In this document: piece by piece, positions 1 to 64,000 of the stretch
How positions within the stretch are numbered: position 1 is the stretch's first letter
How the letters are laid out: each line of letters starts with the position of its first letter
Assembly (NCBI GenBank): GCA_963717145.1
Contig: OY970325.1
Coordinates: 480,001 to 544,000, forward strand
Direction: 5' to 3'
DNA length: 64,000 nucleotides
Origin: an uncultured Armatimonadetes bacterium
GTDB lineage: Bacteria > Armatimonadota > UBA5829 > DTJY01
Translations under genes and position numbers: made by a program
The notes under the pieces: generated by a model
Seen by the model: only the letters and a program-made list of their open reading frames with translations
Told to the model about the DNA's origin: nothing
Database searches by the model: none

Positions 1-108
1 CTTCTTCTTCGTTCCATCCGCACTCCACATTCTCCTCTCAGTTGTGGTTCTCCATCCTCTCCCCATTCCGCATTCGTAGTTTCCAGACCCAGCAAGTTTG
101 CGGGCGAA

Positions 109-124
109 TGGCACGATTCTTGCA
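109..124 (+). promoter_or_regulatory. sigma54 (-24/-12) promoter
   Basis: TGGCAC-GATTC-TTGCA matches the TGGCAC-N5-TTGC consensus, about 200 bp upstream of a PEP-CTERM gene; such genes are often RpoN-controlled. Confidence 0.7.
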
Positions 125-321
125 ATAGAGCATCTCTTGGGAGTCTGTGCCGCATGATCCCGTGACCATCGCAGACCCAGGACTCGATATGAGGCGCAGG
201 AAGTAGATAGCGCGCGAATACCAAGGCCTGGAATACCAGGTGGATCACCGACCACTCTCCACTATCGCTGGGATAAGCGCTCGGGCGGATGACGCCCGGG
301 ACGTGACAAGGGAGGAACGAA

Positions 322-1014
322 ATGCGCGCCAGGACTATTACTCTCATCGGGATCGTCTGCCTCGTACTACTGCCGGCACTCTCCACAACCGCATTCGCGT
401 CGAACATCTATACCACGGAAGACATGACGGCTACCCGCTATTGGATGTCTGACTCCCAGATCGGTGAGTCGTATTGGCATTATGGTGGCAGATACTACGA
501 TACCGACCTGCAGGTCGACCGGTGGGTAACCGATGACTCCTGGTTCGGCTACCGGTATGGGTACCACTGGGCCGTCGTTCAGATGCCGATTGATTCCCTT
601 AACGGCATGCAGTTTGCGCCGGGATCGGTCAAACTGTGGTTCTATTCGTACGGCTTCGCCGCGGACAAGAGTGTGCGTGGCATGAACTACGACCCAAGAG
701 GCTGGATGACCGAGGAACATGTCCGGTGGATGAGTTCCCATTCCTCATCCACCCTCGTGGGTTCGGTTCCCGCCGGAGGGGCCGGATGGATAGGGGTTGA
801 CGTCACCTCCCAGGTTCAGAGCCAGGTGAACGCCGGCTATGGCTGGGCAGGCTTCTACATTGACGGCCCTCCGGCTATCGGTACAGCGGACAGGATCGGC
901 TCCTCCGAGGGCGGGTATGCGGCATACCTGGAGATCGTCCCCGAGCCCTCGAGCCTGATTGCGCTGATGGGAGGCCTGGCGGGGATGGGGTTCTTCCTCC
1001 GCCGGAGAAGGTAA
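322..1014 (+). CDS. PEP-CTERM sorting domain surface protein
   Basis: Signal peptide; C-terminus VPEPSSLIALMGGLAGMGFFLRRRR; GGAGG RBS. Confidence 0.9.
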   Translation: MRARTITLIGIVCLVLLPALSTTAFASNIYTTEDMTATRYWMSDSQIGESYWHYGGRYYDTDLQVDRWVTDDSWFGYRYGYHWAVVQMPIDSLNGMQFAPGSVKLWFYSYGFAADKSVRGMNYDPRGWMTEEHVRWMSSHSSSTLVGSVPAGGAGWIGVDVTSQVQSQVNAGYGWAGFYIDGPPAIGTADRIGSSEGGYAAYLEIVPEPSSLIALMGGLAGMGFFLRRRR

Positions 1015-1060
1015 CACGAAAAGAAGGGCGGAGCACCCATGCGCCCCGCCCCTGTTCGGA

Positions 1061-1192
1061 ATGGTTAATGAGGGATGGTTCATGGTTAATGTGGGGCCGG
1101 TCTCCCGTCAACCATCTCCGGTATCCGGTCTCCGGCATCAACCATTCCCGATATCCGGCATCAACCATCAGCCATCAACCATCAACCATTCC
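1061..1192. repeat. ATGGTT(G/C/A) heptamer tracts in inverted arrangement between convergent genes
   Basis: atggtta/atggttc at 1061-1091 facing (aaccatc)n at 1130-1190. Confidence 0.7.
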
Positions 1193-1193
1193 C

Positions 1194-1856
1194 TTATGCC
1201 GCTATCGTCGCCGCCTCGGTCTCGCTCCAGTTGCCGATCTGACCCTCGCGGTTCACCCAGCGAAGCATGTAGTACACCGTCTTCCCCGCATCATCAGGAG
1301 CATACTCCAGGCTGAACGGGCTCTTGTACGCCACCGCCGCAAGCTCGCCATCGCCCGCGCCGGAGGGCAGTGTGCCGACCGTGCGCCAGATCTCGCAGCC
1401 GATCGCACCGACCGGCCTGCTTCGGCTCACCGTCGAGCCGTTCGTGTTCCGAATGCGGATCACGTGCTTCAGGCGGGCGTTCACATCGATCAGTCCGAGC
1501 GGCTTGTCCACACTCGCTCCCGCCGGCACCTGCGGCGCGGCAGTCTTGATCCCGAGCGCCTCGCGGTCGGCATCAGTCGTGTTCGGGCTGGCATTGATCT
1601 TCTTCACCAGCGCACGGATGACGGTGTCGAACGCCTTGCGCTCCTCATTCTTCGCCGAGCAGTAGCTCTGCGCCGTTGCCTGAGCGGTGTAGTGCTGCGC
1701 CAGGAGGGTGTCCCACTCCGGATGATGGTCCGCGAACGGCACCAGATCACCCACGACCAGTCCGAAGTGCGCGATGTTCGGCTCCAGATAAGCGATAAAC
1801 GTGTCGGCCCAGGCGGTGAAGTCAGCATCCTTGGCCGGCATATAATTGTTACTCAT
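1194..1856 (-). CDS. Uncharacterised 220-aa protein (helical N-half, beta-rich FN3-like C-half); paralog of 44337-45005
   Basis: Shares WADTFIAYLEPN, TTDADREALGIK, YMLRWVN and WSETE.ATIAA with the 44337 ORF; RBS present. Confidence 0.85.
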   Translation of the reverse strand: MSNNYMPAKDADFTAWADTFIAYLEPNIAHFGLVVGDLVPFADHHPEWDTLLAQHYTAQATAQSYCSAKNEERKAFDTVIRALVKKINASPNTTDADREALGIKTAAPQVPAGASVDKPLGLIDVNARLKHVIRIRNTNGSTVSRSRPVGAIGCEIWRTVGTLPSGAGDGELAAVAYKSPFSLEYAPDDAGKTVYYMLRWVNREGQIGNWSETEAATIAA

Positions 1857-1944
1857 TGTCTTTTGGTTCCTTCCATCAGAAATGATCCGGATTCAGCGGA
1901 AGGACACCGCGACGAACAGCCGGTGGATGGCCCAAGGTCCGGCA

Positions 1945-1996
1945 TGAACCATGAACCATTCCCCATGCCCCATGAACCATCATCCATCAACCATTC
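1945..1996. repeat. AACCAT(G/C) heptamer tract upstream of the 220-aa gene
   Basis: tgaacca tgaacca ... tgaacca tcatcca tcaacca. Confidence 0.65.
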
Positions 1997-2254
1997 CCCG
2001 CATCCCTTCCCGAATTCCGGTTGCAGCCGGTCGCGATAAGATCACCGCCCCGGCCACCATTCACAGCCCACGGCCGATCGTCAACCATGCACTGTTCACT
2101 GCTCACTGTTCACCTGTCCGCGATCACCCCTTCGTCAAGAGCCATATTTGATTACAACACCGATTATCGGAAAACGGATTCTTTGACTATAGGGCCAGAA
2201 CTAATCTTTTTTGCGCATGGCAGTAGGGGAATTTGGCCGTGGCGTTACTCAGTC

Positions 2255-2535
2255 AGGCGGGGGGGAATTTCGATTAGGCGACTGCTTTATTCAGTTTAGG
2301 CGGGGGGGAATTTCGATTAGGGCACTGCTTTATTCAGTTTAGGCGGGGGGGAATTTCGATTAGGGCACTGCTTTATTCAGTTTAGGCAGGGGGAATTTGG
2401 ATTAGGCCACTGCTTTATTCAGTTTAGGCGGGGGGGAATTTCGATTTGGCCACTGCTTTATTCAGTTTAGGCGGGGGGGAATTTCGATTTGGCCACTGCC
2501 TTATTCAGTTTAGGCAGGGGGGAATCTCGGTTTGG
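2255..2535. repeat. Tandem array, about 6.5 x 42-43 bp (underlying 21-nt period)
   Basis: Unit AGGCGGGGGGGAATTTCGATTAGGGCACTGCTTTATTCAGTTT starts at 2255, 2298, 2341, 2384, 2426, 2469 and 2512; no unique spacers. Confidence 0.95.
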
Positions 2536-2990
2536 GCACGGGGAAATATGAGCGTGGGCATCGGGAAATGGGCGTCCGGCGGGCGGAGAAAGACCACTCA
2601 GCGCCGGCCTGATCGAGCAGAGGTCGCGCCCCAGTCGAGCAACATCCCGGCCAAACCACAGCAGGGGTGGGGGATCATCGAACAAGGAAGCCCGACCCAT
2701 CGCCGTCCGCCTCGCCCCGACCAAACCCGCCGGCCTATGGAACTGAGGTCAGGAGCCGTGCAAGGCGAGGTGAATCCTATAGGGAAGACCCCGGCGGAAC
2801 CAAGAGGCGACTGTCCATCCTCCCTGTTACACTTGCATAGCCTGCAACTGGCAATAGGATTGGTCGCATGAAGGTTGTTGAGTCCCTTGCATCGAAAGGC
2901 TTTGCTATGGCATACTTGTGAGGATATGCCGTGAAGCTCGGACATGCGTTGATACTGCATGTCCTCGGTTCCGTGTTGTGCAGGTGCGAT

Positions 2991-5288
2991 ATGCCTAAGT
3001 TTACCGTAGACACACATCTTTTTCGAGAACTGGGCGAGCTTCTTGTCGGTCGTGATTCCACGGCTCTGGTTGAGCTCGTTAAGAACTCCTATGACGCCGA
3101 TGCCACCCATGTTCAGGTCTATGGCGAGAGTCTTGATACGCCCGAGAATGGCTTCATCATCATTCGCGATGATGGTGTTGGGATGAATTCCAGGCAGTTC
3201 GAGGAAGGATTCCTTCGTGTGGCGTCAAGGATCAAGAGCCATGGCGACCCAAGATCGCCTAGATTCGGGCGGCGATATACTGGCGCCAAAGGCATCGGCA
3301 GGCTGGCTGCTCATAAGCTCGCAAGATACATTGCCATAGAATCGTTTCCATGGACATCCACTGGCGACGATGCTGAACCCATCGATGCCAGAATTGACTG
3401 GGATATAGTTGAGGCGCACCAGAACTTGGACGAGCTGGAAGATTCAGATGCAATAACGCTGGCGCCCCGAGCCAGCGCCGAAGGCTCACAGCGCGGAACG
3501 ACGATCACTTTGTCCAGGCTTCGTCGTCGGTGGACATCTTCTGAGCGCTCACGATTCTTCACCGAGGTGACCAGTTTCACGCCACCTGAGCAACTTGTGA
3601 ACCTACCTGATGGTGTTACCGATGAGGATTTGCTCTTCCTTACACCACGGATATGTGACACCACCAGCAAGGATCCGGGTTTCACGGTTGAACTCCATGG
3701 TGAGCTACAGGCAGGTGAAGACTACTGGGTAGCCCTTGCCCAGACCGCAGACTGGCTCATCGAGATAGACGCTAGCCGCGATCATGATGGTGCTCCTGCA
3801 GGCGCATGCAAGGTACGATACAAGGTTACACCGACGAAGTTGACACGTAAAGACTTACGCAGTGCTCGGTCTCGTTTCTTTGAAATGGACCACCCTTCTG
3901 CTGACGACGGGCCATTCTTCCAAGCCCGAATCCTGATTCGCGAAGGTCATCTGGCGGAACAAGGACTCGACACCGGGTGGTTGACCAAATCCAATGGCGT
4001 TAGAGTCTTTATGGAAGGCTTCCGCGTACTACCGTACGGTGAGCCTGGCAATGACTGGTTGGAGATCGACCGAGGTTATTCACGACGGCAGAGGCAACTG
4101 GCATTCCTCAAGGATTTGCCTGTCGGGGTACCGATGGACGAGGATGAGGGACTGATGGCTCTGCGAAATGCCAACTATTTCGGGGCGGTGTTCCTCACTG
4201 AGGAAGACGCCCCTGGTCTTCAAATGCTGGTGAACCGCGAGGGCTTTATCCCCGAAGCCAGCTATGAGACATTGTGCACCCTGGTCCGCATCGGCATCGA
4301 TTTGTCGACGCGGGTAAGAGCCTACTTCGGTCGCGAGCATCGTGAGCTATGGAGATTGGAGCGAGAGATTCAGCCTGAGATCGAGGTCGAGCCCGTTCGT
4401 CGGCTGGAGCTTCGGGAGCAGATCGAGGCGTCGGTCAGAAGGGCAGCAGAGTTCGCGCAACAGGCTCGGATACAAGCAGCAGAAGGGGATTTTGGTTCAG
4501 CAATAGAGTATATCGACCAAGCCGCGGAGGAGTTCGCCTTGACGTCCGAGGCCTCCGAACGGCTGATGACCGAGCGGGCCCTGACGCAAGTTCTCGCTGC
4601 TGTTGGTCTGCAGATGGCGGCCTTCGTGCATGAGATCAATGCTCTGCTGGGAATGGCTAATACCTTGCAGGTTGCACTCGAAGCTATATCCAGGGACAGG
4701 GCGCTGCCTGCTTCTGCGAGGACTAGGATCGGACAGCTTGTGGGGTCGGTAGGGGACCTTCGACGGGCAATAGAGCGTCAGGCATCGTACCTAGTCGATG
4801 TTGTCTCCGCCGATGCTAGACGGCGACGGTCAAGGCAAAGAATGGCAGAGAGGTTTGACGCTAGTAGAAGACTCGTCCAAACTTCGGCGGACAGAAGGGG
4901 AATCGAGATTGTGAATGATATCCCGAGCGACTTCCGAACACCACCTATGTTCCCGGCTGAGGTCACCGTTATCTTTACCAACCTTCTGACCAATGCAGTC
5001 AAAGCCGCCGGTGATAACGGTCGAATCCATGCATCCGGCGTCAGAGATGGAGCCGTCCTGCGTATCCGGGTGGAGAACACTGGTGCGGCGGTACCCTCAT
5101 CGGAGGGCGAGAGGTGGTTCAGACCCCTTGAATCGACAACGACAGAGATAGATCCATTCTTGGGACAGGGAATGGGGATGGGTCTTCCGATCACCAGGAA
5201 TGTTCTGGCTGAATATGGGGCTACGGCCCGGTTTGTGGAACCGAGCCATGGCTATGCAACAGCAGTCGAACTCACCTTCAAGGAGTGA
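2991..5288 (+). CDS. GHKL (MORC/MutL-like) ATPase fused to C-terminal histidine kinase
   Basis: N-terminal ELVKNSYDADA, DDGVGM, GAKGIGR, GTTI; C-terminal H-box FVHEINA, N-box NLLTNAVKA, G2 box GQGMGMGL; start placed at MPKFTVD. Confidence 0.85.
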   Translation: MPKFTVDTHLFRELGELLVGRDSTALVELVKNSYDADATHVQVYGESLDTPENGFIIIRDDGVGMNSRQFEEGFLRVASRIKSHGDPRSPRFGRRYTGAKGIGRLAAHKLARYIAIESFPWTSTGDDAEPIDARIDWDIVEAHQNLDELEDSDAITLAPRASAEGSQRGTTITLSRLRRRWTSSERSRFFTEVTSFTPPEQLVNLPDGVTDEDLLFLTPRICDTTSKDPGFTVELHGELQAGEDYWVALAQTADWLIEIDASRDHDGAPAGACKVRYKVTPTKLTRKDLRSARSRFFEMDHPSADDGPFFQARILIREGHLAEQGLDTGWLTKSNGVRVFMEGFRVLPYGEPGNDWLEIDRGYSRRQRQLAFLKDLPVGVPMDEDEGLMALRNANYFGAVFLTEEDAPGLQMLVNREGFIPEASYETLCTLVRIGIDLSTRVRAYFGREHRELWRLEREIQPEIEVEPVRRLELREQIEASVRRAAEFAQQARIQAAEGDFGSAIEYIDQAAEEFALTSEASERLMTERALTQVLAAVGLQMAAFVHEINALLGMANTLQVALEAISRDRALPASARTRIGQLVGSVGDLRRAIERQASYLVDVVSADARRRRSRQRMAERFDASRRLVQTSADRRGIEIVNDIPSDFRTPPMFPAEVTVIFTNLLTNAVKAAGDNGRIHASGVRDGAVLRIRVENTGAAVPSSEGERWFRPLESTTTEIDPFLGQGMGMGLPITRNVLAEYGATARFVEPSHGYATAVELTFKE

Positions 5289-5294
5289 TCCCCA

Positions 5295-6437
5295 ATGCCA
5301 GCAACGAAGGTTCCGAGCATTCTCATCATTGATGACACCCTCTCGCAGGTGGAGGGGCTTGCTAATCTCATCAGAAGCGAGGGATTGGCGAAGGTGGTCA
5401 TATGTGATCCGGATGAGGTTAGCCGCCTTGACGTGTTGAGGGCTGACTTAGTGCTGATTGACTATGATATCGCAAAGTGGCGCAAGGGTATTGAGCCGGG
5501 TGAGATCATCAGTCAGCAGCCCGGGAATGGACTCGCGCTGGTTCCCGTCTTAAGAAGCCACATAAAGCGGAAGGTTCAGCCAACCGCCTACGCCATACTG
5601 ACCGGTAAGATGGACGAACTGGCCGATCCTCTCCCATCTGAGTATCGCAACCATGCGCTGGCCAGCATAAACAACCTGGAGTGGATCTTCGAGAAATCCT
5701 CCCCCGGAGACGAACCACGATTATACCAGCAGATCGCTGAACTGGCTGCTGCTGTCAGGAGGCTCCCGCGGGGATGGACGCCATATTCTGATCGAGGCTC
5801 TGCAGAGCAGTTGGCAGGATTACTGGGACTTAGCCTGGGTACCGACGAGTCTGACGAGCTCATGCAGGATGTTCTTCGCTGCCATCCTCCGCTCTATGAG
5901 CTGTCGGAATGGAGTCACGGTCTAACTATTCTGCGATGGTTGCTCCACAGGATCCTGCCTTATCCGTGTTTCCTACTGGATACCAACTACCTCGCTGCTC
6001 GCCTTAGACTGCAGCATGCCGGACTGGAGAGCGCACTTCAGGTCGGATGCCCGCTTCGAAAGGCTCTAGCCCCCTATGAATATGATGGCATCCTACCTAC
6101 GTTTCTGGGCGGTCGATGGTGGCGAATGGGGGTAGAGAGGTTTCTATGGAACAAAACTGGGGGTATGTCTTTCGACATAGCGAGTGTCCGCAGGTTGGTA
6201 AATGCCCTGGCAGGGGAGGAGCTTCCGCCCAGTACTCCAGATGATTTTCCTGTAGTCTGCATCGGCGCCAGATACGAGTCCATGAAGGAGTTCTGCTCAA
6301 TCGATGAAGCCGTGCGGATTCGCCCAGATGATTGGCCTGCGTACGCTGAGCAAGCATGGACGACTCTGGAGCTTGCGAACGAGGAAACGAAGCTGAAGGC
6401 CCTTGTCATCGAAGAAGATAGAGAGAGGCTTGGTTGA
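5295..6437 (+). CDS. Response-regulator receiver domain with long unknown C-terminal domain
   Basis: ILIIDD, VLIDYD, ILTG and FEK receiver signature; directly follows the kinase. Confidence 0.8.
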   Translation: MPATKVPSILIIDDTLSQVEGLANLIRSEGLAKVVICDPDEVSRLDVLRADLVLIDYDIAKWRKGIEPGEIISQQPGNGLALVPVLRSHIKRKVQPTAYAILTGKMDELADPLPSEYRNHALASINNLEWIFEKSSPGDEPRLYQQIAELAAAVRRLPRGWTPYSDRGSAEQLAGLLGLSLGTDESDELMQDVLRCHPPLYELSEWSHGLTILRWLLHRILPYPCFLLDTNYLAARLRLQHAGLESALQVGCPLRKALAPYEYDGILPTFLGGRWWRMGVERFLWNKTGGMSFDIASVRRLVNALAGEELPPSTPDDFPVVCIGARYESMKEFCSIDEAVRIRPDDWPAYAEQAWTTLELANEETKLKALVIEEDRERLG

Positions 6438-7213
6438 TGCTAGTGGAACAGCCTTCTCCTCTTCAACTCAAGTTCTCGTTTTCGGGGATCAAGGACGAGA
6501 TCCAGACCATGAGGGAACTGGCCTCCAGATTCATCACCCCGCAGTCTGCTAGTGTACTTCGGGAGTGGCAGCAGCAACTCGAGGGTATCCAGGCAAACCG
6601 ACCCCAGAAGCCACAGCATTGGTGCATAAGCCCAGAACACCCCATAGAGACGATTCCGAGCCAGGGCCAATACGAACGTGGCGCAAGAAAGGCTGCGACT
6701 GTGCGAGGGGTTCTTACCGCGAAATGGACAGTTCTGGTGTCTCCCGTACAAGGCAAGAAGTCGCTGAAGCCAGAGAGGTTCCTCGTAGTGGGCATAGCCT
6801 CGACCAAGATCCAGATATACCATTCCGACGGGCGAGAACTGGCGAGGTGGCGCTTTGAGATAGGACTGGGCCCCAAAGCTCCAGGATGTCGTTTCCATAC
6901 ACAGGTACTGGGCGAGAATAGTGATACTGTGTTCCCTAAGCTTCTGCCCGTGCCACGTCTGCCGTCCATATTGGTGACTCCAATGGAGAGCTTGGATTTC
7001 TTACTAGGGGAGTTGTTCCAAGACGACTGGCATTTCCGGAGCACATCGGAAGCTGCTCGTATGGCAGCATGGGGTAACAGCCATCGCGAGCGGGTAAGAA
7101 GACTGCTGAACTGGCATCTTGATGCTGTCTGTGGCAGTTCAGGTAGCGCTTGGACAGCCATTAAGAAACATACTTTGAACCAGGACGCGCTTGTGGAGGG
7201 ATCGAATAAGTGA
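6434..7213 (+). CDS. Uncharacterised protein in defence operon (possible DUF2290-like effector)
   Basis: 4-bp overlaps with both neighbours; RFE...FHTQ...PRLP...P.E.LDFLL pattern. Confidence 0.7.
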   Translation: MMLVEQPSPLQLKFSFSGIKDEIQTMRELASRFITPQSASVLREWQQQLEGIQANRPQKPQHWCISPEHPIETIPSQGQYERGARKAATVRGVLTAKWTVLVSPVQGKKSLKPERFLVVGIASTKIQIYHSDGRELARWRFEIGLGPKAPGCRFHTQVLGENSDTVFPKLLPVPRLPSILVTPMESLDFLLGELFQDDWHFRSTSEAARMAAWGNSHRERVRRLLNWHLDAVCGSSGSAWTAIKKHTLNQDALVEGSNK

Positions 7214-8799
7214 TCCTACCTACTCCACCTGAATCCTGTAAGGTCTACACACCTCCTGCACTGGCCGATGCCATAGTTCGTTCCCTAGGTGATGCTCCAG
7301 ACGCTAGATGGCTCGAGCCCAGCGCCGGAGGTGGTGTATTCGTGTCAGCGGTGTCCCAACTGGGAGTGGAGCGTAACCACATCTGTGCCATAGACATCGA
7401 CAAGTGCTGCGGTCCGCATGATGGTCTTGCCATCGTCTTTCGAGGGCAGGATTTCGTGAGATGGTCACTTGACACTACACAGCATTTCGACAGGATAGTC
7501 GGCAATCCCCCTTATATTCGCCTCTGTCGGCTCGAGGAGTCGCTGAAGAACGCGGCATTGCGTGTCACGGAGCCTGATGGCAGTCCTATGCATCTTGGCG
7601 TGAACTACTGGCATGTGTTTGTATGCGCGTGCCTTAAGATCCTCAATCCTGGCGGTTCTCTGGCATTGGTGCTTCCCGCGTCATGGGATTACGCTGACTA
7701 CTCTGCTCCTCTCAGGTGTACGTTGCCCAAGCTCTTCCGAAGCGTTGTAGTCCACAGAAGCTTGCGACCACTGTTCGGCACGGTTAGCGATGGATCAGTC
7801 GTCCTGATCGCCAAGGGATACAGAGAGCAGTCAGAACACTATGCTCGCCATGTGCATGCAGACTTGCCTGCTCTCATCAAGGCGCTTGAGGTGGGAGAAC
7901 ACGATCTGGTAAGTACTGGTTCGCAGACCGAGCAGGAAGATGCTGGTGAGGAGCTTGTCACCCTTGGCGACATCGCTGACATCGTGATCGGAGCCGTCAC
8001 GGGCGATGCGAAGTACTTTCTTCTGACGGAGCAACGGCGCTTGGAGCATAAGCTCCCGGAGAGTTGCTGCAAGCGGATTCTCACTCGTGCCCGCCAGCTT
8101 CGGGGCGGCGAGGTCTCCCTTGATGATTGGAGGCAGCTCAAGGACGGAGGACACCGAGTCTGGCTGTTTTCTCCACCGGACGATCTTCTGGCCAATGATG
8201 CGGTACATGCCTATCTTGAGTTGTCCACAGACAAGGAGGGACCCAACAAGGAAGCGTATTGGCTGCAGAAGCGTGATGAGTGGTATAGAGTTGAACTGCC
8301 ACTGGAGGCGCATGGATTCATGAGTGGGATGCGCAGTACCGGCCCCTGGATGTGTATGAACCGCTCACCCGAGCTTACAGCTTCCAACACGCTCTACATT
8401 GTCAGATTCCGAGAAGATATCACTGAGGGTGAGCGCTATGCCTGGGCCCTATCCATGCTTACGTCTCCAGTCGCCGCACAGTCGGCGCAATCCTGTCGGC
8501 TCTATGCCGATGGGTTGAGGAAGTTCGAGCCAAGCGACCTGAAGAGGCTGAGGTTGCCGAAGCCACTGCGCTCTGAGGGAGCTAGAGGGGCATATGTACA
8601 GGCGGTTTCCCATCTGCTGAGCGATGGGCCTGTTTGGGCACGAGAGATCGCGGATCAGTGGTTCGCCGTGCAAAGCCGCCTGAGTGATCTGGCTCTCTCT
8701 AGGGAAGCGCAGATGGACCGGGTTGCTGAATCAAAGGGCACCTACCAGACGAGACTGCACGAGGATGGCCCGGTCGTTGCGACGGATATTCGTTCCTAG
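7210..8799 (+). CDS. N6-adenine DNA methyltransferase (gamma class, Eco57I/TaqI-like)
   Basis: VYTP, LEPSAGGGVF (motif I), IVGNPPY (motif IV), TRD-like C-terminus. Confidence 0.9.
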   Translation: MILPTPPESCKVYTPPALADAIVRSLGDAPDARWLEPSAGGGVFVSAVSQLGVERNHICAIDIDKCCGPHDGLAIVFRGQDFVRWSLDTTQHFDRIVGNPPYIRLCRLEESLKNAALRVTEPDGSPMHLGVNYWHVFVCACLKILNPGGSLALVLPASWDYADYSAPLRCTLPKLFRSVVVHRSLRPLFGTVSDGSVVLIAKGYREQSEHYARHVHADLPALIKALEVGEHDLVSTGSQTEQEDAGEELVTLGDIADIVIGAVTGDAKYFLLTEQRRLEHKLPESCCKRILTRARQLRGGEVSLDDWRQLKDGGHRVWLFSPPDDLLANDAVHAYLELSTDKEGPNKEAYWLQKRDEWYRVELPLEAHGFMSGMRSTGPWMCMNRSPELTASNTLYIVRFREDITEGERYAWALSMLTSPVAAQSAQSCRLYADGLRKFEPSDLKRLRLPKPLRSEGARGAYVQAVSHLLSDGPVWAREIADQWFAVQSRLSDLALSREAQMDRVAESKGTYQTRLHEDGPVVATDIRS

Positions 8800-8965
8800 T
8801 CGGGTGTTCCGTAGCTTTCTTCCTTTCGCTCGCATTCCGCTCTCCGTGACTCCCCTCGCTCTTGTCTCCACTTGCCGATCCAGAGCCTGTCCCCGGATCG
8901 TGCGACTGGAAACCGGTCCAGCGATGTTGCGGCCGGGCGGGGTGGCGCGGTACCATGGGTGCGGT

Positions 8966-9173
8966 TCACCGCCAGGTGATGTCGCGGGTGAGGGATGTTT
9001 CGCCGCCGGGGCAGGTGAGATGCGCCTTGATCCTGAGTACTTGTCCGTCCGGTCGGCTCGGCGTCGGGTAGAACAACTCGAACGCGGTGTATCCATTATC
9101 CACGGCGTGTGACGGCAATTGCCTATGGCCGGGGGGGCCATCCAACCGCATCTCGACTTCTTCCGTTTTCCGA
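8966..9173 (-). pseudogene. Degenerate, internally deleted duplicate of the GH31 3' end
   Basis: 8966-9137 aligns with 12127-12298 and 9141-9173 with 12659-12691 (NGYTAFELFYPTPSRPDGQ identical). Confidence 0.9.
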
Positions 9174-9316
9174 CGTGTTCTCCCGGACCGAGGGTGCGTA
9201 TACGGATGCGCGACACATGTGTTCATGCCCATTAGCTCGTTAGACTGCGGGAATCGTAACGGCGCATGGTATGTGCTACCATTGCCGGACGATGGCCAAA
9301 GAAATATTTGTTAGAT

Positions 9317-9358
9317 TAGCCAATCGGCTATTGACTTTTTCGTCGGTGGTGATAGAAT
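9317..9358 (+). promoter_or_regulatory. sigma70-type promoter with adjacent palindromic operator candidate
   Basis: TTGACT(9331)-16 bp-TAGAAT(9353) with extended -10 TG; TAGCC-aatc-GGCTA palindrome abuts the -35. Confidence 0.6.
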
Positions 9359-9515
9359 ATAGCGTTCATACTTGCCTTCCTGGTACGTTACACAGGCGAG
9401 TGGCTTGCGGCGGGCGAAGCCTTCCAGCGTAGATACGAACACAAGGTGAACCCTCCCAGAGAATCCCAACTGCAGTTCGTTTCTTGCACCATCAAACCAT
9501 TAAGGAGGTAGAGGA

Positions 9516-10178
9516 ATGCCGAATCCCGGACAGGAACTGTCAAGCATCGATTTCGAGTCCATGATCGGCGGGCCGCTGATCGCCGTCATTAATGCGCAGG
9601 CGCAGGCTGCCATGTCCACGGTCAACTTCATCAAGGAGGTCGGCTTCAAGAAGCCGGCGGCTGAGGGGGTTGCCGGAGGTGACAGCGAGACCCAGGAGCC
9701 GATCTATGTCACCTTCAAGTATCCCAAGGAGCTGAGCCCATATCAACCCGCCGTGGCGGCGGACCCGGGCAATGGCACCCCAGCTCATCCGGCGCGTGCC
9801 GCTCAACCGGCGGTGCCTGCTGTGGTGGAAACACAGGAGTTGCAGGTGCCAATCCTGACCATGCTCCCCATCCCCTTCATCCGAATCGACCTGGCGACGA
9901 TCGACTTCAATGCGAAGATCAACTCGGTCGAGTATCGCAAGACCGATACCAACCTCAAGGTTGATGCCTCATTGGAGGCAGGCGCCGGCTGGCTGTGGGG
10001 ATCGGCGAAGCTCAAGGTATCGACTTCCTTCCAGCGCACGACCCAGCAGGGCAACACCGTGGACCGCACCTATTCCCTGGCGATCCATGTCAAAGCCGTG
10101 CAGGATGAGATGCCGGCGGGCATGGAGAAGGTGCTCGGCATTCTCGAGGGTGCAATCACTTCTAAGCCGGCCGACTAG
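9516..10178 (+). CDS. DUF2589 family protein
   Basis: IDFESMIGGPLIAVINAQ, VPILTMLPIPFIRI, P.GMEKVL typical of DUF2589; AAGGAGG RBS. Confidence 0.8.
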   Translation: MPNPGQELSSIDFESMIGGPLIAVINAQAQAAMSTVNFIKEVGFKKPAAEGVAGGDSETQEPIYVTFKYPKELSPYQPAVAADPGNGTPAHPARAAQPAVPAVVETQELQVPILTMLPIPFIRIDLATIDFNAKINSVEYRKTDTNLKVDASLEAGAGWLWGSAKLKVSTSFQRTTQQGNTVDRTYSLAIHVKAVQDEMPAGMEKVLGILEGAITSKPAD

Positions 10179-10208
10179 TAGCCAAACCCATAAGGGGGTT
10201 CAGTTCAC

Positions 10209-10907
10209 ATGCCCTATCTAGGGGATTACCTGGGTCAGCTTCTGGCAGAGATCTCGATGGCGCGAATGCAGGCCGATCTGGAGACGGTTCGCTTGGCGGA
10301 GTTGTATGCCTCGCACCCGCTCCTCCGCACGATGCCTGTGCCGCACGTCAGGCTGCCTGAAGTCAACATGGAGATTCCAGTCCTGATCAAGGCCTCAGAG
10401 GAGCCCCGCGCCGGTGAATCGGCGCGGGGCGGGGCCGCGCCCTCTGACTTGCGCAAGAAGTTCGACGAGGTGCTCGATGCGCATCTGTCAAAGGCGAGTG
10501 TCACACTGTCGCAGGCTGATCGCAAGAAGTTGGGCGCGGCTCTCGACGAGCGTCTCACTCCAACGGGGATACCGGCGGAGATCGCTGTCGATGTCAATCG
10601 CCTGGCGGACGAGTTCGCTTCAACAGCGCTCCGCGTCGTCCGAGAACTCAAACCACGGCCGACCAGGGGTGAGCCGACCGTTGCGCCGGAGATAGCGGCC
10701 GAGCTCAAGGAGAGTGTGCGACGAGAGTTCCTGAAACTCCGCACGGCGCCTCCGCGTCTCACCGTGCTGGTGACGAGCGCCGAGATACGGGAAGCCGGAA
10801 CTGCGGAGAACACAACACGTCTCACCCTCAAAGTATCGGAGCAGGGAGTCGAATGGACTTCAGTTGAAGCCGACGGCGTCCGACTCGATCGTCTAGTGCC
10901 AGAGTAG
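10209..10907 (+). CDS. Uncharacterised protein, probable DUF2589 partner
   Basis: Co-oriented 30 bp downstream; amphipathic N-terminal helix then P.P..R...V.MEIPV strand. Confidence 0.75.
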   Translation: MPYLGDYLGQLLAEISMARMQADLETVRLAELYASHPLLRTMPVPHVRLPEVNMEIPVLIKASEEPRAGESARGGAAPSDLRKKFDEVLDAHLSKASVTLSQADRKKLGAALDERLTPTGIPAEIAVDVNRLADEFASTALRVVRELKPRPTRGEPTVAPEIAAELKESVRREFLKLRTAPPRLTVLVTSAEIREAGTAENTTRLTLKVSEQGVEWTSVEADGVRLDRLVPE

Positions 10908-10913
10908 TTATAT

Positions 10914-11487
10914 ATGCTGCGCCTAATGCAGATCGAGGAGATCAACAACCTGATGCTCCTGCTGCCGGATCTGGTCCGGCAGCAGGAGCATCGTTCGACT
11001 GATTTCCCGGCGAAGGCCGGTGAATGGCTGGCCGAGTTGGAGAGAGTCTGCGAGGAGTGCCGGCTCCATCATGCCGGGAGCGTCTCCATGCTGCGAAGTA
11101 GCCTGGTTGCGGCGGAGCACGGGCAACTGCCGCCTGGGATTGAGTTTCGCGGACATGCAAGCCGGTCGAAAGTACCTGAACGCGGCGGCATCCCAGGCCC
11201 TTCAGCGCGCAGCAGAACTGGCGTCGGCTCTAATAGCGGAGAACCGGCCGCGTCTTGCGGAAGCCGAGCGGGTGGTCCAGCAGGTTGTCGCCGTAGCCTT
11301 GTCGCGGGAATTGATAGCCGCCCGGGACGAGGCGATGACCGGCACGGACTATCTCGTGATGGTCCGGAAGAACCTCTCAGCGTCCAGCGATCTGGACAGC
11401 GCCTTTGTCGCCCTCGAAGGCCTGGTCGGACCTACCGATGCGCTGGTCCTCCTGGATCGGGCGCTGTCACCTTATTTCGGCGCTTGA
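10914..11487 (+). pseudogene. Helical hypothetical protein split by a +1 frameshift near 11170
   Basis: Frame MLRLMQIEE...HASRSK continues as (K)YLNAAASQALQRAAEL...SPYFGA in the next frame. Confidence 0.65.
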
Positions 11488-11554
11488 TTGGCAATGGACG
11501 ACCGGAGGTCTACTACTTCAGGCAAGCAAGAGCCAAGGACAAGGGGATACACAC

Positions 11555-12118
11555 ATGGCAGGATCCAACCTCAGCGGAAAAGATTGGTGGCGCGCGAACC
11601 AGGCGCGCTATCCGAACAGCCAGGATATCGACGATCTTGAGCCCGGCTTTCGGTCGAACGTCGAAGTCTTTATCGGCTCGTTGAGAGATGCCGGGGCGAC
11701 GGTCAGGGTCACGAGCACACGCAGGAACGCAACCCGTGCGTTCCTGATGCACTATAGCTGGAGGTTGGCCTACGGCGACATAGATCCTGGAGATATTCCC
11801 AAGCGCGCCGGGCTCGACATCGAGTGGGACCATGGCGATCTCGACAGGTCACGGCAGGCGGCAAAGGAAATGGTGAACCTCTTCGGCATGGTGCAGATTG
11901 CCTCGCTCACCTCGAACCACATCCGTGGGAAGGCGATCGACATGAACATCTCTTGGAAGGATACCCTCGTGCTGACGCGGCCATCACCTCTTCTCGCCAG
12001 GATCGAGAGCAGTCCGCGCACGGGACAGAATCGCGAGTTGCATGAGATCGCCGCCACGACGTTCAGTGTGCGCAAACTGGTGTCTGACCCGCCGCATTGG
12101 TCATACAACGGGCGGTAG
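11555..12118 (+). CDS. M15-family (LAS) peptidoglycan peptidase-like protein
   Basis: TSTRR, SNHIRGKAID (SxHxxGxAxD) and DPPHWS Zn-ligand motifs. Confidence 0.7.
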   Translation: MAGSNLSGKDWWRANQARYPNSQDIDDLEPGFRSNVEVFIGSLRDAGATVRVTSTRRNATRAFLMHYSWRLAYGDIDPGDIPKRAGLDIEWDHGDLDRSRQAAKEMVNLFGMVQIASLTSNHIRGKAIDMNISWKDTLVLTRPSPLLARIESSPRTGQNRELHEIAATTFSVRKLVSDPPHWSYNGR

Positions 12119-12126
12119 GCGAGCAC

Positions 12127-15096
12127 CTACCGCCACTCCATCTCGCGGGTGATATCCGTCTCGCCGCCGGGCCAGGTGAGATGCGCCTTGATCCTCATGG
12201 TTTGCCCGTCCGGTCGGCTCGGCGTCGGGTAGAACAACTCGAACGCGGTGTATCCATTCCCCGCATCGTGTGACGGCAACTGCCCCCAGCCGGGGAGCGC
12301 GTCCTGGGGAAGCTCGATCTGAAGCTTCACGTCCGCCTCACCCGCGATATCCCGGTCGTACTCCAGCTTCGAATAGACATGCAGGTACGGCCCGACGAAG
12401 TGCGGCTGCGGGTTGTCCCACACCATTCGCGCCTGCAGGTTCAGGCCGAGCAGCGTGGCGGTCATCTTGCTTAGCTCCTCAGGCTCGAACTGCACGCCCG
12501 CGATCACCTGTGTGGCGTCCAGGCAGGTCGCGTTCTTGTCGGGGATGACCCGCGTGGAGTCGAACGGATGGGTGACGCATGCCTTCAATACCCGCTCCGT
12601 CATCGCCCTCAGGTCGGGAGGGTTCGACGCGATTCCTCTCGGATGCGCGACGAGTGCGTCCAACTGCATCTCGACTTCCTCCGTCTCCCGAATGACCCAG
12701 GGCGGCTTGGCGTGCTCCCTGCCGGTGAGCGCGATGGCATACTTCAGCTTCTGGTCGAGCTTCACCGACCTGATGCGGTCTCGGAACTCCATGACCTGCT
12801 GGAGCGCGAGGGCATCGGCGAACGTTCCCGCGCCGTCGAGCGTGATGACCGCTTCCTTCCCGGTTGACAGCGGCTCGAGGAGATGAATGGTGGTGATGCG
12901 CGTCTTGGCGTCCCAACTCCATCCCTGGCGCGGATCATCGGGGCGGCGTTCCTCCATCTCTTTGCCGTTGAGCTTCACCGCGTCGGGCCGGAGCAACCCG
13001 TGGATGCGGATATCATAGCGGCGGCTTGCGGGTTGACCCTTGTACTTCCCCACGGTTGGCCCGATCTTGAGGGTGGCAACTCCCTCTCCGTTGCGGGGAG
13101 GGTTGGGGTGGGGTCTTCCGGGGAATGGTGGTCCTCCATCCGTCACCGGAAGACCCCACCCCAACCCTCCCCGCAACGGAGAGGGGGTTACCTCGAACGG
13201 CGTCCATGCCGAACCGTTCTTGCGGTAGTCGAGGGATTCGCCGTCATCCTCATACAGACGGAAGCTGCTCGCCTTGTCGGATGCATATACATCCAGCGAC
13301 AATGAGTCCGGCTGCGTTCCTGAGGGAATGATCGCACCCGCGCGGACGAAGAGCGGCATCCTCTCCAGCGGGCATTCATAGGCGATGACCTGTCCGCCGG
13401 GAGAAATCCGGCCGGTGAAGTAGTCGAACCACGAATCGCCCTCGGGGAGATAGACGTCCTTGAGCGCGGGCTTGCCGTGCGCGTCCTCCGTTATCGGCGA
13501 CACGAGTATATCCCGGCCGAACATGTACTGCTTATCCGCGAAGGTATACGCCTGCTCCTGATCGGGGTAGTCGAGATACATTCCCCGCACGAGCGGCATG
13601 CCGGTGTCGTGGGCGATGCGCGCATAGGTGTAGGAGTAGGGGATCAGACTCTCGCGCAGCCTCATGAACTCCGCGGCGATGTTCATGCCATCTGCGCCGT
13701 ATTCCCACGGCAGTCGTAGTCCCCAGAGGCCGTGGAACCAGAATATCGGGCTGAACGATCCGAACTGCATCCACCGCGTATACAGCTCGGGATCGATGGA
13801 GAGTCCGTAGACCGCGTTGGTGAGGTTGGCGGGATACGCCACCAGTTGATTGCCCGCGCGGACGTTGAAGGGGATGAGCATCTCCAACGCCTTCCATTCC
13901 GGCACCAGGTCGCCGGAGAAGAACGCTCCACTGCGATGCGAGCCCCATGCCCCGAGCCTGCAGAAGACGTATGGCCGCTTGCCGGTGATCTCCTCGGTGC
14001 CCTTGTACTCGATCTCGCGAGTCCACATCATCGGCTCGAGCCCGTCCATGTTCGCGGGGGCGCATCCGTCCTGCCACCAGAACGCCATGCCCATATCGAG
14101 CGCCGGCTTGTGGAGGAGGTCCATGAAGAGCCCGGCGTACTTCTTGCTCGCCAGGTCGTGGGCGATCTCCTTGGTATCCGCCGGCAGGCCCATCTCCTTG
14201 CGGATGGTCTCGAAGTTGTGGTCGCTCTCCGGTGTCAATGCCGCGTAGTGCTCGTTGAGGCTGACGTGGATATCCCGCTCGTTCATCCACTTGAAGAACT
14301 CCTCGGGATCCGGCATCTGCTCCCGGTCCCAGTCGTAGCCCGACCAGACGACGTCGGTCCACGAGCAGGAGTCGATGATGAACACATCGAGCGGGATCTG
14401 TTCCTCCGCAAACCGCTCGGCGATCATCTTCCACTGCTGGGCGGAATACGCGGCGCGTGAGCCGAACCAAATGCCGAGAGTGTATCGCGGGACCATCGGG
14501 ATCGGCCCGGTGAGCTTCATGAGGGAGTTCAGCGCGCCTGCGTAGTCGCGTCCGTAGAGCAGGAAGTACCAGTCCTGGCTGTCCTTCTCCGGTCGCGGCT
14601 CGACCCATTCGGTCGCCTTGTTCCAGAGCGCGGTGCGGCTGTCGTCGAGGAGGTAGTATCCGTTGCGGCTGAGCGGTCCCGGATCAGCGACGGGAACCGT
14701 CCGGTGGGCGATGTCTCCCGGCACTCCGCCGAGGTTCCGCTCATCCTTGTCACCGGGCTTCCATGCGCCATCCGTCCACTCGATCAGGAGGTTCTCCGCG
14801 GTGAACGGGCCTGAGCCTTCTTTGTAGCGGAGGGAGAGCTTGCTGGTCTTGATGTTCCGCCAGCCGTCCTTGACCTCTGACTCGAACGCGCACTCCGGCC
14901 ATGAGTCGCGCCCGGTCACCGCGACGCTCGGGACATCGACGAACTTGGCCGCGGACCCATACTCCATCCGGATGATGTCCGGCGCGATGACGGAAAAGCG
15001 CACGTTTCCAGTCACGAGCGATCGTACCGACGCGGAACAACAGCCGGGAGCGACCAACAGAGCGATCGCGCTACCCAGGAGTAGATATCTCAGCAT
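12127..15096 (-). CDS. Secreted glycoside hydrolase family 31
   Basis: GPIPMVPRYTLG, IPLDVFIID, FWWQDG, FSGD, ELYTRWMQFG, MPLVRGM, QYMFG, LERMPLFVRAG; signal peptide MLRYLLLG with GGAGGA RBS. Confidence 0.9.
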   Translation of the reverse strand: MLRYLLLGSAIALLVAPGCCSASVRSLVTGNVRFSVIAPDIIRMEYGSAAKFVDVPSVAVTGRDSWPECAFESEVKDGWRNIKTSKLSLRYKEGSGPFTAENLLIEWTDGAWKPGDKDERNLGGVPGDIAHRTVPVADPGPLSRNGYYLLDDSRTALWNKATEWVEPRPEKDSQDWYFLLYGRDYAGALNSLMKLTGPIPMVPRYTLGIWFGSRAAYSAQQWKMIAERFAEEQIPLDVFIIDSCSWTDVVWSGYDWDREQMPDPEEFFKWMNERDIHVSLNEHYAALTPESDHNFETIRKEMGLPADTKEIAHDLASKKYAGLFMDLLHKPALDMGMAFWWQDGCAPANMDGLEPMMWTREIEYKGTEEITGKRPYVFCRLGAWGSHRSGAFFSGDLVPEWKALEMLIPFNVRAGNQLVAYPANLTNAVYGLSIDPELYTRWMQFGSFSPIFWFHGLWGLRLPWEYGADGMNIAAEFMRLRESLIPYSYTYARIAHDTGMPLVRGMYLDYPDQEQAYTFADKQYMFGRDILVSPITEDAHGKPALKDVYLPEGDSWFDYFTGRISPGGQVIAYECPLERMPLFVRAGAIIPSGTQPDSLSLDVYASDKASSFRLYEDDGESLDYRKNGSAWTPFEVTPSPLRGGLGWGLPVTDGGPPFPGRPHPNPPRNGEGVATLKIGPTVGKYKGQPASRRYDIRIHGLLRPDAVKLNGKEMEERRPDDPRQGWSWDAKTRITTIHLLEPLSTGKEAVITLDGAGTFADALALQQVMEFRDRIRSVKLDQKLKYAIALTGREHAKPPWVIRETEEVEMQLDALVAHPRGIASNPPDLRAMTERVLKACVTHPFDSTRVIPDKNATCLDATQVIAGVQFEPEELSKMTATLLGLNLQARMVWDNPQPHFVGPYLHVYSKLEYDRDIAGEADVKLQIELPQDALPGWGQLPSHDAGNGYTAFELFYPTPSRPDGQTMRIKAHLTWPGGETDITREMEWR
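13078..13189. repeat. REP-like palindrome (CCCCACCCCAACCCTCCCC family) inserted in-frame in GH31
   Basis: About 44-bp inverted arms; encodes TPSPLRGGLGWGLP...GRPHPNPPRNGEGV; same family at 45961-46053. Confidence 0.9.
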
Positions 15097-15289
15097 TGTG
15101 TCCTCCATCTTGTCTGCGCCCCTCCTTACGAAGGAGCATTGGCGGTCTGCCTGGCGATCTTGGCGTCTTGGCGGTTCCATGTCGGGCACGCCGTGCAGAA
15201 ACCCCCTCGGCCCAGAGGCCGGTCCCCCTTCGTAAAGGGGACATCTCCGCGCAATACTAGCAATGGGTCCGGGGCAGTGTCAAGCACGG

Positions 15290-15317
15290 GCAACAAATCG
15301 GGCGTCAGAGCCGTCTA
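15290..15317 (+). promoter_or_regulatory. Possible ECF-sigma promoter
   Basis: GCAAC-17 bp-CGTCTA just upstream of 15340. Confidence 0.35.
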
Positions 15318-15339
15318 ATGTTCGGAAAGGGGATATTCT

Positions 15340-16233
15340 ATGAACAAACGACTGATACTCATTCCTATCGTCATCATCCTCGCGGGCGTCCTGGGATACG
15401 CCGCGGTCTCGTACCATTCGAGTCATGCTCAGCCGGTGACACAGGAGCCGGCGGCGTCCAAGCAGATGGCAGCGGGGGAGCCGTCGCCGGGTGATCGTCA
15501 GGGGGGGCCGATGTCCATGAACCCCGAGGCCGTTCCCAAGGCGGATGAAGGCAAGGGGAAGCCCTCCAAGATGAAGCCGAACGACGGCCAGAAGAAGGCT
15601 CAGAAGGGGAAGCCGGGCCAGGATGCTTCCGCATTCCGTCAGCAGCACAAGCAGATGTTCGGGCTCATGAATACCTTCCTCGCCCTGGCTGCCATAGAGC
15701 GAGGCGGGAAGAGCACGCTCACTCCTGTTCAGGCAAAGCAGGTCCTGAGCATTATGACCCCACTGAAGGCTCAGCCAAAGCTCACCGAGGCGGAGGCGGG
15801 GAAGACTCTCGCCAGGCTGAACAAGATTCTCACCGCCGATCAGTTGAAGGCCATGTCGGCGTTCAAGTCCCCGGGCAGGAACGGGCAGAAGCCGGATCAG
15901 CGGCAGCACGCCGGTCCGCCTCCGGGAGCGACCGGACAGAGACCACCGCAGGGCGCGCCGCCTCCCGGTCAGGATGGAATGCGCCGGCAGGGACCTCCTC
16001 CCGGTTCGCCTCCGAGGGTCGCCGGGCAGAAGCCTCCTCAGGGCGCGCCGCCTTCCGGTTCGCCGCCTCGAGTGCCCGGTCAGCAGCAGGGACCACAGTT
16101 CGATCCGGCAGCGATGAATGATTTCAACCCGTTCTACACCGGAGCACCGACCGGCGGAGGAGCGGGTCCGGCGATGGGCAAGCGCATGGAACGGTTCTTC
16201 GATGCATTGAAGAAGAAGGCCGGAGTATCTTAG
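15340..16233 (+). CDS. Exported Pro/Gln/Gly-rich protein (Spy/CpxP-like LTxxQ motifs)
   Basis: N-terminal TM/signal, LTPVQAK and ILTADQLK, QRPPQGAPP repeats. Confidence 0.75.
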   Translation: MNKRLILIPIVIILAGVLGYAAVSYHSSHAQPVTQEPAASKQMAAGEPSPGDRQGGPMSMNPEAVPKADEGKGKPSKMKPNDGQKKAQKGKPGQDASAFRQQHKQMFGLMNTFLALAAIERGGKSTLTPVQAKQVLSIMTPLKAQPKLTEAEAGKTLARLNKILTADQLKAMSAFKSPGRNGQKPDQRQHAGPPPGATGQRPPQGAPPPGQDGMRRQGPPPGSPPRVAGQKPPQGAPPSGSPPRVPGQQQGPQFDPAAMNDFNPFYTGAPTGGGAGPAMGKRMERFFDALKKKAGVS

Positions 16234-16767
16234 CTAGAACTCGACGCTGATCGCCATCGGGCTCGAGGTGGAGTCTGCGTGGTGATGAGTGAACTGCTTC
16301 GCGATGAAATAGCCAATCAGCGCGCCGGCGATGACTTGATCCCATTCGTGGGCATGTACTTCGATCCGGGAATAGCCGATCGCCGCTGCGGTACCATAGG
16401 CCAGCAGCGAGAGATCCGGCTGGTACGCCGCCACACAAGTCGCCATCGCAAAGGCGGCTGACGTATGCCCGCTGGGAAAGCTGTCGTAGGCGCCTCCGTC
16501 CGGACGCTTCACGTGGGTGATGAACTTCAGCGCCTGTGTGACAACGCCGGTTACTGCGAGGGCCTTCGCGGCCTGAGTCGCCTCATGTCTTCCTTCGCGT
16601 CCATCCATCGCCAGCGTGAGTTCACTCACCGCCAGGTATGGCACTATGGAGTCGGACACGGCCCTCCAGGTCTTCTCGTCGCCGTCCGCTGGATCCGCGC
16701 ACCACGCCCGCGCCGACGCGAGGATGAGAACGATGATGAGGATCAGGTACTTGCCACGAATTGTCAC
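16234..16767 (-). CDS. PAP2-family phosphatase
   Basis: K...KRP, SFPSGH, SRIEVHAH...Q motifs; GTG start with GGAGGA RBS. Confidence 0.85.
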   Translation of the reverse strand: MTIRGKYLILIIVLILASARAWCADPADGDEKTWRAVSDSIVPYLAVSELTLAMDGREGRHEATQAAKALAVTGVVTQALKFITHVKRPDGGAYDSFPSGHTSAAFAMATCVAAYQPDLSLLAYGTAAAIGYSRIEVHAHEWDQVIAGALIGYFIAKQFTHHHADSTSSPMAISVEF

Positions 16768-16938
16768 GTCATCGTCCTCCAACCGCTCATTTTGCAGGTC
16801 GGACCTCCATCGATGAGTATATCACATCCCGGAGGTGCAGGCACGCCCATGACAGGAGTCCTGCAGGAATACCAGTGGCCTCGGAAGTACATGGTACACG
16901 GGGATCGGTTACCCCTCAAACACCAGGGAGGACGGCAC

Positions 16939-18597
16939 ATGAGATTCACCGACATTTTGCTGCTTATACTGCTGGCCGGAAGCCTGATCGGTTCCGCCGG
17001 CGCTGAGAAGATCTACCTGAACCCCAGCGATCAGATCCACAACATGAGTCCCGACGGTACATACTGCGAGGCCGACGGTATGAAGGATGTCGGACGGAAG
17101 CTCGAGGCCAAGCTCAAGGCGCGCGGCTTCGAAGTCCAAAACTCGGACGGCGGGACGATGAGGGAAGCGTGCGACGCGGCCAACGCCTGGCCCGCGGACA
17201 TCTTCATCTCCCTGCACTCCAACGCCGCCGGAAGCAAGAACTCGGGCAAAGCGCACGGGACCAACACGCTCTACTACTTCCCGCGCGACGGTCGGGAGCC
17301 GAACCCGATCAGTATCAAGCTCGCCCTGCTCTGCGATGAGAAGGTCGTCGAGAAGATGACCACCTACGGACGCGGGCACAACTTTGCCGTCACCGCTGAC
17401 TTTCCGTTTCTGCCCTATAACCTCTATGTGCTGCGCAGGACGAACATGCCCGGCACGCTTGTCGAGGGCCTCTTCCACGACAACGAGGAAGACACCGCCG
17501 TGCTCAAGACCGAAGAGGGCAGGGATGCCTACGCCCAGGGCGTCTACGAGGCGCTCTGCGACTACTTCGGAAAGAGTTACTATCCGGATGCGCCGATCCT
17601 CGATCCCGTCGGCCCGGTGGCGAATGACTCGACCGGCAACCTCGCCCTCGTGGTTCGTGGTGAGAAGGGGAATGCGACGCTCGTCCGCCAGACCGGCATC
17701 AACGCCAGGTGGTCCGCCCAGTCGATCGACCTGGAGGGCAACATCTCTGGCGAACCCGTGATTGCTCGGAACCCTCAGGGCCGCCTGCATGTATTCGCTC
17801 AGGGCCCCGGAGGCCGTGTCTGGCACAAGGTTCAGGCAAAGGTCGGGAGCGATCGGTGGAACGGCTGGTATGACCTGAGAGGCACTGCGTCGGGTGATCC
17901 TGTTGTTGCCAGGTATGCCGATGGACGGCTCGTCGTCTTCGCGGTAGGTTCGGACGGCCATCTGCGGTACAAGGCTCAGCGCTCCGTGAACAGCGGACTG
18001 CAATGGGATGAGTGGAACGATCTCGGCGGACAGGTGATCGGAAAGCCGTCGGTCTGCCGTGGAGCGGACGGGCAACTGGTCGTCGCCTGCAGAGCGCCCG
18101 AGAGAGGCCTGATCGTTGCCACCCAATCGGGTGATGAATGGACGGTTCGGAACGATCAGGATGACGTCGTGGCTGGCGATCCAGTCGCGGTGATGGATCG
18201 GATCTTCTGCCTCGGACCGGATGGGCATGTCCTGAGCAGGACGGGAGCGGCCTGGCAGGATCTCGGCGGATCGTTCGTCGGGAGCCCGGTGGTCGGCGTC
18301 GGTACGGACGGGGTGCTCGAGGTCTTTGCGCTCGATGGTCAGGGCGCGGTTTCGCATAGCTCGCAGGGATCGGATGGCTCATGGACGGGCTGGCAGTCCC
18401 TCGGCGGCACATTCAGCAGCACTCCGATCGTTGGCAGGAACCTGGACGGCCGCATCGAACTGCTCGCGCGCGCGTCTGACGGGAAGATGCAGTACCGAAT
18501 CCAGCGCGAGCCCGGGAAGAGCGCCATCTGGGACGGCTGGTACACGGTCGGCGAGTACTTCACCGCCACGGTGAGGGAATATCCTGCGGCTCAGTGA
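16939..18597 (+). CDS. N-acetylmuramoyl-L-alanine amidase (Amidase_3) with C-terminal lectin-like beta-propeller repeats
   Basis: FISLHSNA, LYVLR, LVEGLFHDN; W.DLGG / RNxDGRLELFA repeats; signal peptide. Confidence 0.85.
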   Translation: MRFTDILLLILLAGSLIGSAGAEKIYLNPSDQIHNMSPDGTYCEADGMKDVGRKLEAKLKARGFEVQNSDGGTMREACDAANAWPADIFISLHSNAAGSKNSGKAHGTNTLYYFPRDGREPNPISIKLALLCDEKVVEKMTTYGRGHNFAVTADFPFLPYNLYVLRRTNMPGTLVEGLFHDNEEDTAVLKTEEGRDAYAQGVYEALCDYFGKSYYPDAPILDPVGPVANDSTGNLALVVRGEKGNATLVRQTGINARWSAQSIDLEGNISGEPVIARNPQGRLHVFAQGPGGRVWHKVQAKVGSDRWNGWYDLRGTASGDPVVARYADGRLVVFAVGSDGHLRYKAQRSVNSGLQWDEWNDLGGQVIGKPSVCRGADGQLVVACRAPERGLIVATQSGDEWTVRNDQDDVVAGDPVAVMDRIFCLGPDGHVLSRTGAAWQDLGGSFVGSPVVGVGTDGVLEVFALDGQGAVSHSSQGSDGSWTGWQSLGGTFSSTPIVGRNLDGRIELLARASDGKMQYRIQREPGKSAIWDGWYTVGEYFTATVREYPAAQ

Positions 18598-18603
18598 GTG
18601 AGC

Positions 18604-18633
18604 GTTGGGGAGGGACTGCAGTCCCTCCCCAAC
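18604..18633. repeat. Perfect palindrome between convergent genes (REP-like / bidirectional terminator)
   Basis: GTTGGGGAGGGACTGCAGTCCCTCCCCAAC. Confidence 0.75.
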
Positions 18634-18656
18634 TTCGGTCATTCAGCAGCAAACGC

Positions 18657-20165
18657 TCAGCTCTCCGGCACGTAACCGTCGGAGAAGCACTTGAGGAAAG
18701 CGACCAGCGCGTCGACCTCCTCGTCGGTAAGCCCGAGGTTGCCGTATCCTCCCGTGCGGAAGATGTTGGGATGATCAACTTCCGGCGGTCCCCATCCGGC
18801 CCCCGGAACGTCGCGAGTGTTGTAGAACTGGATTACGGTCTTCAGGTTGTCGAAGACTCCGTTGTGCATGTAAGGTGCTGTCTTGGCCACATTCCGAAGG
18901 GACGGGACCTTGAACTTGCCCAACTCCTCGTTCGCACCAAAGGTGCCACGCTGCATCAGCATTCCTCCGAGACCGAGGTCCACCCAGTCGAAGCCCCAGG
19001 GGTTTAGACTTCGATGCAGGGTGTAGAAAGGATTGTCCGGGTTCGCAGGTACTCCCACGTTGAAGTACCCGTGATTCGTGAAGAGGGGCATGCCGTTCCA
19101 CGTCCCACCGGGCGCGCAACCACAGTCACATCCCATGCCGCAGTTGCACACTCCGGTCCACGCGCATCCGCACGGGCAGTCTCCCTCGCAGACCTGCGGG
19201 GTGCTCGGGCATCCGCACTGGCAGCCCGGGCCGCACTTGCAGACGCCGGTGAACGCGCATCCGCAGGCGCACCCGCCTGCGCAGGTGTTCGCATCGGTCT
19301 GCAGGCATCCGCAGTCGCACCCGGGTCCGCAGGTGCAGACGCCGGTCACCGCGCATCCACACTTGCAGCCGTTCTCACAGGCGACTTGGCCCTTCTGCGG
19401 GCAACCGCAGGTGCAGCCCGGTCCGCATGTGCAAACGCCGGTATACACGCAGCCGCACTTGCATCCGCCGGAACACTCCCGACCCGTCGTGGTTCCGGTG
19501 AAGTGGCACATCGTGCAGCCGCCCTTGCCGTGGAAGATCATCATGCCCATGCGTTCCATCGGCGTGAAGTCCGCCTCTCCGGCCATGACGGCATCGACCT
19601 TCGCGGTGAAGGGGTTCACTTCCGACGACCGCTCGTAAGCCGCGATCGCATCCGCCATATGGTCGAAGGCGCGGTCAACCGATATGAGGGCGTAAGCGCC
19701 GTACACAGTTCGGAATAGCGGGGCATAGGACGCGCTCCTGACACTGTACACCGCGTACCTTTTGCCCGGATTGCTCATCTCAAGTGGATTCAGGAGCGGG
19801 CCCTTCGCCTGCTCCACGAGATTGCTCGCGCGGCCGTCCCAGAACGTGCCGCCGGCATATCCGCCGTTGTATTTCATAAGCTTCTGGGGGCCTCCAATTG
19901 CGTAGGAAGCCTGAGGTGAGTTCCGATTCCCGAACCGGTTCGTAAGCGCCCCCGCGGAGGTGGGGCAATCGGTTCGCGGATCCGCGAACCCCGTGGATGG
20001 CGAGTGGCAAGTCGCGCACGATACTTTCGCCGGCCTGGACAGGTCTGTGTCGAAGAAGAGCTGCTTACCGAGTTGTTCCTTCGGTGTCAAAGCTGCTCCG
20101 AGTGTTCCGGCGAGGATGAACGTGACCGCGATGGTCACGCAGAGGATGTTGAGAGCATTCCTCAT
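18657..20165 (-). CDS. Diheme cytochrome c peroxidase (bCcP/MauG superfamily) with Cys-rich insertion
   Basis: LGKQLFFD, SCATCH, RNSP, FWDGRA, QAKGPLLNPLEM, CTMCH, FKVPSLRNVAKTAPYMHNG; signal peptide. Confidence 0.9.
   Translation of the reverse strand: MRNALNILCVTIAVTFILAGTLGAALTPKEQLGKQLFFDTDLSRPAKVSCATCHSPSTGFADPRTDCPTSAGALTNRFGNRNSPQASYAIGGPQKLMKYNGGYAGGTFWDGRASNLVEQAKGPLLNPLEMSNPGKRYAVYSVRSASYAPLFRTVYGAYALISVDRAFDHMADAIAAYERSSEVNPFTAKVDAVMAGEADFTPMERMGMMIFHGKGGCTMCHFTGTTTGRECSGGCKCGCVYTGVCTCGPGCTCGCPQKGQVACENGCKCGCAVTGVCTCGPGCDCGCLQTDANTCAGGCACGCAFTGVCKCGPGCQCGCPSTPQVCEGDCPCGCAWTGVCNCGMGCDCGCAPGGTWNGMPLFTNHGYFNVGVPANPDNPFYTLHRSLNPWGFDWVDLGLGGMLMQRGTFGANEELGKFKVPSLRNVAKTAPYMHNGVFDNLKTVIQFYNTRDVPGAGWGPPEVDHPNIFRTGGYGNLGLTDEEVDALVAFLKCFSDGYVPES
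19116..19475 (-). repeat. Four tandem ~31-32-aa 9-Cys metallothionein-like repeats inside the peroxidase
   Basis: C-x3-C-x-C-G-C-x2-TGV-C-x-CG-x-GC-x-CGC, 4 copies = 36 Cys in 120 aa. Confidence 0.95.
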
Positions 20166-20308
20166 CGAGTGGTCTCCTTTCCTGCAGATGATGAAGGGTA
20201 GTGCTTACCCCGCAGGCCGTTTACCCGTTTTGTGGAACGGACAAACGCTAAGGAGACCAGTAATCGCAGATTTCCATTGAGCGTGGAGAAGACACATGCG
20301 GAAGCGCG

Positions 20309-21088
20309 TTACTCGGCCACTAACTGGTGTTCCCTGGTGAAGAACTGCCGGTAGCTCCAAAGTGCGGCGGCGAGACTTGCCACGGTCACCGCGGCGGTGA
20401 TCATGTAGACGACCACGATCTGGTATCTCACCGCCTCGGTCGGCGACTGGCCTGCGATGATCTGCCCGGTCATCATCCCCGGCAGCGAGACTATGCCGAC
20501 GGTCATCATCGAGTTGATGTTGGGGATCATGGCTGCCTTTGCCGCCGCCTTGAGCGCGGGATCGGCGGCCTGGCGCGATGTCGCCCCGAGTGCGAGCGCG
20601 GTCTCGATCTGCAGCCGACGGAGCTTGATCTCCGCCGAGATTCGGTTCATCGCCAGCGACGCGCCGTTCATCGAGTTGCCGAGAATCATACCAGAGATAG
20701 GGATGACGTACCACGGAGACGCCTCGATGATCCCGAGCCCCACGAGGATCGCGAGCGTCCCGAGCCCTCCGATGCCGACCGACAGTACCGCGATCCACTT
20801 CGCGCCCGGGATGTCCTTCGACCGCTGAGCCGCGGTGTAGCCCGCGACGGCGGTCATCACGGCGAGGGTGAGCAGCACCCAGTACCACTTGTCGGCGCGG
20901 AATATTCCCTCGAGCACATATCCGACCGCCATGAGTTGCACGAGCGAGCGGATCGTGCCGACCAGCAGGTCCTTCTCCAGCCCGAGCCGTTCGAGCCGCG
21001 AGAGCACGACCGTGATGACGATCAGTACCAGCGCGACTCCGAGTTCCCCGTAGCTGATCTCCGCGTAGTTATGGGCGTCAACCATCAA
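20309..21088 (-). CDS. fetB: ABC transporter permease, UPF0014 (FetB/YbbM-like)
   Basis: RSLVQLMAVGYVL, IPISGMILGNSM, LALGAT, GIVSLPGMMTGQI, AVRYQI. Confidence 0.85.
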   Translation of the reverse strand: MMVDAHNYAEISYGELGVALVLIVITVVLSRLERLGLEKDLLVGTIRSLVQLMAVGYVLEGIFRADKWYWVLLTLAVMTAVAGYTAAQRSKDIPGAKWIAVLSVGIGGLGTLAILVGLGIIEASPWYVIPISGMILGNSMNGASLAMNRISAEIKLRRLQIETALALGATSRQAADPALKAAAKAAMIPNINSMMTVGIVSLPGMMTGQIIAGQSPTEAVRYQIVVVYMITAAVTVASLAAALWSYRQFFTREHQLVAE

Positions 21089-21133
21089 CCATCCGCTCCC
21101 CCATCAACCATGAACCATCAGCCATCAACCATT
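21078..21133. repeat. AACCATC heptamer tract at the fetA/fetB junction
   Basis: tcaacca tcaacca ... tcaacca tgaacca tcagcca tcaacca. Confidence 0.75.
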
Positions 21134-21856
21134 TCCCCCCAGCTTCCCCTCGATGAACATCCTCGCGGTCTCCGTCTGCGGATTGGCGAAGAACTCCTCC
21201 GTGATGCCCTCCTCGATATTCTTGCCGCCGACGAGAAGCATCGTCCGAGTGCCGATTCGCTCCGCCTGCTCCATGTCGTGCGTCACGAAGACGATCGTGA
21301 GCCCGTCGTCGCGGTTCATCTTGAGAGCCAGGTCCTCGATCTGAGTCTTGCTCGCGGGGTCGAGGGACGAGGTCGGCTCGTCCATGAGCAGGATTTCCGG
21401 GCCGGTTGCGAGCGTGCGGGCGATCGAGAGCCGCTGCTGTTCGCCGCCGGAAAGACTGCTCGCCGTCCGGGATGGGAAGTCCTCGGGCAGGCCGACTCGT
21501 CGAAGCAGTTCCGCTGAATCGATCTTGATCCCTGCGAGCTTGGCTCCGTACTGGAGGTTGTCATCCACTGTCCCGTCGAACACGACCGGTTTTTGGAAGA
21601 CCATCCCCGCGCGCCGACGAAGCGCCAGGACGTTCATCGACCGAGTCTCCGTCCCATCGAGCAGGATCCGGCCCGAGGTCGGATCGTCGAGGCGGTTGAT
21701 CAGCCGGAGGAGGGTGCTCTTTCCCGAGCCCGACGGGCCGAGGATCGTGAACACGTCGCCCGCCTGGACCGAGATCGAGACGTCGGACAGGATCGTGACG
21801 GGCTGTCCGCCGTTCGTCCGCTTGGTTATCGACTCCAGTCGCAGTCTTTCATCCAT
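21125..21856 (-). CDS. ABC transporter ATP-binding protein (FetA/YbbL-like)
   Basis: GPSGSGKST, LSGGEQQR, LLMDEPT; adjacent to the UPF0014 permease. Confidence 0.9.
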   Translation of the reverse strand: MDERLRLESITKRTNGGQPVTILSDVSISVQAGDVFTILGPSGSGKSTLLRLINRLDDPTSGRILLDGTETRSMNVLALRRRAGMVFQKPVVFDGTVDDNLQYGAKLAGIKIDSAELLRRVGLPEDFPSRTASSLSGGEQQRLSIARTLATGPEILLMDEPTSSLDPASKTQIEDLALKMNRDDGLTIVFVTHDMEQAERIGTRTMLLVGGKNIEEGITEEFFANPQTETARMFIEGKLGGNG

Positions 21857-21860
21857 TAGG

Positions 21861-23156
21861 CTACTTTGGTGCGCCGTCGGTGGTCGTGTCGGCCTTCTTG
21901 TCGATGACGAAGGTGTCGATCGGCGTGCCGTCCTGGTTCATGGTGCGCACGGTGAGCTTCATGTCGTTCACCTCGACGACGAGGTAGTTCGGCTGCTTCA
22001 GCGGGTTGAAGAAGAACGCGTCCCACGCCCGCTTGCTGAGGTTCTTGTAGGTCTTCTCGCCGCTCCTGCCGGTGACGAAGTAGATCGTCCCCTCCGAAGG
22101 TTTCGACATGTTCTTGCCATCATTGATCGGCCAGGTCCGACCGACGCCGTGATCGTGGCCGTTGAAGACGAGGTCGGCGTGATCCTTCTCCAGCGTCGGA
22201 CAGAATGCCGCCCGGAGTTCCTCGTTCGACCGACCGTCCTTCACCTCATAAGGCGCCTTGTGGAAGAATACGATCTTCCAAGTCGCGTTGGATGCCGAGA
22301 GGTCGGCGTCCAGCCATTCCTGGAGGGCGGGGAGGCCGTCGCCCTTCGCCTTCTCGCTGTCGAGCACGGTGAGATGGACGCGCCCGTAGTCGTAGGAGTA
22401 GACGCGGCTCTTCAGGCCCTCCGGCCCGTTCTGCGGCACGGGGAACTGCCTGGTCGTGTACGACGGCCCGCCTCCACCGGCGTACTCGTGGTTGCCCAGG
22501 ACCGGCATCTCGGGGATCGAGTCGATCACCCCCGTTGTCGCCGCGAACCAGCAGTTCCAGTGCTCGGCGCTCTGCCCGGTGTTGACCATATCGCCGACGT
22601 TCACCATGAACTTCGCGGTGGGATTCGCCTCGTAGGCGTTATGCACGGTCGTCCGCCACTTGCCGTAGGGCGCATCGCCGGATGTGCTGCTCTGACTGTC
22701 GCCGAAGACGAGGAACTTGAACGCGCGCGGCTTGGGAGCGGCGGTCGTGAAGCTGTGGGGCTCGCCCCACTGATCGCCATTGCCGACGCGGTACGTATAC
22801 TTCGTGTTCGGTGAGAGACCGGTGAGGGCTGCCGTGAAGAGCCGGTACTGCCCCTTGTCGGTGTCGAAGTCGGTCGCGGTCGCCTCTGCCTCCCTCCCGG
22901 AGAGACTGGATCCTCTCGTGTAGACGACTGCGCCCGATGTCGCGCCGGTATCGGTCCGCCAGGTGATCGTCATCGTCGTCGCCGGATCGCCGGTCCATGT
23001 GAGGGTGACGTGATCCTGGATGGCCGTCGTGGTCGCGCCGGGACTCCCAATCGTGACGGTAGTCGTATCCGTGCTCGCACTCGTGCGCTCGGACGAACCG
23101 ATCGGGGCGAGTGCCATCAGAAGGATCAGCGCTGTCCATACGTATATTCTTCTCAT
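21861..23156 (-). CDS. Purple acid phosphatase-like metallophosphoesterase with FN3 N-domain
   Basis: GDSQ, GDMV, GNHE, FFH, GHDH motifs; signal peptide MRRIYVW. Confidence 0.9.
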   Translation of the reverse strand: MRRIYVWTALILLMALAPIGSSERTSASTDTTTVTIGSPGATTTAIQDHVTLTWTGDPATTMTITWRTDTGATSGAVVYTRGSSLSGREAEATATDFDTDKGQYRLFTAALTGLSPNTKYTYRVGNGDQWGEPHSFTTAAPKPRAFKFLVFGDSQSSTSGDAPYGKWRTTVHNAYEANPTAKFMVNVGDMVNTGQSAEHWNCWFAATTGVIDSIPEMPVLGNHEYAGGGGPSYTTRQFPVPQNGPEGLKSRVYSYDYGRVHLTVLDSEKAKGDGLPALQEWLDADLSASNATWKIVFFHKAPYEVKDGRSNEELRAAFCPTLEKDHADLVFNGHDHGVGRTWPINDGKNMSKPSEGTIYFVTGRSGEKTYKNLSKRAWDAFFFNPLKQPNYLVVEVNDMKLTVRTMNQDGTPIDTFVIDKKADTTTDGAPK

Positions 23157-23200
23157 CGATGCCTCCATTGTCACCACCGCTCGCCAACGACCTGGAATCT

Positions 23201-23953
23201 CTATGGAGCCCGGTTCCGGTCCAGTCTCCATATTCTCTTCTCCCATTCCTTCGGCAGCTTGGGGTCCAGCCTGATATCCAGCGACTGATGCTTCCCAGAG
23301 CCCGCGACTATCAGTTCTCCCAGCCGAAGATTCATGCTGTAGACGTCAAGCCGGTGCTCGTTCTGCTTTCTCAGCCCAATGTCCGCCAGGACGGCGAAGT
23401 TGGTGGCGATCTTCTTGGGGGATTGAGCGTCAAAGCGATAGGCCTCCACCATTGAACGATGCATACCCGACCCGAAGGAGTACACGTAGACCAGATCTTC
23501 ATTTGAGTCGCCGTTGATGTCGAAGACCCACATCTCCATCAGCCCCCATCCGCCGAATCCGACGCTCATCGGGTACGCTTTCCCGTCCTTCACCAGGTAT
23601 GCGTCAAACCCGCCGAGAGTCCATGCATTATCCCGTACTCGGAACACCTGAGCCCGTAGTCGCTGCCTGATCTCAGTGGTCGTGATCTCTTTGAGCTTGG
23701 GATGATCGTTGCGCGGGCACTGATCCTTGTGCGCATTGAGCCAAGCCGCTACCAGTCTCTCTGCCTGACTGACCGAGACTTCGTCGCTATGCTGGCTCTG
23801 TCGGGAAATGGGGCTGGTGAGGAGCAGTGCAGCGGCAACACCTATCGCAAGGAGTCCCACGGCAATCAAGATTCCGCTCCGTATTCCCCCATGGGTCGTC
23901 GCGTCGATGATCGGGTGTCGTCTCCGTGATAAGGAACCATCCGATGGTTTCAT
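23201..23953 (-). CDS. Hypothetical membrane-anchored protein
   Basis: TM segment ILIAVGLLAIGVAAALLL; DINGD loop; start uncertain. Confidence 0.6.
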   Translation of the reverse strand: MKPSDGSLSRRRHPIIDATTHGGIRSGILIAVGLLAIGVAAALLLTSPISRQSQHSDEVSVSQAERLVAAWLNAHKDQCPRNDHPKLKEITTTEIRQRLRAQVFRVRDNAWTLGGFDAYLVKDGKAYPMSVGFGGWGLMEMWVFDINGDSNEDLVYVYSFGSGMHRSMVEAYRFDAQSPKKIATNFAVLADIGLRKQNEHRLDVYSMNLRLGELIVAGSGKHQSLDIRLDPKLPKEWEKRIWRLDRNRAP

Positions 23954-24005
23954 CTGCAGCCTCCGATGCGGGACCAGCATACTACAACCACGGACATCAC
24001 GTCCA

Positions 24006-26033
24006 TCAGTCCAGCAAAGGGATCTCGGCCTCTCCGCCTTCGGGGAGAGCGACGCGGAGCACCTTGCCTTCGATTCTGATCGATCGCGCGAGTGCAGCCG
24101 TCTTCTCCGGGGTGACCTCGACGAAAAGGACCGCGATCCTGCGCGCGACCTGATCGCCGGCCTTGAAGGTCTTCGGCTCGTCTGAAAATGAGCCGTAGAG
24201 GATATCCGCACAGACCGCCTGCGCATTATATCCGGCGGCCTGAATGTACGTCATGCCCGATCCCGCGACTGAGACGACGCCGAGCCGGCCCTCAACATTT
24301 GCCCATGAGCCGGGTATCGCGACGGGCTGCTGAGGCTTCGTCCAGTCGAAGATGGTCTCGCCGTCCTGATGATGGATCGTCCTCGTCCCGCCGCTCAACT
24401 CGTCATTCTCGATGCCGAACGGAACGCCGAGTTCTTTGGCCATCGTGACGTCGGACAGGGCGGTGACCGAGTCCTGGTAGATCACCGCCTTTTCGCCCAG
24501 GGAGGTGACCCTGAGTGTCTGCTTCAACCGATCCCCGTTCGTGAGCAGCACGGCATTCGTCTCGAAGCCGGTCCGCGTCTGCTTGGTAGAATTCTCTACG
24601 ACCTTCATCTTCGCATCATTCGGGCTCAGTTCGATGCCGCCGACGAGGCCATTGGTGATCGGCACGGTGAAATGCGGATTGCCCTGATGTCCCTCCCCGA
24701 TCGGTGCGAGCATCCCCATGATCCGATACTTCCAGGAGAAGGTGAAGAGCTTGCTGCCGGTGCGATGGAGGATGAACCCCACTGAGCTGTGCCTCTGAAC
24801 GACCGGTGGTTCGGCGATTGAACCCGGCGGAACAGACGGACCGAAGATCTTGTGCGCCAGGTAGCCGTATGTGGACTGCTCGGCGACAATCGCGTGCCTC
24901 GTGAACCCGAGGCGCGATCCCGGGACCGCAAGGTTCCCGTCCTGCATCTCCTGCCAGGTCCGGATTCTCTGGAGGACGATCCGCTCCATCCCTGAGGCAA
25001 ACGGGTCCCTCATGTACGTACCGAACGACGCCAGAAGGTTGATGTTCGGCAGGCCGTGCTGTTCCCAGTCCATGCCCTGGGGGAAGGCGCTCTCTCCGCA
25101 CGGGAGCATGATCGACCGGAGCAACTGCCAGGTGCCCGCGAGATGATAGGTCGCCGCCTGCGGGACGGGACGGCGCGCATAGGTGTAGTGCATCGCGGCC
25201 TGCGTGAGGAAGTAGGAGCTGCATTCGGTGTATGCCGGGTGGAAGAAGCCGTGGTTCTCCAGCGTGAAGTCGGGATGCAGGTTCGGCGAGGTGATCCATT
25301 CCCTGGCCGGACGTCCGTCTACCATCGTCTCGTCCCTCAGGTCCTTCGGCACCGACAGAGTATTCATCATATACTCGATCGCCTTTTCATGCCATGCCGA
25401 GGCGCGGGGATGATCGGGGAACATGTTAGTGGCGGCGGATATGCAGATCAGAGTCCAGCCGTTCTCCTCGGCCTTGGTGTCGTTCCATCGGCCTCCGGGC
25501 GGTCGGGTGGCGAGGAATCGATCTGCCTCGGAAGCGACGACGCGCTCGACGCCCTTCTGCAGCTCGGGATCGAGATCGTCCCAGATGAGCCACGCGCCGA
25601 ACGCCAGCGTGCCCGTCCACATCGCCGACTGCCAGTCTCCTCCCCAATGCTTGTCGTCGGTGCAGTTCTGAGTACCGGTGAGATGAGTGGCGGTGACGTA
25701 TCGAAGAGCTGCGGTCGTCTTCGCCATGAAGTCCCGGCGATCGGCGTCGCCGAGGTGGGAGTACTTGAGGAGCGCTCCGCACGCGAGCACCATCTCGCAA
25801 ATCGCGCGGATGCCTTCGTTCCCGCCGCTGATTCCCGTGCCCCAGTGGCCCGCGTTCGGATCGAACGTCGAGACGTGCCACTGATCGTCGGAATACCGGC
25901 ATGCATCGGTGATCACGCGCTCATAAGTGCGCAGCAACTCGCGCTCGGAGAGTGGGCGGATGTGATAGACATCCTCCGCGCGCGCGGCGACCGGCAGCAG
26001 TACAAGCAGGAAGAAGAACATCCAATAATTCAA
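24006..26033 (-). CDS. Secreted protein, polysaccharide-lyase-like (alpha-toroid plus beta-sandwich)
   Basis: Signal peptide; DTKAEEN, ENHGFFHPAY; in carbohydrate gene cluster. Confidence 0.65.
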   Translation of the reverse strand: MNYWMFFFLLVLLPVAARAEDVYHIRPLSERELLRTYERVITDACRYSDDQWHVSTFDPNAGHWGTGISGGNEGIRAICEMVLACGALLKYSHLGDADRRDFMAKTTAALRYVTATHLTGTQNCTDDKHWGGDWQSAMWTGTLAFGAWLIWDDLDPELQKGVERVVASEADRFLATRPPGGRWNDTKAEENGWTLICISAATNMFPDHPRASAWHEKAIEYMMNTLSVPKDLRDETMVDGRPAREWITSPNLHPDFTLENHGFFHPAYTECSSYFLTQAAMHYTYARRPVPQAATYHLAGTWQLLRSIMLPCGESAFPQGMDWEQHGLPNINLLASFGTYMRDPFASGMERIVLQRIRTWQEMQDGNLAVPGSRLGFTRHAIVAEQSTYGYLAHKIFGPSVPPGSIAEPPVVQRHSSVGFILHRTGSKLFTFSWKYRIMGMLAPIGEGHQGNPHFTVPITNGLVGGIELSPNDAKMKVVENSTKQTRTGFETNAVLLTNGDRLKQTLRVTSLGEKAVIYQDSVTALSDVTMAKELGVPFGIENDELSGGTRTIHHQDGETIFDWTKPQQPVAIPGSWANVEGRLGVVSVAGSGMTYIQAAGYNAQAVCADILYGSFSDEPKTFKAGDQVARRIAVLFVEVTPEKTAALARSIRIEGKVLRVALPEGGEAEIPLLD

Positions 26034-26048
26034 TTCGCAGACTCCTTT

Positions 26049-27467
26049 TCACAGCGTCAGCACCGGCTGGAAGCGCCACTGCTGATTGGGTTGAGGGGTG
26101 GGGGATCGCAGGACAGCCCCCAGACCGTCGAGGGAGAGCATCTCCCCCGTGCCGTCATTGGTGATGCGGAAGCATCCGTCCCTGGTGCGGCCCAGCGTCC
26201 ATCGCTGCTTCAGATCGGTGCTGTCCCAGTTCTGGATGATGCCGCCATCCCGCGCCTCGAGGGCCAGCCCGCTGTGGACCGCGATGATTCGGTAATGGTT
26301 CTTCCCGAGATGATACAGCCAGAAGAGGCCGAGCGGCGCTTTCGCCGGACCTGTGCCCCCGAGAACCGCGCCGGGAGCACCCTGGCTGAGCGTCTCCGAG
26401 TTGATGATGCCTAAGCGCGTGTGCCCATCGCGTGCGACGATCCGGTACGCGCCGTCTATGAGCAATCCTCCAGGCACGACCGACGGCTTCCCGGCGATCC
26501 ACTCCCTGACCCGATCGTAGAGAGCATGCGGGTTCAGCGCGCCCGTCTTGTCGCGGATCTGGCGTCCGAGTTCGCAGTGCGACGTGTCCGAGACGCACCA
26601 CTGATTCCGCTCGGTGGGATCGTCGTATGAGCCGACGATCACGTACTCGGGGTGATTCTTCCTCGCCAGCGCGAAGTTGTAGTCGAGCCATGCCATCGAC
26701 TTCCGCCACATCGCTCCGTCGGCGGGATTCCATCGAACTGCGGACGTGACGTACATCGAGTCGCCGCTGGGGACGCTCCCGACCCACGGCTCGAGTTGCC
26801 ATCCCCACTTGTTGATGCACGAATCCTCCCCCGATGCCCACACCAGGCTGAACCGCGAAGAGAACGTCTGTAGGGGCGCGCCTTGTGCCGCCCGGCCTTG
26901 TGCCTTCTCCGACGCTGCGGGCGGCACAAGGCGCGCCCCTACAGACGTTTTGCCCATCTTCAGGTACGCCCGATACCAGTCGCGGATCGAGTAGCAGACG
27001 ATCAGCGGCTTGCCTCTGTAATGGAAGTAGGTCTTGGGGTGGGGCGCATCCGGGCCGGCGAACTTGTCCCATATGTCCTTGGCATGGCTCTCGAAGGAGG
27101 CCGTGTTCCCACCGCTGTTCTCCGCAACGCAGAACTTCATCCCCCGCTCGGCGCAGAGCTTCTGGATGAGTTGACACCGACCGTCGAGCCAGTTCCAGCC
27201 GTTCGTCAGGTCCGCGATGACGATGGTGACCCCAGCCGCCTTGATCCCGTCGAGATACGGGCCGTACTGGCTCTCGTCCGACCAGTCGAGCGTCTTCCAT
27301 TCGCCGTTGACGAGGTTACGGGTGGCGTCCGGGTTCTTCTCGTTCCACCACGCCTGGTCGTGCCCATACCAGATCATGATCCACGTGGCGTATGTCGTCG
27401 CGCGGCCTTGGCTGCCCATCACGAGCATGAGCGCGCCCAGCAGGAAGAAACGCACCAGATACTTCAT
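26049..27467 (-). CDS. Secreted glycoside-hydrolase-like protein with C-terminal ricin-B lectin domain
   Basis: Signal peptide MKYLVRFF; AGVTIVIADLTN; QRW/QQW ricin repeats. Confidence 0.7.
   Translation of the reverse strand: MKYLVRFFLLGALMLVMGSQGRATTYATWIMIWYGHDQAWWNEKNPDATRNLVNGEWKTLDWSDESQYGPYLDGIKAAGVTIVIADLTNGWNWLDGRCQLIQKLCAERGMKFCVAENSGGNTASFESHAKDIWDKFAGPDAPHPKTYFHYRGKPLIVCYSIRDWYRAYLKMGKTSVGARLVPPAASEKAQGRAAQGAPLQTFSSRFSLVWASGEDSCINKWGWQLEPWVGSVPSGDSMYVTSAVRWNPADGAMWRKSMAWLDYNFALARKNHPEYVIVGSYDDPTERNQWCVSDTSHCELGRQIRDKTGALNPHALYDRVREWIAGKPSVVPGGLLIDGAYRIVARDGHTRLGIINSETLSQGAPGAVLGGTGPAKAPLGLFWLYHLGKNHYRIIAVHSGLALEARDGGIIQNWDSTDLKQRWTLGRTRDGCFRITNDGTGEMLSLDGLGAVLRSPTPQPNQQWRFQPVLTL
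26863..26949. repeat. GTAG-type REP palindrome inserted in-frame in a CDS
   Basis: 31-bp perfect arms AACGTCTGTAGGGGCGCGCCTTGTGCCGCCC; encodes TSVGARLVPP...RAAQGAPLQTF. Confidence 0.9.
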
Positions 27468-28966
27468 TCCGTGTTCGCCTTGTGTGTGCGATTCGACAAG
27501 AGCTTCTCCCACTTGAGCAGACGAGCGATGGAGGTGAAGCTGTCTCGACCCCGGCCGATGTAGACCGCCCTGCACGCATCATACACCGCCGGATCGATCT
27601 CCGCGAGGGGCAGCCATCCGGTGATCCCTGTGCTGTCGTACTTGACTGACCCGCCCGAGCCATCGACCCGTGTGTTGAAGGTGGTCTCTCCCGGGCGATA
27701 GATGTTCTTGAGGAATGTATTGTCAAACCGCCGGAGGTCCGTCTTGTCGAACGCCACCCCCGCGCGCCCCGCGTTGAGCGCGAGTTGGATGTTGAGCGTC
27801 GCGTGCGAGTTGTCCTCGATCACCGGCTTCGGAGCCATCACGGGGTAGTTGTCCGAGAGATCATCCTCGCGCGAGTACCCGGTGTTGAGCGGCTCATACC
27901 AGTAGTACCAGACGTACCGGTCGCCGTCGACCAGCTTCAGCCGGTTCTTGAAGAGGTTCGCCATCCGGGTTGACTGATCGAGGTAGAAGCTTTTGCCCGT
28001 GAGCCGATAGAGCGCCAACTCCGAGCTGACGTGCATGCCGAGGTAGTTGAACGGCTCGGGGAGGTTGTCGTATGGGAACGGGCCGCCGCGCTCGCACGTG
28101 ATGTAGTAGCCCTCATCCTTGCCCGGTCCATTGCGGAAGTGACTCTTTGCTTCCTCGTACGATTCATCCGCCGCCTTGGTGAATCGATCGGCTGCCGGCA
28201 GGAACTCCTTCAGTGAGTCGTCGGCCTTCACGATCTCGGCGAACCGGAGCAGCGGATAGTAGATGATGCCGAGATACCCGACATACGCGAGCTTGAGGGA
28301 CCGGAGCGTGACCTGCTGAGTCCTCGGCAGGCCCGAACCCCTAACCAGCGGAATCGCCTTGATGAGTTGGGAAATCTCCGTGCACTCGCCGGCGGGCGCT
28401 CCCGGTGTCGGCGATGGATTGTTGATGATCGTCTCGAAGTAGCGCGGGCTCTTCGGATCGGTGCTGAGGTTGGTGAACGTCTCGGTGCGCTTCCAGTACT
28501 CGTTGGTGACTCTCAGTGCGAACACGCGACCCGTGACTGTGACCTGCACCCTGGTCTGATCGTTGTAGGCGTAGGGAGTCGAGCGCAGGCGGATGATATC
28601 GCGGCCGGACGCGTCCCGCAGAGTCCCCTCCGCGACTGTGTACTTCACGCCCATGCTCCAGGCCTTGTGGACCTTGCCCGTCCAGTCCTTCACTCTCCGC
28701 CGATCGTCACGGTGCCCGAGCATCTGATCGCCGCGCTGAACGAGCACTCGCAGGTACTTCGAATCGCCTGTCGCCTCGTACATATCGACGATGCCGTTGA
28801 GCGCGCCGGCCTCGCCCCACGCGAGCTGGCTCGCGTCCTTGTTCACGAGCCAGGGATCCTTCTGGAGTTGGGCCATCAGCTCGTCGGCCTTCTCGCGGGT
28901 GATGGTGACGGCAAGACACGGCGTCATCATCACCATCAGGCACAAAGTGATCAACCCTTCCTTCAT
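27464..28966 (-). CDS. Secreted hypothetical protein (alpha/alpha-barrel-like)
   Basis: Signal peptide MKEGLITLCL; MYEATGDSKYL and LYRLTGKSFYL helical repeats; 4-bp overlap with downstream gene. Confidence 0.7.
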   Translation of the reverse strand: MKEGLITLCLMVMMTPCLAVTITREKADELMAQLQKDPWLVNKDASQLAWGEAGALNGIVDMYEATGDSKYLRVLVQRGDQMLGHRDDRRRVKDWTGKVHKAWSMGVKYTVAEGTLRDASGRDIIRLRSTPYAYNDQTRVQVTVTGRVFALRVTNEYWKRTETFTNLSTDPKSPRYFETIINNPSPTPGAPAGECTEISQLIKAIPLVRGSGLPRTQQVTLRSLKLAYVGYLGIIYYPLLRFAEIVKADDSLKEFLPAADRFTKAADESYEEAKSHFRNGPGKDEGYYITCERGGPFPYDNLPEPFNYLGMHVSSELALYRLTGKSFYLDQSTRMANLFKNRLKLVDGDRYVWYYWYEPLNTGYSREDDLSDNYPVMAPKPVIEDNSHATLNIQLALNAGRAGVAFDKTDLRRFDNTFLKNIYRPGETTFNTRVDGSGGSVKYDSTGITGWLPLAEIDPAVYDACRAVYIGRGRDSFTSIARLLKWEKLLSNRTHKANTE

Positions 28967-28972
28967 TCCGCG

Positions 28973-29003
28973 CCCCAACACCCAACACCCAACACCTGAC
29001 ACC
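28973..29003. repeat. CCCAACA heptamer tract in a short intergenic gap
   Basis: cccaaca x3 followed by cctgaca. Confidence 0.7.
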
Positions 29004-29007
29004 TCTG

Positions 29008-30648
29008 CTACCTCCCGCCTCTGAGCACCGGCTCGAGTTCCGGGCTGATGTAGTGGCAGCAGAAGTAGACCTGCCCGTTCGAACCTCGTTTCGCGCACAT
29101 GTCCACTTGGCGCTTAACGTAGTCTGCCTGCCTGGGAACCGGCCCCTTATCCGATCCGGCGTAGATCGAAAGCCCTGGGATGACGTTGCTCTTCCAATCC
29201 GGGATCTTCGCCCATTCATCGAACGCGACCGAGAGCGCCGGGTCATCCACATATGCCATCGGGACCACGTAGTCGACGATCCCCTCGCGGACCCACCGAG
29301 TCCAGTCCTGAAGAACGCTGTCCCCCTGTGCTTTGGTGTAGAAGACCGCCGCGGTCACCAGTACCGTGGGACGGACCTTCTTTGCGGACTTGTACACGTC
29401 GCGCACCAGATCCGTTATCTTGTCCACCGGCCACTGAGTCCACGCCTGATCCTGTTTCTCCATCTCCGCCAACGCCTCGGCACTGGCAGACATCGGCATG
29501 GCGGGGTCATCGACGACCGGGATGATCGTCACCCCCGCGGAGAAGAATCCATGCGGGCGGTCGACTCCGAGAACCGCCAGCAGGTCGGGCTTCCCCTCCG
29601 CCAAGCCGTCGATCCACACCACGTTCATGCCGGCTTCGACCAACTTCCGCAGCCTGGACGCCTCATCGGCGGTCCACAGGTATACGCAGGGCACGACGAG
29701 GATGTCGCCGGCCTCACATTGATCGAGCTTCGACTCCACAGCCTTGACGCCGATGCGTGCGAGCCATCCCCGAGCGTATTCTCGCAGGTCAACGCCATAC
29801 TGCTTCTCGTTCACCTCCGACACGAGCAGCCTGACCGTCCTCGTCTCCGATCCGTATGCCCTGAGCCTCGACAGGAGGAAGGAGTCCAGCACCGGCCCAT
29901 TGCTCTGCTCCGCATGCCAGTTGAAGAGGAGCGCTCGCCCCGTGCCGAGCCGGTTCTCCACGATCGCCGGCAGCCCGGTCCCGAACTTCGCGAGCATCTT
30001 GCCTGTTGTGACGCCGTGGACCGCGTTCGCGGCAAGGTCGAGTCTGATCGGAAACTCCGTGGAGTCCGTCTGGCTGATCAACGCCTTGCCGGTTTGGTTC
30101 CGGAAGGCCTCCGCCGATGACTTCCCGTAGCCGAGCGATCCATAGGGATAGCGGATGTAGTCGAAGTGGATGCCGTCGAGCTTGGGGTAGTTCTTCACTG
30201 CGGAGACCATGAGGTCGCGTTGGAAGCGGAGGACCTGGGGATTCGTGAAGTCGAACCAGTCCACTTTCTTCCCCTGCGCGTCGGTTGCCATCCAGTCCGG
30301 ATGTTTGGTCGCGAAGTAGCCCGAGTCATCGCCGCCCGGCTCGCCGTTGACGTACCAGGCATGGACCTTCATACCGCGCTTGTGACCGGCCGTGATGCTG
30401 TATCCCAGCGGGTCGAAGCCCTTCTTGACATCGGGGGACATCGGGCAGAATTCGGTGCGAAACCACGCCTGCTGCCGGTAGAAGATGAGGACGTACAGGT
30501 TGTCTATCCCCGACCGCTGCGCCTGGTCGAGAGTCTTGTCCGCGGTGGCCTTGTCGATCACATTCTCGGGATGCACCCACAGGCCGTTGATTGCGAAACA
30601 GGGGACTGACGCAAGGGTGAGGAGAAAGCATGCCAACACGATCTTCAT
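29008..30648 (-). CDS. Glycosyl hydrolase-like family 10 (GHL10/DUF187) protein
   Basis: FDPL...GHKRGMKVHAW, LDGIHFDYIRYP, QDW..W...G.VDYVVPMAY. Confidence 0.85.
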   Translation of the reverse strand: MKIVLACFLLTLASVPCFAINGLWVHPENVIDKATADKTLDQAQRSGIDNLYVLIFYRQQAWFRTEFCPMSPDVKKGFDPLGYSITAGHKRGMKVHAWYVNGEPGGDDSGYFATKHPDWMATDAQGKKVDWFDFTNPQVLRFQRDLMVSAVKNYPKLDGIHFDYIRYPYGSLGYGKSSAEAFRNQTGKALISQTDSTEFPIRLDLAANAVHGVTTGKMLAKFGTGLPAIVENRLGTGRALLFNWHAEQSNGPVLDSFLLSRLRAYGSETRTVRLLVSEVNEKQYGVDLREYARGWLARIGVKAVESKLDQCEAGDILVVPCVYLWTADEASRLRKLVEAGMNVVWIDGLAEGKPDLLAVLGVDRPHGFFSAGVTIIPVVDDPAMPMSASAEALAEMEKQDQAWTQWPVDKITDLVRDVYKSAKKVRPTVLVTAAVFYTKAQGDSVLQDWTRWVREGIVDYVVPMAYVDDPALSVAFDEWAKIPDWKSNVIPGLSIYAGSDKGPVPRQADYVKRQVDMCAKRGSNGQVYFCCHYISPELEPVLRGGR

Positions 30649-30812
30649 GGTCCGCTCCTTCAGAAGGTTCATGCCTCAACCTTCCGCGTGACGGCCCGAC
30701 TATCCTTCCGCATGTGCAGGAACTCCCGGCCCTGTGGGGAACAGATCAGTGGGGCACGGGATGATTCGGATGGTGGCGACGTGTGCCTGCTCCGGTCGCA
30801 GAAGGAGATCTG

Positions 30813-31289
30813 ATGCAACTGCGGTTGATGTCGAGGATCATCGCCTACGGAATGCTGGCCTATCTCCTGGGCCTGCCGGGGGTATGGATACTGTCGATGA
30901 TCCTGGTCAACGTCCTGCCGATACCTTCACCCCACTTCATCCTGACTCTCGTGATACCTTACGTCATCCTGCGATTCGGGCTGTTCGGGGTGGTCGGCCT
31001 CAAGGTCGGGGAGAGGGCCGCCGAGCGGAAGATAGCCAACGCGCTGCTGGCGGGTGTCCTGTTGACCGTCGGGGTGATGACTCTGGATACTCTGGCAGTG
31101 AACCTCCTCCCGAAGGGTCAACCCAGGCCGGGCATGCCGCGCGGACCGCAGATGAGCATGCTCGCGGAGTGGGCGCTCTACCTGGGGATGATCGGGCTGC
31201 AGATCGCCCTCGCTGCGGCCGGAGGATGGATCGCCGCCAGACGGACTTCCGATCAAGTTGGTGCGGATCTGCGATCCGGCGTCGCCTAA
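30813..31289 (+). CDS. Four-TM membrane protein
   Basis: Four hydrophobic segments; AAGGAG RBS. Confidence 0.7.
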   Translation: MQLRLMSRIIAYGMLAYLLGLPGVWILSMILVNVLPIPSPHFILTLVIPYVILRFGLFGVVGLKVGERAAERKIANALLAGVLLTVGVMTLDTLAVNLLPKGQPRPGMPRGPQMSMLAEWALYLGMIGLQIALAAAGGWIAARRTSDQVGADLRSGVA

Positions 31290-31308
31290 GGAACTATCGG
31301 CACCGGAG

Positions 31309-32793
31309 CTATCCCGGCCAGATTGCATCCATCTCCCACGCGTCCAGGGAGAGGAGAACCGACTCTCCCCCTTCCGAGAACACTTGGATCCCGCGGCTGT
31401 CCGGTCTCGTCGGGTAGACGCGCTTCGTGACGCACTGTCGCCCGTTCGCGAAGACCTCGACCACGCTCCGGTCGATGAAGATCCGCAGATCGATTTCCTC
31501 TCCCGGCCGGATCACCAGCGGGGCCACCTGCGGATCGGTTGCCGTGACCTGTGGGCTGAGGCTCGCGCGCGACGGGTCGAGGGCGAGGGTGCCGGCCCTG
31601 AGATCCACTGTAATGACCGTCTCCTCCTCGCCGCCGGTGGACCTGAGGACTTTCAGCCCGATCCGCTCCGCAGTTCCGACGCCGATCCTTGCGCGGACCT
31701 CGAGTACGTTCCCACCGATGCGATCGAGGGTGACCGCCTGTCCGCTTCCCACGACGACGTCGGAGACGCTCTGATGGCTGCCTCTCAGCGCCTGCAGTTC
31801 CGGAACGGGTTCGATCGTCAGCATGCCGTCGGAGTCCAGGGAGATGTCTCTGGGAAGGGAGAGGATACCCGACCAGCCGGCCTCCTTCATAGCATCGAAG
31901 TTCCGACCCTCCGTGACCCACGCGATCGCTACCCGCCGTCCGCCCGCGAGCTTCCAGGCGATCGGGGCCGAGAGGTCGCCGCAGATTCCCAGACGCGCGA
32001 GCCCGGGCTTCGTGAAGTTCATCCGCCCGTGGAACTCCGGGGTGAATCGTCCTTCCGAGTAAGAACCGAGATAGTACTGCGCGCCCTGGTTATGGCTGAG
32101 GAAGAGGAGCATGTGTCTGTCGCCGATCGGGAAGAAGTCGGGACATGCGCAGTCCTCCCCCGGGTCCGTGAAGACGCCGCCCTCGTAGAGCGCGCCGGCG
32201 TACCCCCAGTGATCGAGGTCGCTCGACCTGTACAGATAGGCGATGTCCTTGCCCCCGAACTCCTGGTCTCGTCCGTCGCCGTACTGAGCGCCGGTGATGC
32301 GCCCGGAGGCGGAGTAGTATGTCTCGCCCTCCTTCCAGATGCATGGATCGTAAGTCATCACCGGGTCGAACGGCACGATAGGGTTCGATGGGAGCTTCAC
32401 CCAGTCGGTGAGCAACTCATCGCAGGCGGTGGCGATGGCATTTCCGCCCTGGTGTGCATGGTAGCAGGCCACAACCCTGTCCTCTTCGACGAGCGCCGTC
32501 CCGCTCCAGCAGCCCTTCTCGTCATACGTGCCGGGGGTCGGTGTGAGGGCGATCGGGAGGTCCCGCCAGTGGACCAGATCATCGCTCACGGCATGCGCCC
32601 AGTGGGCGAGTCCCACTCCCGTTCGGAGCAGGTCCGGCGCGTATTGGTAGAATAGATGCCATCTGCCCCTCCAGTAGACCGTCCCATTGGGATCATTCAT
32701 CCATCCGTATGGAGCGATGAAGTGATACGCCGGGCGATAGGGGTCCGATGCCAGTTCCTCTCGGCGCCGTGCGGAATCGGTATCGTATGCCAT
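31309..32793 (-). CDS. Glycoside hydrolase family 32 protein (atypical catalytic motifs)
   Basis: WMNDPNG, WAHAVSDDLVHW, CWSGT, IDRSVVEVF; YDP and CACPD in place of RDP and WECPD. Confidence 0.85.
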   Translation of the reverse strand: MAYDTDSARRREELASDPYRPAYHFIAPYGWMNDPNGTVYWRGRWHLFYQYAPDLLRTGVGLAHWAHAVSDDLVHWRDLPIALTPTPGTYDEKGCWSGTALVEEDRVVACYHAHQGGNAIATACDELLTDWVKLPSNPIVPFDPVMTYDPCIWKEGETYYSASGRITGAQYGDGRDQEFGGKDIAYLYRSSDLDHWGYAGALYEGGVFTDPGEDCACPDFFPIGDRHMLLFLSHNQGAQYYLGSYSEGRFTPEFHGRMNFTKPGLARLGICGDLSAPIAWKLAGGRRVAIAWVTEGRNFDAMKEAGWSGILSLPRDISLDSDGMLTIEPVPELQALRGSHQSVSDVVVGSGQAVTLDRIGGNVLEVRARIGVGTAERIGLKVLRSTGGEEETVITVDLRAGTLALDPSRASLSPQVTATDPQVAPLVIRPGEEIDLRIFIDRSVVEVFANGRQCVTKRVYPTRPDSRGIQVFSEGGESVLLSLDAWEMDAIWPG

Positions 32794-32869
32794 ATCTGCC
32801 TCCTTCAAGAATGGGGTAAGGCCGGCTTCAGTTGGCAGACCGATCCCCTTTGCCAATGCGGGCGGGACT

Positions 32870-33718
32870 TCACACGTTCAGGAATTTCTGCAATACCAGG
32901 CAGTAATTGAAGCGCTCCTGGTCAAACCCCACGAGGCCGTACCCATCGAGGAACCGCTGCCATTCCGCCTCGTCCCGCATGTACCAGTGGATGACGCTGA
33001 GATCGTAGTACGGATCGCCGATGTCGACGAACTGCCAGTCGATCACCCCGGCTATTCGTCCGTTCTCCCACAGCATGTTCTTGGGCCGGTAATCGCCGTG
33101 CAGCAGGCAGGTAGTCCCGCCTCGTGCGGGTCGGTCTGCCAGCAGCCAGTCCATGGCAACGCTCGGAGGTTCTTCCGGCGTGAACTCGTCCGGGTCGAAG
33201 ACATTAGCCGCCATGTTGCGAGCGGCGATATCCAGGCTCGCCTTGATCCACTCGTCCCAGGTCCAGTTGTCAGCGATGCTGGTCGAATGTATCGAGGCCA
33301 GCAGCCTCCCCATCTGATCGACGGCATCCATTCTGATCCGTTCGTTCGATTCCATCAGAATACTCAGCGGCTCTCCGGGAGCGTAAGCTCGGAGATGATA
33401 GCTCAGGTCATCGGACTCCACATACGCCACTGACTCAGGGATGGGGACCGGGCTGTCGTGCAGAAGTTGCAGTGCGGTATGCTCCGCCCGGAGTTCCTGT
33501 GACCGATAGCCGCCCCTTGCGATCTTCAGGACGAACGTGCCGTGCTCGGCTTCCAAGAGAAGAACCAGGCATGGGCCATCGGCTTTCATCGGCTCAGAGG
33601 ACTGTATGCGCCCGGTCAGGCTTCCCAGTTCCGGGGGCAGGGAGAGCGGATCGAACGATGGCGAGCGCTGGTTCTCTCTCATAGGCGGTTCGGTCAGATA
33701 TCGGGCACGGCGTATCAT
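32870..33718 (-). CDS. Aminoglycoside/choline phosphotransferase (APH) family kinase
   Basis: FVLK, LLHGDYRPKN, GVIDW, GDPYYDL; ATGA overlap with upstream gene. Confidence 0.85.
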   Translation of the reverse strand: MIRRARYLTEPPMRENQRSPSFDPLSLPPELGSLTGRIQSSEPMKADGPCLVLLLEAEHGTFVLKIARGGYRSQELRAEHTALQLLHDSPVPIPESVAYVESDDLSYHLRAYAPGEPLSILMESNERIRMDAVDQMGRLLASIHSTSIADNWTWDEWIKASLDIAARNMAANVFDPDEFTPEEPPSVAMDWLLADRPARGGTTCLLHGDYRPKNMLWENGRIAGVIDWQFVDIGDPYYDLSVIHWYMRDEAEWQRFLDGYGLVGFDQERFNYCLVLQKFLNV

Positions 33719-34326
33719 CGGGGTCTGCCACCCCCGCCATCCACGTGCGACGCCACAGTCTGCGCTATGACATCCATCGCCAGGCACAGCTTCTCCTTCT
33801 TGAGCCCTCCGTGCTGTTCGAACGGCGGTACATGGATGAAGCCGCCTACGATATCCGGACGGCAGCGTGCGATGTAGTCCATCAGCCAGTAGAACATGAA
33901 GCCGCAGATATGCGGTCCGGCCCAGTGGGACTCACCGCATGAGATGCTGTGCTCACGCAGGCGCTCACAGATAGCCTCGTGAGGGAGTCCCGTCCAGTAG
34001 GCAGGTGGCCCGCTCTTGCGCACGAACTCAGAGCTGTGAGGCTTATCATCCACGACAGACAGACCTGGGATGATCAGATTGGTGGCAATGCGCTCGGTCA
34101 GGACCTGGTCTCCGCCTGTCATGCCGAAGCAGATGACGGCCTTCACGTCCGGCTCGATTCGGGGTCTGAGCAGCCTTGGCGCCTGTGCCCATGAGACCGT
34201 CAGTTGCCTGATGTCATGACGCCAGCCAGCCGGGAGATGGAACTCCGTGCTGTTGAGGCCCTCCCATGACGAGTTGTACCTCTCTTGACCCCATGTGCCG
34301 AACCCGGTCATCAGTATGGTCTTCAT
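33715..34326 (-). CDS. pcp: Pyroglutamyl-peptidase I (C15)
   Basis: ILMTGF, NSSW, ERIATN, AGPHIC, GFIHVP (Glu-Cys-His triad). Confidence 0.8.
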   Translation of the reverse strand: MKTILMTGFGTWGQERYNSSWEGLNSTEFHLPAGWRHDIRQLTVSWAQAPRLLRPRIEPDVKAVICFGMTGGDQVLTERIATNLIIPGLSVVDDKPHSSEFVRKSGPPAYWTGLPHEAICERLREHSISCGESHWAGPHICGFMFYWLMDYIARCRPDIVGGFIHVPPFEQHGGLKKEKLCLAMDVIAQTVASHVDGGGGRPR

Positions 34327-34328
34327 CT

Positions 34329-35774
34329 TCACCTCGGCCATGCCGACTTCAGCTTGTAGACCTTCATCGAGACCACCCTCGCCGAACCGCCTTGCGCCTG
34401 GATCGACAGCTCGGCCTCATCGACTGAGGGCAGGAAGCACGAGGTCATCACGACCATCCCATCGTTACCGAAGACCTCGACGCTGGTGCGGTCGACGAGT
34501 ATCCGCAGCTTGATCCTGCCCTTGACCGGCGACAGGTTGGCGGTCCGTCCGAGGCATGAGAGCTTCCGGTCCTTCGCGGAGTAGCTGATCGTCTCGCCGA
34601 GCGCCTTGATCTCGATCCCGGTGGCGTCCTTCATCTCGATCTCCGCGCTGATGTCGAAGAGGTCGCCGCTGATCCCCGCGAGCAGGTTCTTCCCCGGCTC
34701 GAGCACCTTGTCCTCAAGGGTGTACTCCTTGTCGCGCAGGGTCTCGATCTCGCTGACCGGCAGCCGGCATATCCTCAGCCCCTCGGGGAACGACCGCAGC
34801 TTCAGTTCGGTCGGGAAGTTCATCTGTTGGTTGAACGGCATGGCGGGGTACTTCCCACCGTTCATCCAGGCGATCTGGATGCGCCGGCCGTCCGGGGCAT
34901 CGCTGTACGTCTGGACCGCATAGTAGTTCGCGCCGAAGTTGGCGGTGTGCGGCCCGCTCTCGGTCGTGTACTTCTTGCCATCGAACGTCCCGACGTAGTA
35001 GTCGCCGTTCGCCGCGGTGAGGATCCACTTCGTCTTGCCGTCCACCTTCAACGGGAAGAAGTCCGGGCATTCGCTGTGGCCGGGGAACTCGAAGTCCTGT
35101 ATCCTCGTCCACGATTTCGTGTCCTTCGACTCCAGGAGGGCGAAGGAGTTGCTGTCGATGTACAGGATCATGATCCACTTCCCGCCATACCGGATCACCT
35201 TGGGGTCGCGGTTCGATCCGGCGATGTGCGGGACGACGGGGTTGCCGGCGTACTTCGTCCATGTGTCGCCCGCGTCGGTGCTGTAGGCGATGCACTGGGT
35301 GAACGGGACGCCCTTCGACTCGTCCGACGACCCACCGGCGGCGGTATAGAACGCGATCATCGGCTTCTCCTTGCCGGTCTTGAACCCGGATGTGTTGTCG
35401 GCATCGACCACCGCGCTCCCGGAGAAGATCGTCCCCAGTCGGTCGGGGAGGATCGCGTTATCCACCTGTGTCCAGTGCACCAGATCGGTGCTCACCGCGT
35501 GTCCCCATGTCATGTTCCCCCAGTCGATGCCGGAGGGGTTGTGCTGGAAGAAGAGGTGGTATCGGCCCTTGTAGTAGACGAGGCCGTTTGGATCGTTCAG
35601 CCAGTTGGTCTTCGCGGTGAAATGGAACTGTGGCCGGTACTTCTCGGCATAGAGCTTGTCGGTCATGGGAATGGCAACCTTTCCGTCAGAGGTGCAGGGA
35701 ACGCCCGTCGTCGCGCGGCACACCGAGGGGAATACCAACCACGTCAGGCACATACAGACCAGCAATCGCCGCAT
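34329..35774 (-). CDS. Secreted GH32 levanase / beta-fructosidase
   Basis: WLNDPNG, FSGS, RDP, ECPD, YAVQT, DRTSVEVF; signal peptide. Confidence 0.9.
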   Translation of the reverse strand: MRRLLVCMCLTWLVFPSVCRATTGVPCTSDGKVAIPMTDKLYAEKYRPQFHFTAKTNWLNDPNGLVYYKGRYHLFFQHNPSGIDWGNMTWGHAVSTDLVHWTQVDNAILPDRLGTIFSGSAVVDADNTSGFKTGKEKPMIAFYTAAGGSSDESKGVPFTQCIAYSTDAGDTWTKYAGNPVVPHIAGSNRDPKVIRYGGKWIMILYIDSNSFALLESKDTKSWTRIQDFEFPGHSECPDFFPLKVDGKTKWILTAANGDYYVGTFDGKKYTTESGPHTANFGANYYAVQTYSDAPDGRRIQIAWMNGGKYPAMPFNQQMNFPTELKLRSFPEGLRICRLPVSEIETLRDKEYTLEDKVLEPGKNLLAGISGDLFDISAEIEMKDATGIEIKALGETISYSAKDRKLSCLGRTANLSPVKGRIKLRILVDRTSVEVFGNDGMVVMTSCFLPSVDEAELSIQAQGGSARVVSMKVYKLKSAWPR

Positions 35775-35787
35775 CAACCTTAGACTA

Positions 35788-35979
35788 TCAACCATTCCCC
35801 ATCCCTCCAAAGAGCTTCGCGAAGAAGTGCTCGGGCTGCGCCGCCGTAGCCGCAGGCTTTGGACTGCGCCCTGAGGGGTCATCCGCCCGGCAGCCGATCG
35901 AGCACAGGAAGACGAGCAGCGCGATCGCGGGGCAGACGAGCAGAGTGGCGCCAAACCGTCCGTTTCGGAAAAAGCCCAT
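35788..35979 (-). CDS. Short exported peptide or truncated lipoprotein gene
   Basis: GGAGG RBS, signal-like MGFFRNGRFGATLLVCPAIALLVFLCSIGC; ends in a heptamer-derived stop. Confidence 0.35.
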   Translation of the reverse strand: MGFFRNGRFGATLLVCPAIALLVFLCSIGCRADDPSGRSPKPAATAAQPEHFFAKLFGGMGNG

Positions 35980-36184
35980 AGCGTTAACCTCCCGGGATGG
36001 ATGTTCCGCCTCATTATAGCGCAGAGGTGCCGGAAAGGTAAACGAGGGGCTCACCAGTCGTTTCAGTGTATTACTCACTCCACCGTCTCGTACATTCCTT
36101 GGAGGGATAAGAACCTCCGCTGGTGAATACACATGCAGATAGAAGCAGTACCCAGATTCGAGTAGTCAATGCGAGGTCGTGGAA

Positions 36185-36373
36185 ATGCCCAGAAACCCAG
36201 CTTGGACTCGTGAGGAACTGATACTTGGCTTCGGCCTCCTATACCGCTCCAACCTCATCCTTGTACGAGGCAGGCCCTCAGAGATCATTCACCCTGATGC
36301 TGGTGGGCAGAGATCGGCATGTCAAGAAGTGGACCGCGTGTGGAAGGGGGTAAGCAGCATTGCGCAAGCATGA
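36185..36373 (+). pseudogene. N-terminal remnant of an McrA-like HNH restriction endonuclease
   Basis: MPRNPAWTREELIL...Y resembles the RNPxWTRDELILALDLY start of that family; similarity lost after about 21 aa. Confidence 0.5.
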
Positions 36374-37982
36374 CAACACTCCCAACGCAGCTCGAACGTT
36401 AGATGCGCTCCGCAGCGTCGGCTATGATTTCAATGCCGCTGTCGCCGATCTTGTAGACAACAGTATTGCGGCGGGTGCTGTGAACGTATGGGTGTTCTTC
36501 TACAGGTCAGGCGACGACTTCAGATTGAGGATTGTTGACAACGGCCGGGGCATGACTGCGGATGCGGTAAAGGAAGCCATGCGTCTTGGCACAGAGACTA
36601 CCTATGAGCAAGGAAGCTTAGGCAAGTACGGGTTCGGCCTGAAGACTGCATCGATCAGCCAGTGTCGCAGACTCACAGTATTGTCGCGAGCCAAACGCGA
36701 CCAGGAGTATCATGGCTTCACACTGGATATAGACGAGGTGCATAAGTCCAACCAATGGGAGATCACCGAAACATCAGCCGGAGACATCGGCAAGTATGTT
36801 GAGACTCGAATGGTTCCGAGTGGCACCGGCACGTCGGTACTCTGGGAGAAGATCGATCGCCTTGCCGAGGAGTACAATTCATTCCAGCGAGAAGGTGCTG
36901 CAGATAACTGGGTTGGCCGAAAGCTTGATGAACTCAAACAACACCTAAGCATGGTCTTCCACCGCTTCCTCGACGGATCAGCGGAAAGACGCAAGCCACT
37001 TGTGATCAGCTTCAACGGAAACAAGCTTGTCCCCTGGGACCCCTTCTGCACTGCCGAGCCAAACACAAGACGGTTACACGAAAAAGCCTTCATTCCACGC
37101 GAGCATGGATGCAGTGCCCCGGTCCGCGTGAAACCGTACATACTGCCGGTTAGAGAAGGTCCCGGAGGCTTCTCTTCCAGACAAGCCTGGGAGTCGGCCG
37201 CTGGGCCGCTCAAGTGGAATGATTCTCAGGGATACTATGTATACCGTGAAGATCGCCTGATACATTTCGGGGGCTGGCTATGGACGAGGGCAAAGGACGA
37301 GCATGTCAAATGCGCGCGAGTGGCTTTGTTGTTTCGCTCGGAACACGATGACGCATTCGAGATCTCTGTGAACAAGGTGCAAGTGAAGCTTCCCGCGAGT
37401 CTTCGGGAGTTCCTTGTAAACGAGGTGAACCCGGAGGTCGTGAAGATCGCGAACGAAACGTACCGTGGAAGTGCCCGTGGAGGCGATACAGGCAACCGCC
37501 ACAAGCGCTCAAGCCAAGTTGTGAAGAGCACTGCTCCCACGGCTATGCAGGAAGACCGTGTGAGTGTCCAGCCTAATGGCGCGGGCCATATCGAGGTGCA
37601 CAATCCCAAGGGAAGATTCGTCCTGAACCCAGAACGAGATACCATCGATATGGGTCTCCAGCGTTTTGAGATAAGAACAGGCGTTGTTGAGGACGGCGCT
37701 GTCTGGAAACTGGTTGGCACCCCTGAATGCGGGTTTGCGGTGATTCTCAATAGCGACCACCCGTTCTACCAGCTTGCATACGAAAACGGCAAACCGACGG
37801 CAGCTCTTACCATATTGCAGGATGCGCTTCTCTGCGCTATGGCCTATGCCGAGCTTCGATGTGGGTCAACAGGTAATCTGAGCTTGTTCAATGAGATTCG
37901 ACATGCGGTGTCGCAATTCTTGGAAAAGTGGACTGCCGATGCTCTGCAGACGACGCCACTCTCGAGTAGGAAGTCATCATGA
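36360..37982 (+). CDS. MORC/MutL-like GHKL ATPase (MzaB-like)
   Basis: LRSVGYDFNAAVADLVDNSIAAGA, DNGRGM, LGKYGFGLKTAS, GT, QGYYVYR..RLI..GGW, EISVNK. Confidence 0.9.
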   Translation: MRKHDNTPNAARTLDALRSVGYDFNAAVADLVDNSIAAGAVNVWVFFYRSGDDFRLRIVDNGRGMTADAVKEAMRLGTETTYEQGSLGKYGFGLKTASISQCRRLTVLSRAKRDQEYHGFTLDIDEVHKSNQWEITETSAGDIGKYVETRMVPSGTGTSVLWEKIDRLAEEYNSFQREGAADNWVGRKLDELKQHLSMVFHRFLDGSAERRKPLVISFNGNKLVPWDPFCTAEPNTRRLHEKAFIPREHGCSAPVRVKPYILPVREGPGGFSSRQAWESAAGPLKWNDSQGYYVYREDRLIHFGGWLWTRAKDEHVKCARVALLFRSEHDDAFEISVNKVQVKLPASLREFLVNEVNPEVVKIANETYRGSARGGDTGNRHKRSSQVVKSTAPTAMQEDRVSVQPNGAGHIEVHNPKGRFVLNPERDTIDMGLQRFEIRTGVVEDGAVWKLVGTPECGFAVILNSDHPFYQLAYENGKPTAALTILQDALLCAMAYAELRCGSTGNLSLFNEIRHAVSQFLEKWTADALQTTPLSSRKSS

Positions 37983-40612
37983 TAAGCCGCACTGACATCG
38001 CTGTTCATGCCATACTTCTGCAGGTGCAGGGCGGGTCCGACCTTGGTGAGGCACTTGCGGCGTACACAAACCCCTTCGATCGTGAGCCACTTCTTCCCGA
38101 GGAAGCCGACGATGTCTTGGCTCGGGTAAGCCGTGAGATAAGGTTTCAGGGTGCTCGCGCTACAGCGGAAGTTGAGGATCCCATTGTCATTGCAGAGAGG
38201 CATTTGCCGTGGTATGAGGACTGGCTTCTGGAGAATCCAAACCCCGCTAATCGGTATTACTGGAACCGACTGGCCGAATTCGTGGGAAGAACCTTCCAAA
38301 GTCGTTATTCACCCGAGGAAGCAGGCGCAATCCTACGTTCCATTGATAACTCCTCCGACGCCATTCTTCATCAGATGGAATCCACAGAACGGGGCTACTT
38401 CTCCTCAAAGGGATTGGTGGTCGGATATGTTCAGAGCGGCAAGACAGCTAACTTCACGGCGGTGGTGGCCAAGGCATTAGACGCTGGCTATCGCCTGGTG
38501 GTTGTCTTGACCGGGATTCATGAGAACCTTCGTCGCCAGACACAGCAACGAATGGATTGCGAGTTGACCGGAGAACCCGACCACAGAGAGCTAGATCATG
38601 TACCCCTCCATAGCCCTAACAGGCGTTTCTCCAGGTTTACTACCAGGGACTGCGATTTTGCGTCCACAGGCCTGGGCCATCTAGACGTAGATGAGGGATA
38701 TCCCAATCCCATACTTCTTGTCATGAAGAAGAACCCCGCTCGGATGAGAAGCTTCATCCGCTGGGTGGAGCGAGCATCTGAGGAGACCCGTTTCCATCTC
38801 CCCCTCCTTCTCATCGATGATGAAGCGGACTTGGCGTCGATAGACACCCGCTACGGACGAGGTCAGGGACCAACAACTACGCCAACGCCCACCAATGAGA
38901 GCATTAGGCGGATCCTTGCTCTGTTTCCTCGCAATGTCTATGTCGGATACACCGCCACACCGTTCGCGAATGTGCTCATCGACATGAGCGTCGAACATGA
39001 CACATGTGGACGCGATCTGTACCCACGAAACTTCATCGTAGCCCTACCACGCCCAGAGGATTACTTCGGCGCGGAGAGGGTCTTCTCGCGAGGGCGTGAT
39101 AGCCATTACGTCAGGACCATCGCCACTGCCGAACTACCTCGGTTCGTCCCGACGACGACAACGCTCCATAGCATACCCCGTGATGTAACCGGATCGCTGT
39201 ATAATGCAGTATTGTCCTTCATCCTTGCCGGCGCGGCCAGGGCCGCAAGGCAGCAGGGCGCAAAGCCCATGACCATGCTCGTCCATACTACGCATCGGCA
39301 GGCAGGGCACAGTCGCATGCGTGAAGTCTTGGACCGCTACTGCAACTCGCTGAGAGCCTTGTGGGCTGATCAGTACGAAGGTCCTCGGCTTCGTCGTCAC
39401 TTTGCCTGCCTGTGGCATCAGGATTTCATGCGCACTACTCAGATGCTGGACGACGACTTTCCGGGACGGAGAATGGGCTTCTCTGCTATCGAGGGGCATA
39501 TTCCTACCTTTCTGGACCAGATTCATGTCCTGGAGCTGAACGCGAGCTCAGAGGATGAGCTAGATTACACCCAGTATCCAGACCGCAAGGTCATTGCCGT
39601 GGGGGGGAATCAGCTATCCAGAGGGCTGACACTGGAGGGCCTCGCTGTCAGCTTCTACTTGCGAAGGACCGGGGCGTACGATACGCTCTTGCAGATGGGG
39701 AGATGGTTTGGCTACAGAAGTGGCTACGAGGACCTAACTCGCGTGTATACGTCAGAGGTGCTCGCGAGCTGGTTTGAGGACTTGGCCCTTGTAGAACAGG
39801 AACTCCGAGATGACATTGGACGATATGAGGATGAAGGTCTCACTCCCGCAGAAGTCTCCGTCCGCATACGGGCGCATCGGACTCTTCGCGTAACGGCCCG
39901 AAACAAGATGGGTGCGGCGCAGGTCATAAGGGGTTCGTTTAGTGGCAGGTTAGCCCAGACTATCTGGTTCCAGTTGGATCAGCCTGCGGTGCTGAGGCAG
40001 AACTTGGCCACAGCAGGTAGCTTTGTTGATGAATTGCACCAAGCCTATCCCTGCCAGCAACGGGATGGAGCATACATCCTCCAAGGTATTCCACATGGTC
40101 CAGTCATGGACTTCTTGGAGGGCTACAGGTTTGACCCGAGAACACACGATGCGGGGCCCGGTCTCGACAGCGACGACATGCTTGAGTACATCAGGAGACA
40201 GATTGGCTCCGGGGAGCTGACCCAGTGGAATGTGGCTGTGGTTGGGCAGACGGAATCAAGGCCCCGCGAGAACACGCCCATTGAGCTGGGAGGCGTCAGC
40301 ATCATCCCGGTACGACGAACCCGGATGCAGAAGCATCGGTGGAAGATAGGTGTCCTGAGTGATCCCAATGATCTGACTCTGGATGAAGAGGGGGTACGAG
40401 GGAATCCCCACGAAGGACGACGACATCCGTTGTTGCTGCTCTACCCTGTCTGGCATGGTTCACAGCCCGACAGGCCTTCTGGCACCAGGGAGACTCTGTT
40501 CAAGGATATAGAGGAGCAAGTCGATCTTCTCGGTCTGGTCATCGTGTTTCCCAAGAGCCAATCTGAGCCTAATATTGTCATTTCGCAGCCTGATGGAAGG
40601 GATGCGGTCTAG
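37979..40612 (+). CDS. Z1-domain SF2-helicase-like endonuclease (MzaC-like)
   Basis: GLVVGYVQSGKT, LIDDEAD, YVGYTATPFAN, LSRGLTLEGL, DTLLQMGRWFGYR. Confidence 0.9.
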   Translation: MISRTDIAVHAILLQVQGGSDLGEALAAYTNPFDREPLLPEEADDVLARVSREIRFQGARATAEVEDPIVIAERHLPWYEDWLLENPNPANRYYWNRLAEFVGRTFQSRYSPEEAGAILRSIDNSSDAILHQMESTERGYFSSKGLVVGYVQSGKTANFTAVVAKALDAGYRLVVVLTGIHENLRRQTQQRMDCELTGEPDHRELDHVPLHSPNRRFSRFTTRDCDFASTGLGHLDVDEGYPNPILLVMKKNPARMRSFIRWVERASEETRFHLPLLLIDDEADLASIDTRYGRGQGPTTTPTPTNESIRRILALFPRNVYVGYTATPFANVLIDMSVEHDTCGRDLYPRNFIVALPRPEDYFGAERVFSRGRDSHYVRTIATAELPRFVPTTTTLHSIPRDVTGSLYNAVLSFILAGAARAARQQGAKPMTMLVHTTHRQAGHSRMREVLDRYCNSLRALWADQYEGPRLRRHFACLWHQDFMRTTQMLDDDFPGRRMGFSAIEGHIPTFLDQIHVLELNASSEDELDYTQYPDRKVIAVGGNQLSRGLTLEGLAVSFYLRRTGAYDTLLQMGRWFGYRSGYEDLTRVYTSEVLASWFEDLALVEQELRDDIGRYEDEGLTPAEVSVRIRAHRTLRVTARNKMGAAQVIRGSFSGRLAQTIWFQLDQPAVLRQNLATAGSFVDELHQAYPCQQRDGAYILQGIPHGPVMDFLEGYRFDPRTHDAGPGLDSDDMLEYIRRQIGSGELTQWNVAVVGQTESRPRENTPIELGGVSIIPVRRTRMQKHRWKIGVLSDPNDLTLDEEGVRGNPHEGRRHPLLLLYPVWHGSQPDRPSGTRETLFKDIEEQVDLLGLVIVFPKSQSEPNIVISQPDGRDAV

Positions 40613-41649
40613 TGGATATCGAGGCGGTAACTCAGGCAATATGGGCGAATCTGCGAGGAAAGGAGACCTCGGATCTTTCCATGGCCCCAGCGGAGCCGCT
40701 TACCTTTATGAGTAAGGAGAGCCCGTATGTTTGTGTCATGGTATCACGTGATGGGACACTGCACCTCCTGCTGTCACCAGATTCGCCACTGGCTGAAAAG
40801 CTGATAGACCCCGGAGTTGTCGGCATACGCGTTGGCCTGTTGCCTGACTGTCTTGTGGTGGGCAGGCCGAGGCAGACCTACATTGACGTACGCTGCGATT
40901 CCCAGCAGTTCTCCGGACCGTTCACGGTAGTGATCAGGCAGGTCGCTCTCGCCATCCTACGCGATGGAAAGCCGCCGAGTGTTGCTGTGAATTCGGTTCT
41001 CCGCCTCTGGCGACGGTTCTGGATCAGACAGCCCACGGGTGCTCTGTCGGAGGCCGAACAACTCGGTCTGCTGGCGGAGCTAATGATGCTGCAGGCTCTG
41101 ATCGAGGCTGGTGTTCAGAACGCCGTCTTGGCTTGGACTGGCCCACTGGGTGGCGAACATGATTTCGAATTGCCGGGCATAGCACTTGAGGTCAAATCGA
41201 CTCTAGGCAATCAGCGAAGGCACCTGATCAATGGTCTTCATCAGTTGGAGATGACTTCCGGACGCGCGCTCCTGGTAGTCTCCACCCTTGCCCTCCGTGG
41301 CGAAGGAGGAGTTGCGCTGTCAGGCACGGCAGCCCTTCTCTTGAACATGATTGACACTCCAGAAGAACAGGAAGGGTATCTGGATCGTCTCGCCGCCGCG
41401 GGGTACTCCCCGGCACATGATGATGAGTACGCGATTTCCCTCTTCATCATGGGAGAGCCGGTGGTGTTCCATGTTGATGAAGGATTTCCCAAGATCACAC
41501 CAGAATCGCTTACTAAGCCCATATCCCCCCGAATCGATGCCGTACGCTACAGCGTTGATCTCGATGGGTTGCCACATTTCGGGATGCAGTCACAGGACTT
41601 TGTGAAACTGCTACGCTCAGGAAGTGACGAGCAGCATTCAGGAGTCTGA
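40612..41649 (+). CDS. PD-(D/E)XK motif protein (DUF4420, MzaD-like)
   Basis: W..FW, QLGLLAEL, WTGP...HDF...ALEVKST, INGLHQL, FPKITP. Confidence 0.85.
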   Translation: MDIEAVTQAIWANLRGKETSDLSMAPAEPLTFMSKESPYVCVMVSRDGTLHLLLSPDSPLAEKLIDPGVVGIRVGLLPDCLVVGRPRQTYIDVRCDSQQFSGPFTVVIRQVALAILRDGKPPSVAVNSVLRLWRRFWIRQPTGALSEAEQLGLLAELMMLQALIEAGVQNAVLAWTGPLGGEHDFELPGIALEVKSTLGNQRRHLINGLHQLEMTSGRALLVVSTLALRGEGGVALSGTAALLLNMIDTPEEQEGYLDRLAAAGYSPAHDDEYAISLFIMGEPVVFHVDEGFPKITPESLTKPISPRIDAVRYSVDLDGLPHFGMQSQDFVKLLRSGSDEQHSGV

Positions 41650-41688
41650 TCCTGGGGTACGGGATCGCCGTATTGATGATTCGGAGGT

Positions 41689-43317
41689 ATGCTCTTGCAG
41701 ATACCAGTGATCGACCTGTTCGCAGGCCCCGGTGGGCTTGGCGAAGGATTCTCAGCATACCTCGCAGAGTCGGGTGAACACCCCTTCCGGATAGCTCTTT
41801 CCGTTGAAAAGGATCCCGATGCTCACCGCACTCTCATGCTGCGTAGCTTCTATCGCCAGTTCCGCGAACAGCCGGTGCCGGAGGACTACTACAGCTACCT
41901 GAGAGGCGATCTCGATCCAGTCCTACTGTCTGCCAGATGGCCGAACGAGTGGAAGGCTGCACAGAATGAGGCTCTTCACGCCGAACTGGGCACCGCCGAA
42001 GGCGATAAGGAAGTGGCAAAGAGAATCAGCGGACTGAAGTGCACGTTGCGCCATTCGCCCTGGGTACTCATAGGAGGCCCACCGTGCCAAGCCTATTCCA
42101 TGGTGGGGCGGAACAGACGTAAGGGCTTGAACCCTGAGGAGTTCGAAAAAGATCACCGTCATTTCCTCTATAGAGAGTATCTGAGGATCCTCGCCAAGCA
42201 TTCCCCTGCGGTTTTCGTCATGGAGAACGTTCCGGGGCTTCTATCTACAGTGATCGAGGGCAAGAATATCTTCCAGAAGATACTGGAGGACCTGCGAGTA
42301 CCCTCGAAGGCCGTGGCTGACCAGAACAATGCAGTCGAAAGAAGTCTCCTGCCCTACAGATATGAGATATATTCGCTGTCAGTGAAGAAGGAAAGCCCGG
42401 CCGATCTCAAACCGAGCGACTTCATAGTGAGGAGCGAGGACTATGGTGTTCCGCAGACCCGCCACCGATTGATTCTGATCGGAGTCAGAAGCGATGTGCA
42501 TATGCAACCGGCATTATTGGCAAGGCAATCGCCCCGGATTCCTGTCGAGCATGTCATACGTGACCTGCCGAAACTCCGAAGCTGCTTGTCCAAGGAACCC
42601 GATTCTGTATCTGCGTGGACGGGCGTACTCAAGGCAATACCAACCCAGGAGTGGTTTTCCAGCATCTCCGATCATCGGGTGCGCGAGCAGATGTTGAAGC
42701 GGGTCGGCGATATAGGACCTGATCTAACTCCAGGCGAGCAGTTTCTGCCGCATACAGGCGGTCCCCATGATCTGCGGGAATGGATCCATGATGATAGACT
42801 GATGGGGGTGTGCAATCATGTGTCCAAAGCGCACATGCGGGCCGATCTCTACCGTTACATGTTCGCGGCATGCTATGCCGAAGTTCACGGCGTGTCGCCT
42901 CGCATGAAGGATTTCCCTGAAGCACTCTGGCCGTTTCACACCAATGTCAAAGAGGCCGTGAGCGGCGACAAGTTCGATGACAGATTTCGGGTGCAAGTGG
43001 CGAAGGAGCCTTCGAAGACGATTACCTCACACATCGCCAAAGATGGACACTACAACATACACTATGATGCCGCCCAGTGTCGCAGCCTGACAGTGCGGGA
43101 GGCCGCAAGGCTACAGACATTCCCGGATAATTACCTTTTTGAAGGTAATAGAACTGCCCAGTACCGACAAGTGGGCAATGCTGTGCCTCCTTACCTGGCA
43201 CGGCAGGTTGCGGCTTTGGTCTATCCTCTGCTAGTGAATGCGCCCTTGGCAAGGTACAATGACAGACACATTGACCAGCGACAAGCGAAGCTGGAATATG
43301 TCCCGTATCAGATCTAA
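41689..43317 (+). CDS. dcm: DNA (cytosine-5)-methyltransferase
   Basis: IDLFAGPGGL, GGPPCQ, ENV, YGVPQTRHR, LTVREAARLQTFPD, QVGNAVPP. Confidence 0.95.
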   Translation: MLLQIPVIDLFAGPGGLGEGFSAYLAESGEHPFRIALSVEKDPDAHRTLMLRSFYRQFREQPVPEDYYSYLRGDLDPVLLSARWPNEWKAAQNEALHAELGTAEGDKEVAKRISGLKCTLRHSPWVLIGGPPCQAYSMVGRNRRKGLNPEEFEKDHRHFLYREYLRILAKHSPAVFVMENVPGLLSTVIEGKNIFQKILEDLRVPSKAVADQNNAVERSLLPYRYEIYSLSVKKESPADLKPSDFIVRSEDYGVPQTRHRLILIGVRSDVHMQPALLARQSPRIPVEHVIRDLPKLRSCLSKEPDSVSAWTGVLKAIPTQEWFSSISDHRVREQMLKRVGDIGPDLTPGEQFLPHTGGPHDLREWIHDDRLMGVCNHVSKAHMRADLYRYMFAACYAEVHGVSPRMKDFPEALWPFHTNVKEAVSGDKFDDRFRVQVAKEPSKTITSHIAKDGHYNIHYDAAQCRSLTVREAARLQTFPDNYLFEGNRTAQYRQVGNAVPPYLARQVAALVYPLLVNAPLARYNDRHIDQRQAKLEYVPYQI

Positions 43318-43708
43318 GAATACCGGTCCGGAGATGATTGTCCGCTCTGCACTTCACCGAATGGGCTACCGGTTTCGGCTGCATGTGCGCAAGCTCCCCG
43401 GAACACCCGACATCGTGCTGCCGAAGCGCAGGATAGCGATCTTCGTCCACGGCTGTTTTTGGCACAGGCATCCCGACTGTAAGTACGCATACACACCGAA
43501 GAGTCGCCCGGAGTTCTGGCTGGCCAAGTTTCGTGATAACGTGGCTCGCCACGATGTGGTTGCTCGCCAGCTTGCCGATCTGGGTTGGACGGTCTTGGTC
43601 ATCTGGGAGTGTGAGACGGTTGACCGGGAACAGTTCGCTGCCAGGCTTAAGCAAGCCATCGAGTCACTGTCCGCAGTCAGCACTTCAGCCCCGCCCAAAG
43701 CTGCCTGA
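43259..43708 (+). CDS. vsr: Very short patch repair endonuclease
   Basis: RSWNMSRIRSKNTGPE, LPGTPD, FVHGCFWH, FW..K...N..., GW.VLVIWEC. Confidence 0.95.
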   Translation: MTDTLTSDKRSWNMSRIRSKNTGPEMIVRSALHRMGYRFRLHVRKLPGTPDIVLPKRRIAIFVHGCFWHRHPDCKYAYTPKSRPEFWLAKFRDNVARHDVVARQLADLGWTVLVIWECETVDREQFAARLKQAIESLSAVSTSAPPKAA

Positions 43709-43858
43709 TCGGCGACTGCATCCATGCTTCCTCCCTCCTGCAGCGGGTCAAGTCGATCCCGCGACTTCCTAGACAGCGGGTTCCGCTTCTTCTACGCACG
43801 CTCCTGCCTCGTGGAACGGGGCTGCCTCATTCAGTATCCACCAGTTTGTAGTTCCTGT

Positions 43859-44058
43859 CCGGGTTGGGAGAAGTTGTTTCCGGGCGGGGAGAGATTGTTG
43901 CGGGGGATTAGGAAGATGTTGTCGGGGATTAGGAAGATGTTTCCGGGCGGGAAGACATTGTTGCGGGGGATTAGGAAGATGTTCGCGGGGATTGACAACT
44001 TCCTTCCGGGCTGGAAGATCTTTCCGCCGGGCGATTGGAGGTTCTCTCCGCCCGGAAT
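43859..44058. repeat. Degenerate tandem array, about 9 x 21 bp
   Basis: ccgggcggggagagattgttg / cgggggattaggaagatgttg units; reads as heptads (QHLPNPP QQSLPAR) on the minus strand. Confidence 0.85.
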
Positions 44059-44336
44059 ATTGATATTCGACGCGTAATCGAAAATCCAAAATCCAATATC
44101 TAGATATTCTGGTTCGGTGTGCCAATAATAGGATTGGCGGTCGGAGAGAGCAAATGGTTGATCGCTGATGGTTCATCGTTCATAGAGAGACCATCGGCTA
44201 TCCGCTGTCTCACCGATCGCGGCCCGCATGGAGCAGAAAGGTCGAAGATAACGACAATCCTGCTTCCCAATGGCGGAGATTCGTTTTACCCGGTCCGTAG
44301 GATCGGAATCTTTACCTAGGAAAGGGAACAAGAAAC

Positions 44337-45005
44337 ATGAGTACCAGTTATTTCCCGTCCAATGATTCTGCGTTCAGCAGTTGGGCGGACACTTTCATCG
44401 CCTATCTCGAGCCGAACGTTGCGAGGTTCGGGCTGGCCATCCCCGACCTCGTCCCGCTCGTCGACGTTCATCCCCTGTGGGACACTATCCTCGGCGAGCA
44501 CTTCACAGCTCAGGCGACCGCGAAGAGCATGACTTCGCAGAAGAATGTGACGCGCGATACCTTCGAGGAGGTGATCCGCTCGCTCGTCAACCGGATAAAC
44601 GCGTATCCCGGCACGACCGACGCCGATCGTGAGGCGCTGGGGATCAAAAGCGCTCAGCCGGTCCAGACGACGGGCATGGACACCATCCCAGACACGCCCA
44701 TCGCGCTGATCGATGTGGGTGGCCGCCTGAAGCACGTGCTCCGGGTGCAGAACTCGACCGGCCAGGGAGTGAGCAGGAGCAAGCCGGCCGGCGCTCTCGG
44801 ATGCGAGGTCTGGCGGAAGGTTGGCGACGCGCCTCAGCCGGGCGAGGAGTTGCAGTACGTCGGGCTGGTGACGCGGAATCCGTTCCCGATCGAGTACACC
44901 TCCGTCGATGGCGGGAAGCAGGTTCACTACATGCTCCGCTGGGTGAACTCCAAGGGTGTCTACAGCAGTTGGAGCGAGACGGAGTCCGCCACCATAGCTG
45001 CATAG
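44337..45005 (+). CDS. Uncharacterised 222-aa protein, paralog of 1194-1856
   Basis: Collinear with the 1194-1856 product, roughly half identical by eye. Confidence 0.85.
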   Translation: MSTSYFPSNDSAFSSWADTFIAYLEPNVARFGLAIPDLVPLVDVHPLWDTILGEHFTAQATAKSMTSQKNVTRDTFEEVIRSLVNRINAYPGTTDADREALGIKSAQPVQTTGMDTIPDTPIALIDVGGRLKHVLRVQNSTGQGVSRSKPAGALGCEVWRKVGDAPQPGEELQYVGLVTRNPFPIEYTSVDGGKQVHYMLRWVNSKGVYSSWSETESATIAA

Positions 45006-45136
45006 GGGGAATGGCTGATGGTTCATGGTTGATGGCTGATGCCGGAAACCGGGAACCACAGAGGACACAGAGAAGAGAAGTTCATATTGAGGAATAGCAA
45101 GACTCGGGCGGGGCGGATTGATTGCCTCGCCCTTTC

Positions 45137-45244
45137 GTTCATGTAGGAGGGATTTTGCGGGATGGTTCGTGCCCGCTAATCCCGAACGTTGGACTTCGGG
45201 ATTAGCGGGCACGAACCATCCCGCAAAATCCCTCCTACATGAAC
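45137..45244. repeat. Long GTAG-type palindrome between convergent genes
   Basis: About 50-bp perfect arms GTTCATGTAGGAGGGATTTTGCGGGATGGTTCGTGCCCGCTAATCCCGAA. Confidence 0.85.
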
Positions 45245-45249
45245 CTTCT

Positions 45250-45916
45250 CTAGTGCAACTCGCGGAAGACGCCGGTCTCCATGTAGGCTATGCGCTCGCC
45301 GACGTTGGTGATGTGGTCGGCGATCCTCTCCAGGTAGCGGGCGACGAGGATGAGTTCCACCGCGCGGAGGGCGACCTCGGGCTTCTCCTGTATCATCGCG
45401 ATCATCATGTCGCGGACCTCGCGGTACAGGGCATCCACTTCATCATCCTCGCGGGCGACCTCCGAGATCGCGTCCACATCGTGGTTGACGAACGCCTGGA
45501 GCGATTCGTGCAGCATCCTCTGAACTATCTGGGCGATGCTGCGGTATCTTCACCAGCGTCGTGATCGGCTCCATCGGCGCGAGCTTCTTCGCGGCCTTGG
45601 CGATGTCGAGGGCATAGTCGCCCATGCGCTCGACATCCTTGATGATGTAGAGCCCGGCGGCGATGGTTCGCAGGTCACGGGCCATCGGTTGCTGAAGCGC
45701 AAGGAGGTCGAGGCACCGCTGCTCGATGGTCAGGTTGTACTCATCGACAACGTCGTCCCTGGCGATGATCTCCTCCGCCAGCGCGGTATTACGCTCGCGC
45801 AGGGCCTTGATCGCCCCGGAGAGCATGTCCTCGACGACGCTCCCCATCTTGAGGATATCCTGCTTCATCTCCTGCAGTTGTTCATCGAAGCTTCTTCTGG
45901 TATGTCCGGTATCCAT
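45250..45916 (-). CDS. phoU: Phosphate signalling protein PhoU (apparent +1 frameshift at about 45540)
   Basis: DDVVD, QQPMARDLR, DVERMGD in one frame; DDEVDALY, ARYLERIADHITNVGE in another. Confidence 0.85.
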
Positions 45917-45960
45917 CGATCCTCCGTATCTTCCCCTGAGGAAATCCCCGATCCCGGAGC

Positions 45961-46053
45961 ACCCCACCCCAACCCTCCCCGCAACGGAGAGGGAGTACCT
46001 CTCTTGTAGGCGGGGGCGCTCCCTCTCCGTTGCGGGGAGGGCTGGGGTGGGGT
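45961..46053. repeat. REP-like inverted pair (CCCCACCCCAACCCTCCCCGCAACGGAGAGGG family)
   Basis: Same arm sequence as 13078-13189, opposite arm order. Confidence 0.9.
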
Positions 46054-46063
46054 TCTCCGCATC

Positions 46064-46861
46064 CTAGCCGAAACGCCCGGTGATGTAGTCCTCTGTCCGC
46101 TTGTCCGTCGGCGTCGTGAACATCTTATTCGATCGGTCGAACTCGATCAACTCCCCGAGGAGGAAGAAGCCCGTGAAGCCTGAGACGCGCGCCGCCTGTT
46201 GCATGTTGTGAGTGACGATGACGATGGTGATCTCCTTCTTCAGGTCGTGCATCAGTTCCTCTATCTTAAGGGTCGAGATCGGGTCGAGCGCCGACGCGGG
46301 TTCGTCCATCAGCAGGATCTCGGGCTCGACCGCCAACGCCCGGGCGATGCACAACCTCTGCTGTTGTCCGCCCGACAGCTCGAACGCGGACTTGTGCAGG
46401 ACGTCCTTCACCTCATCCCAGATCGCGGCGCGCTTGAGACTCTTCTCAACGATCTCGCGAAGCTTGCTGCGGTCCGTTATGCCATGTATCTTCGGGCCGT
46501 AAGCGACATTGTCGAAGACCGGCTTCGGGAATGGGTTGGGGCGCTGGAAGACCATCCCTATATCGCTGCGAAGATGCACGACGTCAGTGCCGGGCGCGGC
46601 GACATCGTGGCCCTCGATCCATATCTCGCCGGTGGTCCTGGCAGCGGGGATCAGGTCATTCATGCGGTTGATCGCGCGCAGGAAGGTGGACTTGCCGCAT
46701 CCGGATGGTCCAATGAGCGCGGTGATCTCCCTGAGAGGTATCTCGATGCTGACATCCCTCAGCGCGTGGGTGTCGGAGTACCACACGTTGAGGTTGCGGA
46801 CCGAGATGGCCGACTCTCGCTCCGATTCGGACGTTTCACCCGAGGGCACGTGAAGCTGCAT
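46064..46861 (-). CDS. pstB: Phosphate ABC transporter ATP-binding protein
   Basis: [56 protein letters not shown]. Confidence 0.95.
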
Positions 46862-46927
46862 CTTTTCTCCTCCGCTGCCGGTCGCCGCTACGCCGCATCA
46901 TCCGCGACACGCTCAAATGAGGCGCGC

Positions 46928-47004
46928 TGTCATTCTGAGCGAAGTGAAGAATCTGGCCAGACGATTCCTCAAACGCCAGATTCTTCACTTCGCTCAGAAT
47001 GACA
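46928..47004. repeat. TGTCATTCTGAGCGAAGTGAAGAATCT-family palindrome
   Basis: About 30-bp perfect inverted arms; partial copy at about 52479. Confidence 0.85.
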
Positions 47005-47017
47005 TGGATGATACTGC

Positions 47018-47854
47018 CTACCATTTCCTCGCCCTCCGATATCTTGTTCTGATGATCGCCGCCACCAGGTTCATGCCCAGGACCAGGATCAGCAGCACGA
47101 GCGCCGTTCCCCACTGGATTCTGGGGGACGCATTCGGCACCTGAGTCGAGATCACGTAGAGGTGGTAAGGCAGCGCCATGGCTTGATCATATATGGAATG
47201 AGGCAAATCTCGTTGGTAGAACGCCGCCACAGTGAACAGAATAGGCGCCGTCTCTCCCGCTGCGCGGCCCACTCCGAGAATGAGGCCGGTGATTATCCCG
47301 GATACCGCATTGGGCAGGACTACCTTGGCTGTGGTCTGCCACTTCGTAGCGCCGAGAGCCAGGCTTGCTTCCCGAAACGACTGCGGCACCGAGGACAGCG
47401 CTTCCTCCGATGCGGTGATGACAACCGGGAGCGTGAGAATCGCGAGTGTCAATGATCCCGACAGCAGTGACGCGCCGAAGTGGAGCAGCATCACGAAAAG
47501 CCCGAGTCCGAACAGGCCGTAGACCACCGACGGGACTCCCGCGAGGTTCACTATCGAGAGCCGGATCAGCCGTGTGAACTTGCCGGGCCTTGCATATTCC
47601 GAAAGGTATACGGCGGAGAGGACTCCCATCGGCAGGGCGAAGATGATCGTGCCGATGATCAGATACACCGTGCCGACAATGGCCGGGAAGATGCCGCCCT
47701 CGCGCATCATGTTGACCGGCGGCTGCGAGATGAACGTCCAGTTGATCGCCGGAAGTCCTCGGGAGATCAGCAGATAGACCACCGCCAGGACGGGCAGCAC
47801 CACGAAGACCGTGGAAAGGCTCAACAGCGCGAAGATGATCTTCTGCTTGAGCAT
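47018..47854 (-). CDS. pstA: Phosphate ABC transporter permease PstA
   Basis: GGIFPAIVGT, NLAGVPSVVYGLFG, REASLALGATKWQT, RAAGETAP. Confidence 0.95.
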   Translation of the reverse strand: MLKQKIIFALLSLSTVFVVLPVLAVVYLLISRGLPAINWTFISQPPVNMMREGGIFPAIVGTVYLIIGTIIFALPMGVLSAVYLSEYARPGKFTRLIRLSIVNLAGVPSVVYGLFGLGLFVMLLHFGASLLSGSLTLAILTLPVVITASEEALSSVPQSFREASLALGATKWQTTAKVVLPNAVSGIITGLILGVGRAAGETAPILFTVAAFYQRDLPHSIYDQAMALPYHLYVISTQVPNASPRIQWGTALVLLILVLGMNLVAAIIRTRYRRARKW

Positions 47855-47857
47855 CGG

Positions 47858-48754
47858 CTAGTTCCTCCGCCCGGTTCTTTGAAGCGCGAGATCGGCGATC
47901 AGATTGATCAGGAATGTCATGCCGAACAGAACGAGTCCTATGGCGAACAGCGAGTAATAGTGCGGTGTTCCCTGTGCGACCTCGCCCATTTCTGCGGCGA
48001 TGGTGGCCGTCATCGTCCTGACCGGCTGAAGGAAAGAGTGTGGGATCACCGCGGCGTTCCCGGTCACCATGAGCACGGTCATCGTCTCGCCTATCGCCCG
48101 GCCCAGGCCGAGCATTACGGCGGCGATGATGCCACTCTTGGCAGCAGGGACGGTCACGCCCGCTATCGCCTGCCACGGGGTTGCTCCGAGTGCGAGCGCT
48201 CCTCCCCCGTAATCCCTGGGGACGGCCACGATGGCATCCTCGGAGATGGATATGATCGTCGGCATCGCCATGAACGCCAGCATCACTGAGCCGGTCAGGG
48301 CGGTCAACCCCGTCGGAAGCTCGAAGATGTTCTTGATGTATGGCCCCAGGACGACCATCCCGATGAACCCGATGACAACGGACGGTATGCCCGCCAACAC
48401 CTCGACGGTCGGCTTGAGGATCTCCCGCACGCGAACCGGTGCGATCTCTGCGAGGTAGACCGCCGCCGCGATCCCGATGGGAACGGCGATCAGTATCGCC
48501 CCTGCCGTTACCAGAAGCGACCCGAGTATCAGCGGTAGGATCTGAAACTTATCGGAGAGAGGATACCAGTCTCTGCCGAACAGGAAGTTCGGGACCGACA
48601 CGTACCGGAATGTCGGCAGACCGTCCCTCAGGAGGAACGCGAAGATGAGCGCTACGATGCTGATCGTCAAGGCGCCGCACAGGAGGACGATCTTCTCCAT
48701 CGTCCAGTCACGGATGCCGGCAAGACTTCCCCTGGCTGACTTGGGAATCCTCAT
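47858..48754 (-). CDS. pstC: Phosphate ABC transporter permease PstC
   Basis: LAGIPSVVIG, PTIISISEDA, GRAIGETMTVLMVTGN, TIAAEMGE. Confidence 0.95.
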   Translation of the reverse strand: MRIPKSARGSLAGIRDWTMEKIVLLCGALTISIVALIFAFLLRDGLPTFRYVSVPNFLFGRDWYPLSDKFQILPLILGSLLVTAGAILIAVPIGIAAAVYLAEIAPVRVREILKPTVEVLAGIPSVVIGFIGMVVLGPYIKNIFELPTGLTALTGSVMLAFMAMPTIISISEDAIVAVPRDYGGGALALGATPWQAIAGVTVPAAKSGIIAAVMLGLGRAIGETMTVLMVTGNAAVIPHSFLQPVRTMTATIAAEMGEVAQGTPHYYSLFAIGLVLFGMTFLINLIADLALQRTGRRN

Positions 48755-49173
48755 CAGGCCCGTTCCCCTCGATTCACCAGCTCTTCGACTCGCGACTTGA
48801 TCTCGTCGCGGATCGCCCTTACCTCCTCGATGGGCTGCCCCTTCGGATCGTCGAGCGCCCAGTCCTCACTGGGGACCAGGATTACGGGGCAGACCGCGCC
48901 CTCAGCGGCATCCTCGAGGCTTACTCCACAGCCCATCGTGATCACGAGATCGGCGGAATCGGCCATCTCGTCGGTCATGATCTTCGGGTAGTGAGCGCTC
49001 ATGTCGTATCCGATCTCGTCCATAGCCTGGAGGACGGTCGGATTGAGACTATCGGCGGGAAGCGTCCCGGCGGACTGCGCCACTATGACTCCATCGCCGA
49101 GTCTTTTCGCGAAGGCCTCCGCCATCTGGCTGCGACCGGAGTTGTGAATACAGACGAAGAGCACTTTCTTCAT
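48754..49173 (-). CDS. arsC: Thioredoxin-type arsenate reductase (LMW-PTP fold)
   Basis: VLFVCIHNSGRSQMAE, SAGT, LVITMGCG...CP, DWALDDP, VRAIRDEI. Confidence 0.85.
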   Translation of the reverse strand: MKKVLFVCIHNSGRSQMAEAFAKRLGDGVIVAQSAGTLPADSLNPTVLQAMDEIGYDMSAHYPKIMTDEMADSADLVITMGCGVSLEDAAEGAVCPVILVPSEDWALDDPKGQPIEEVRAIRDEIKSRVEELVNRGERA

Positions 49174-49174
49174 A

Positions 49175-50056
49175 TCAGACCTTTCGGATCGGAGCGAACC
49201 CGAGCTTGTCAACGATCTTCTGGCCCTCGGCGCTCAGCGCGAAATCGAGCAGGCTCTTGACCTCGCCTTCGGGCTGGCCCTTTGTATACCAGTAGAGTGG
49301 GCGCGAGATGGGATAGGTATGGTCGATTGCGGTATCGATGCCGGGCTCGACGAACGGCCCGGCGTCGGTCTTGCCAATCGCCAGTGCCTTGTGCTTCTTG
49401 GGATCGACATAACCGAGCCCCACATAACCGATGTCGGTTGTGTCCGTTGCCACCTGGGTTGCCAGGGCCTCTGAAGAGGGCATCATCAGAGTGCTCTTGG
49501 CAAACTCCTCCGGCCCCTTGTCATGGCCCTTTCTCACGACATGCTCCAGGAAGAAGACATGCGTTCCACTGTTCTTCTCACGGGAGAGCACCACGATCTT
49601 CTCATTGCGGCCGCCGACCTGCTTCCAGTTGGTGATCTTGCCGGTGAAGATATCGGAGAGCTGATCGATGGTCAGCTTGCTCACCGGATTCGTGGGATGA
49701 ACGATGACGCTGAGAGCGTCGAGTGCGACTTCGTGCTCCATCGGCTCCACGCCGTGCGTCTTTGCCAATGCGAACTCCTCATCCTTCATCGCTCGGGAGG
49801 CTTCGGCGATATCGGTCGTGCCCTGAATCATCGCTGCTATGCCTGTGCCCGATCCGCCGCCGGTCACCGCCACATTGGATTCGGGATGAGCCTTCATGTA
49901 AGCTTCGGCCCATGCCTGGCCGAGGTTCACCATCGTATCGGATCCCTTGATCTGAACCATCCCGGTGCCCTTCGACGAAGGTTTGGCACATCCCGCAAAC
50001 ATCACAATCGCTGCAAACGACAGGACAGCAACAATCATCGCAATGGTAGCGCGCAT
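49175..50056 (-). CDS. pstS: Phosphate-binding lipoprotein
   Basis: Lipobox FAGC; IKGSDTM, GGGSGTG, SREKNSGT, YPISRPLY. Confidence 0.95.
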   Translation of the reverse strand: MRATIAMIVAVLSFAAIVMFAGCAKPSSKGTGMVQIKGSDTMVNLGQAWAEAYMKAHPESNVAVTGGGSGTGIAAMIQGTTDIAEASRAMKDEEFALAKTHGVEPMEHEVALDALSVIVHPTNPVSKLTIDQLSDIFTGKITNWKQVGGRNEKIVVLSREKNSGTHVFFLEHVVRKGHDKGPEEFAKSTLMMPSSEALATQVATDTTDIGYVGLGYVDPKKHKALAIGKTDAGPFVEPGIDTAIDHTYPISRPLYWYTKGQPEGEVKSLLDFALSAEGQKIVDKLGFAPIRKV

Positions 50057-50103
50057 CTACAATTCCCCTTTCCTTAACTCCAGGGCGAACGCATCAAAAC
50101 ACG

Positions 50104-50200
50104 ACGATGCTTCGGTAGCAGAGCGAAGTGGCGCTGCCGAAGCGGATGTACCGGCATGGAGCTTCGGCAGCGCCACTTCGCTCTGCTACCGAAGCATCGT
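50104..50200. repeat. Long palindrome upstream of pstS
   Basis: About 40-bp perfect arms ACGATGCTTCGGTAGCAGAGCGAAGTGGCGCTGCCGAAGC. Confidence 0.85.
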
Positions 50201-50283
50201 ACTCCCGAGTCGAGATGATTAGATGCGTTCGCCCTGTCTCAACTCTAGATCCTCTTGCCTCTTACCCAGTCTACCGGGCGAAC

Positions 50284-50323
50284 CTTACAAAACGCTTACA
50301 TGCCGATTGTCGCCCGCCTAACA
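50284..50323. promoter_or_regulatory. Candidate pho box upstream of pstS
   Basis: CTTACA repeated at an 11-bp period (50284, 50295), weaker copy at about 50318. Confidence 0.45.
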
Positions 50324-50346
50324 TTTGCGTTTCAGCAGGCCTCGGC

Positions 50347-51636
50347 TCAGAAGATGGTTATCATCTCAACACGCAAGCCGTTGTTGTCCACTGAGTTCTT
50401 CTCTTCGTTGTTGATCTCATAGAAGAGCTTGAGCCTCGTGGCTTCGTCCAGGAATCGAACGAGTCCCAGGTTCCATGTGCCGAGCTTACCGAACGTAGGG
50501 TGCAGTGCCCTGTCGTCGAGCAGATCGTACTGGGCTACGGCCTGGAGGTTCGGGCTTATGTTCTTCACCCCAACAAGATACCACCCGCTGACAGTGCGAT
50601 TCGTTCCCGACGTGGCATTGGCCGTGGTCGAGGTGTTCGAGAAGTACGGCTCCTTGCCGGACACGTATTCGCCCTTGATCGATGCGTCCTCCATGAAGTA
50701 CTGGAAGTCGAGTCCCAAACGCGTTTGGTCCACCTCTACGGCCGACGGGTCATTGGAGACCTTGCGCACCGCCTGGGTCCCGCTGAAGATCGAAGCCCCC
50801 ACATTGAGGTTCTCGCTAACCGGGTATCGCAACCGTCCGACAATGGTCTTGTTCGAGTTGTTATCCTCGAACCTCCCGCCGTTCTCGAGGAACGCGCTGC
50901 CGGCATCTCCCGCCTTGATGCCCGTGCCGTTGAACAGTCCGAGTGCCCAGTCGAGCTTGCTGGGTTCCGGGTTGATGAGAGCTATGCCCTTGTCACGTTC
51001 CCCGGCGAAGAGACCATTGAACGATGGGTAGCCCGACATGCTTACGGAAGTGCCCCCGAAGATCTTCGGACGCTCGGGTACTTCGCGGGCAGATGATGAA
51101 CGCTCGATCACGTAACCGAACGGCCAGTTCTGCTGTCCGAGCCTGACGAAGAATGGCCCCGGCACTCCCACGCCCCAGGGGTGATATTCGACATAGAGGT
51201 CCTTGGTCTCGATCTTGGCTCTGTCGTAGCCGGCAATGTCCAGTTGAATGACGCCGACAGTGTTGGATGTGGGTTGGCCGGTGATCTTGAAACGGCCACG
51301 GCGGACATAGAACCTGTTGTCCGGAGCCTTGTTGTCTGCCTTCTCGGCCACTCCATCCGGAGTCTGATAGGATTCATATCGAGCCTGCACGTACCCGGAG
51401 ACCTTGATCTTCTGACCCGCGGGCCTCGCGTTCTCGGTGGCCTCCTTCGTGGCCGACTGAGCTTTCTCCAGATCGTCGAGCCTCTTCTGCAGATCCTCTA
51501 CTTGCTGCCTGATCTCCGCGATCTCTGCGGTCAAATCCTCCTGTGCCTGCGCGATGGTGCTTCCCACGCAGAACATGCCTGCTATCAGGCACATAGCGAC
51601 TGCAATCCTTCTCACGCCATCTCTCCTTTCCGGCAT
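50347..51636 (-). CDS. Phosphate-selective porin (OprO/OprP-like) with N-terminal coiled coil
   Basis: KVSGYVQARY, FYVRRGR, RLGQQNWPFG, alternating beta-strands, terminal Phe; pho locus context. Confidence 0.75.
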   Translation of the reverse strand: MPERRDGVRRIAVAMCLIAGMFCVGSTIAQAQEDLTAEIAEIRQQVEDLQKRLDDLEKAQSATKEATENARPAGQKIKVSGYVQARYESYQTPDGVAEKADNKAPDNRFYVRRGRFKITGQPTSNTVGVIQLDIAGYDRAKIETKDLYVEYHPWGVGVPGPFFVRLGQQNWPFGYVIERSSSAREVPERPKIFGGTSVSMSGYPSFNGLFAGERDKGIALINPEPSKLDWALGLFNGTGIKAGDAGSAFLENGGRFEDNNSNKTIVGRLRYPVSENLNVGASIFSGTQAVRKVSNDPSAVEVDQTRLGLDFQYFMEDASIKGEYVSGKEPYFSNTSTTANATSGTNRTVSGWYLVGVKNISPNLQAVAQYDLLDDRALHPTFGKLGTWNLGLVRFLDEATRLKLFYEINNEEKNSVDNNGLRVEMITIF

Positions 51637-51676
51637 TGTGACTTCCTTGCGTTCGAGTAAAGCATAACTGGGGCAG

Positions 51677-51715
51677 TTTACACAATGCTTTCACCGCGCT
51701 TGTCTGTGTCTTAAA
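51677..51715. promoter_or_regulatory. Candidate pho boxes in the porin/phoB divergent promoter
   Basis: tttaca, ctttca, cttgtc, cttaaa at exact 11-bp spacing. Confidence 0.4.
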
Positions 51716-51785
51716 GGTGGATCGGCATCACCGCCGGGTGTTGCAGAATACCCTGTGCGGCTGTACAATGCCTTGGGAGGCGCGT

Positions 51786-52463
51786 ATGGCGAAGGTCCTG
51801 ATAGTCGAAGATGAAGCCCCGCTGGCCGAGACGATTGCCTACAATCTCTCCGAGGAGGGGTACAAGGTCTGTATCGCGGCCGATGGGCCGTCGGCGTTGA
51901 AGATGATGGAGCAGGAGAAGCCTGACCTTGTGCTCCTGGACATCATGCTCCCCGGCATCGACGGGCTGGAGGTCTGCCGATTGATCCGCCGCACGTCGAA
52001 CATCCCCATCCTGATGCTGACCGCCAAGTCGAGGGAGATCGACAAGGTGGTCGGGCTGGAAGTCGGCGCGGACGACTACATAACGAAGCCATTCGGGATG
52101 CTGGAACTGATCGCGCGCATCCGAACCGCGCTGCGCCGCTCGATGCAGGGCGCTCAGCCGCAGAATGTCCTCGCGGCCAATGGAGTCGAACTCGATGTCG
52201 AACGCCGGGCCGTCAAGATCGAGGGGAAAGAGGTGCATCTGCGCCTCAAGGAATTCGAGCTGCTTCACATCCTGCTCGCAAATCGGGGACGGGTGATGGA
52301 GCGCTCAGTCCTCCTCGATCGAATCTGGGGAGAGGACGAGTACATCGACGCGGGAACCGTCGATGTCCACATTCGGCGGCTCAGGGAGAAAGTGGAGGAG
52401 AACCCCTCCAGGCCCGAGCGGATACTCACCGTTCGAGGAGTTGGCTACAAGTTCGCGGAATGA
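51786..52463 (+). CDS. phoB: OmpR-family response regulator PhoB/PhoP
   Basis: LIVEDE, LLDIMLP, MLTAK, GADDYITKPF, TVDVHIRRLR, TVRGVGY; pst context. Confidence 0.85.
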   Translation: MAKVLIVEDEAPLAETIAYNLSEEGYKVCIAADGPSALKMMEQEKPDLVLLDIMLPGIDGLEVCRLIRRTSNIPILMLTAKSREIDKVVGLEVGADDYITKPFGMLELIARIRTALRRSMQGAQPQNVLAANGVELDVERRAVKIEGKEVHLRLKEFELLHILLANRGRVMERSVLLDRIWGEDEYIDAGTVDVHIRRLREKVEENPSRPERILTVRGVGYKFAE

Positions 52464-52531
52464 GATAGACAACGAGTGTGTCATTCTGAGCACATTACTG
52501 CACTGCATGCAGTTTGTTCCCTTGGGAAACC

Positions 52532-52646
52532 ACCGTCAGTCCTGAGTTCGCCGGTGAATGACGGCGTGTAACGAAGGACGGCCTTACTGCACCGAGCCGT
52601 CCTTCGTTACACGCCGTCATTCACCGGCGAACTCAGGACTGACGGT
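52532..52646. repeat. Long palindrome between phoB and phoR
   Basis: About 51-bp perfect arms ACCGTCAGTCCTGAGTTCGCCGGTGAATGACGGCGTGTAACGAAGGACGGC. Confidence 0.85.
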
Positions 52647-52665
52647 TGGCAATCTGGAAACGACC

Positions 52666-54525
52666 ATGAAGCCATTTCGAAGTATTCGATGGAAAATCAC
52701 ATTCGCGTACCTGCTCGTCCTGGCATCCATCGCAGTGCTTGGCATCTATCTGTCGCGGTGGACCGAGGACTACTACGTGTCGTCACTCCGGGGGGAACTG
52801 CTCAGGGAGTGCCGCTTCGTGGGGAAGCTCGCCGAGCCGCTGGCAGCATCCGGGCCGAGAGCAGTCGATCCCCTCGCCAAGCAGGCGGGTACGGAGCTTG
52901 GACGCCGCGTCACGATCATCGACGTCAATGGTCGAGTGCTTGGCGACAGTGAGACCGATTACGCCACGATGCAACCCCACAACAATCGCCCGGAGGTCCG
53001 ACAGGCCCTCGCATCCGGGTCGGGATGGGCGATCCGATACAGCGACACCCTGCACATCAGGATGCTCTACGTCGCCGTTCGAGTTGGAGGGCAGAAGACT
53101 CTCGGGGTCGCACGGCTTGCCGAGGACTTGTCGCTTGTCGATAAGGCGACAGGGATCATCCACAGGGTGTTCTTCATGGCGGCCCTGCTCGTGTTCCTGA
53201 TCGCCGTGTTCGTCGGAGCGATGATCTCCAGGCACGTCTCAGCGCCCATCTCGTCCATGAGTGTCGCCGCCAGGAGATTCGCTCGGGGTGATCTCGATTG
53301 GCGGCTGGATGTACCTGGTGAACCAGGGAATGAGATCGACGAACTGGGCATCACGCTGAATCGAATGGCCGCCGAGCTTCGTCGCGCCATGGACGAGCTT
53401 GCTGCCGATAAGGGTAAGCTGCAGGCGATCCTCGACAAGGCGGACGACGGGATTGCCGTCGTGGACGCGAACGCCCGCGTGGAGATGCTCAACCCCGCGG
53501 CGTCGGGTCTACTCGGCGCGGACATCAGGCAGGTTCAGGGCAAGACCGTCATCGAGGCCACTCTGAGCCATGACATCTCCGAGTTGGTGACACGTGTCCT
53601 TCGTAACGGCGCTCCCGCAACACTGGAAGTTCAGCTCCGGGCGACGGAGCAGGCCTACGTGAATGTATATGTCGCCCCGCTGGAGCGACCCGACGGCCCG
53701 CCCGGCGCACTGATCGTTATGCACGATCTGACCGCCGCAAAGCGCATAGATTCCATACGCAGGGACTTCGTGGCGAACGTGAGCCATGAGCTGAGAACCC
53801 CGCTCGCCTCGATCAAGGCCATGGCCGAGACGATAATCCTCAGAGGGAAGACTGATGCCAAAGTCGCAGGCGAGTTCGCAGAGAAGATCATGACAGAAGC
53901 GGATCGGTTGACCGCCATCTCCGAGGACCTCCTCGATCTGGCGACGATCGAGTCCGGATGGCGCGCGATTCGGAGGGACGAGTTCCGAATCTCGGAGTTG
54001 GTCGGCCGGGTTGTATCCGAGTGCGCGCCGAGAGACGGAGAGATGCGGCACGAGGTCGTCGTCGATATGGCGGACGACCTGGTTGTGCATGGCGATCGGG
54101 ACGCGATCCACCAGGTTCTGGCGAATCTCATCGACAATGCGGTGAGATACACTCCCCCCGGCGGCCGAGTCACCATCTCAGCCGGGGTGGGGGACGGCCG
54201 GCTCTCGATTGAGGTGGCCGACACTGGGATCGGCATCCCGGCCGAGGACCTCCCGCGCATATTCGAGCGCTTCTACCGCGTAGACAGGGCCCGGTCGAAG
54301 GCATCGGGCGGAACGGGCCTGGGCCTCTCGATAGTAAAGCACCTCACCGAACTCATGGGCGGAACGGTCTCCGTCACGAGCGAAGTCGGCAAGGGAAGCA
54401 CCGTCACCGGTCACCCTCCCGATGGGCTAGACGAGTCCTGCCTGACTCCTCCTCCGGCCTGGAGATCACCCACCCGACTCGCAAGACCTCCCGTCTCTAC
54501 CGGCACGGAGTACAGGGAGGAATGA
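52666..54525 (+). CDS. phoR: Phosphate regulon sensor kinase PhoR (true end probably about 54430; +1 frameshift at about 54409)
   Basis: H.NRPEV, HAMP, PAS, RRDFVANVSHELRTPL, NLIDNAVRYT, FERFYRVDRARS, GGTGLGLSIVKH. Confidence 0.9.
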   Translation: MKPFRSIRWKITFAYLLVLASIAVLGIYLSRWTEDYYVSSLRGELLRECRFVGKLAEPLAASGPRAVDPLAKQAGTELGRRVTIIDVNGRVLGDSETDYATMQPHNNRPEVRQALASGSGWAIRYSDTLHIRMLYVAVRVGGQKTLGVARLAEDLSLVDKATGIIHRVFFMAALLVFLIAVFVGAMISRHVSAPISSMSVAARRFARGDLDWRLDVPGEPGNEIDELGITLNRMAAELRRAMDELAADKGKLQAILDKADDGIAVVDANARVEMLNPAASGLLGADIRQVQGKTVIEATLSHDISELVTRVLRNGAPATLEVQLRATEQAYVNVYVAPLERPDGPPGALIVMHDLTAAKRIDSIRRDFVANVSHELRTPLASIKAMAETIILRGKTDAKVAGEFAEKIMTEADRLTAISEDLLDLATIESGWRAIRRDEFRISELVGRVVSECAPRDGEMRHEVVVDMADDLVVHGDRDAIHQVLANLIDNAVRYTPPGGRVTISAGVGDGRLSIEVADTGIGIPAEDLPRIFERFYRVDRARSKASGGTGLGLSIVKHLTELMGGTVSVTSEVGKGSTVTGHPPDGLDESCLTPPPAWRSPTRLARPPVSTGTEYREE

Positions 54526-54535
54526 CCCTTTTATT

Positions 54536-54711
54536 GTGCCTGTCCCCATTTCTCCCTGTGAATATCCGTGCCTGTCCCCATTTTTCAGTCGACCCACTCT
54601 CCCACTCCCCATTCCGCATTCCGCATTCGAGTACGGCATGACGATATCGAGTCAGATCATTGACGGTTCTATAAATATCCGTGCCTGTCCCCATTTCCTG
54701 TCCCCATTTCC
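54536..54711. repeat. GTGCCTGTCCCCATTT direct repeats at the pho/Rhs boundary
   Basis: Copies at about 54536, 54568 and 54681, plus a partial copy at about 54697. Confidence 0.8.
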
Positions 54712-54719
54712 CGTCGATT

Positions 54720-55085
54720 TCACCCTGAGCGTGATGCCGAGCCTGCCCTCCAACAGCACAGCCCGAACAGCGCAATAGCGCTGATCGCTAGAACGGCAAA
54801 CCATGCCTTTGGAAGCAGAACCGAGGGCGAGACTATCATGGCAGCAATTAAAGTCGGCCGCACGATTTCCCGCAATGTGACTCTCTCCCTGTCGGGTCCA
54901 AATCGCTGCAGTACATACTGAACGGCCACCAGGAAGATCGTGATCGCTAGCGCCGTCGCAGGCACAAGCTGCCACCATAGCAACTGACGTGTCGCATCGA
55001 TGAATGCGAAGAAGACCCATATCAGCACAAGGATGGCTGCCGCTCCCCACATATCCTGCCACCTCAGTTTCGATCCGCTGTTCAT
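54720..55085 (-). CDS. Small multi-TM protein, putative immunity to orphan Rhs-CT2
   Basis: Directly downstream of CT2; GGAGG RBS; 3-4 hydrophobic helices. Confidence 0.6.
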   Translation of the reverse strand: MNSGSKLRWQDMWGAAAILVLIWVFFAFIDATRQLLWWQLVPATALAITIFLVAVQYVLQRFGPDRERVTLREIVRPTLIAAMIVSPSVLLPKAWFAVLAISAIALFGLCCWRAGSASRSG

Positions 55086-55164
55086 GCACATCCTCCCGAC
55101 CGGGAGTCGCCATCTACCCTAGGCCACGGCTCCCGTTGATGACCGATCCACGCCAGCATAGTGT

Positions 55165-56888
55165 TTACAATTGTAGAAGCTTGCGGTAACACTTGTACGT
55201 ACATACTGCCACCGCTACCTCAGCCACCAAGACGCATACCTGTGCACCGGAGGCACCTCCTCTCGTCGCGACGAGAGCCTTCCAGAACTTCTTGGCAGCT
55301 TCACAGAGCACCTTGGCGCAGCCCAGTGTGCCAAGCCAACTCCCTTGCCCGGCCTTGAAGCATTTCACGACAGCCGCTGTACCAGCTGCTGCCCACGTTG
55401 CCACGTCCTTCAATTTTAGGTAATCCGCTAGGCAATTGAGGTATTCCTTTTCGTAGTCCCAGTAGGAGCCGGAATGGAGACCTCTCGGATCGACCAGCAC
55501 TGTTGGACGGTTATCAGCATAGGCAAACCAGTTCCATCCATCCTTGATTGGGTCCCTCTGCGTGAACCGCCCGGTCTCGGGATCGTAGAACCTCACCCCA
55601 AGCTGGAGTAGGTCGAGGTTGTCATCCTGGTAGTGAGTGTAGTACCCAAGCTGCCCGACGTACTGGTAGGGCTGCTCGGTCGAGCCGTAGATATGGTACG
55701 TGTTTCCCCACGCGTCATACAAGTACACGTCGGTCATGTCGCCGGCGGCATCCGTGATCAGGTGGGTCGATCCCAACTCATCGAAGTAGTAGTACAGAAC
55801 CGGCGGCGCCTCGCCTGAGCCTTCGACCCGCGCGATCAACTCTCCTCCCGGTTCGCGCACGTAGTAGAACGAGCCGTCCGCCGGTGTGATCTCTTCCACG
55901 ACCGCCGGTATCCCCGCCGTCGTGTCATACACGAACTCGGTCGTCGCGTCGTCCTCTGAGCTTGTGAAGCTCACGCGGTTCGAGTCGGCATCCCAAGCCA
56001 TCTCAGTGGGATAGCTAGCCCCGACGTGGGTCACCGATTCGAGCAACTCTGCTGCCGTATACGTGTAGGTCTTCTGGAGGGTTCCGCCACTGCTCTTCTG
56101 CTCGTGCAGACTTCCGCTCGGGTAGTAGGTATACTGATGCTGAGTCGGCCACGTGACGAGCTTGTCGGTCGCATCATACGTCATCGGGTTCGACGGCGGA
56201 TACTTCCGGTTCCCGACCCAGTCGTAGTTGTAGACCGTGCCGCTGGAGTTCGACAGCCGGTTGTTCGCATCGTAGGTGTACGAACTCGTCGTCCCCCAGT
56301 CTACGTCTATGTAACTCGGATTCCCCGAGTCGTCTCGCTGCTGATACTCGACGGACGCGATCGCAGTCGCGCCATCGTAATGCGTGATCGCCTGTACGAG
56401 TGAGCGAGGGTCGGTCGCCCCGAAGTCGTAAGTCGTGCTCGTGCCGTTGACCAGATCGACCCGCGTGCGGTTGCCGATCTCGTCGTAGGTGTACTTCGCA
56501 AGCCAACTGTTGCCCTTGTCGACTTCCTTCAGCCAGCCGTTCGCATAGTAGAGGTAGTCCACATCGAGCTTGGGGGTGCCGCTCTGCTTCAGGGTGACAT
56601 TCGTCTTCTGCCCGAGGGCGTTGTATACATACCCGATCTCGCGGTTCGAGGGCGCTGCCGGTGTATAGGTCACAAGCCGGTCCTGAATGTCGTAGTCGTA
56701 GCCGGACTCACCGTTGGAGTCCGTCATCGTGTCCCGAAGCCGGCTCCCGCCGACGTATGCGTAGGATACATCGGGGCTGGTGATGGCCGCGACAGGCCAG
56801 GAGCCATGCTGGTAATCCACCTTCCTGAGACGGTTGAGTGCGTCATACTCATACGCGGTGACCGGTCGACTTGCGCCCACTCGCTTGC
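55165..56888 (-). pseudogene. Orphan Rhs core fragment plus CT2
   Basis: Core nearly identical to the main Rhs; RFYDPETGRFTQRDP...DPRG; N-terminally truncated. Confidence 0.85.
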
Positions 56889-56898
56889 CCCAGGACGG

Positions 56899-57888
56899 CT
56901 ACTTGGATGGTGGTTGGCGCAACAGCAGCTCCGCGATGTTGTTGTGACCCGCACGGCGTGTCAACTCCACAGTGGTGAAGCCCCGAGTCTTTACTGTTGG
57001 GTCTGCTCCCTGAGCGAGAAGATACTCCACCACAAGCCTATGGCCTTGCATCGCCGCCACCTGGAGGGCTGTGTACTGCGTGGACTCTCCGCCTTTGGAA
57101 TCGAGATCAGTGACCCTGGCTCGCAGGAATCTCACCATACTCAGGTTTCCGGACCTCGCAGCTTCCCTGAAGGCCTGTGCGTCTACATGTGCGCCATTCT
57201 TCGCTAGGAACTCAACAACCTCAAGATGGCCATTACGAGCGGCAAGGGACACAGGTGACCAATAGTTCTGCTGGGAATTGGCAGCCCGTGGATCACGTTC
57301 CACTTCGGCCCTCACCGCGTCCAAGTCGCCGAGTGCAGCGGCCTCGTGGATCTTTGACCCTGGTTTGACCCCAACCCTCTTCAACAGGCTGATGGCATCT
57401 CTTTGTCCACCTTCCACAGCAAGCATTATGGGCGTAAGCCCATGCTCGTCAGTGGCGTTGGGGTCTGCTCCTTTAGCCAACAGTAGGTTCATGACACAGA
57501 TATCCCCGCGCTCGGCCGCATAGTGAAGCGCCGTCAACTGACTCCAGTCCTTGTAGTTCACGTCTGCTCCCTTGCGAATCAGTAGTTCTGCGATTTTCGT
57601 ATGCTTCTGCTTGACTGATATTACCAGTACCGACTCCGGGAACCAGTTAAGTTCACCCTCTGTGATCTCTGCATTGGCTAGACTGGGGTAATGCTTCAGA
57701 AGTTGCTCTGCGGCCGCGTAGTCCCCAGTGTCAACGGCACGGATCATCGCACGCTCACGGGAAGTGTTTGCCCTGGAACACCCGCAGACGTTGGCAGCGA
57801 CTAATGCTACAATAGTTAAATATAGAATATGGGCACTACAGAAAGGCAGCTTCTCGGCGTTTCCCATGGTTTTGCCGTCCCTCTCCAT
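56899..57888 (-). CDS. Ankyrin-repeat protein, putative exported immunity to CT1
   Basis: TALHYAAERG, GADPN, TPIMLAV, TALQVAA repeats; hydrophobic N-terminus with VCGC lipobox-like motif. Confidence 0.85.
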   Translation of the reverse strand: MERDGKTMGNAEKLPFCSAHILYLTIVALVAANVCGCSRANTSRERAMIRAVDTGDYAAAEQLLKHYPSLANAEITEGELNWFPESVLVISVKQKHTKIAELLIRKGADVNYKDWSQLTALHYAAERGDICVMNLLLAKGADPNATDEHGLTPIMLAVEGGQRDAISLLKRVGVKPGSKIHEAAALGDLDAVRAEVERDPRAANSQQNYWSPVSLAARNGHLEVVEFLAKNGAHVDAQAFREAARSGNLSMVRFLRARVTDLDSKGGESTQYTALQVAAMQGHRLVVEYLLAQGADPTVKTRGFTTVELTRRAGHNNIAELLLRQPPSK

Positions 57889-57922
57889 TACCTGACACCA
57901 ACCGTACCAGGTGTTCTGGTCA

Positions 57923-59794
57923 TCACTTTGGCTTGGGTGGATCTAGGATCTCCCATTCTTTCTGGTGATCCATGCAGCACTGCACACACGACTTACCCTT
58001 CTCATCTGCACAGGCCATGCCGATATTGTTATTGTGCTTGTCCATCCGGCACTCTTCTCCTCTGCGGGGCTTTATGAACTCGGGTATCGGAAACTCGTAG
58101 ACACCATTCAGGTACGCGCGCACACCCGTCCCACCAACGCAATCGAATACGCCCCTGCAATCTCTCATCGTCCGGCAGGCTCGAACGCAGTGACCAAGCG
58201 CGTTCCTCTCGTTTCTTCCCTTATCGCCACTGTTATCAATCGCTATCCTATATTTATACAGATACTCTTCTGTCTCCGTGTAGCCCTTGTCCGATGCGCG
58301 CCGAGAGCACGTATGACAGGCCGCAAACCACCTAGCTGCAGCACATACCAATTCAGTAACGATCTCTCCCGAGGGATCAACCAAGGCCGTCGGTCGGTCC
58401 TGGACATAAGCGTAGTTAGAAGCTGTCAGTGCAGGCACGGGATCCCTCTGCGTGAAGCGCCCCGTCTCCGGGTCATAGAACCGCACCCCAAGCTGGAGGA
58501 GGTCGAGGTTGTCATCCTGGTAGTGGGTGTAGTACCCAAGCTGCCCGACGTACTGATACGGCTGCTCGGTCGAGCCGTAGATATGGTACGTGTTTCCCCA
58601 CGCGTCATACAAGTACACGTCGGTCATGTCGCCGGCGGCATCCGTGATCAGGTGGGTCGATCCCAACTCGTCGAAGTAGTAGTACAGGACCGGCGGTGTC
58701 CCAGTCGAGCCTTCGACCCGCGCGATCAACTCTCCTCCCGGCTCTCGGACGTAGTAGAACGAGCCGTCCGCCGGTGTGATCTCCTCGACGACCGCCGGTA
58801 TCCCCGCCGTCGTGTCATACACGAACTCGGTCGTCGCGTCGTCCTCTGAGCTTGTGAAGCTCACGCGGTTCGAGTCGGCATCCCAAGCCATCTCAGTGGG
58901 ATAGCTAGCCCCGACGTGGGTCACCGATTCGAGCAACTCTGCTGCCGTATACGTGTAGGTCTTCTGGAGGGTTCCGCCGCTGCTCTTCTGCTGATATAGG
59001 CTTCCGCTCGGGTAGTAGGTATACTGATGCTGAGTCGGCCACGTGACGAGCTTGTCGGTCGCATCATACGTCATCGGGTTCGACGGCGGATACTTCCGGT
59101 TCCCGACCCAGTCGTAGTTGTAGACCGTGCCGCTGGCGTTCGCCAGCCGGTTGTTCGCATCGTAGGTGTACGAACTCGTCGTGCCCCAGTCCAAGTCTAT
59201 GTAATTCGGATTCCCCGAGTCGTCTCTCTGCTGGTAGTCGACCTGGCTGATCGCAGTCGCGCCATCGTAGTGCGTGATCGCCTCTACAAATGAGCGAGGG
59301 TCGGTCGCCCCGAAGTCGTAAGTCGTACTCGTGCCGTTCACGAGATCGACTCGCGTGCGGTTGCCGATCTCGTCGTAGGTATACTTCGCAAGCCAACTGT
59401 TGCCCTTATCGACCTCCTTCAGCCAGCCGTTCGCGTAGTAGAGGTAGTCCACATCGAGCTTGGGGGTGCCGCTCTGCTTCAGGGTCATGTTCGTCTTCTG
59501 CCCGAGGGCGTTGTATACATACCCGATCTCGCGGTTCGACTGCGCTGCCGGTGTATAGGTCACAAGCCGGTCCTGGATGTCGTAGTCGTAGCCGGACTCA
59601 CCGGTGGAGTCGGTCATCGTGTCCCGAAGCCGGCTTCCGCCCACATATGCATACGTGACATCCGCAGTGGTGATGGTCCCAACAGGCCAGGAGCCATGCT
59701 CGTAATCAACCTTCCTGAGACGGTTCAGGGCGTCATACTCATACGCGGTGATCGGTCCACTTGTGCCCACTCGCTTCCCGATCAGGTTTCCGAC
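57923..59794 (-). pseudogene. Orphan Rhs core fragment plus CT1
   Basis: Homology starts at VGNLIGKRVGTSG right after the upstream stop codon; ...DPSG then unique CT. Confidence 0.85.
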
Positions 59795-59795
59795 C

Positions 59796-60236
59796 CTATT
59801 CTGGAGCTTCCGTCCTCTCAGCTTCGCCACTGGCAGGCAGAAGTTCTTTTCGCAAAGCAAGGCGACCACCTATCCAGCCTCCGGGTACGGCAGCCAACAT
59901 GCCTACAAGACATTGATATACCGCCAAGCGCCATAGGTATACCCCATCCGGTCGCAACCGGATGAAGAGCCCAGTCCACACAAGCAGCGGAACTGCAGCA
60001 TAGGCCCACCCATGCCGTGGCAGCCTCCTTCCCACAAACAATCCGACGGCCAAGCAGATAAGCGCATAGACTGCTATCTCTGCAGTCCGCGGAGGTCTCC
60101 AATAGTTAACAAAAGCCCAGCCTACCCCCACGTAGGCGCACGCGAAGAGGATTTCGCTCAGCATGAGAGTCAGGAATACTCGCCTTACCGTATTCCTTGC
60201 CGGTGCAGCCTCCGCTACCGTGATCATTGTTGCCAT
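59796..60236 (-). CDS. Four-TM protein, putative immunity to main Rhs-CT
   Basis: Downstream of the main Rhs; AGAGGAG RBS; hydrophobic helices. Confidence 0.65.
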   Translation of the reverse strand: MATMITVAEAAPARNTVRRVFLTLMLSEILFACAYVGVGWAFVNYWRPPRTAEIAVYALICLAVGLFVGRRLPRHGWAYAAVPLLVWTGLFIRLRPDGVYLWRLAVYQCLVGMLAAVPGGWIGGRLALRKELLPASGEAERTEAPE

Positions 60237-60387
60237 CTCTCCTCTTCCTGAATTGACCTATCATAGTCCATGCCAGGATGGCGCTATCCTTGTGGGGTAC
60301 CATCTGATTAGCCGCATGCGTTCCCAAGACCAGCCGCGATCTCTCTCCGCTAAACAGATGGATCGAAGAGAAACCATGTTACCTGCC

Positions 60388-63300
60388 CTAGTTACCACAA
60401 TGCTCGTGCTTTGGCTCCTTCACACACGCTCGGTATTCCTCCCCACAGGATTTCCTGTTGGCTTTCAGAGCTTTCTCATAGTCGTGCTTGGCACTCTTAA
60501 GACAGTCAGCTTCAGGGTCATAGCCCATGAGCTTGCAGGCTCTGTCAGCCCCCTTTGACCAGCTACCATCCGGCGGCAGCCACAACTCACCCTCCTTGGG
60601 CTTGATCTTGCTACACTCGCTCTGCAAGTCCTCCAGAAACCATTTTATCCACGGCCCGCATAGCGCCTTATCCAAATCATAGCCCAGCTTAGCAAGATCG
60701 CTACCGTTCTGGAGGCAACGCGCTTTATCCTTTCCACAGTGCTTCTTCCGCTCAACGCTGTTCGGCGGCCCTTGGTCTTTGCACCATGCATCCGGCGGCA
60801 TAAGCTCAAGGCCGGAAGGGTCCGTAGAAATGGTAGGCTGGTCATCGGTGTACGTATACCAGTTCATCCCATCTCTGGCCGGATCCCTCTGCGTGAACCT
60901 CCCCGTCTCCGGGTCGTAGAAGCGAACTCCGAGTTGTAGCAGGTCGAGGTTGTCATCCTGGTAGTGCGAGTAGTACCCAAGCCGCCCGACGTATTGGTAC
61001 GGCTGCTCGGTCGAGCCGTAGATATGGTACGTGTTTCCCCACGCGTCATACAGGTACACGTCGGTCATGTCGCCGGCGGCATCCGTGATCAGGTGGGTCG
61101 ATCCCAACTCATCGAAGTAGTAGTACAGAACGGGCGGCGCCTCGCCTGAGCCTTCGACCCGCGCGATCAACTCTCCTCCCGGTTCGCGCACGTAGTAGAA
61201 CGAGCCGTCCGCGGGTGTGACCTCCTCGACGACTGCCGGTATCCCCGCCGTCGTGTCATACACGAACTCGGTCGTCGAGTCGTCCTCCGAACTGGTGATG
61301 CTCACCCGGTTCGAGTCTCCATCCCAGGCCATCTCAGTGGGATAGCTAGCCCCGACGTGGGTCACCGATTCGAGCAACTCTGCTGCCGTATACGTGTAGG
61401 TCTTCTGGAGGGTTCCGCCGCTGCTCTTCTGCTGATATAGGCTTCCGCTCGGGTAGTAGGTATACTGATGCTGAGTCGGCCACGTGACGAGCTTGTCGGT
61501 CGCATCATACGTCATCGGGTTCGACGGCGGATACTTCCGGTTCCCGACCCAGTCGTAGTTGTAGACCGTGCCGCTGGCGTTCGCCAGCCGGTTGTTCGCA
61601 TCGTAGGTGTACGAACTCGTCGTGCCCCAGTCCAAGTCTATGTAATTCGGATTCCCCGAGTCGTCTCTCTGCTGGTAGTCGACCTGGCTGATCGCAGTCG
61701 CGCCATCGTAGTGCGTGATCGCCTCTACAAATGAGCGAGGGTCGGTCGCCCCGAAGTCGTAAGTCGTACTCGTGCCGTTCACGAGATCGACTCGCGTGCG
61801 GTTGCCGATCTCGTCGTAGGTATACTTCGCAAGCCAACTGTTGCCCTTATCGACCTCCTTCAGCCAGCCGTTCGCGTAGTAGAGGTAGTCCACATCGAGC
61901 TTGGGGGTGCCGCTCTGCTTCAGGGTCATGTTCGTCTTCTGCCCGAGGGCGTTGTATACATACCCGATCTCGCGGTTCGCGGGCGATGCAGGTGTATAGG
62001 TCACAAGCCGGTCCTGGATGTCGTAGTCGTAGCCGGACTCACCGGTGGAGTCGGTCATCGTGTCCCGAAGCCGGCTTCCGCCCACATATGCATACGTGAC
62101 ATCCGCAGTGGTGATGGTCCCAACAGGCCAGGAGCCATGCTCGTAATCAACCTTCCTGAGACGGTTCAGGGCGTCATACTCATACGCGGTGATCGGTCCA
62201 CTTGTGCCCACTCGCTTGCCGATCAGGTTTCCGACGTCATCGTACTCGAACAACTCGGATGCGAGGGCGTCCTGCCCCTGAGAAACTGCGGGATAGTCGA
62301 TCTGCACGACGCGGTCGTTCTTATCGTACGTGTACGTCGTCTCTCTCACCGTGCTGGAGTCGGAGCGAGTCTTGACCGTCGCCACGTTGCCAAAGTAATC
62401 GTAGGTGTATTCGACAAGCGGATAGGTCTCTGACTGGCCCGTCGTGCTCGTCCATACCTTGGTGACCCGCTTGGCGTCATCGTAGGCGTAGTAGGTGTAG
62501 CGCTCCTCCTCGTCCCTCGTGGAAGTCAGAGTGCAACAAGAGTAGTTCGATTGAGTGTAGACGGTCGGACTCCCACCCGACTTGGCATAGATCGTCTGAA
62601 GCTGCCGCCCCTGGGCGTCGTAGGTATTCCAGATGGTTCGACTGTCCGCATCGGTGGTGCTCAGCACGCGACCCATGACATCGTACTCCGTGTACTCCGG
62701 CGTGTCAACGTATGCGGGGGTCTGGAGGCTGCCGTCCCACCATCGGTAGGTCACCTCTGTCGGACCGGGTTCGAGGCGGGTGTCGTTCATGTAGTCATAC
62801 TTCTTGTAGTACGCGTACGATCCGTCGATGCCTTCGACGGTCTCCTGCGCGAGGAGGCCGATCTGATCGCCGGATGTGTGGTAGCTGTACGTCTTGAGGA
62901 CAGGATCCGTCGCCCAGTTGGCGTCATTGCTGTCCACCTGGATCTCATCTACCCGGTGGAGAGTATCATCATCCCGCACGTAGTGGGTGTAGTTGTCCCG
63001 CACGTTCTTGACGGTCATCGGCCAGAGCGTCATGCTCCCGTCATGCCAGTAGTACTCGTAGCTTTCCGTCGGGATGTCTTCGCCGACTTGCGGATAGGTG
63101 ACGGTGTCGACCGCGCCTGTGGCGTCATGGTACTCGTAAGTCGTCACCCGACCGAGCGCATCCACGACGGCGAAAGGCTTCCCGACCAGGTTTCTTCCGA
63201 TAACGAGGTCCGTATCCACCTCCGCCGAATCAGCGGTTGTCATCCCCTCGAACTCGGCGTCCGTTCCCTCCGGGACGTAGGTGCGGTAGGTCGTGGTGTT

Positions 63301-64000
63301 CCCCAGCGGATCCTCGACCTGCCACAGATAGGTCTTCTTTCCATTGCGCATGAAGAACCGGTATATGGTCGTTTGGTCGCTGTTGGTGCTCGGGCCCTTC
63401 CGCGTCACGGTGGTCACATTGGGGTCATTGGCATCGCCATACCAGTAGACGGTCACTATATCGGGATCCGCCGACTGATCGGTCACCGTGATAGTGTTCG
63501 CCTGGTCGTTGTATGCGTAGATCACCGTATGGCCGTTCTGTGTCACCGCGGTCAGACGCCCGGACGTATCATACTCGTATGAGGTCTGGGAGAGGAGCGT
63601 GGTGTGGGATGTGTCGTCGTAAAGCTTCACCGACAGAGGCTTCTCCGCCGCCCAGCCGCTCATAACATAGGTGATCTCAGTGTGCGTGCCGTCCGGGGCG
63701 GTGACACTGGTGATCTTGGTGTCGCCCGTAGCATGAGTGTATGTCCATGAGTCGTCGTTCGGGGTCTGGACGCCCTCCAGCGCGCCGTTCGCAGCGCGCG
63801 TGAATGTGGTAGTCCGACCATCGGCATCCTCCACCGAAGAAATGCTGGAAACATTCTGGTGCGGAGCGCCGTACTCTACCGTAGCGCCGGTCGAACCGGT
63901 CGAATCCGTCACAGTATAGCCGGTCGTCTGCCCTCCTGACTGGATGCGGGCCAGCTTCGCGGTGAAGCCAAGCTCTATCGGCTCTCCGCCGAAGATGGTC
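60388..64000 (-). CDS. Rhs/YD-repeat polymorphic toxin (5' end beyond the window)
   Basis: YD repeats, YYYFDELGS, RFYDPETGRFTQRDP, DPSG followed by variable CT; frame open to the window edge. Confidence 0.92.
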   Translation of the reverse strand, partial: TIFGGEPIELGFTAKLARIQSGGQTTGYTVTDSTGSTGATVEYGAPHQNVSSISSVEDADGRTTTFTRAANGALEGVQTPNDDSWTYTHATGDTKITSVTAPDGTHTEITYVMSGWAAEKPLSVKLYDDTSHTTLLSQTSYEYDTSGRLTAVTQNGHTVIYAYNDQANTITVTDQSADPDIVTVYWYGDANDPNVTTVTRKGPSTNSDQTTIYRFFMRNGKKTYLWQVEDPLGNTTTYRTYVPEGTDAEFEGMTTADSAEVDTDLVIGRNLVGKPFAVVDALGRVTTYEYHDATGAVDTVTYPQVGEDIPTESYEYYWHDGSMTLWPMTVKNVRDNYTHYVRDDDTLHRVDEIQVDSNDANWATDPVLKTYSYHTSGDQIGLLAQETVEGIDGSYAYYKKYDYMNDTRLEPGPTEVTYRWWDGSLQTPAYVDTPEYTEYDVMGRVLSTTDADSRTIWNTYDAQGRQLQTIYAKSGGSPTVYTQSNYSCCTLTSTRDEEERYTYYAYDDAKRVTKVWTSTTGQSETYPLVEYTYDYFGNVATVKTRSDSSTVRETTYTYDKNDRVVQIDYPAVSQGQDALASELFEYDDVGNLIGKRVGTSGPITAYEYDALNRLRKVDYEHGSWPVGTITTADVTYAYVGGSRLRDTMTDSTGESGYDYDIQDRLVTYTPASPANREIGYVYNALGQKTNMTLKQSGTPKLDVDYLYYANGWLKEVDKGNSWLAKYTYDEIGNRTRVDLVNGTSTTYDFGATDPRSFVEAITHYDGATAISQVDYQQRDDSGNPNYIDLDWGTTSSYTYDANNRLANASGTVYNYDWVGNRKYPPSNPMTYDATDKLVTWPTQHQYTYYPSGSLYQQKSSGGTLQKTYTYTAAELLESVTHVGASYPTEMAWDGDSNRVSITSSEDDSTTEFVYDTTAGIPAVVEEVTPADGSFYYVREPGGELIARVEGSGEAPPVLYYYFDELGSTHLITDAAGDMTDVYLYDAWGNTYHIYGSTEQPYQYVGRLGYYSHYQDDNLDLLQLGVRFYDPETGRFTQRDPARDGMNWYTYTDDQPTISTDPSGLELMPPDAWCKDQGPPNSVERKKHCGKDKARCLQNGSDLAKLGYDLDKALCGPWIKWFLEDLQSECSKIKPKEGELWLPPDGSWSKGADRACKLMGYDPEADCLKSAKHDYEKALKANRKSCGEEYRACVKEPKHEHCGN

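Follow-up and report, generated by a model that had tools for sequence, protein, structure and literature searches.

Repeat-fronted genes at the edges of defence clusters suggest an undescribed control or sensing module

Introduction

Work on bacterial defence islands has gone mostly into finding effector systems, and little is known about their control or about the reasons for their local accumulation. WYL-type regulators (BrxR, CapW), together with CapH/CapP and RptR, are products of small genes that neighbour many unrelated defence systems, frequently in divergent orientation and with an intergenic control region in common. The iterons of plasmid and lambdoid origins are tandem direct repeats of ~17–22 bp, spaced by about two turns of the helix; they are specific to their element, and many contain a dyad. 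In arrays bound by RHH proteins (ParR–parC centromeres, omega heptads), dimers bind contiguous phased repeats cooperatively upstream of promoters, and the repeats diverge fast, avoiding cross-talk. In VIPR, the Vipr RAMP protein is paired with a YNNGG tandem-repeat RNA whose 5-nt repeats carry variable dinucleotides; the system is mostly phage-borne, and some types are found in defence islands (10.64898/2026.04.26.720920).

The window analyzed here, 64,000 nt of the genome of an uncultured Armatimonadota bacterium, contains two members of a protein family that is distinct in several respects from each of these. Family members have in common a strictly phased cis-element and a preferred place at the edge of immune clusters.

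Results

Anatomy of the two window loci

The sequence-only reading of this window had picked out two paralogous genes, each flanked by heptamer tracts and preceded by an array with 21-nt periodicity. All of these elements are where that reading placed them, and the pattern is more general than it had seen. The genes are indeed related: paralog 1 (1194–1856, minus strand) encodes 220 residues and paralog 2 (44337–45005, plus strand) 222, and the two proteins are 56% identical (125/222 identities, E = 2e-96). Arrays are present upstream of both. TRF resolves array 1 (2255–2529; 399 nt upstream of paralog 1) as a 43-nt unit repeated 6.4 times with 94% matches. This true period corresponds to two 21/22-nt halves, and the 21-nt reading is weak, with only 53% matches. 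Array 2 (43858–44018; 319 nt upstream of paralog 2) consists of 21-nt units in a 63-nt super-period, with 68–91% matches in TRF. As the two arrays are unrelated in sequence, the further remark that they lie on opposite strands is meaningless.

Between array 1 and paralog 1 lies a heptamer tract (1943–1994; ×7.4 in TRF), followed by a leader (1857–1905, minus strand) in which a purine-rich ribosome-binding stretch, GGAAGGAAC, stands before the ATG. A short-period 7-nt tract of ATGGTTG type begins 4 nt past the stop codon (1097–1190, minus strand; TRF rows at 1159–1189, ×4.4, and 1117–1139), and the 3' region is closed by an intrinsic-terminator-like hairpin with a 13-pair stem and then a T-run (1024–1053, minus strand). 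The corresponding tract of paralog 2 (45011–45041, plus strand; ×4.4 in TRF) begins 6 nt past its stop codon. The remaining heptamer tract that had been described, at 44154–44183, is visible by eye and absent from TRF rows at score 30. Both downstream tracts run on into GCCGGA..CGGGAA, just as had been noticed, and short-period tracts lie 3' of 14/25 paralogs in the genome versus 229/3870 called genes. The leaders of paralogs 1 and 2, thought to be similar, are identical at 42/75 positions, a likeness that is unremarkable for the closest pair of paralogs. No Rfam entry reached gathering score anywhere in the window, and one chance-level row appeared in 1000–3000.

An operon led by a GHKL ATPase lies beyond each array, as the sequence-only reading had it. 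The first (2931–8799, plus strand) is divergent from paralog 1, such that array 1 is also ~400 nt upstream of this operon; it is defence-like, encoding a GHKL/histidine-kinase ATPase (785 aa), a receiver-like protein, an unknown 259-aa protein, and an Eco57I-type methyltransferase, and the GC content of the surrounding windows (2001–10000) is low, at 0.546–0.584. The second (36360–43708, plus strand; GC also low, 0.54–0.56) combines matches to MzaB, MzaC (Z1), and MzaD (DUF4420) with a C5 cytosine methylase and Vsr. The three Mza genes stand in one operon (36360–41649; PADLOC E = 2.6e-59, 1.2e-106, and 9.7e-16), as in a Gao_Mza defence system. The 42 kb between the two paralogs are taken up by ordinary genes, such as those for glycosidases, an amidase, and ABC transport, and the bracketing of this interval by the pair, which had been pointed out, is incidental, with 25 paralogs distributed chromosome-wide. 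No meaning of the two window copies as a pair is supported.

The gene and its upstream array are conserved together

The 5.37-Mb genome encodes exactly 25 paralogs, including both window genes, scattered over the chromosome rather than confined to the window. A tandem array with a period of 21, 22, 42, or 43 nt is found by TRF within 700 nt upstream of 24 of these 25. The same arrangement occurs in 16/19 loci of sister genera and in 45/79 loci of other phyla, where downstream controls gave 7/75 and the other 34 of the 79 loci have no detectable array. Comparison of the best repeat lag gives a similar picture, with a 21-class lag in 23/25 upstream versus 0/25 downstream regions in this genome, 17/19 versus 1/19 in sister genera, and 36/79 versus 1/77 in other phyla. 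The genome is rich in tandem repeats overall (1563 TRF rows). Of its 151 arrays of the 21-nt class, 26 stand no more than 700 nt upstream of one of the 25 paralogs, compared to a chance expectation of ~0.5 by our own arithmetic (17.5 kb of 5.37 Mb). The gene and its phased array thus form a conserved unit across phyla, in line with the module that the sequence-only reading had proposed. Each array comprises 3–12 contiguous units that are near-identical within the array. A handful of similar arrays precede unrelated genes.

Most arrays are private, and arrays can differ completely between genera

Nearly all arrays in this genome differ from one another in sequence: the 24 arrays represent 23 unit types, and 16 of them match nothing else in the genome. 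Two species of one genus have nearly identical arrays. Orthologs of paralog 5 that are 70% identical bear completely unrelated arrays, which would be uncommon in a regulator–operator pair and counts against reading the arrays as operators. In this ortholog pair, a −10-like box and a ribosome-binding site are conserved, and the array is located upstream of both. A specificity region was sought in the two proteins and rejected, the differences being scattered. Across greater distances, a CTCCNNGGAG core is found at exact 21-nt spacing in nine loci (Planctomycetota and one Blastocatellia genome); with three further two-copy loci, 9 of the 12 labelled loci sit in one 17-row protein clade. That more than one phylum retains this core motif suggests that the arrays are read by their sequence.

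Dyad symmetry is enriched in the units (mean perfect arm 4.41 versus 3.56 in shuffled sequence; 14/83 units at p ≤ 0.05), most units being without it, and many units are able to form hairpins of 5–7 bp. A/T tracts are not in excess (2.98 versus 3.10 in shuffled sequence), and we therefore dropped A-tract curvature as a property of the arrays. A heptad-repeat peptide code was likewise rejected, since the 22- and 43-nt periods break the reading frame.

Solitary arrays with the units of paralogs 2, 9, 13, and 24 are found elsewhere in the genome, with no gene remnant below E = 0.07 beside them, which we counted in favor of action in trans. Two solitary arrays are located at defence islands. A second copy of the array 2 unit type (genome positions 4716188–4716387) adjoins SIR2 and Hsp90-like ATPase genes, and one solitary array lies exactly between an island of type I restriction-modification and Mrr genes and the kdp operon. 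A separate family of 40–44-nt hairpins in this genome behaves like REP.

Cassettes are tied to defence islands

The defence association that had been suspected from the two window loci extends to the family as a whole. Defence-type neighbours (restriction-modification, TIR/STAND, Septu, toxin-antitoxin, and PADLOC-candidate genes) lie within ~3 kb of 19/25 paralogs, a tally made without matched control annotation and including three paralogs that rest on weak matches; in 16 of the 19, the defence genes are on the array side. Marker genes chosen a priori, some of them housekeeping (MutL, PriA), stood no more than 10 kb from the 23 other paralogs in 9/27 cases, where 2.3 were expected (P = 6e-4). 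Upstream GC content is also lower at the paralogs (0.586 versus 0.605, p = 3e-5), and in other phyla, defence genes are located upstream in 15/50 loci and downstream in 3/50. Clustering of the neighbours of the paralogs gave no recurrent partner family, integrases or transposases were not consistently present among them, and no partition ATPase was found near any of the 25. Several cassette neighbours in this genome are unannotated.

The gene itself is resident, as judged from its GC3 (0.808 versus 0.774 genome-wide) and from synteny kept with another genus. One orthologous locus in another genus retains the gene and its core flanks and lacks the 3.3-kb defence insert. The cassettes may simply be part of the islands; that they draw in insertions, as had been suggested, would be a further step. 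In the one case in which an insertion was resolved by synteny, the insert is on the 3' side of the gene, outside the array.

A large family with a predicted FN3-fold domain

Collecting homologs by profile, which the sequence-only reading had proposed, yielded 6,925 cluster representatives, and the gene family is present in at least six phyla. It is a large family without a name in any library searched: comparison with Pfam, NCBIfam, PHROGs, PADLOC, and PDB sequences gave no informative match. A link to a characterized family with an unrelated function, which had been named in advance as refuting the module, did not appear. None of 24 paralogs matched a PADLOC model, both window proteins were without a Pfam match, including to wHTH/WYL regulators or Rep families, and matches in a protein atlas were to "hypothetical protein" clusters only. 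Our search of the literature found nothing on the gene family, nor on comparable 21-bp arrays in bacteria. Collections of 50,697 phage and 72,556 plasmid records contain no member, and a search of 2.9 million viral contigs found only five loci with a member. On one viral contig the family member adjoins a tape-measure gene, and some family members neighbour tail-collar or S74 proteins.

Paralog 1 is predicted to comprise a helical N-domain (residues 10–101) and an FN3-fold C-domain (residues 112–220). In the model, the latter is a seven-strand β-sandwich of FN3 topology (VIA-align Z = 11.6, rmsd 2.5 over 97 residues, 4yfe_B). The Foldseek check that had been suggested returned an fn3 domain as best match to the C-domain (E = 2.7e-4), a generic match to FN3, and Pfam fn3 (PF00041) has no sequence match to either window protein at E ≤ 1. 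For the N-domain, the fold search gave noise-level helical matches only (best Z = 6.2) and Foldseek none. The model starts with coil (residues 1–9) and continues with helices at 10–27 and 35–89, without an N-terminal strand. Neither predicted domain resembles a known DNA-binding fold, structure comparison found no RAMP/RRM fold, and the protein contains no recognizable effector domain.

Modeled as a homodimer, the N-domain scores 0.72 in three runs (0.71–0.72), compared to 0.00 for the best control; in calibration of the tool, the mark was reached by 20/30 solved pairs and 1/23 single chains. The runs share at least 85% of contacts, with a partner pLDDT of at least 83, and the predicted interface is antiparallel and covers residues 4–105. 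We infer that the protein probably forms an antiparallel homodimer via its helical N-domain, an arrangement that would place one FN3 domain at either end. The proteins are acidic (median pI 5.7; pI above 8 in 9%). Three invariant basic residues, K69, R73, and R81, fall within the predicted dimer interface and, because of this location, may be structural.

Discussion

Starting from the observed anatomy, the gene–array linkage across phyla, the link to defence islands, and the composition of the resident gene, we tentatively propose (probability roughly 0.4) that this is a resident cassette at defence-island borders in which the array serves as a cooperative multi-site operator, with the cassette's own dimer as candidate reader. 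The cassette is ordered as phased array, promoter and strong ribosome-binding site, monocistronic gene, short-period tract, and terminator, and sits where core genes border variable, low-GC DNA carrying anti-phage systems, its array usually toward the defence genes. The units measure 21 nt or multiples thereof, with 21 nt corresponding to about two helical turns, and a two-fold symmetric binder could read such a helically phased array cooperatively on one face of the helix. The most economical candidate for such a binder is the gene product, presumably a small cytoplasmic homodimer. Each of the 25 cassettes may then be a private autoregulated circuit, which may also control the divergent defence operon or solitary arrays of the same unit elsewhere. 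Both the binding of the array by the dimer and a regulatory or sensing role would fit this arrangement. Several observations speak against it: the protein is acidic and without a known DNA-binding fold, most units are without dyad symmetry, arrays are missing at 34/79 loci in other phyla, and similar arrays stand before unrelated genes. A bolder and improbable version would see in the family a new class of DNA reader, two-fold symmetric and of FN3 fold. Each reader would be paired with a 21-bp array that is private and evolves fast, and this array would serve at defence islands as a switch responsive to infection. The arrays might, for example, mimic iterons or operators of invading phages, and a phage DNA-binding protein, or displacement of the resident dimer, might then activate both the cassette and the immune operon beside it.

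The acidity of the protein and its want of a DNA-binding fold would be accommodated if another factor, either a host regulator or a DNA-binding protein brought by a phage, read the array, leaving the FN3 dimer as the output. Whether as defence effector, as decoy, or as sensor, the dimer would then bind a phage protein, not DNA, via variable FN3 loops. FN3 domains are typical protein-binding modules. The full turnover of arrays between genera, at 70% protein identity, is what would be expected of an array that tracks a fast-evolving outside partner, and the expansion to 25 diverged paralogs beside immune genes points the same way. However, neighbour clustering revealed no other gene consistently linked to the arrays, a host would need ~25 separate regulators, and the protein has no recognizable effector domain, so that we regard this reading as a less likely alternative. 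Strict periodicity with free sequence could instead reflect an architectural or recombinational border element (an insulator, a domain boundary, or a hot spot of island exchange), with the gene as a conserved anchor beside island insertions. The resident cassette amid foreign, variable DNA and the solitary array placed precisely at the junction of an island and the kdp operon are consistent with this. Classical intrinsic bending is nevertheless unsupported by the A/T tract counts, integrases and transposases are not a regular presence, the one synteny-resolved insert avoids the array, and the core motif shared between phyla favors recognition by sequence; such a role is doubtful.

We consider it still less probable that the arrays act as RNA, with tandem short hairpins serving as guide, sponge, or stabilizer for the protein in a loosely VIPR-like manner. 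Hairpins are possible in many units, and tandem-repeat RNA paired with a small protein has a precedent in phage conflict (10.64898/2026.04.26.720920). Near-identical units carry no variable code, though, and the period is 21 rather than 5, the protein has no RAMP/RRM fold, Rfam offers no match, and the array of the paralog 5 pair lies upstream of the conserved −10-like box. The repeat-rich genome, the tape-measure neighbour on a viral contig, and the tail-collar and S74 neighbours could suggest an ordinary variable-region gene, perhaps of phage-tail origin, fronted by neutral slippage in long intergenic regions. This is already disfavoured, and very unlikely in our view: slippage accounts neither for the restriction of arrays to the upstream side, with periods that are exactly 21, 42, or 63 in several phyla, nor for the conservation of arrays between congeners, and the family is absent from the phage and plasmid collections and found at only five loci in the viral contigs.

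If the dimer does read its own array, as we prefer, the family would represent a new DNA-recognition architecture and a set of mutually insulated regulator–operator pairs, given 24 arrays of 23 unit types in one genome. If phage factors read the array, it would represent a new principle of sensing. In both cases, the cassette can serve in practice as a signpost to new defence genes in phyla that have received little study.

Among known repeat systems, CRISPR arrays differ in that the family units are contiguous, with no unique spacers between them, and dispersed REP/BIME palindromes differ in that 16/24 of the arrays described here are unique in the genome. Similar to VIPR, a small protein adjoins a tandem-repeat tract in phage-conflict loci; the family units are nonetheless 21 nt long and near-identical, and the fold is FN3, not RAMP. 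Unlike ParR and omega, the family model has no β-strand before its helices, and unlike ParR-type systems, no partition ATPase accompanies it. The spacing of about two helical turns (periods of 21, 22, 42, and 43 nt) is that of iterons, but there is no Rep/O-type initiator, the linked gene having no Rep family match and its neighbours no recurrent family; the arrays are chromosomal, at 25 or more sites, and no family member turned up in the plasmid and phage collections searched. In contrast to WYL-type regulators, the family has neither a wHTH, WYL, or HTH domain nor any match in Pfam or PADLOC, its fold is a helical hairpin plus FN3, its cis element is a phased array of 3–12 units in place of a single inverted repeat, and it reaches 25 copies in one genome. 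It nevertheless resembles them in being encoded beside diverse defence systems (19/25 paralogs; upstream in 15/50 loci of other phyla).

A family of paralogs with upstream periodic arrays

The two paralogous open reading frames that the sequence-only reading had proposed are genuine: paralog 1 (1194-1856, minus strand) and paralog 2 (44337-45005, plus strand) encode proteins of 220 and 222 amino acids, with 125/222 identities between them (E = 2e-96). The idea that this pair brackets the ~42 kb between them proved meaningless, because the 26 kb separating the low-GC stretches (10-36 kb of the window) holds ordinary genes at 61-63% GC, including glycosidase, amidase, and transport genes. The single-contig genome (5.37 Mb) contains 25 intact copies of the family, and a profile search of all its open frames of at least 100 codons returned exactly the same 25, with none else below E 0.09. 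These paralogs are scattered and monocistronic, divide by their C termini into subfamilies of 15 and 10, and are native or better in composition (GC 0.630 and GC3 0.808, against 0.608 and 0.774 for all genes called by a rough codon-usage caller, which misses some low-GC genes and possibly overextends starts). No recurrent neighbor gene family was found around them.

Tandem Repeats Finder (TRF), which yielded 1,563 rows over the genome, places an array upstream of 24 of the 25 paralogs, beginning 33-621 nt before the start codon and with a period of 21, 22, 24, 42, 43, or 44 nt (85 nt in one case). The sole exception, paralog 4 (G000:C1:3015059-3015733 in genome contig coordinates; L137:9560-10234), may belong to an operon, because only 3 nt separate its start from the end of a preceding open reading frame, and two further small unknown frames share its orientation. 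The 700 nt upstream of paralogs hold 26 of the genome's 151 arrays of this period class (~0.5 expected) and 23 of the 78 that fall outside gene calls (~1.5 expected). An alignment-free lag test, scoring a best lag of ~21 nt or a multiple at identity of at least 0.65, was positive upstream of 23/25 paralogs and downstream of none of the 25; the corresponding figures were 17/19 and 1/19 in four sister genera and 36/79 and 1/77 in other phyla. TRF found arrays in 16/19 sister-genus loci and, in other phyla, upstream in 45/79 and downstream in 7/75, so that the association of gene and upstream array first noticed at the two window copies extends well beyond them; both methods miss short or degenerate arrays, and related loci are counted as if independent. 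The other-phyla set comprises the 80 best of 355 relatives; the titles of their records name Acidobacteria/Pyrinomonadaceae/Blastocatellia, Phycisphaerae, Pirellulales, a cyanobacterium, Chthonomonadales, Ignavibacteria, Verrucomicrobiia, BRC1, and an alphaproteobacterium, and the loci are not independent, because several share the same or close genomes.

Among 1.84 billion representative proteins, the family profile matched 6,925 at E ≤ 1e-3, 3,868 at 1e-10, and 662 at 1e-30, with a length of ~220 amino acids for nearly all of the 150 matches listed. Within the window's own class the distribution is patchy: 5 of 10 same-family genomes carry the family (13, 5, 2, and 2 copies, plus one match spanning only the last 43 profile positions), as against 0/30 from other families. 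It was absent from the 50,697 phage and 72,556 plasmid records searched and occurred at 5 loci among 2.9 million viral contigs. The sole sign of a phage-borne copy is a member with 40% identity on a viral contig (L171:2995-6045); a tail tape-measure gene lies 400 nt downstream of it, and it diverges from a DNA methyltransferase gene.

Organization and sequence of the repeats

The repeats that the sequence-only reading described upstream of both genes are present by TRF, but array 1 (2255-2529) is not a pure 21-nt array: its true unit is 43 nt (6.4 copies, 94% matches), built from two 21/22-nt halves, and when read purely as 21-nt repeats it matches poorly (53%). Array 2 (43858-44018) consists of 21-nt units within a 63-nt super-period. 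Heptamer tracts begin 4-6 nt past the stop codons of paralog 1 (1097-1190) and paralog 2 (45011-45041), the former being followed by a terminator hairpin of 13 pairs, and another tract lies between array 1 and paralog 1 (1943-1994).

Genome-wide there are 257 heptamer and 188 octamer tandem tracts (in the window, for example, 21078-21132, 28974-28996, and 54593-54628), and a short-period tract begins no more than 40 nt past the stop codon in 229 of 3,870 called genes; a tract of eight TCAACCA copies, for example, lies 3' of an ABC ATPase gene (21125-21856, minus strand). Many carry GGA once per 7 nt, and possible roles for these tracts are as a 3'-UTR element or as a site bound by protein. Downstream of paralog 2, a near-perfect palindrome of ~100 nt (45135-45250) resembles MITE-like elements or dispersed hairpins, with related copies at ~37 genome loci, one of them downstream of paralog 3.

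Array sequences differ among paralogs, 16 of 24 having no other match in the genome, and many alternate two related 21-nt subunits. GC content is higher in the arrays (0.597) than in the DNA around them (0.540). Dyad symmetry of the units is enriched without being universal (mean perfect inverted arm 4.41 versus 3.56 after shuffling; 14/83 units at p ≤ 0.05 and 33/83 at p ≤ 0.2), and A/T tracts show no enrichment (2.98 versus 3.10). Array sequence is conserved in a pair of congeneric species. The ortholog of paralog 5 in another genus is 70% identical to it in protein sequence and has a wholly unlike array; in this pair a -10-like box and ribosome-binding site are conserved downstream of the array. 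A CTCCNNGGAG core recurs at exact 21-nt spacing at nine loci; when three loci with two copies are included, 9 of 12 group together in a quick tree, in a single well-supported clade of 17 rows, and, since kin share labels, this clustering shows co-inheritance at least. In a Blastocatellia contig (L112, upstream of 2501), a CTCCNNGGAG-core array sits between dnaA and the family gene.

Solitary arrays with units of paralogs 2, 9, 13, and 24 occur elsewhere in the genome, and no gene remnants were found beside them. One adjoins type I restriction-modification and Mrr genes and a second SIR2 and Hsp90-like ATPase genes. Two adjacent solitary arrays, with no family gene near, lie 2.4 kb past the window end (G000:C1:546373-546997), one 22-nt and paralog 9-type, the other paralog 13-type with 12 units of 43 nt. 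A few other 21-nt arrays precede unrelated genes. Tandem hairpin units of 40-44 nt with a GCCCCTACGG-type core form a class of their own, which occupies many intergenic sites (for example, G000:C1:242440-242716, 4525418-4525616, and 720513-720645) and is REP/BIME-like.

Association with defense islands

As the sequence-only reading had described, a GHKL ATPase gene heads the operon beyond each of arrays 1 and 2, both operons being low in GC. The first (2931-8799) encodes a GHKL/kinase ATPase, a receiver-like protein, an unknown protein, and an Eco57I/mad2-like methylase; its first protein (785 amino acids) combines an N-terminal HATPase_c_3 with a C-terminal histidine-kinase-type HATPase_c, and, with its two-component features, the operon is an unusual one of restriction-modification-like type. 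The second (36360-43708) matches MzaB, MzaC (Z1), and MzaD (DUF4420) of the candidate system Gao_Mza in PADLOC, followed by a C5 methylase and a Vsr gene, the latter by Pfam.

The proposed defense link is real in this genome. Four marker families (HATPase_c_3, C5 methylase, N6_Mtase, and ResIII) were picked on the basis of the window only. With the window loci left out, 9 of the 27 marker loci fall no farther than 10 kb from one of the other 23 paralogs, where 2.3 are expected (circular-shift P = 6e-4; 0/5000 random-gene draws reach 9); MutL and PriA, two of these nine, are housekeeping genes. GC content provides an independent test: it averages 0.586 in the 6 kb upstream of paralogs and 0.605 at 400 control genes (p = 3e-5, and 2.4e-4 once the two window copies are removed), whereas the 6 kb downstream is no different from controls (p = 0.45).

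Pfam and PADLOC annotation, extending 9.6 kb to either side of the remaining 23 paralogs and read from window genes for the window copies, places defense-type genes within ~3 kb of 19 of the 25, on the array side in 16 of these; this tally rests on the marker-gene and GC tests, because annotation covers paralog loci only, not matched controls. The neighbors are the GHKL/kinase ATPase operon with its Eco57I-type methylase (paralog 1), the Mza-like operon (2), type I restriction-modification and Septu (3), a methylase-nuclease fusion and HEPN (5), PDC-S06 and Mrr (6), TIR-STAND proteins (7 and 10), STAND NTPases (8 and 20, the latter also with PDC-M36), type III restriction-modification (9 and 13), a type IIG-like methylase (14), an HD-CE-TPR protein (18), PDC-M28C (21), HepT/MNT (23), and a KAP NTPase (24), with weaker calls for paralogs 12, 16, and 17. 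The neighbor of paralog 19 is ambiguous, and Pfam and PADLOC recognized none for paralogs 4, 11, 15, 22, and 25.

The defense link holds outside this genome. At 50 other-phyla loci flanked on each side by 2.4 kb or more, some of them close relatives, defense-type Pfam domains occur in 15 upstream and 3 downstream flanks. Upstream domains comprise NACHT, STAND, HEPN, EcoRII with Dcm, AAA_15/21, Eco57I/MmeI, TIR, a Pycsar effector, N6_N4 methylases, Dcm with Vsr, and HsdR; one more match, Uma2, is ambiguous. The usual layouts are a divergent defense operon or an operon ending at the array. The paralog 5 ortholog still has the same core genes around it (ValRS and a solute-binding protein, with GH57, PHP, MiaB, and MutS on the opposite side) and lacks the 3.3-kb HEPN and methylase-nuclease insert, while the paralog 20 locus is ~10 kb longer here than in the other genus. 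The cassette is thus resident, and islands are gained and lost around it.

The family protein

The two window proteins matched nothing in Pfam better than E 0.076, four paralogs had no match in PHROGs or NCBIfam, 24 paralogs gave 0 PADLOC matches, and the family profile found no PDB sequence below E 0.38. The AlphaFold model (pLDDT 91.3, pTM 0.50) has helices at 10-27, 35-89, and 95-101, followed by a beta domain. Fold comparison identified this C-terminal domain as an FN3 fold (Z 11.6, rmsd 2.5 over 97 residues; Foldseek E 2.7e-4); the N-domain modeled alone (pLDDT 94.6) stayed at noise (best Z 6.2) and had no Foldseek match at E ≤ 1e-3. Two copies are predicted to form a symmetric dimer via antiparallel long helices, with a score of 0.72 (0.71-0.72 in three runs) versus 0.00 for the best control, agreement among the runs in at least 85% of contacts, and partner pLDDT of at least 83; in calibration, the mark was reached by 20/30 solved pairs and 1/23 single chains. 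Acidic character is typical of the family (median pI 5.7, median net charge -3), and K69, R73, R81, R98, K147, R199, D10, and D37 are invariant. The family's free C terminus is almost fixed as ATI[A/T/G/S]A (window 1194-1208 and 44991-45005), 52 of 121 sequences end in AA, and by sequence this end resembles a protease-recognition tail.

Discussion

Our firm conclusion is that a conserved cassette stands at the border of defense islands, comprising a phased array, a promoter, a gene for a predicted-dimer FN3 protein, a short-period tract, and a terminator. The array would be a multi-site operator, read on one DNA face by a symmetric dimer, and the reader would be the cassette's own protein, the sole constant candidate. 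We give this reading a probability of roughly 40%, held at that level because the protein is acidic and has no known DNA-binding fold, and because arrays change faster than the protein.

The same features bear on a reading in which another host or phage factor reads the array and the protein is the output, which we consider rather unlikely. An architectural or recombinational role for the array is improbable; the units are phased, with no enrichment of A/T tracts. We put little weight on the array working as RNA, the -10-like box of the paralog 5 pair lying downstream of it, and a chance association is very improbable.

A literature search on this protein family found no paper. The cassette fails the defining tests of each system compared. 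It is without the Rep initiator of iteron replicons and without both the RHH fold and the ATPase of RHH centromere systems, and its protein lacks the domains of WYL regulators. Its arrays have no spacers, unlike CRISPR, and are not dispersed, unlike REP elements, and VIPR (10.64898/2026.04.26.720920) has a repeat and a fold that are both unlike those of the cassette.

Follow-up and report, generated by a model that had tools for sequence, protein, structure and literature searches.

What might an exported di-heme enzyme gain from four tandem cysteine-rich repeats placed beside one of its hemes? The question is raised by a minus-strand gene of the window, the whole 64-kb stretch of DNA analysed here. 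The initial annotation described a diheme cytochrome c peroxidase with four metallothionein-like domains. Translation and exact motif matches bear out its ORF, the second heme motif CTMCH, the 36 Cys within 120 aa (of 43 in the whole protein), the four repeats and the return of the catalytic sequence LFTNHGYFNVGVP at residue 361, after the insert. We suggest that the insert of this protein (P0001) binds a soft metal, probably Cu(I), through its thiolates and is coupled to the six-coordinate heme, a tentative reading to which we give a probability of roughly 0.4. The features of the locus are listed in Table 1.

Table 1. Features of the MauG-type gene and its upstream neighbours, in order of transcription (window coordinates).
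Feature	Position	Strand	Evidence or remark
FetA-like ABC ATPase	21125..21856	-	Pfam ABC_tran 4.7e-34
FetB-like permease	20309..21088	-	Pfam UPF0014 2.4e-82; 143 nt upstream of MauG-type gene
Shine-Dalgarno-like AAGGAG	20174..20179	-	Read from sequence; 8 nt 5' of ATG
MauG-type di-heme protein gene (P0001)	18657..20165	-	ORF, 502 aa; exported (predicted)
Probable Sec signal peptide, ~residues 1-25	20091..20165	-	Read from sequence; no twin-arginine
Heme motif 1 CATCH, residues 50-54	20004..20018	-	Alignment to MauG C31-H35
Heme motif 2 CTMCH, residues 217-221	19503..19517	-	Alignment to MauG
Cys-rich insert, residues 226-352 (127 aa)	19110..19490	-	Composition: 36 Cys, 28 Gly, 0 His
Repeat 1, residues 231-255	19401..19475	-	Regex match
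Repeat 2, residues 263-287	19305..19379	-	Regex match
Repeat 3, residues 295-319, with invariant AFTG	19209..19283	-	Regex match; AFTG in 6/6 orthologues
Repeat 4, residues 326-350, with invariant Trp336	19116..19190	-	Regex match; Trp in 6/6 orthologues
Tyr448 codon	18822..18824	-	Alignment: equivalent of MauG Tyr294, axial ligand of six-coordinate heme

The signal region of P0001 consists of MRN, a hydrophobic stretch and GAA/L, where the slash marks the cleavage site as read from the sequence, and AF2 models residues 2-20 as a helix. Membership in the di-heme family is supported by Pfam CCP_MauG (PF03150; 2e-34, 119.8 bits against a cut-off of 25.6) and by the presence of two CxxCH motifs, and 6129 of the 8000 candidates scored are related to P0001 at E <= 0.001. 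The initial annotation was right about this family, and its assignment to the classical peroxidases did not hold. The closest solved structure is MauG (E 5.7e-63), followed by BthA (1e-34) and the bCcPs (1.7e-24 or weaker). Foldseek agrees with this ranking, with MauG as top matches (TM 0.83-0.84 on the target). P0001 is not most similar to canonical bCcPs, and the Met of their His/Met high-potential heme is poorly conserved in its clade. In alignment A3, the position of Tyr448 holds Tyr in 71 of 81 rows and the bCcP-type Met of PYMHNG is found in just 51. Heme motif 1, with its C and H in all 79 rows covering the site, is by alignment the probable equivalent of MauG's five-coordinate, H2O2-reactive heme. 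Heme motif 2 is invariant (81/81) and its His221 aligns with His205 of the six-coordinate heme of MauG. Residues W109, Q119/P123/E129 and N82/T429/P431 align with MauG Trp93, Gln103/Pro107/Glu113 and Asn66/Thr275/Pro277, which we take to be the inter-heme Trp, the distal pocket and the Ca site, respectively. The roles of the MauG residues come in part from titles of PDB variants and passages of PMC6405878. Conservation across the clade is high for W109 (74/79), Q119 (77/79), P123 (79/79), E129 (79/79) and P431 (81/81). Judged by these alignments, the enzyme is MauG-type with a predicted Tyr/His six-coordinate heme, and not a classical cytochrome c peroxidase.

P0001 resembles MauG of Paracoccus denitrificans (PDB 3L4M and variants) in its two c-hemes and in the equivalents of Tyr294, Trp93, Gln103, Pro107, Glu113 and the Ca site. 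Unlike P0001 with its 127-aa Cys-rich insert, MauG has only about 10 residues at that point. MauG also has a surface hole-hopping Trp (Trp199) just before the same CxxCH, according to PDB mutant titles and a review passage, and P0001 has K214-G215-G216 at this position. The corresponding columns of A3 are dominated by K, G/A and N/K/G, with Trp not among the most frequent residues. Scores for the narrower equivalogs fall below their cut-offs, both for MauG (TIGR03791, 99.2 bits against 443.85) and for MbnH (TIGR04039, 111 bits against 362.85). A search for the MADH light chain (PF02975) gave no match, with the positive control likewise silent. BthA of Burkholderia thailandensis (PDB 6NX0) is similarly MauG-like with a Tyr/His six-coordinate heme, as passages of PMC6405878 describe. 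It differs from P0001 (E 1e-34) in having no inter-heme Trp, no Ca site and two Cys near the heme as opposed to 36.

The insert begins 5 residues past His221, and its repeats span residues 231-350, the first starting 10 residues past the second CxxCH. The motif C-x3-C-x-C-G-C-x2-TGV-C-x-CG-x-GC-x-CGC has exactly four matches in P0001. The insert is 28% Cys and 22% Gly, with 20 CxC motifs, no CC and no His, and the 140-residue loop holds 5 aromatic residues. Such Cys clustering is far beyond chance. The host genome contains 21,911 stop-to-stop frames that are 100 aa or longer. Apart from P0001, a single one of them packs 13 Cys into a 40-aa window, a frame judged to be repeat-derived and non-coding, and the next-highest count is 11. 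The repeats share 68-80% amino acid identity and only 67-75% nucleotide identity, so the duplications are old. An apparent avoidance of CxxC did not survive comparison, with P0001 and P0002 having none and the other four insert-bearing sequences having 1-3.

The four-repeat insert is found in six distinct sequences, namely the window gene, P0002/L095, P0003, P0004, L096 and L097. All six share 35 of the 36 insert Cys, and the loss of one Cys leaves L096 with 35. Linkers between the repeats are repeat-specific and kept across orthologues, and the aromatic position of repeat 1 is Tyr in 5/6. The earlier observation that non-Cys positions differ while Cys are kept is true both between repeats and between orthologues. 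Synonymous-site comparisons give dN/dS of 0.07-0.18 where dS is unsaturated, and dN is 0.15-0.21 for the insert against 0.20-0.30 for the flanking domains. Given five other independent sequences, the invariance of 35/36 Cys and a dN below that of the catalytic domains, the insert is real and under selection, and not an artefact. The fusion of a redox enzyme with a Cys module that the initial annotation proposed is therefore a conserved one, and the chimeric assembly it had named as a possible refutation is contradicted by the same architecture in the five other sequences.

The distribution of the insert is narrow. It is missing from 75 of the 81 homologues in A3, 51 of which have a loop of 12 aa. 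Searched alone against Pfam at E <= 10, the insert matched no family and no metallothionein family in particular, and the ESM Atlas gave no usable match. A phmmer search of 1.84 billion representatives returned four matches at E <= 0.001, of which P0003 represents the insert's own cluster and P0121, P0122 and P0123 proved on inspection to be unrelated low-complexity repeat proteins. The repeat thus has no relative outside its own cluster, stand-alone or otherwise, among these representatives. A genome-contig search with the full protein found 80 loci and none with the insert, 73 being judged by match spans alone (<=1.15 kb). The remaining seven, with match spans of 2.0-2.2 kb, translated into ordinary CCP-family proteins with a short loop. 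Among 41 related genomes, 13 had a CCP-family match and none the insert. Searches of open-access text brought up no Cys-rich or Met-rich MauG/bCcP fusion.

Even at E <= 10 no Pfam family is matched, so the term metallothionein denotes resemblance and not membership. What stands of the initial annotation here is the composition (28% Cys, CxC). An operational definition of metallothioneins asks for about 30% Cys, arranged in CxC/CxxC-type motifs, with little His or aromatic content; the composition agrees with this (36 Cys in 127 residues), and family membership and a small free protein do not. AF2 gives pLDDT <50 for residues 225-347 of the whole protein and pLDDT 36 for the insert by itself, with short beta-strand pairs and no confident fold. 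The values of 36-45 across models, with no predicted fold, may merely reflect the six-sequence alignment. Together with the composition, the absent predicted fold is compatible with a fold that would depend on metal. Binding of Fe-S clusters was set aside because of Sec-type export (no twin-arginine) and because c-type heme attachment presumably needs an unfolded export substrate. Copper storage proteins of the Csp1 type are also exported and bacterial, and hold many Cu(I) on Cys thiolates. Csp1 is a Tat-exported four-helix bundle without an attached enzyme, whereas in P0001 a Gly-rich insert without predicted helices lies within a Sec-type cytochrome c. Tandem multi-domain metallothioneins (snail md-MTs and fungal Cu-MTs) share with the insert the concatenation of Cys-rich modules, its 28% Cys and CxC motifs and the near-absence of His and aromatics. 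They differ in lacking any sequence relationship to it; the insert is bacterial, exported and inside a 502-aa enzyme, and its metal binding is putative. In passages of PMC7084494, snail metallothioneins bind 3 Cd per domain and the Cu-MTs of Cryptococcus and Tremella gain capacity through tandem repeats. The 31-residue, 9-Cys module is an orphan metal-binding candidate that might find use in bioremediation or as a protein-engineering tag.

Under the preferred reading, H2O2 (or O2 plus electrons) would react at the five-coordinate N-terminal heme, and oxidising equivalents would be shared with the Tyr/His-ligated six-coordinate heme. The 127-residue Gly-rich module takes the place of the usual 12-residue surface loop past the His ligand of the second heme. 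This module would be kept reduced in the host envelope and would fold around soft metal ions as thiolate clusters, with Cu(I) likeliest and Zn or Cd possible. Its capacity might be like that of a tandem-domain metallothionein, at a very rough estimate some twelve divalent ions, or a larger number of Cu(I). Because the module is anchored on the side where electrons enter the six-coordinate heme, bound Cu(I)-thiolate may be electronically coupled to the enzyme, and peroxide-derived oxidising power could be discharged onto the metal-thiolate domain. The outcome would be oxidation and release of Cu(I), or safe consumption of H2O2 beside sequestered Cu(I), averting Fenton-type chemistry. MauG-type enzymes are known for oxidising other proteins over long distances, and metallothioneins for buffering metals as free proteins of the cytosol. 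An exported fusion of the two, conserved and placed where a heme takes up electrons, would, if true, be a new coupling of metal sequestration to peroxide chemistry in the envelope.

Sister proteins have built soft-ligand loops at the same site. Met/Gly-rich inserts of 19-48 aa occur in this loop in 8/81 homologues of A3 and at 9 of the 56 parsed genome loci (80 fetched). A tree built without the loops gives them at least four separate origins, and these inserts in sister lineages are newly reported here. P0013, which branches as the sister lineage to the Cys clade, carries an (MGGGG)n stretch that closes with C-x4-C-x-C-G-x-C. Met-rich domains of CueO recruit Cu(I) according to passages of PMC11494321 and PMC12041951; Met-rich loops could alternatively be sacrificial antioxidants near a high-valent heme. 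At L095, C-terminal fragments of multicopper oxidases flank the homologue on both sides, and a multiheme cytochrome follows further out. At L134, a Met-rich homologue from Thiomicrorhabdus has directly upstream of it a heavy-metal P-type ATPase that includes an HMBD domain. Against a role in metal handling, metal-related neighbours occur at only one of three metagenomic homologue loci, and a P-type ATPase lies near only 2/9 Met-rich loci, both of the same genus. The 64-kb window has no copper gene, the FetAB-like pair aside. Genomic context is mostly uninformative for a metal role. The copper link drawn by the initial annotation gains some independent support from the Met-rich loops at the same site and the multicopper-oxidase neighbours at one homologue.

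Known systems tie related enzymes to copper. MbnH/MbnP and CorB/CorA of methanotrophs involve MauG-like di-heme enzymes linked to copper handling, and MbnH passes through a bis-Fe(IV)-type state and generates a kynurenine where MbnP binds Cu (passages of PMC11951088; title of PDB 6E1C). P0001 is not close to MbnH (E 4e-23 to 6E1C, 111 bits against a 363-bit cut-off). MbnP is a separate Trp-rich partner with a single Cu site, whereas P0001 has a fused thiolate-rich domain and no recognised MbnP-like neighbour. The Met-rich domain of CueO is likewise a flexible soft-ligand loop, covering the site at which a periplasmic oxidase takes in electrons, as PMC11494321 and PMC12041951 describe. CueO differs in being a multicopper oxidase that uses O2, while P0001 has a heme pair, predicted Cys ligands and presumably H2O2 as oxidant. 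A broader and doubtful extension of the preferred reading is that the widespread MauG-like clade consists of periplasmic peroxide-driven Cu(I) oxidases or handlers in which a soft-ligand recruiting loop was built repeatedly, the Cys form being an enzyme-metallothionein chimera. The loop beside the six-coordinate heme would have been made of Met/Gly several times and of a 36-Cys domain once. A Cu(I)-thiolate cluster wired to a bis-Fe(IV)-capable heme pair would do the job of CueO without a multicopper oxidase, alongside CopA-like pumps. The host genome encodes two CopA-like ATPases, whose ORFs are 815 and 871 aa long and have twin HMA domains. The recurrent Met-rich loops raise a testable hypothesis of Cu(I) handling for a large uncharacterised clade of bacterial and archaeal proteins labelled cytochrome c peroxidase.

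The same position at the electron-entry face would also suit a thiol/disulfide electron relay, a possible though rather unlikely explanation in which the 36 thiols act as a redox capacitor and built-in reductant of the hemes. High-valent hemes would oxidise Cys to disulfides, consuming up to 18 H2O2 per fill, and a CcdA-fed periplasmic thioredoxin would re-reduce them. This would make P0001 a thiol peroxidase that depends on heme and needs neither cytochrome partner nor metal. Profile searches of the host genome are in keeping with this, and equally with the reduced module of the preferred reading: they turned up two CcdA/DsbD_TM genes, and DsbB, VKOR, DSBA, Thioredoxin_4 and Cu-oxidase_2 gave no match (positive controls matched). 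The invariant Trp of repeat 4 and invariant Phe of repeat 3 might serve as relay residues, and Met-rich loops in the sister proteins might do the analogous job through Met and Met sulfoxide. Spacings of the CxCxC/CxC type are typical of metal-thiolate clusters, and a relay has no need of 36 Cys in so rigid a register with 22% Gly. Genes for multicopper oxidases and a heavy-metal ATPase beside homologues also speak for metals, and no dedicated reductase gene is adjacent. Two observations again speak for a relay: MauG-type enzymes oxidise protein side chains over long range (passages of PMC6405878 and PMC11951088), and BthA conserves, close to its six-coordinate heme, a surface disulfide with a proposed regulatory role (PMC6405878).

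If the Cys were instead paired, about 18 disulfides could stiffen the insert into a stalk or shield that covers the six-coordinate heme, with a role in stability, partner exclusion or surface attachment and none in metal or redox chemistry. Disulfide bonds are common in exported Cys-rich repeats, and the AF2 model of the isolated insert contains short beta-strand pairs, though a pLDDT of 36 makes them meaningless. Air could oxidise so thiol-rich a domain after export even if the host has no Dsb system, a point against the preferred reading. A disulfide-knotted module is nevertheless improbable, with nine Cys per repeat being an odd number, L096 keeping 35 after its single loss, no DsbA, DsbB, VKOR or Thioredoxin_4 match in the host genome and almost no hydrophobic core, given the few aromatics of the loop. 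The Met/Gly of the sister lineages in the same loop cannot cross-link at all.

The invariant Trp and Phe and nearly invariant Tyr of particular repeats, and the absence of a separate substrate gene conserved beside the enzyme, would also fit a substrate in cis. The hemes would modify residues of the tethered domain (Trp336, Tyr, Cys-aromatic cross-links) and so make a cofactor or metal site, much as MauG acts on preMADH, or as MbnH turns a Trp of MbnP into kynurenine at a Cu site (PMC11951088). We consider this very doubtful, as each repeat has one aromatic at most and repeat 2 has none, Cys and not Trp dominates conservation, and searches of open-access text found no precedent for a MauG-type enzyme with a fused substrate. 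A functionless low-complexity expansion or an assembly artefact is hardly credible, despite the many insertions tolerated by this loop across the family and a GC content climbing to 0.69 within the insert, in view of the low insert dN and invariant Cys, the shared architecture of six independent sequences with DNA of 51-63% GC, and a host genome assembled as one 5.37-Mb contig (98% complete).

The location of the upstream transporter genes on the same strand, as first annotated, is confirmed, and the adjacency is unconserved. The UPF0014 match is strong and the NCBIfam equivalog scores lie below their cut-offs (FetB 206 bits against 410, FetA 152 against 292), so the pair is only FetAB-like. 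Among 11 family genomes, fetB is found in two, G000 and its relative G008, and in G008 the fetAB neighbours differ and include no MauG-like gene. The adjacency is also missing at the only homologue with visible upstream DNA. FetAB as a functional partner is weakened by this lack of conservation. A sequencing-run lookup returned one DNA run with 0.06 of the words and listed no RNA run. A scan of positions 18400-22100 found no minus-strand promoter-like site, and nothing resembling a terminator separates the fetB-like gene from the MauG-type gene. The neighbours of the MauG-type gene are the FetAB-like pair and an amidase.

P0001, an exported di-heme protein, carries exactly four copies of the Cys motif described in the initial annotation, with 36 Cys in 120 residues (Table). 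The family sequence LFTNHGYFNVGVP picks up again at residue 361, and an AAGGAG lies 8 nt ahead of the ATG. This Cys density is extreme for the host genome (a single 5.37-Mb contig): of its 21,911 stop-to-stop frames that are 100 aa or longer, only the P0001 gene and one other frame, judged to be repeat-derived and non-coding, reach at least 13 Cys per 40 residues. Of the genome frames that read as real proteins, two predicted membrane proteins have the densest Cys after the P0001 insert, in C-terminal tails of the (CA)n type CACACACAGCACACAC and (ACHS)n.

Table. Coordinates of features in P0001, the window, the host genome and related loci.
Feature	Sequence	Position	Strand	Description
P0001 gene	window	18657-20165	(-)	open frame, 502 codons
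Heme c motif 1	P0001	residues 50-54		CATCH
Heme c motif 2	P0001	residues 217-221		CTMCH
Cys repeats 1-4	P0001	residues 231-255, 263-287, 295-319, 326-350		exact match to the initially annotated motif
CCP_MauG paralogue	G000:C1 (host)	5207354-5208181	(+)	370-aa frame
Cys-rich tails	G000:C1 (host)	~2125488-2125607, 2955501-2955620	(-)	membrane proteins (predicted)
Features around Cys-insert homologue	L095	1-315, 1930-2415, 2446-3762		two multicopper-oxidase C-terminal fragments (HCH..H..M motif), c7-like cytochrome
Genes beside Cys-insert homologue	L096	1199-1672, 1666-2268		siroheme-decarboxylase-like AsnC/NirDL protein; putative glutamate-1-semialdehyde aminomutase frame
Possible second defence locus	window	2931-8796	(+)	
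Repeat-rich protein	window	15340-16233	(+)	297 aa
Defence-like island	window	36360-43317	(+)	

P0001 matches the Pfam family CCP_MauG (2e-34) and is part of a large MauG-like clade, as yet uncharacterised. The nearest solved structure is MauG (E 5.7e-63), followed by BthA (1e-34), the best classical bCcP (1.7e-24) and MbnH (6E1C, 4e-23). Foldseek with the AF2 model (core pLDDT 85-98) gave the same order as sequence, with MauG at TM 0.83-0.84. The label of a diheme cytochrome c peroxidase thus holds for the family and the two heme motifs, whereas the protein lies much closer to MauG than to any classical peroxidase. Relatives numbered 6129 at E <= 0.001 among 8000 candidates scored, from bacteria and Methanosarcina-type archaea. 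The names carried by class-level relatives suggest an Armatimonadota host. P0001 is none of the named members, scoring below the cut-offs for MauG itself (99 bits versus 444), MbnH (111 versus 363) and the His-Xaa-Ser-associated enzyme (82 versus 340). In the HMMER alignment to MauG, His221, Tyr448 and Trp109 pair with His205, Tyr294 and Trp93, Gln119/Pro123/Glu129 with Gln103/Pro107/Glu113, and Asn82/Thr429/Pro431 with Asn66/Thr275/Pro277. The roles of these residues are taken in part from the BthA paper and PDB variant titles. The Tyr448 column holds Tyr in 71 of 81 aligned homologues, and that of the classical-peroxidase heme-ligand Met holds Met in only 51. A Tyr-His six-coordinate heme, an inter-heme Trp and a Ca site are described in the BthA paper (PMC6405878). 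A further CCP_MauG paralogue in the host genome lacks an insert and is 39% identical across the N-terminal domain.

The insert starts five residues past His221, which ligates the six-coordinate heme, in a loop of 12 residues in 51 of the 81 homologues. PDB entries for W199 variants place a surface Trp of MauG, absent from P0001, directly before the CxxCH equivalent to the second motif of P0001. In MauG, a 'surface-exposed tryptophan' relays holes to the protein substrate (PMC11951088). Because this relay Trp adjoins the same CxxCH, the insert would by analogy exit at the face where electrons enter the heme pair.

The insert is 28% Cys and 22% Gly, with 20 CxC motifs and neither CC nor His, and by operational criteria it is metallothionein-like. 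Nine Cys fall in each module of ~31 residues, the count for a three-metal metallothionein beta domain. In snail and fungal metallothioneins, capacity is multiplied by tandem modules (PMC7084494). No Pfam family matched the insert alone at E <= 10, no look-alike was found in the ESM Atlas, and among 1.84 billion representative proteins it had no relative beyond its own cluster. AF2 gave it no confident fold, alone or within the whole protein. The metallothionein-like modules proposed initially are therefore retained for Cys content and CxC motifs and not as family membership; on sequence comparison, the insert is outside every described family. Searches of the open-access literature turned up neither a MauG nor a bCcP carrying a Cys-rich or Met-rich insert; the enzyme scaffold is already known and the insert is an orphan module of six sequences. 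An unrelated Cys-repeat fusion, P0121 (359 aa), has about eleven CD(P)DCDCGCKSN repeats before a non-repetitive C-terminal part.

Five further sequences share the four-repeat insert: P0002, P0003, P0004 and the metagenome loci L096 and L097. Another locus, L095, is P0002 with one residue changed. The source DNA of the three loci has 51-63% GC, and these recurrences count against the chimeric assembly considered in the initial annotation. Across the six inserts, Cys is invariant at 35 of 36 positions (the last is Asp in L096), and the linkers following repeats 1, 2 and 3 differ by repeat and are kept between orthologues. The P0001 repeats are only 67-75% identical in nucleotides, with many synonymous differences, therefore the duplications are old. 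Nei-Gojobori dN was 0.15-0.21 in the insert versus 0.20-0.30 in the flanking catalytic parts, and lower in the insert in five of six pairs. Insert dN/dS was 0.07-0.18 in pairs with unsaturated dS, in line with the selection suggested earlier.

Other relatives fill the equivalent loop, following the His of the second heme, with Met/Gly-rich inserts, for example (MGGGG)n or GGMMGGMGGMGG. These inserts, 19-48 residues long, occur in eight of the 81 homologues (P0013, P0022, P0024, P0033, P0039, P0046, P0095, P0109) and in 9 of 56 genome loci parsed from 80 fetched (L102, L132, L134, L137, L149, L152, L166, L178, L180). Many relatives also have segments containing Met or Cys in another loop, Pro93-Gly105, which precedes FWDGR. 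A tree of 339 columns leaving out both loops unites the six proteins with the Cys insert in a single clade (support 0.98), and their sister group (0.99) includes P0013, whose loop reads (MGGGG)6 followed by C-x4-C-x-C-G-x-C. Parsimony on this tree gives one origin of the Cys insert and at least four of Met-rich inserts. Such repeated filling of one heme-side loop with soft-metal ligands resembles CueO, where a Met-rich domain beside type-1 copper recruits Cu(I) (PMC11494321, PMC12041951).

When the host genome (98% complete) was searched in six frames, the profiles for DsbB, VKOR, DSBA, Thioredoxin_4 and Cu-oxidase_2 gave no match; each of them matched in control genomes. The searches detected two CcdA/DsbD_TM genes, along with two large ORFs whose twin HMA domains are characteristic of CopA-type pumps. 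This inventory suggests an envelope that has copper-type efflux and a reducing pathway, and in which neither a disulfide oxidase nor a cuprous oxidase can be recognised.

We tentatively suggest (probability about 0.4) that the insert is a thiolate domain in the reduced state, loaded with metal, most likely Cu(I), and tethered at the electron-entry face of the MauG-type heme pair. We infer that the bound metal-thiolate would couple to the heme, consuming or gating oxidising equivalents derived from peroxide. The outcome would be metal sequestration and peroxide removal, possibly with cuprous oxidation. A metal-free thiol/disulfide electron relay recharged via CcdA has the same geometry and accounts equally well for the missing Dsb system; we consider it rather unlikely. 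A disulfide-knotted scaffold is improbable: each repeat has nine Cys, L096 has lost a single one, no Dsb genes were found in the host, and sister proteins carry Met/Gly inserts. There is only a slim chance that the insert is a substrate in cis with its conserved aromatic residues modified, although the Phe of repeat 3 and the Trp of repeat 4 are invariant in the six inserts. A functionless or artefactual insert is scarcely credible, since six sequences, 35 of 36 Cys kept and low dN exclude assembly chimera or neutral low-complexity expansion for practical purposes.

The FetAB-like transporter reported upstream was recovered as a pair 143 nt from the P0001 gene on the same strand, the only metal genes in a Pfam scan of 28 window ORFs. 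Among 11 genomes of the family, fetB occurs only in the host and one relative, where it has other flanking genes and no MauG-like gene; the adjacency is not conserved. Insert-less orthologues in related genomes have no neighbours in common. In L095, a multicopper-oxidase C-terminal end precedes the Cys-insert gene, and a second such fragment and a multiheme cytochrome follow it. The second fragment, with a frame of only ~100-160 aa, may be a remnant. Neighbours of the homologues in L096 and L097 are unrelated. Both L096 neighbours are heme-synthesis genes, the second putatively, its aminomutase likeness being by eye and its frame on the opposite strand. Among the nine Met-rich loci, a heavy-metal P-type ATPase lies directly upstream of the homologue in L134 and a P-type ATPase 2.6 kb upstream in L166, counted once because both are Thiomicrorhabdus; the other seven have nothing metal-specific nearby.

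Elsewhere in the window, a protein without a Pfam family combines a hydrophobic segment at its N terminus with repeats rich in Pro, Gly and Gln (GQKPPQGAPP-like). Clustered genes for HATPase_c_3, a Z1 domain, DUF4420 (PD-(D/E)XK-like) and a C-5 cytosine methylase resemble an island for restriction or defence. A second defence locus may be formed by a double-HATPase protein, an Eco57I-like methylase and two ORFs that match no Pfam family.
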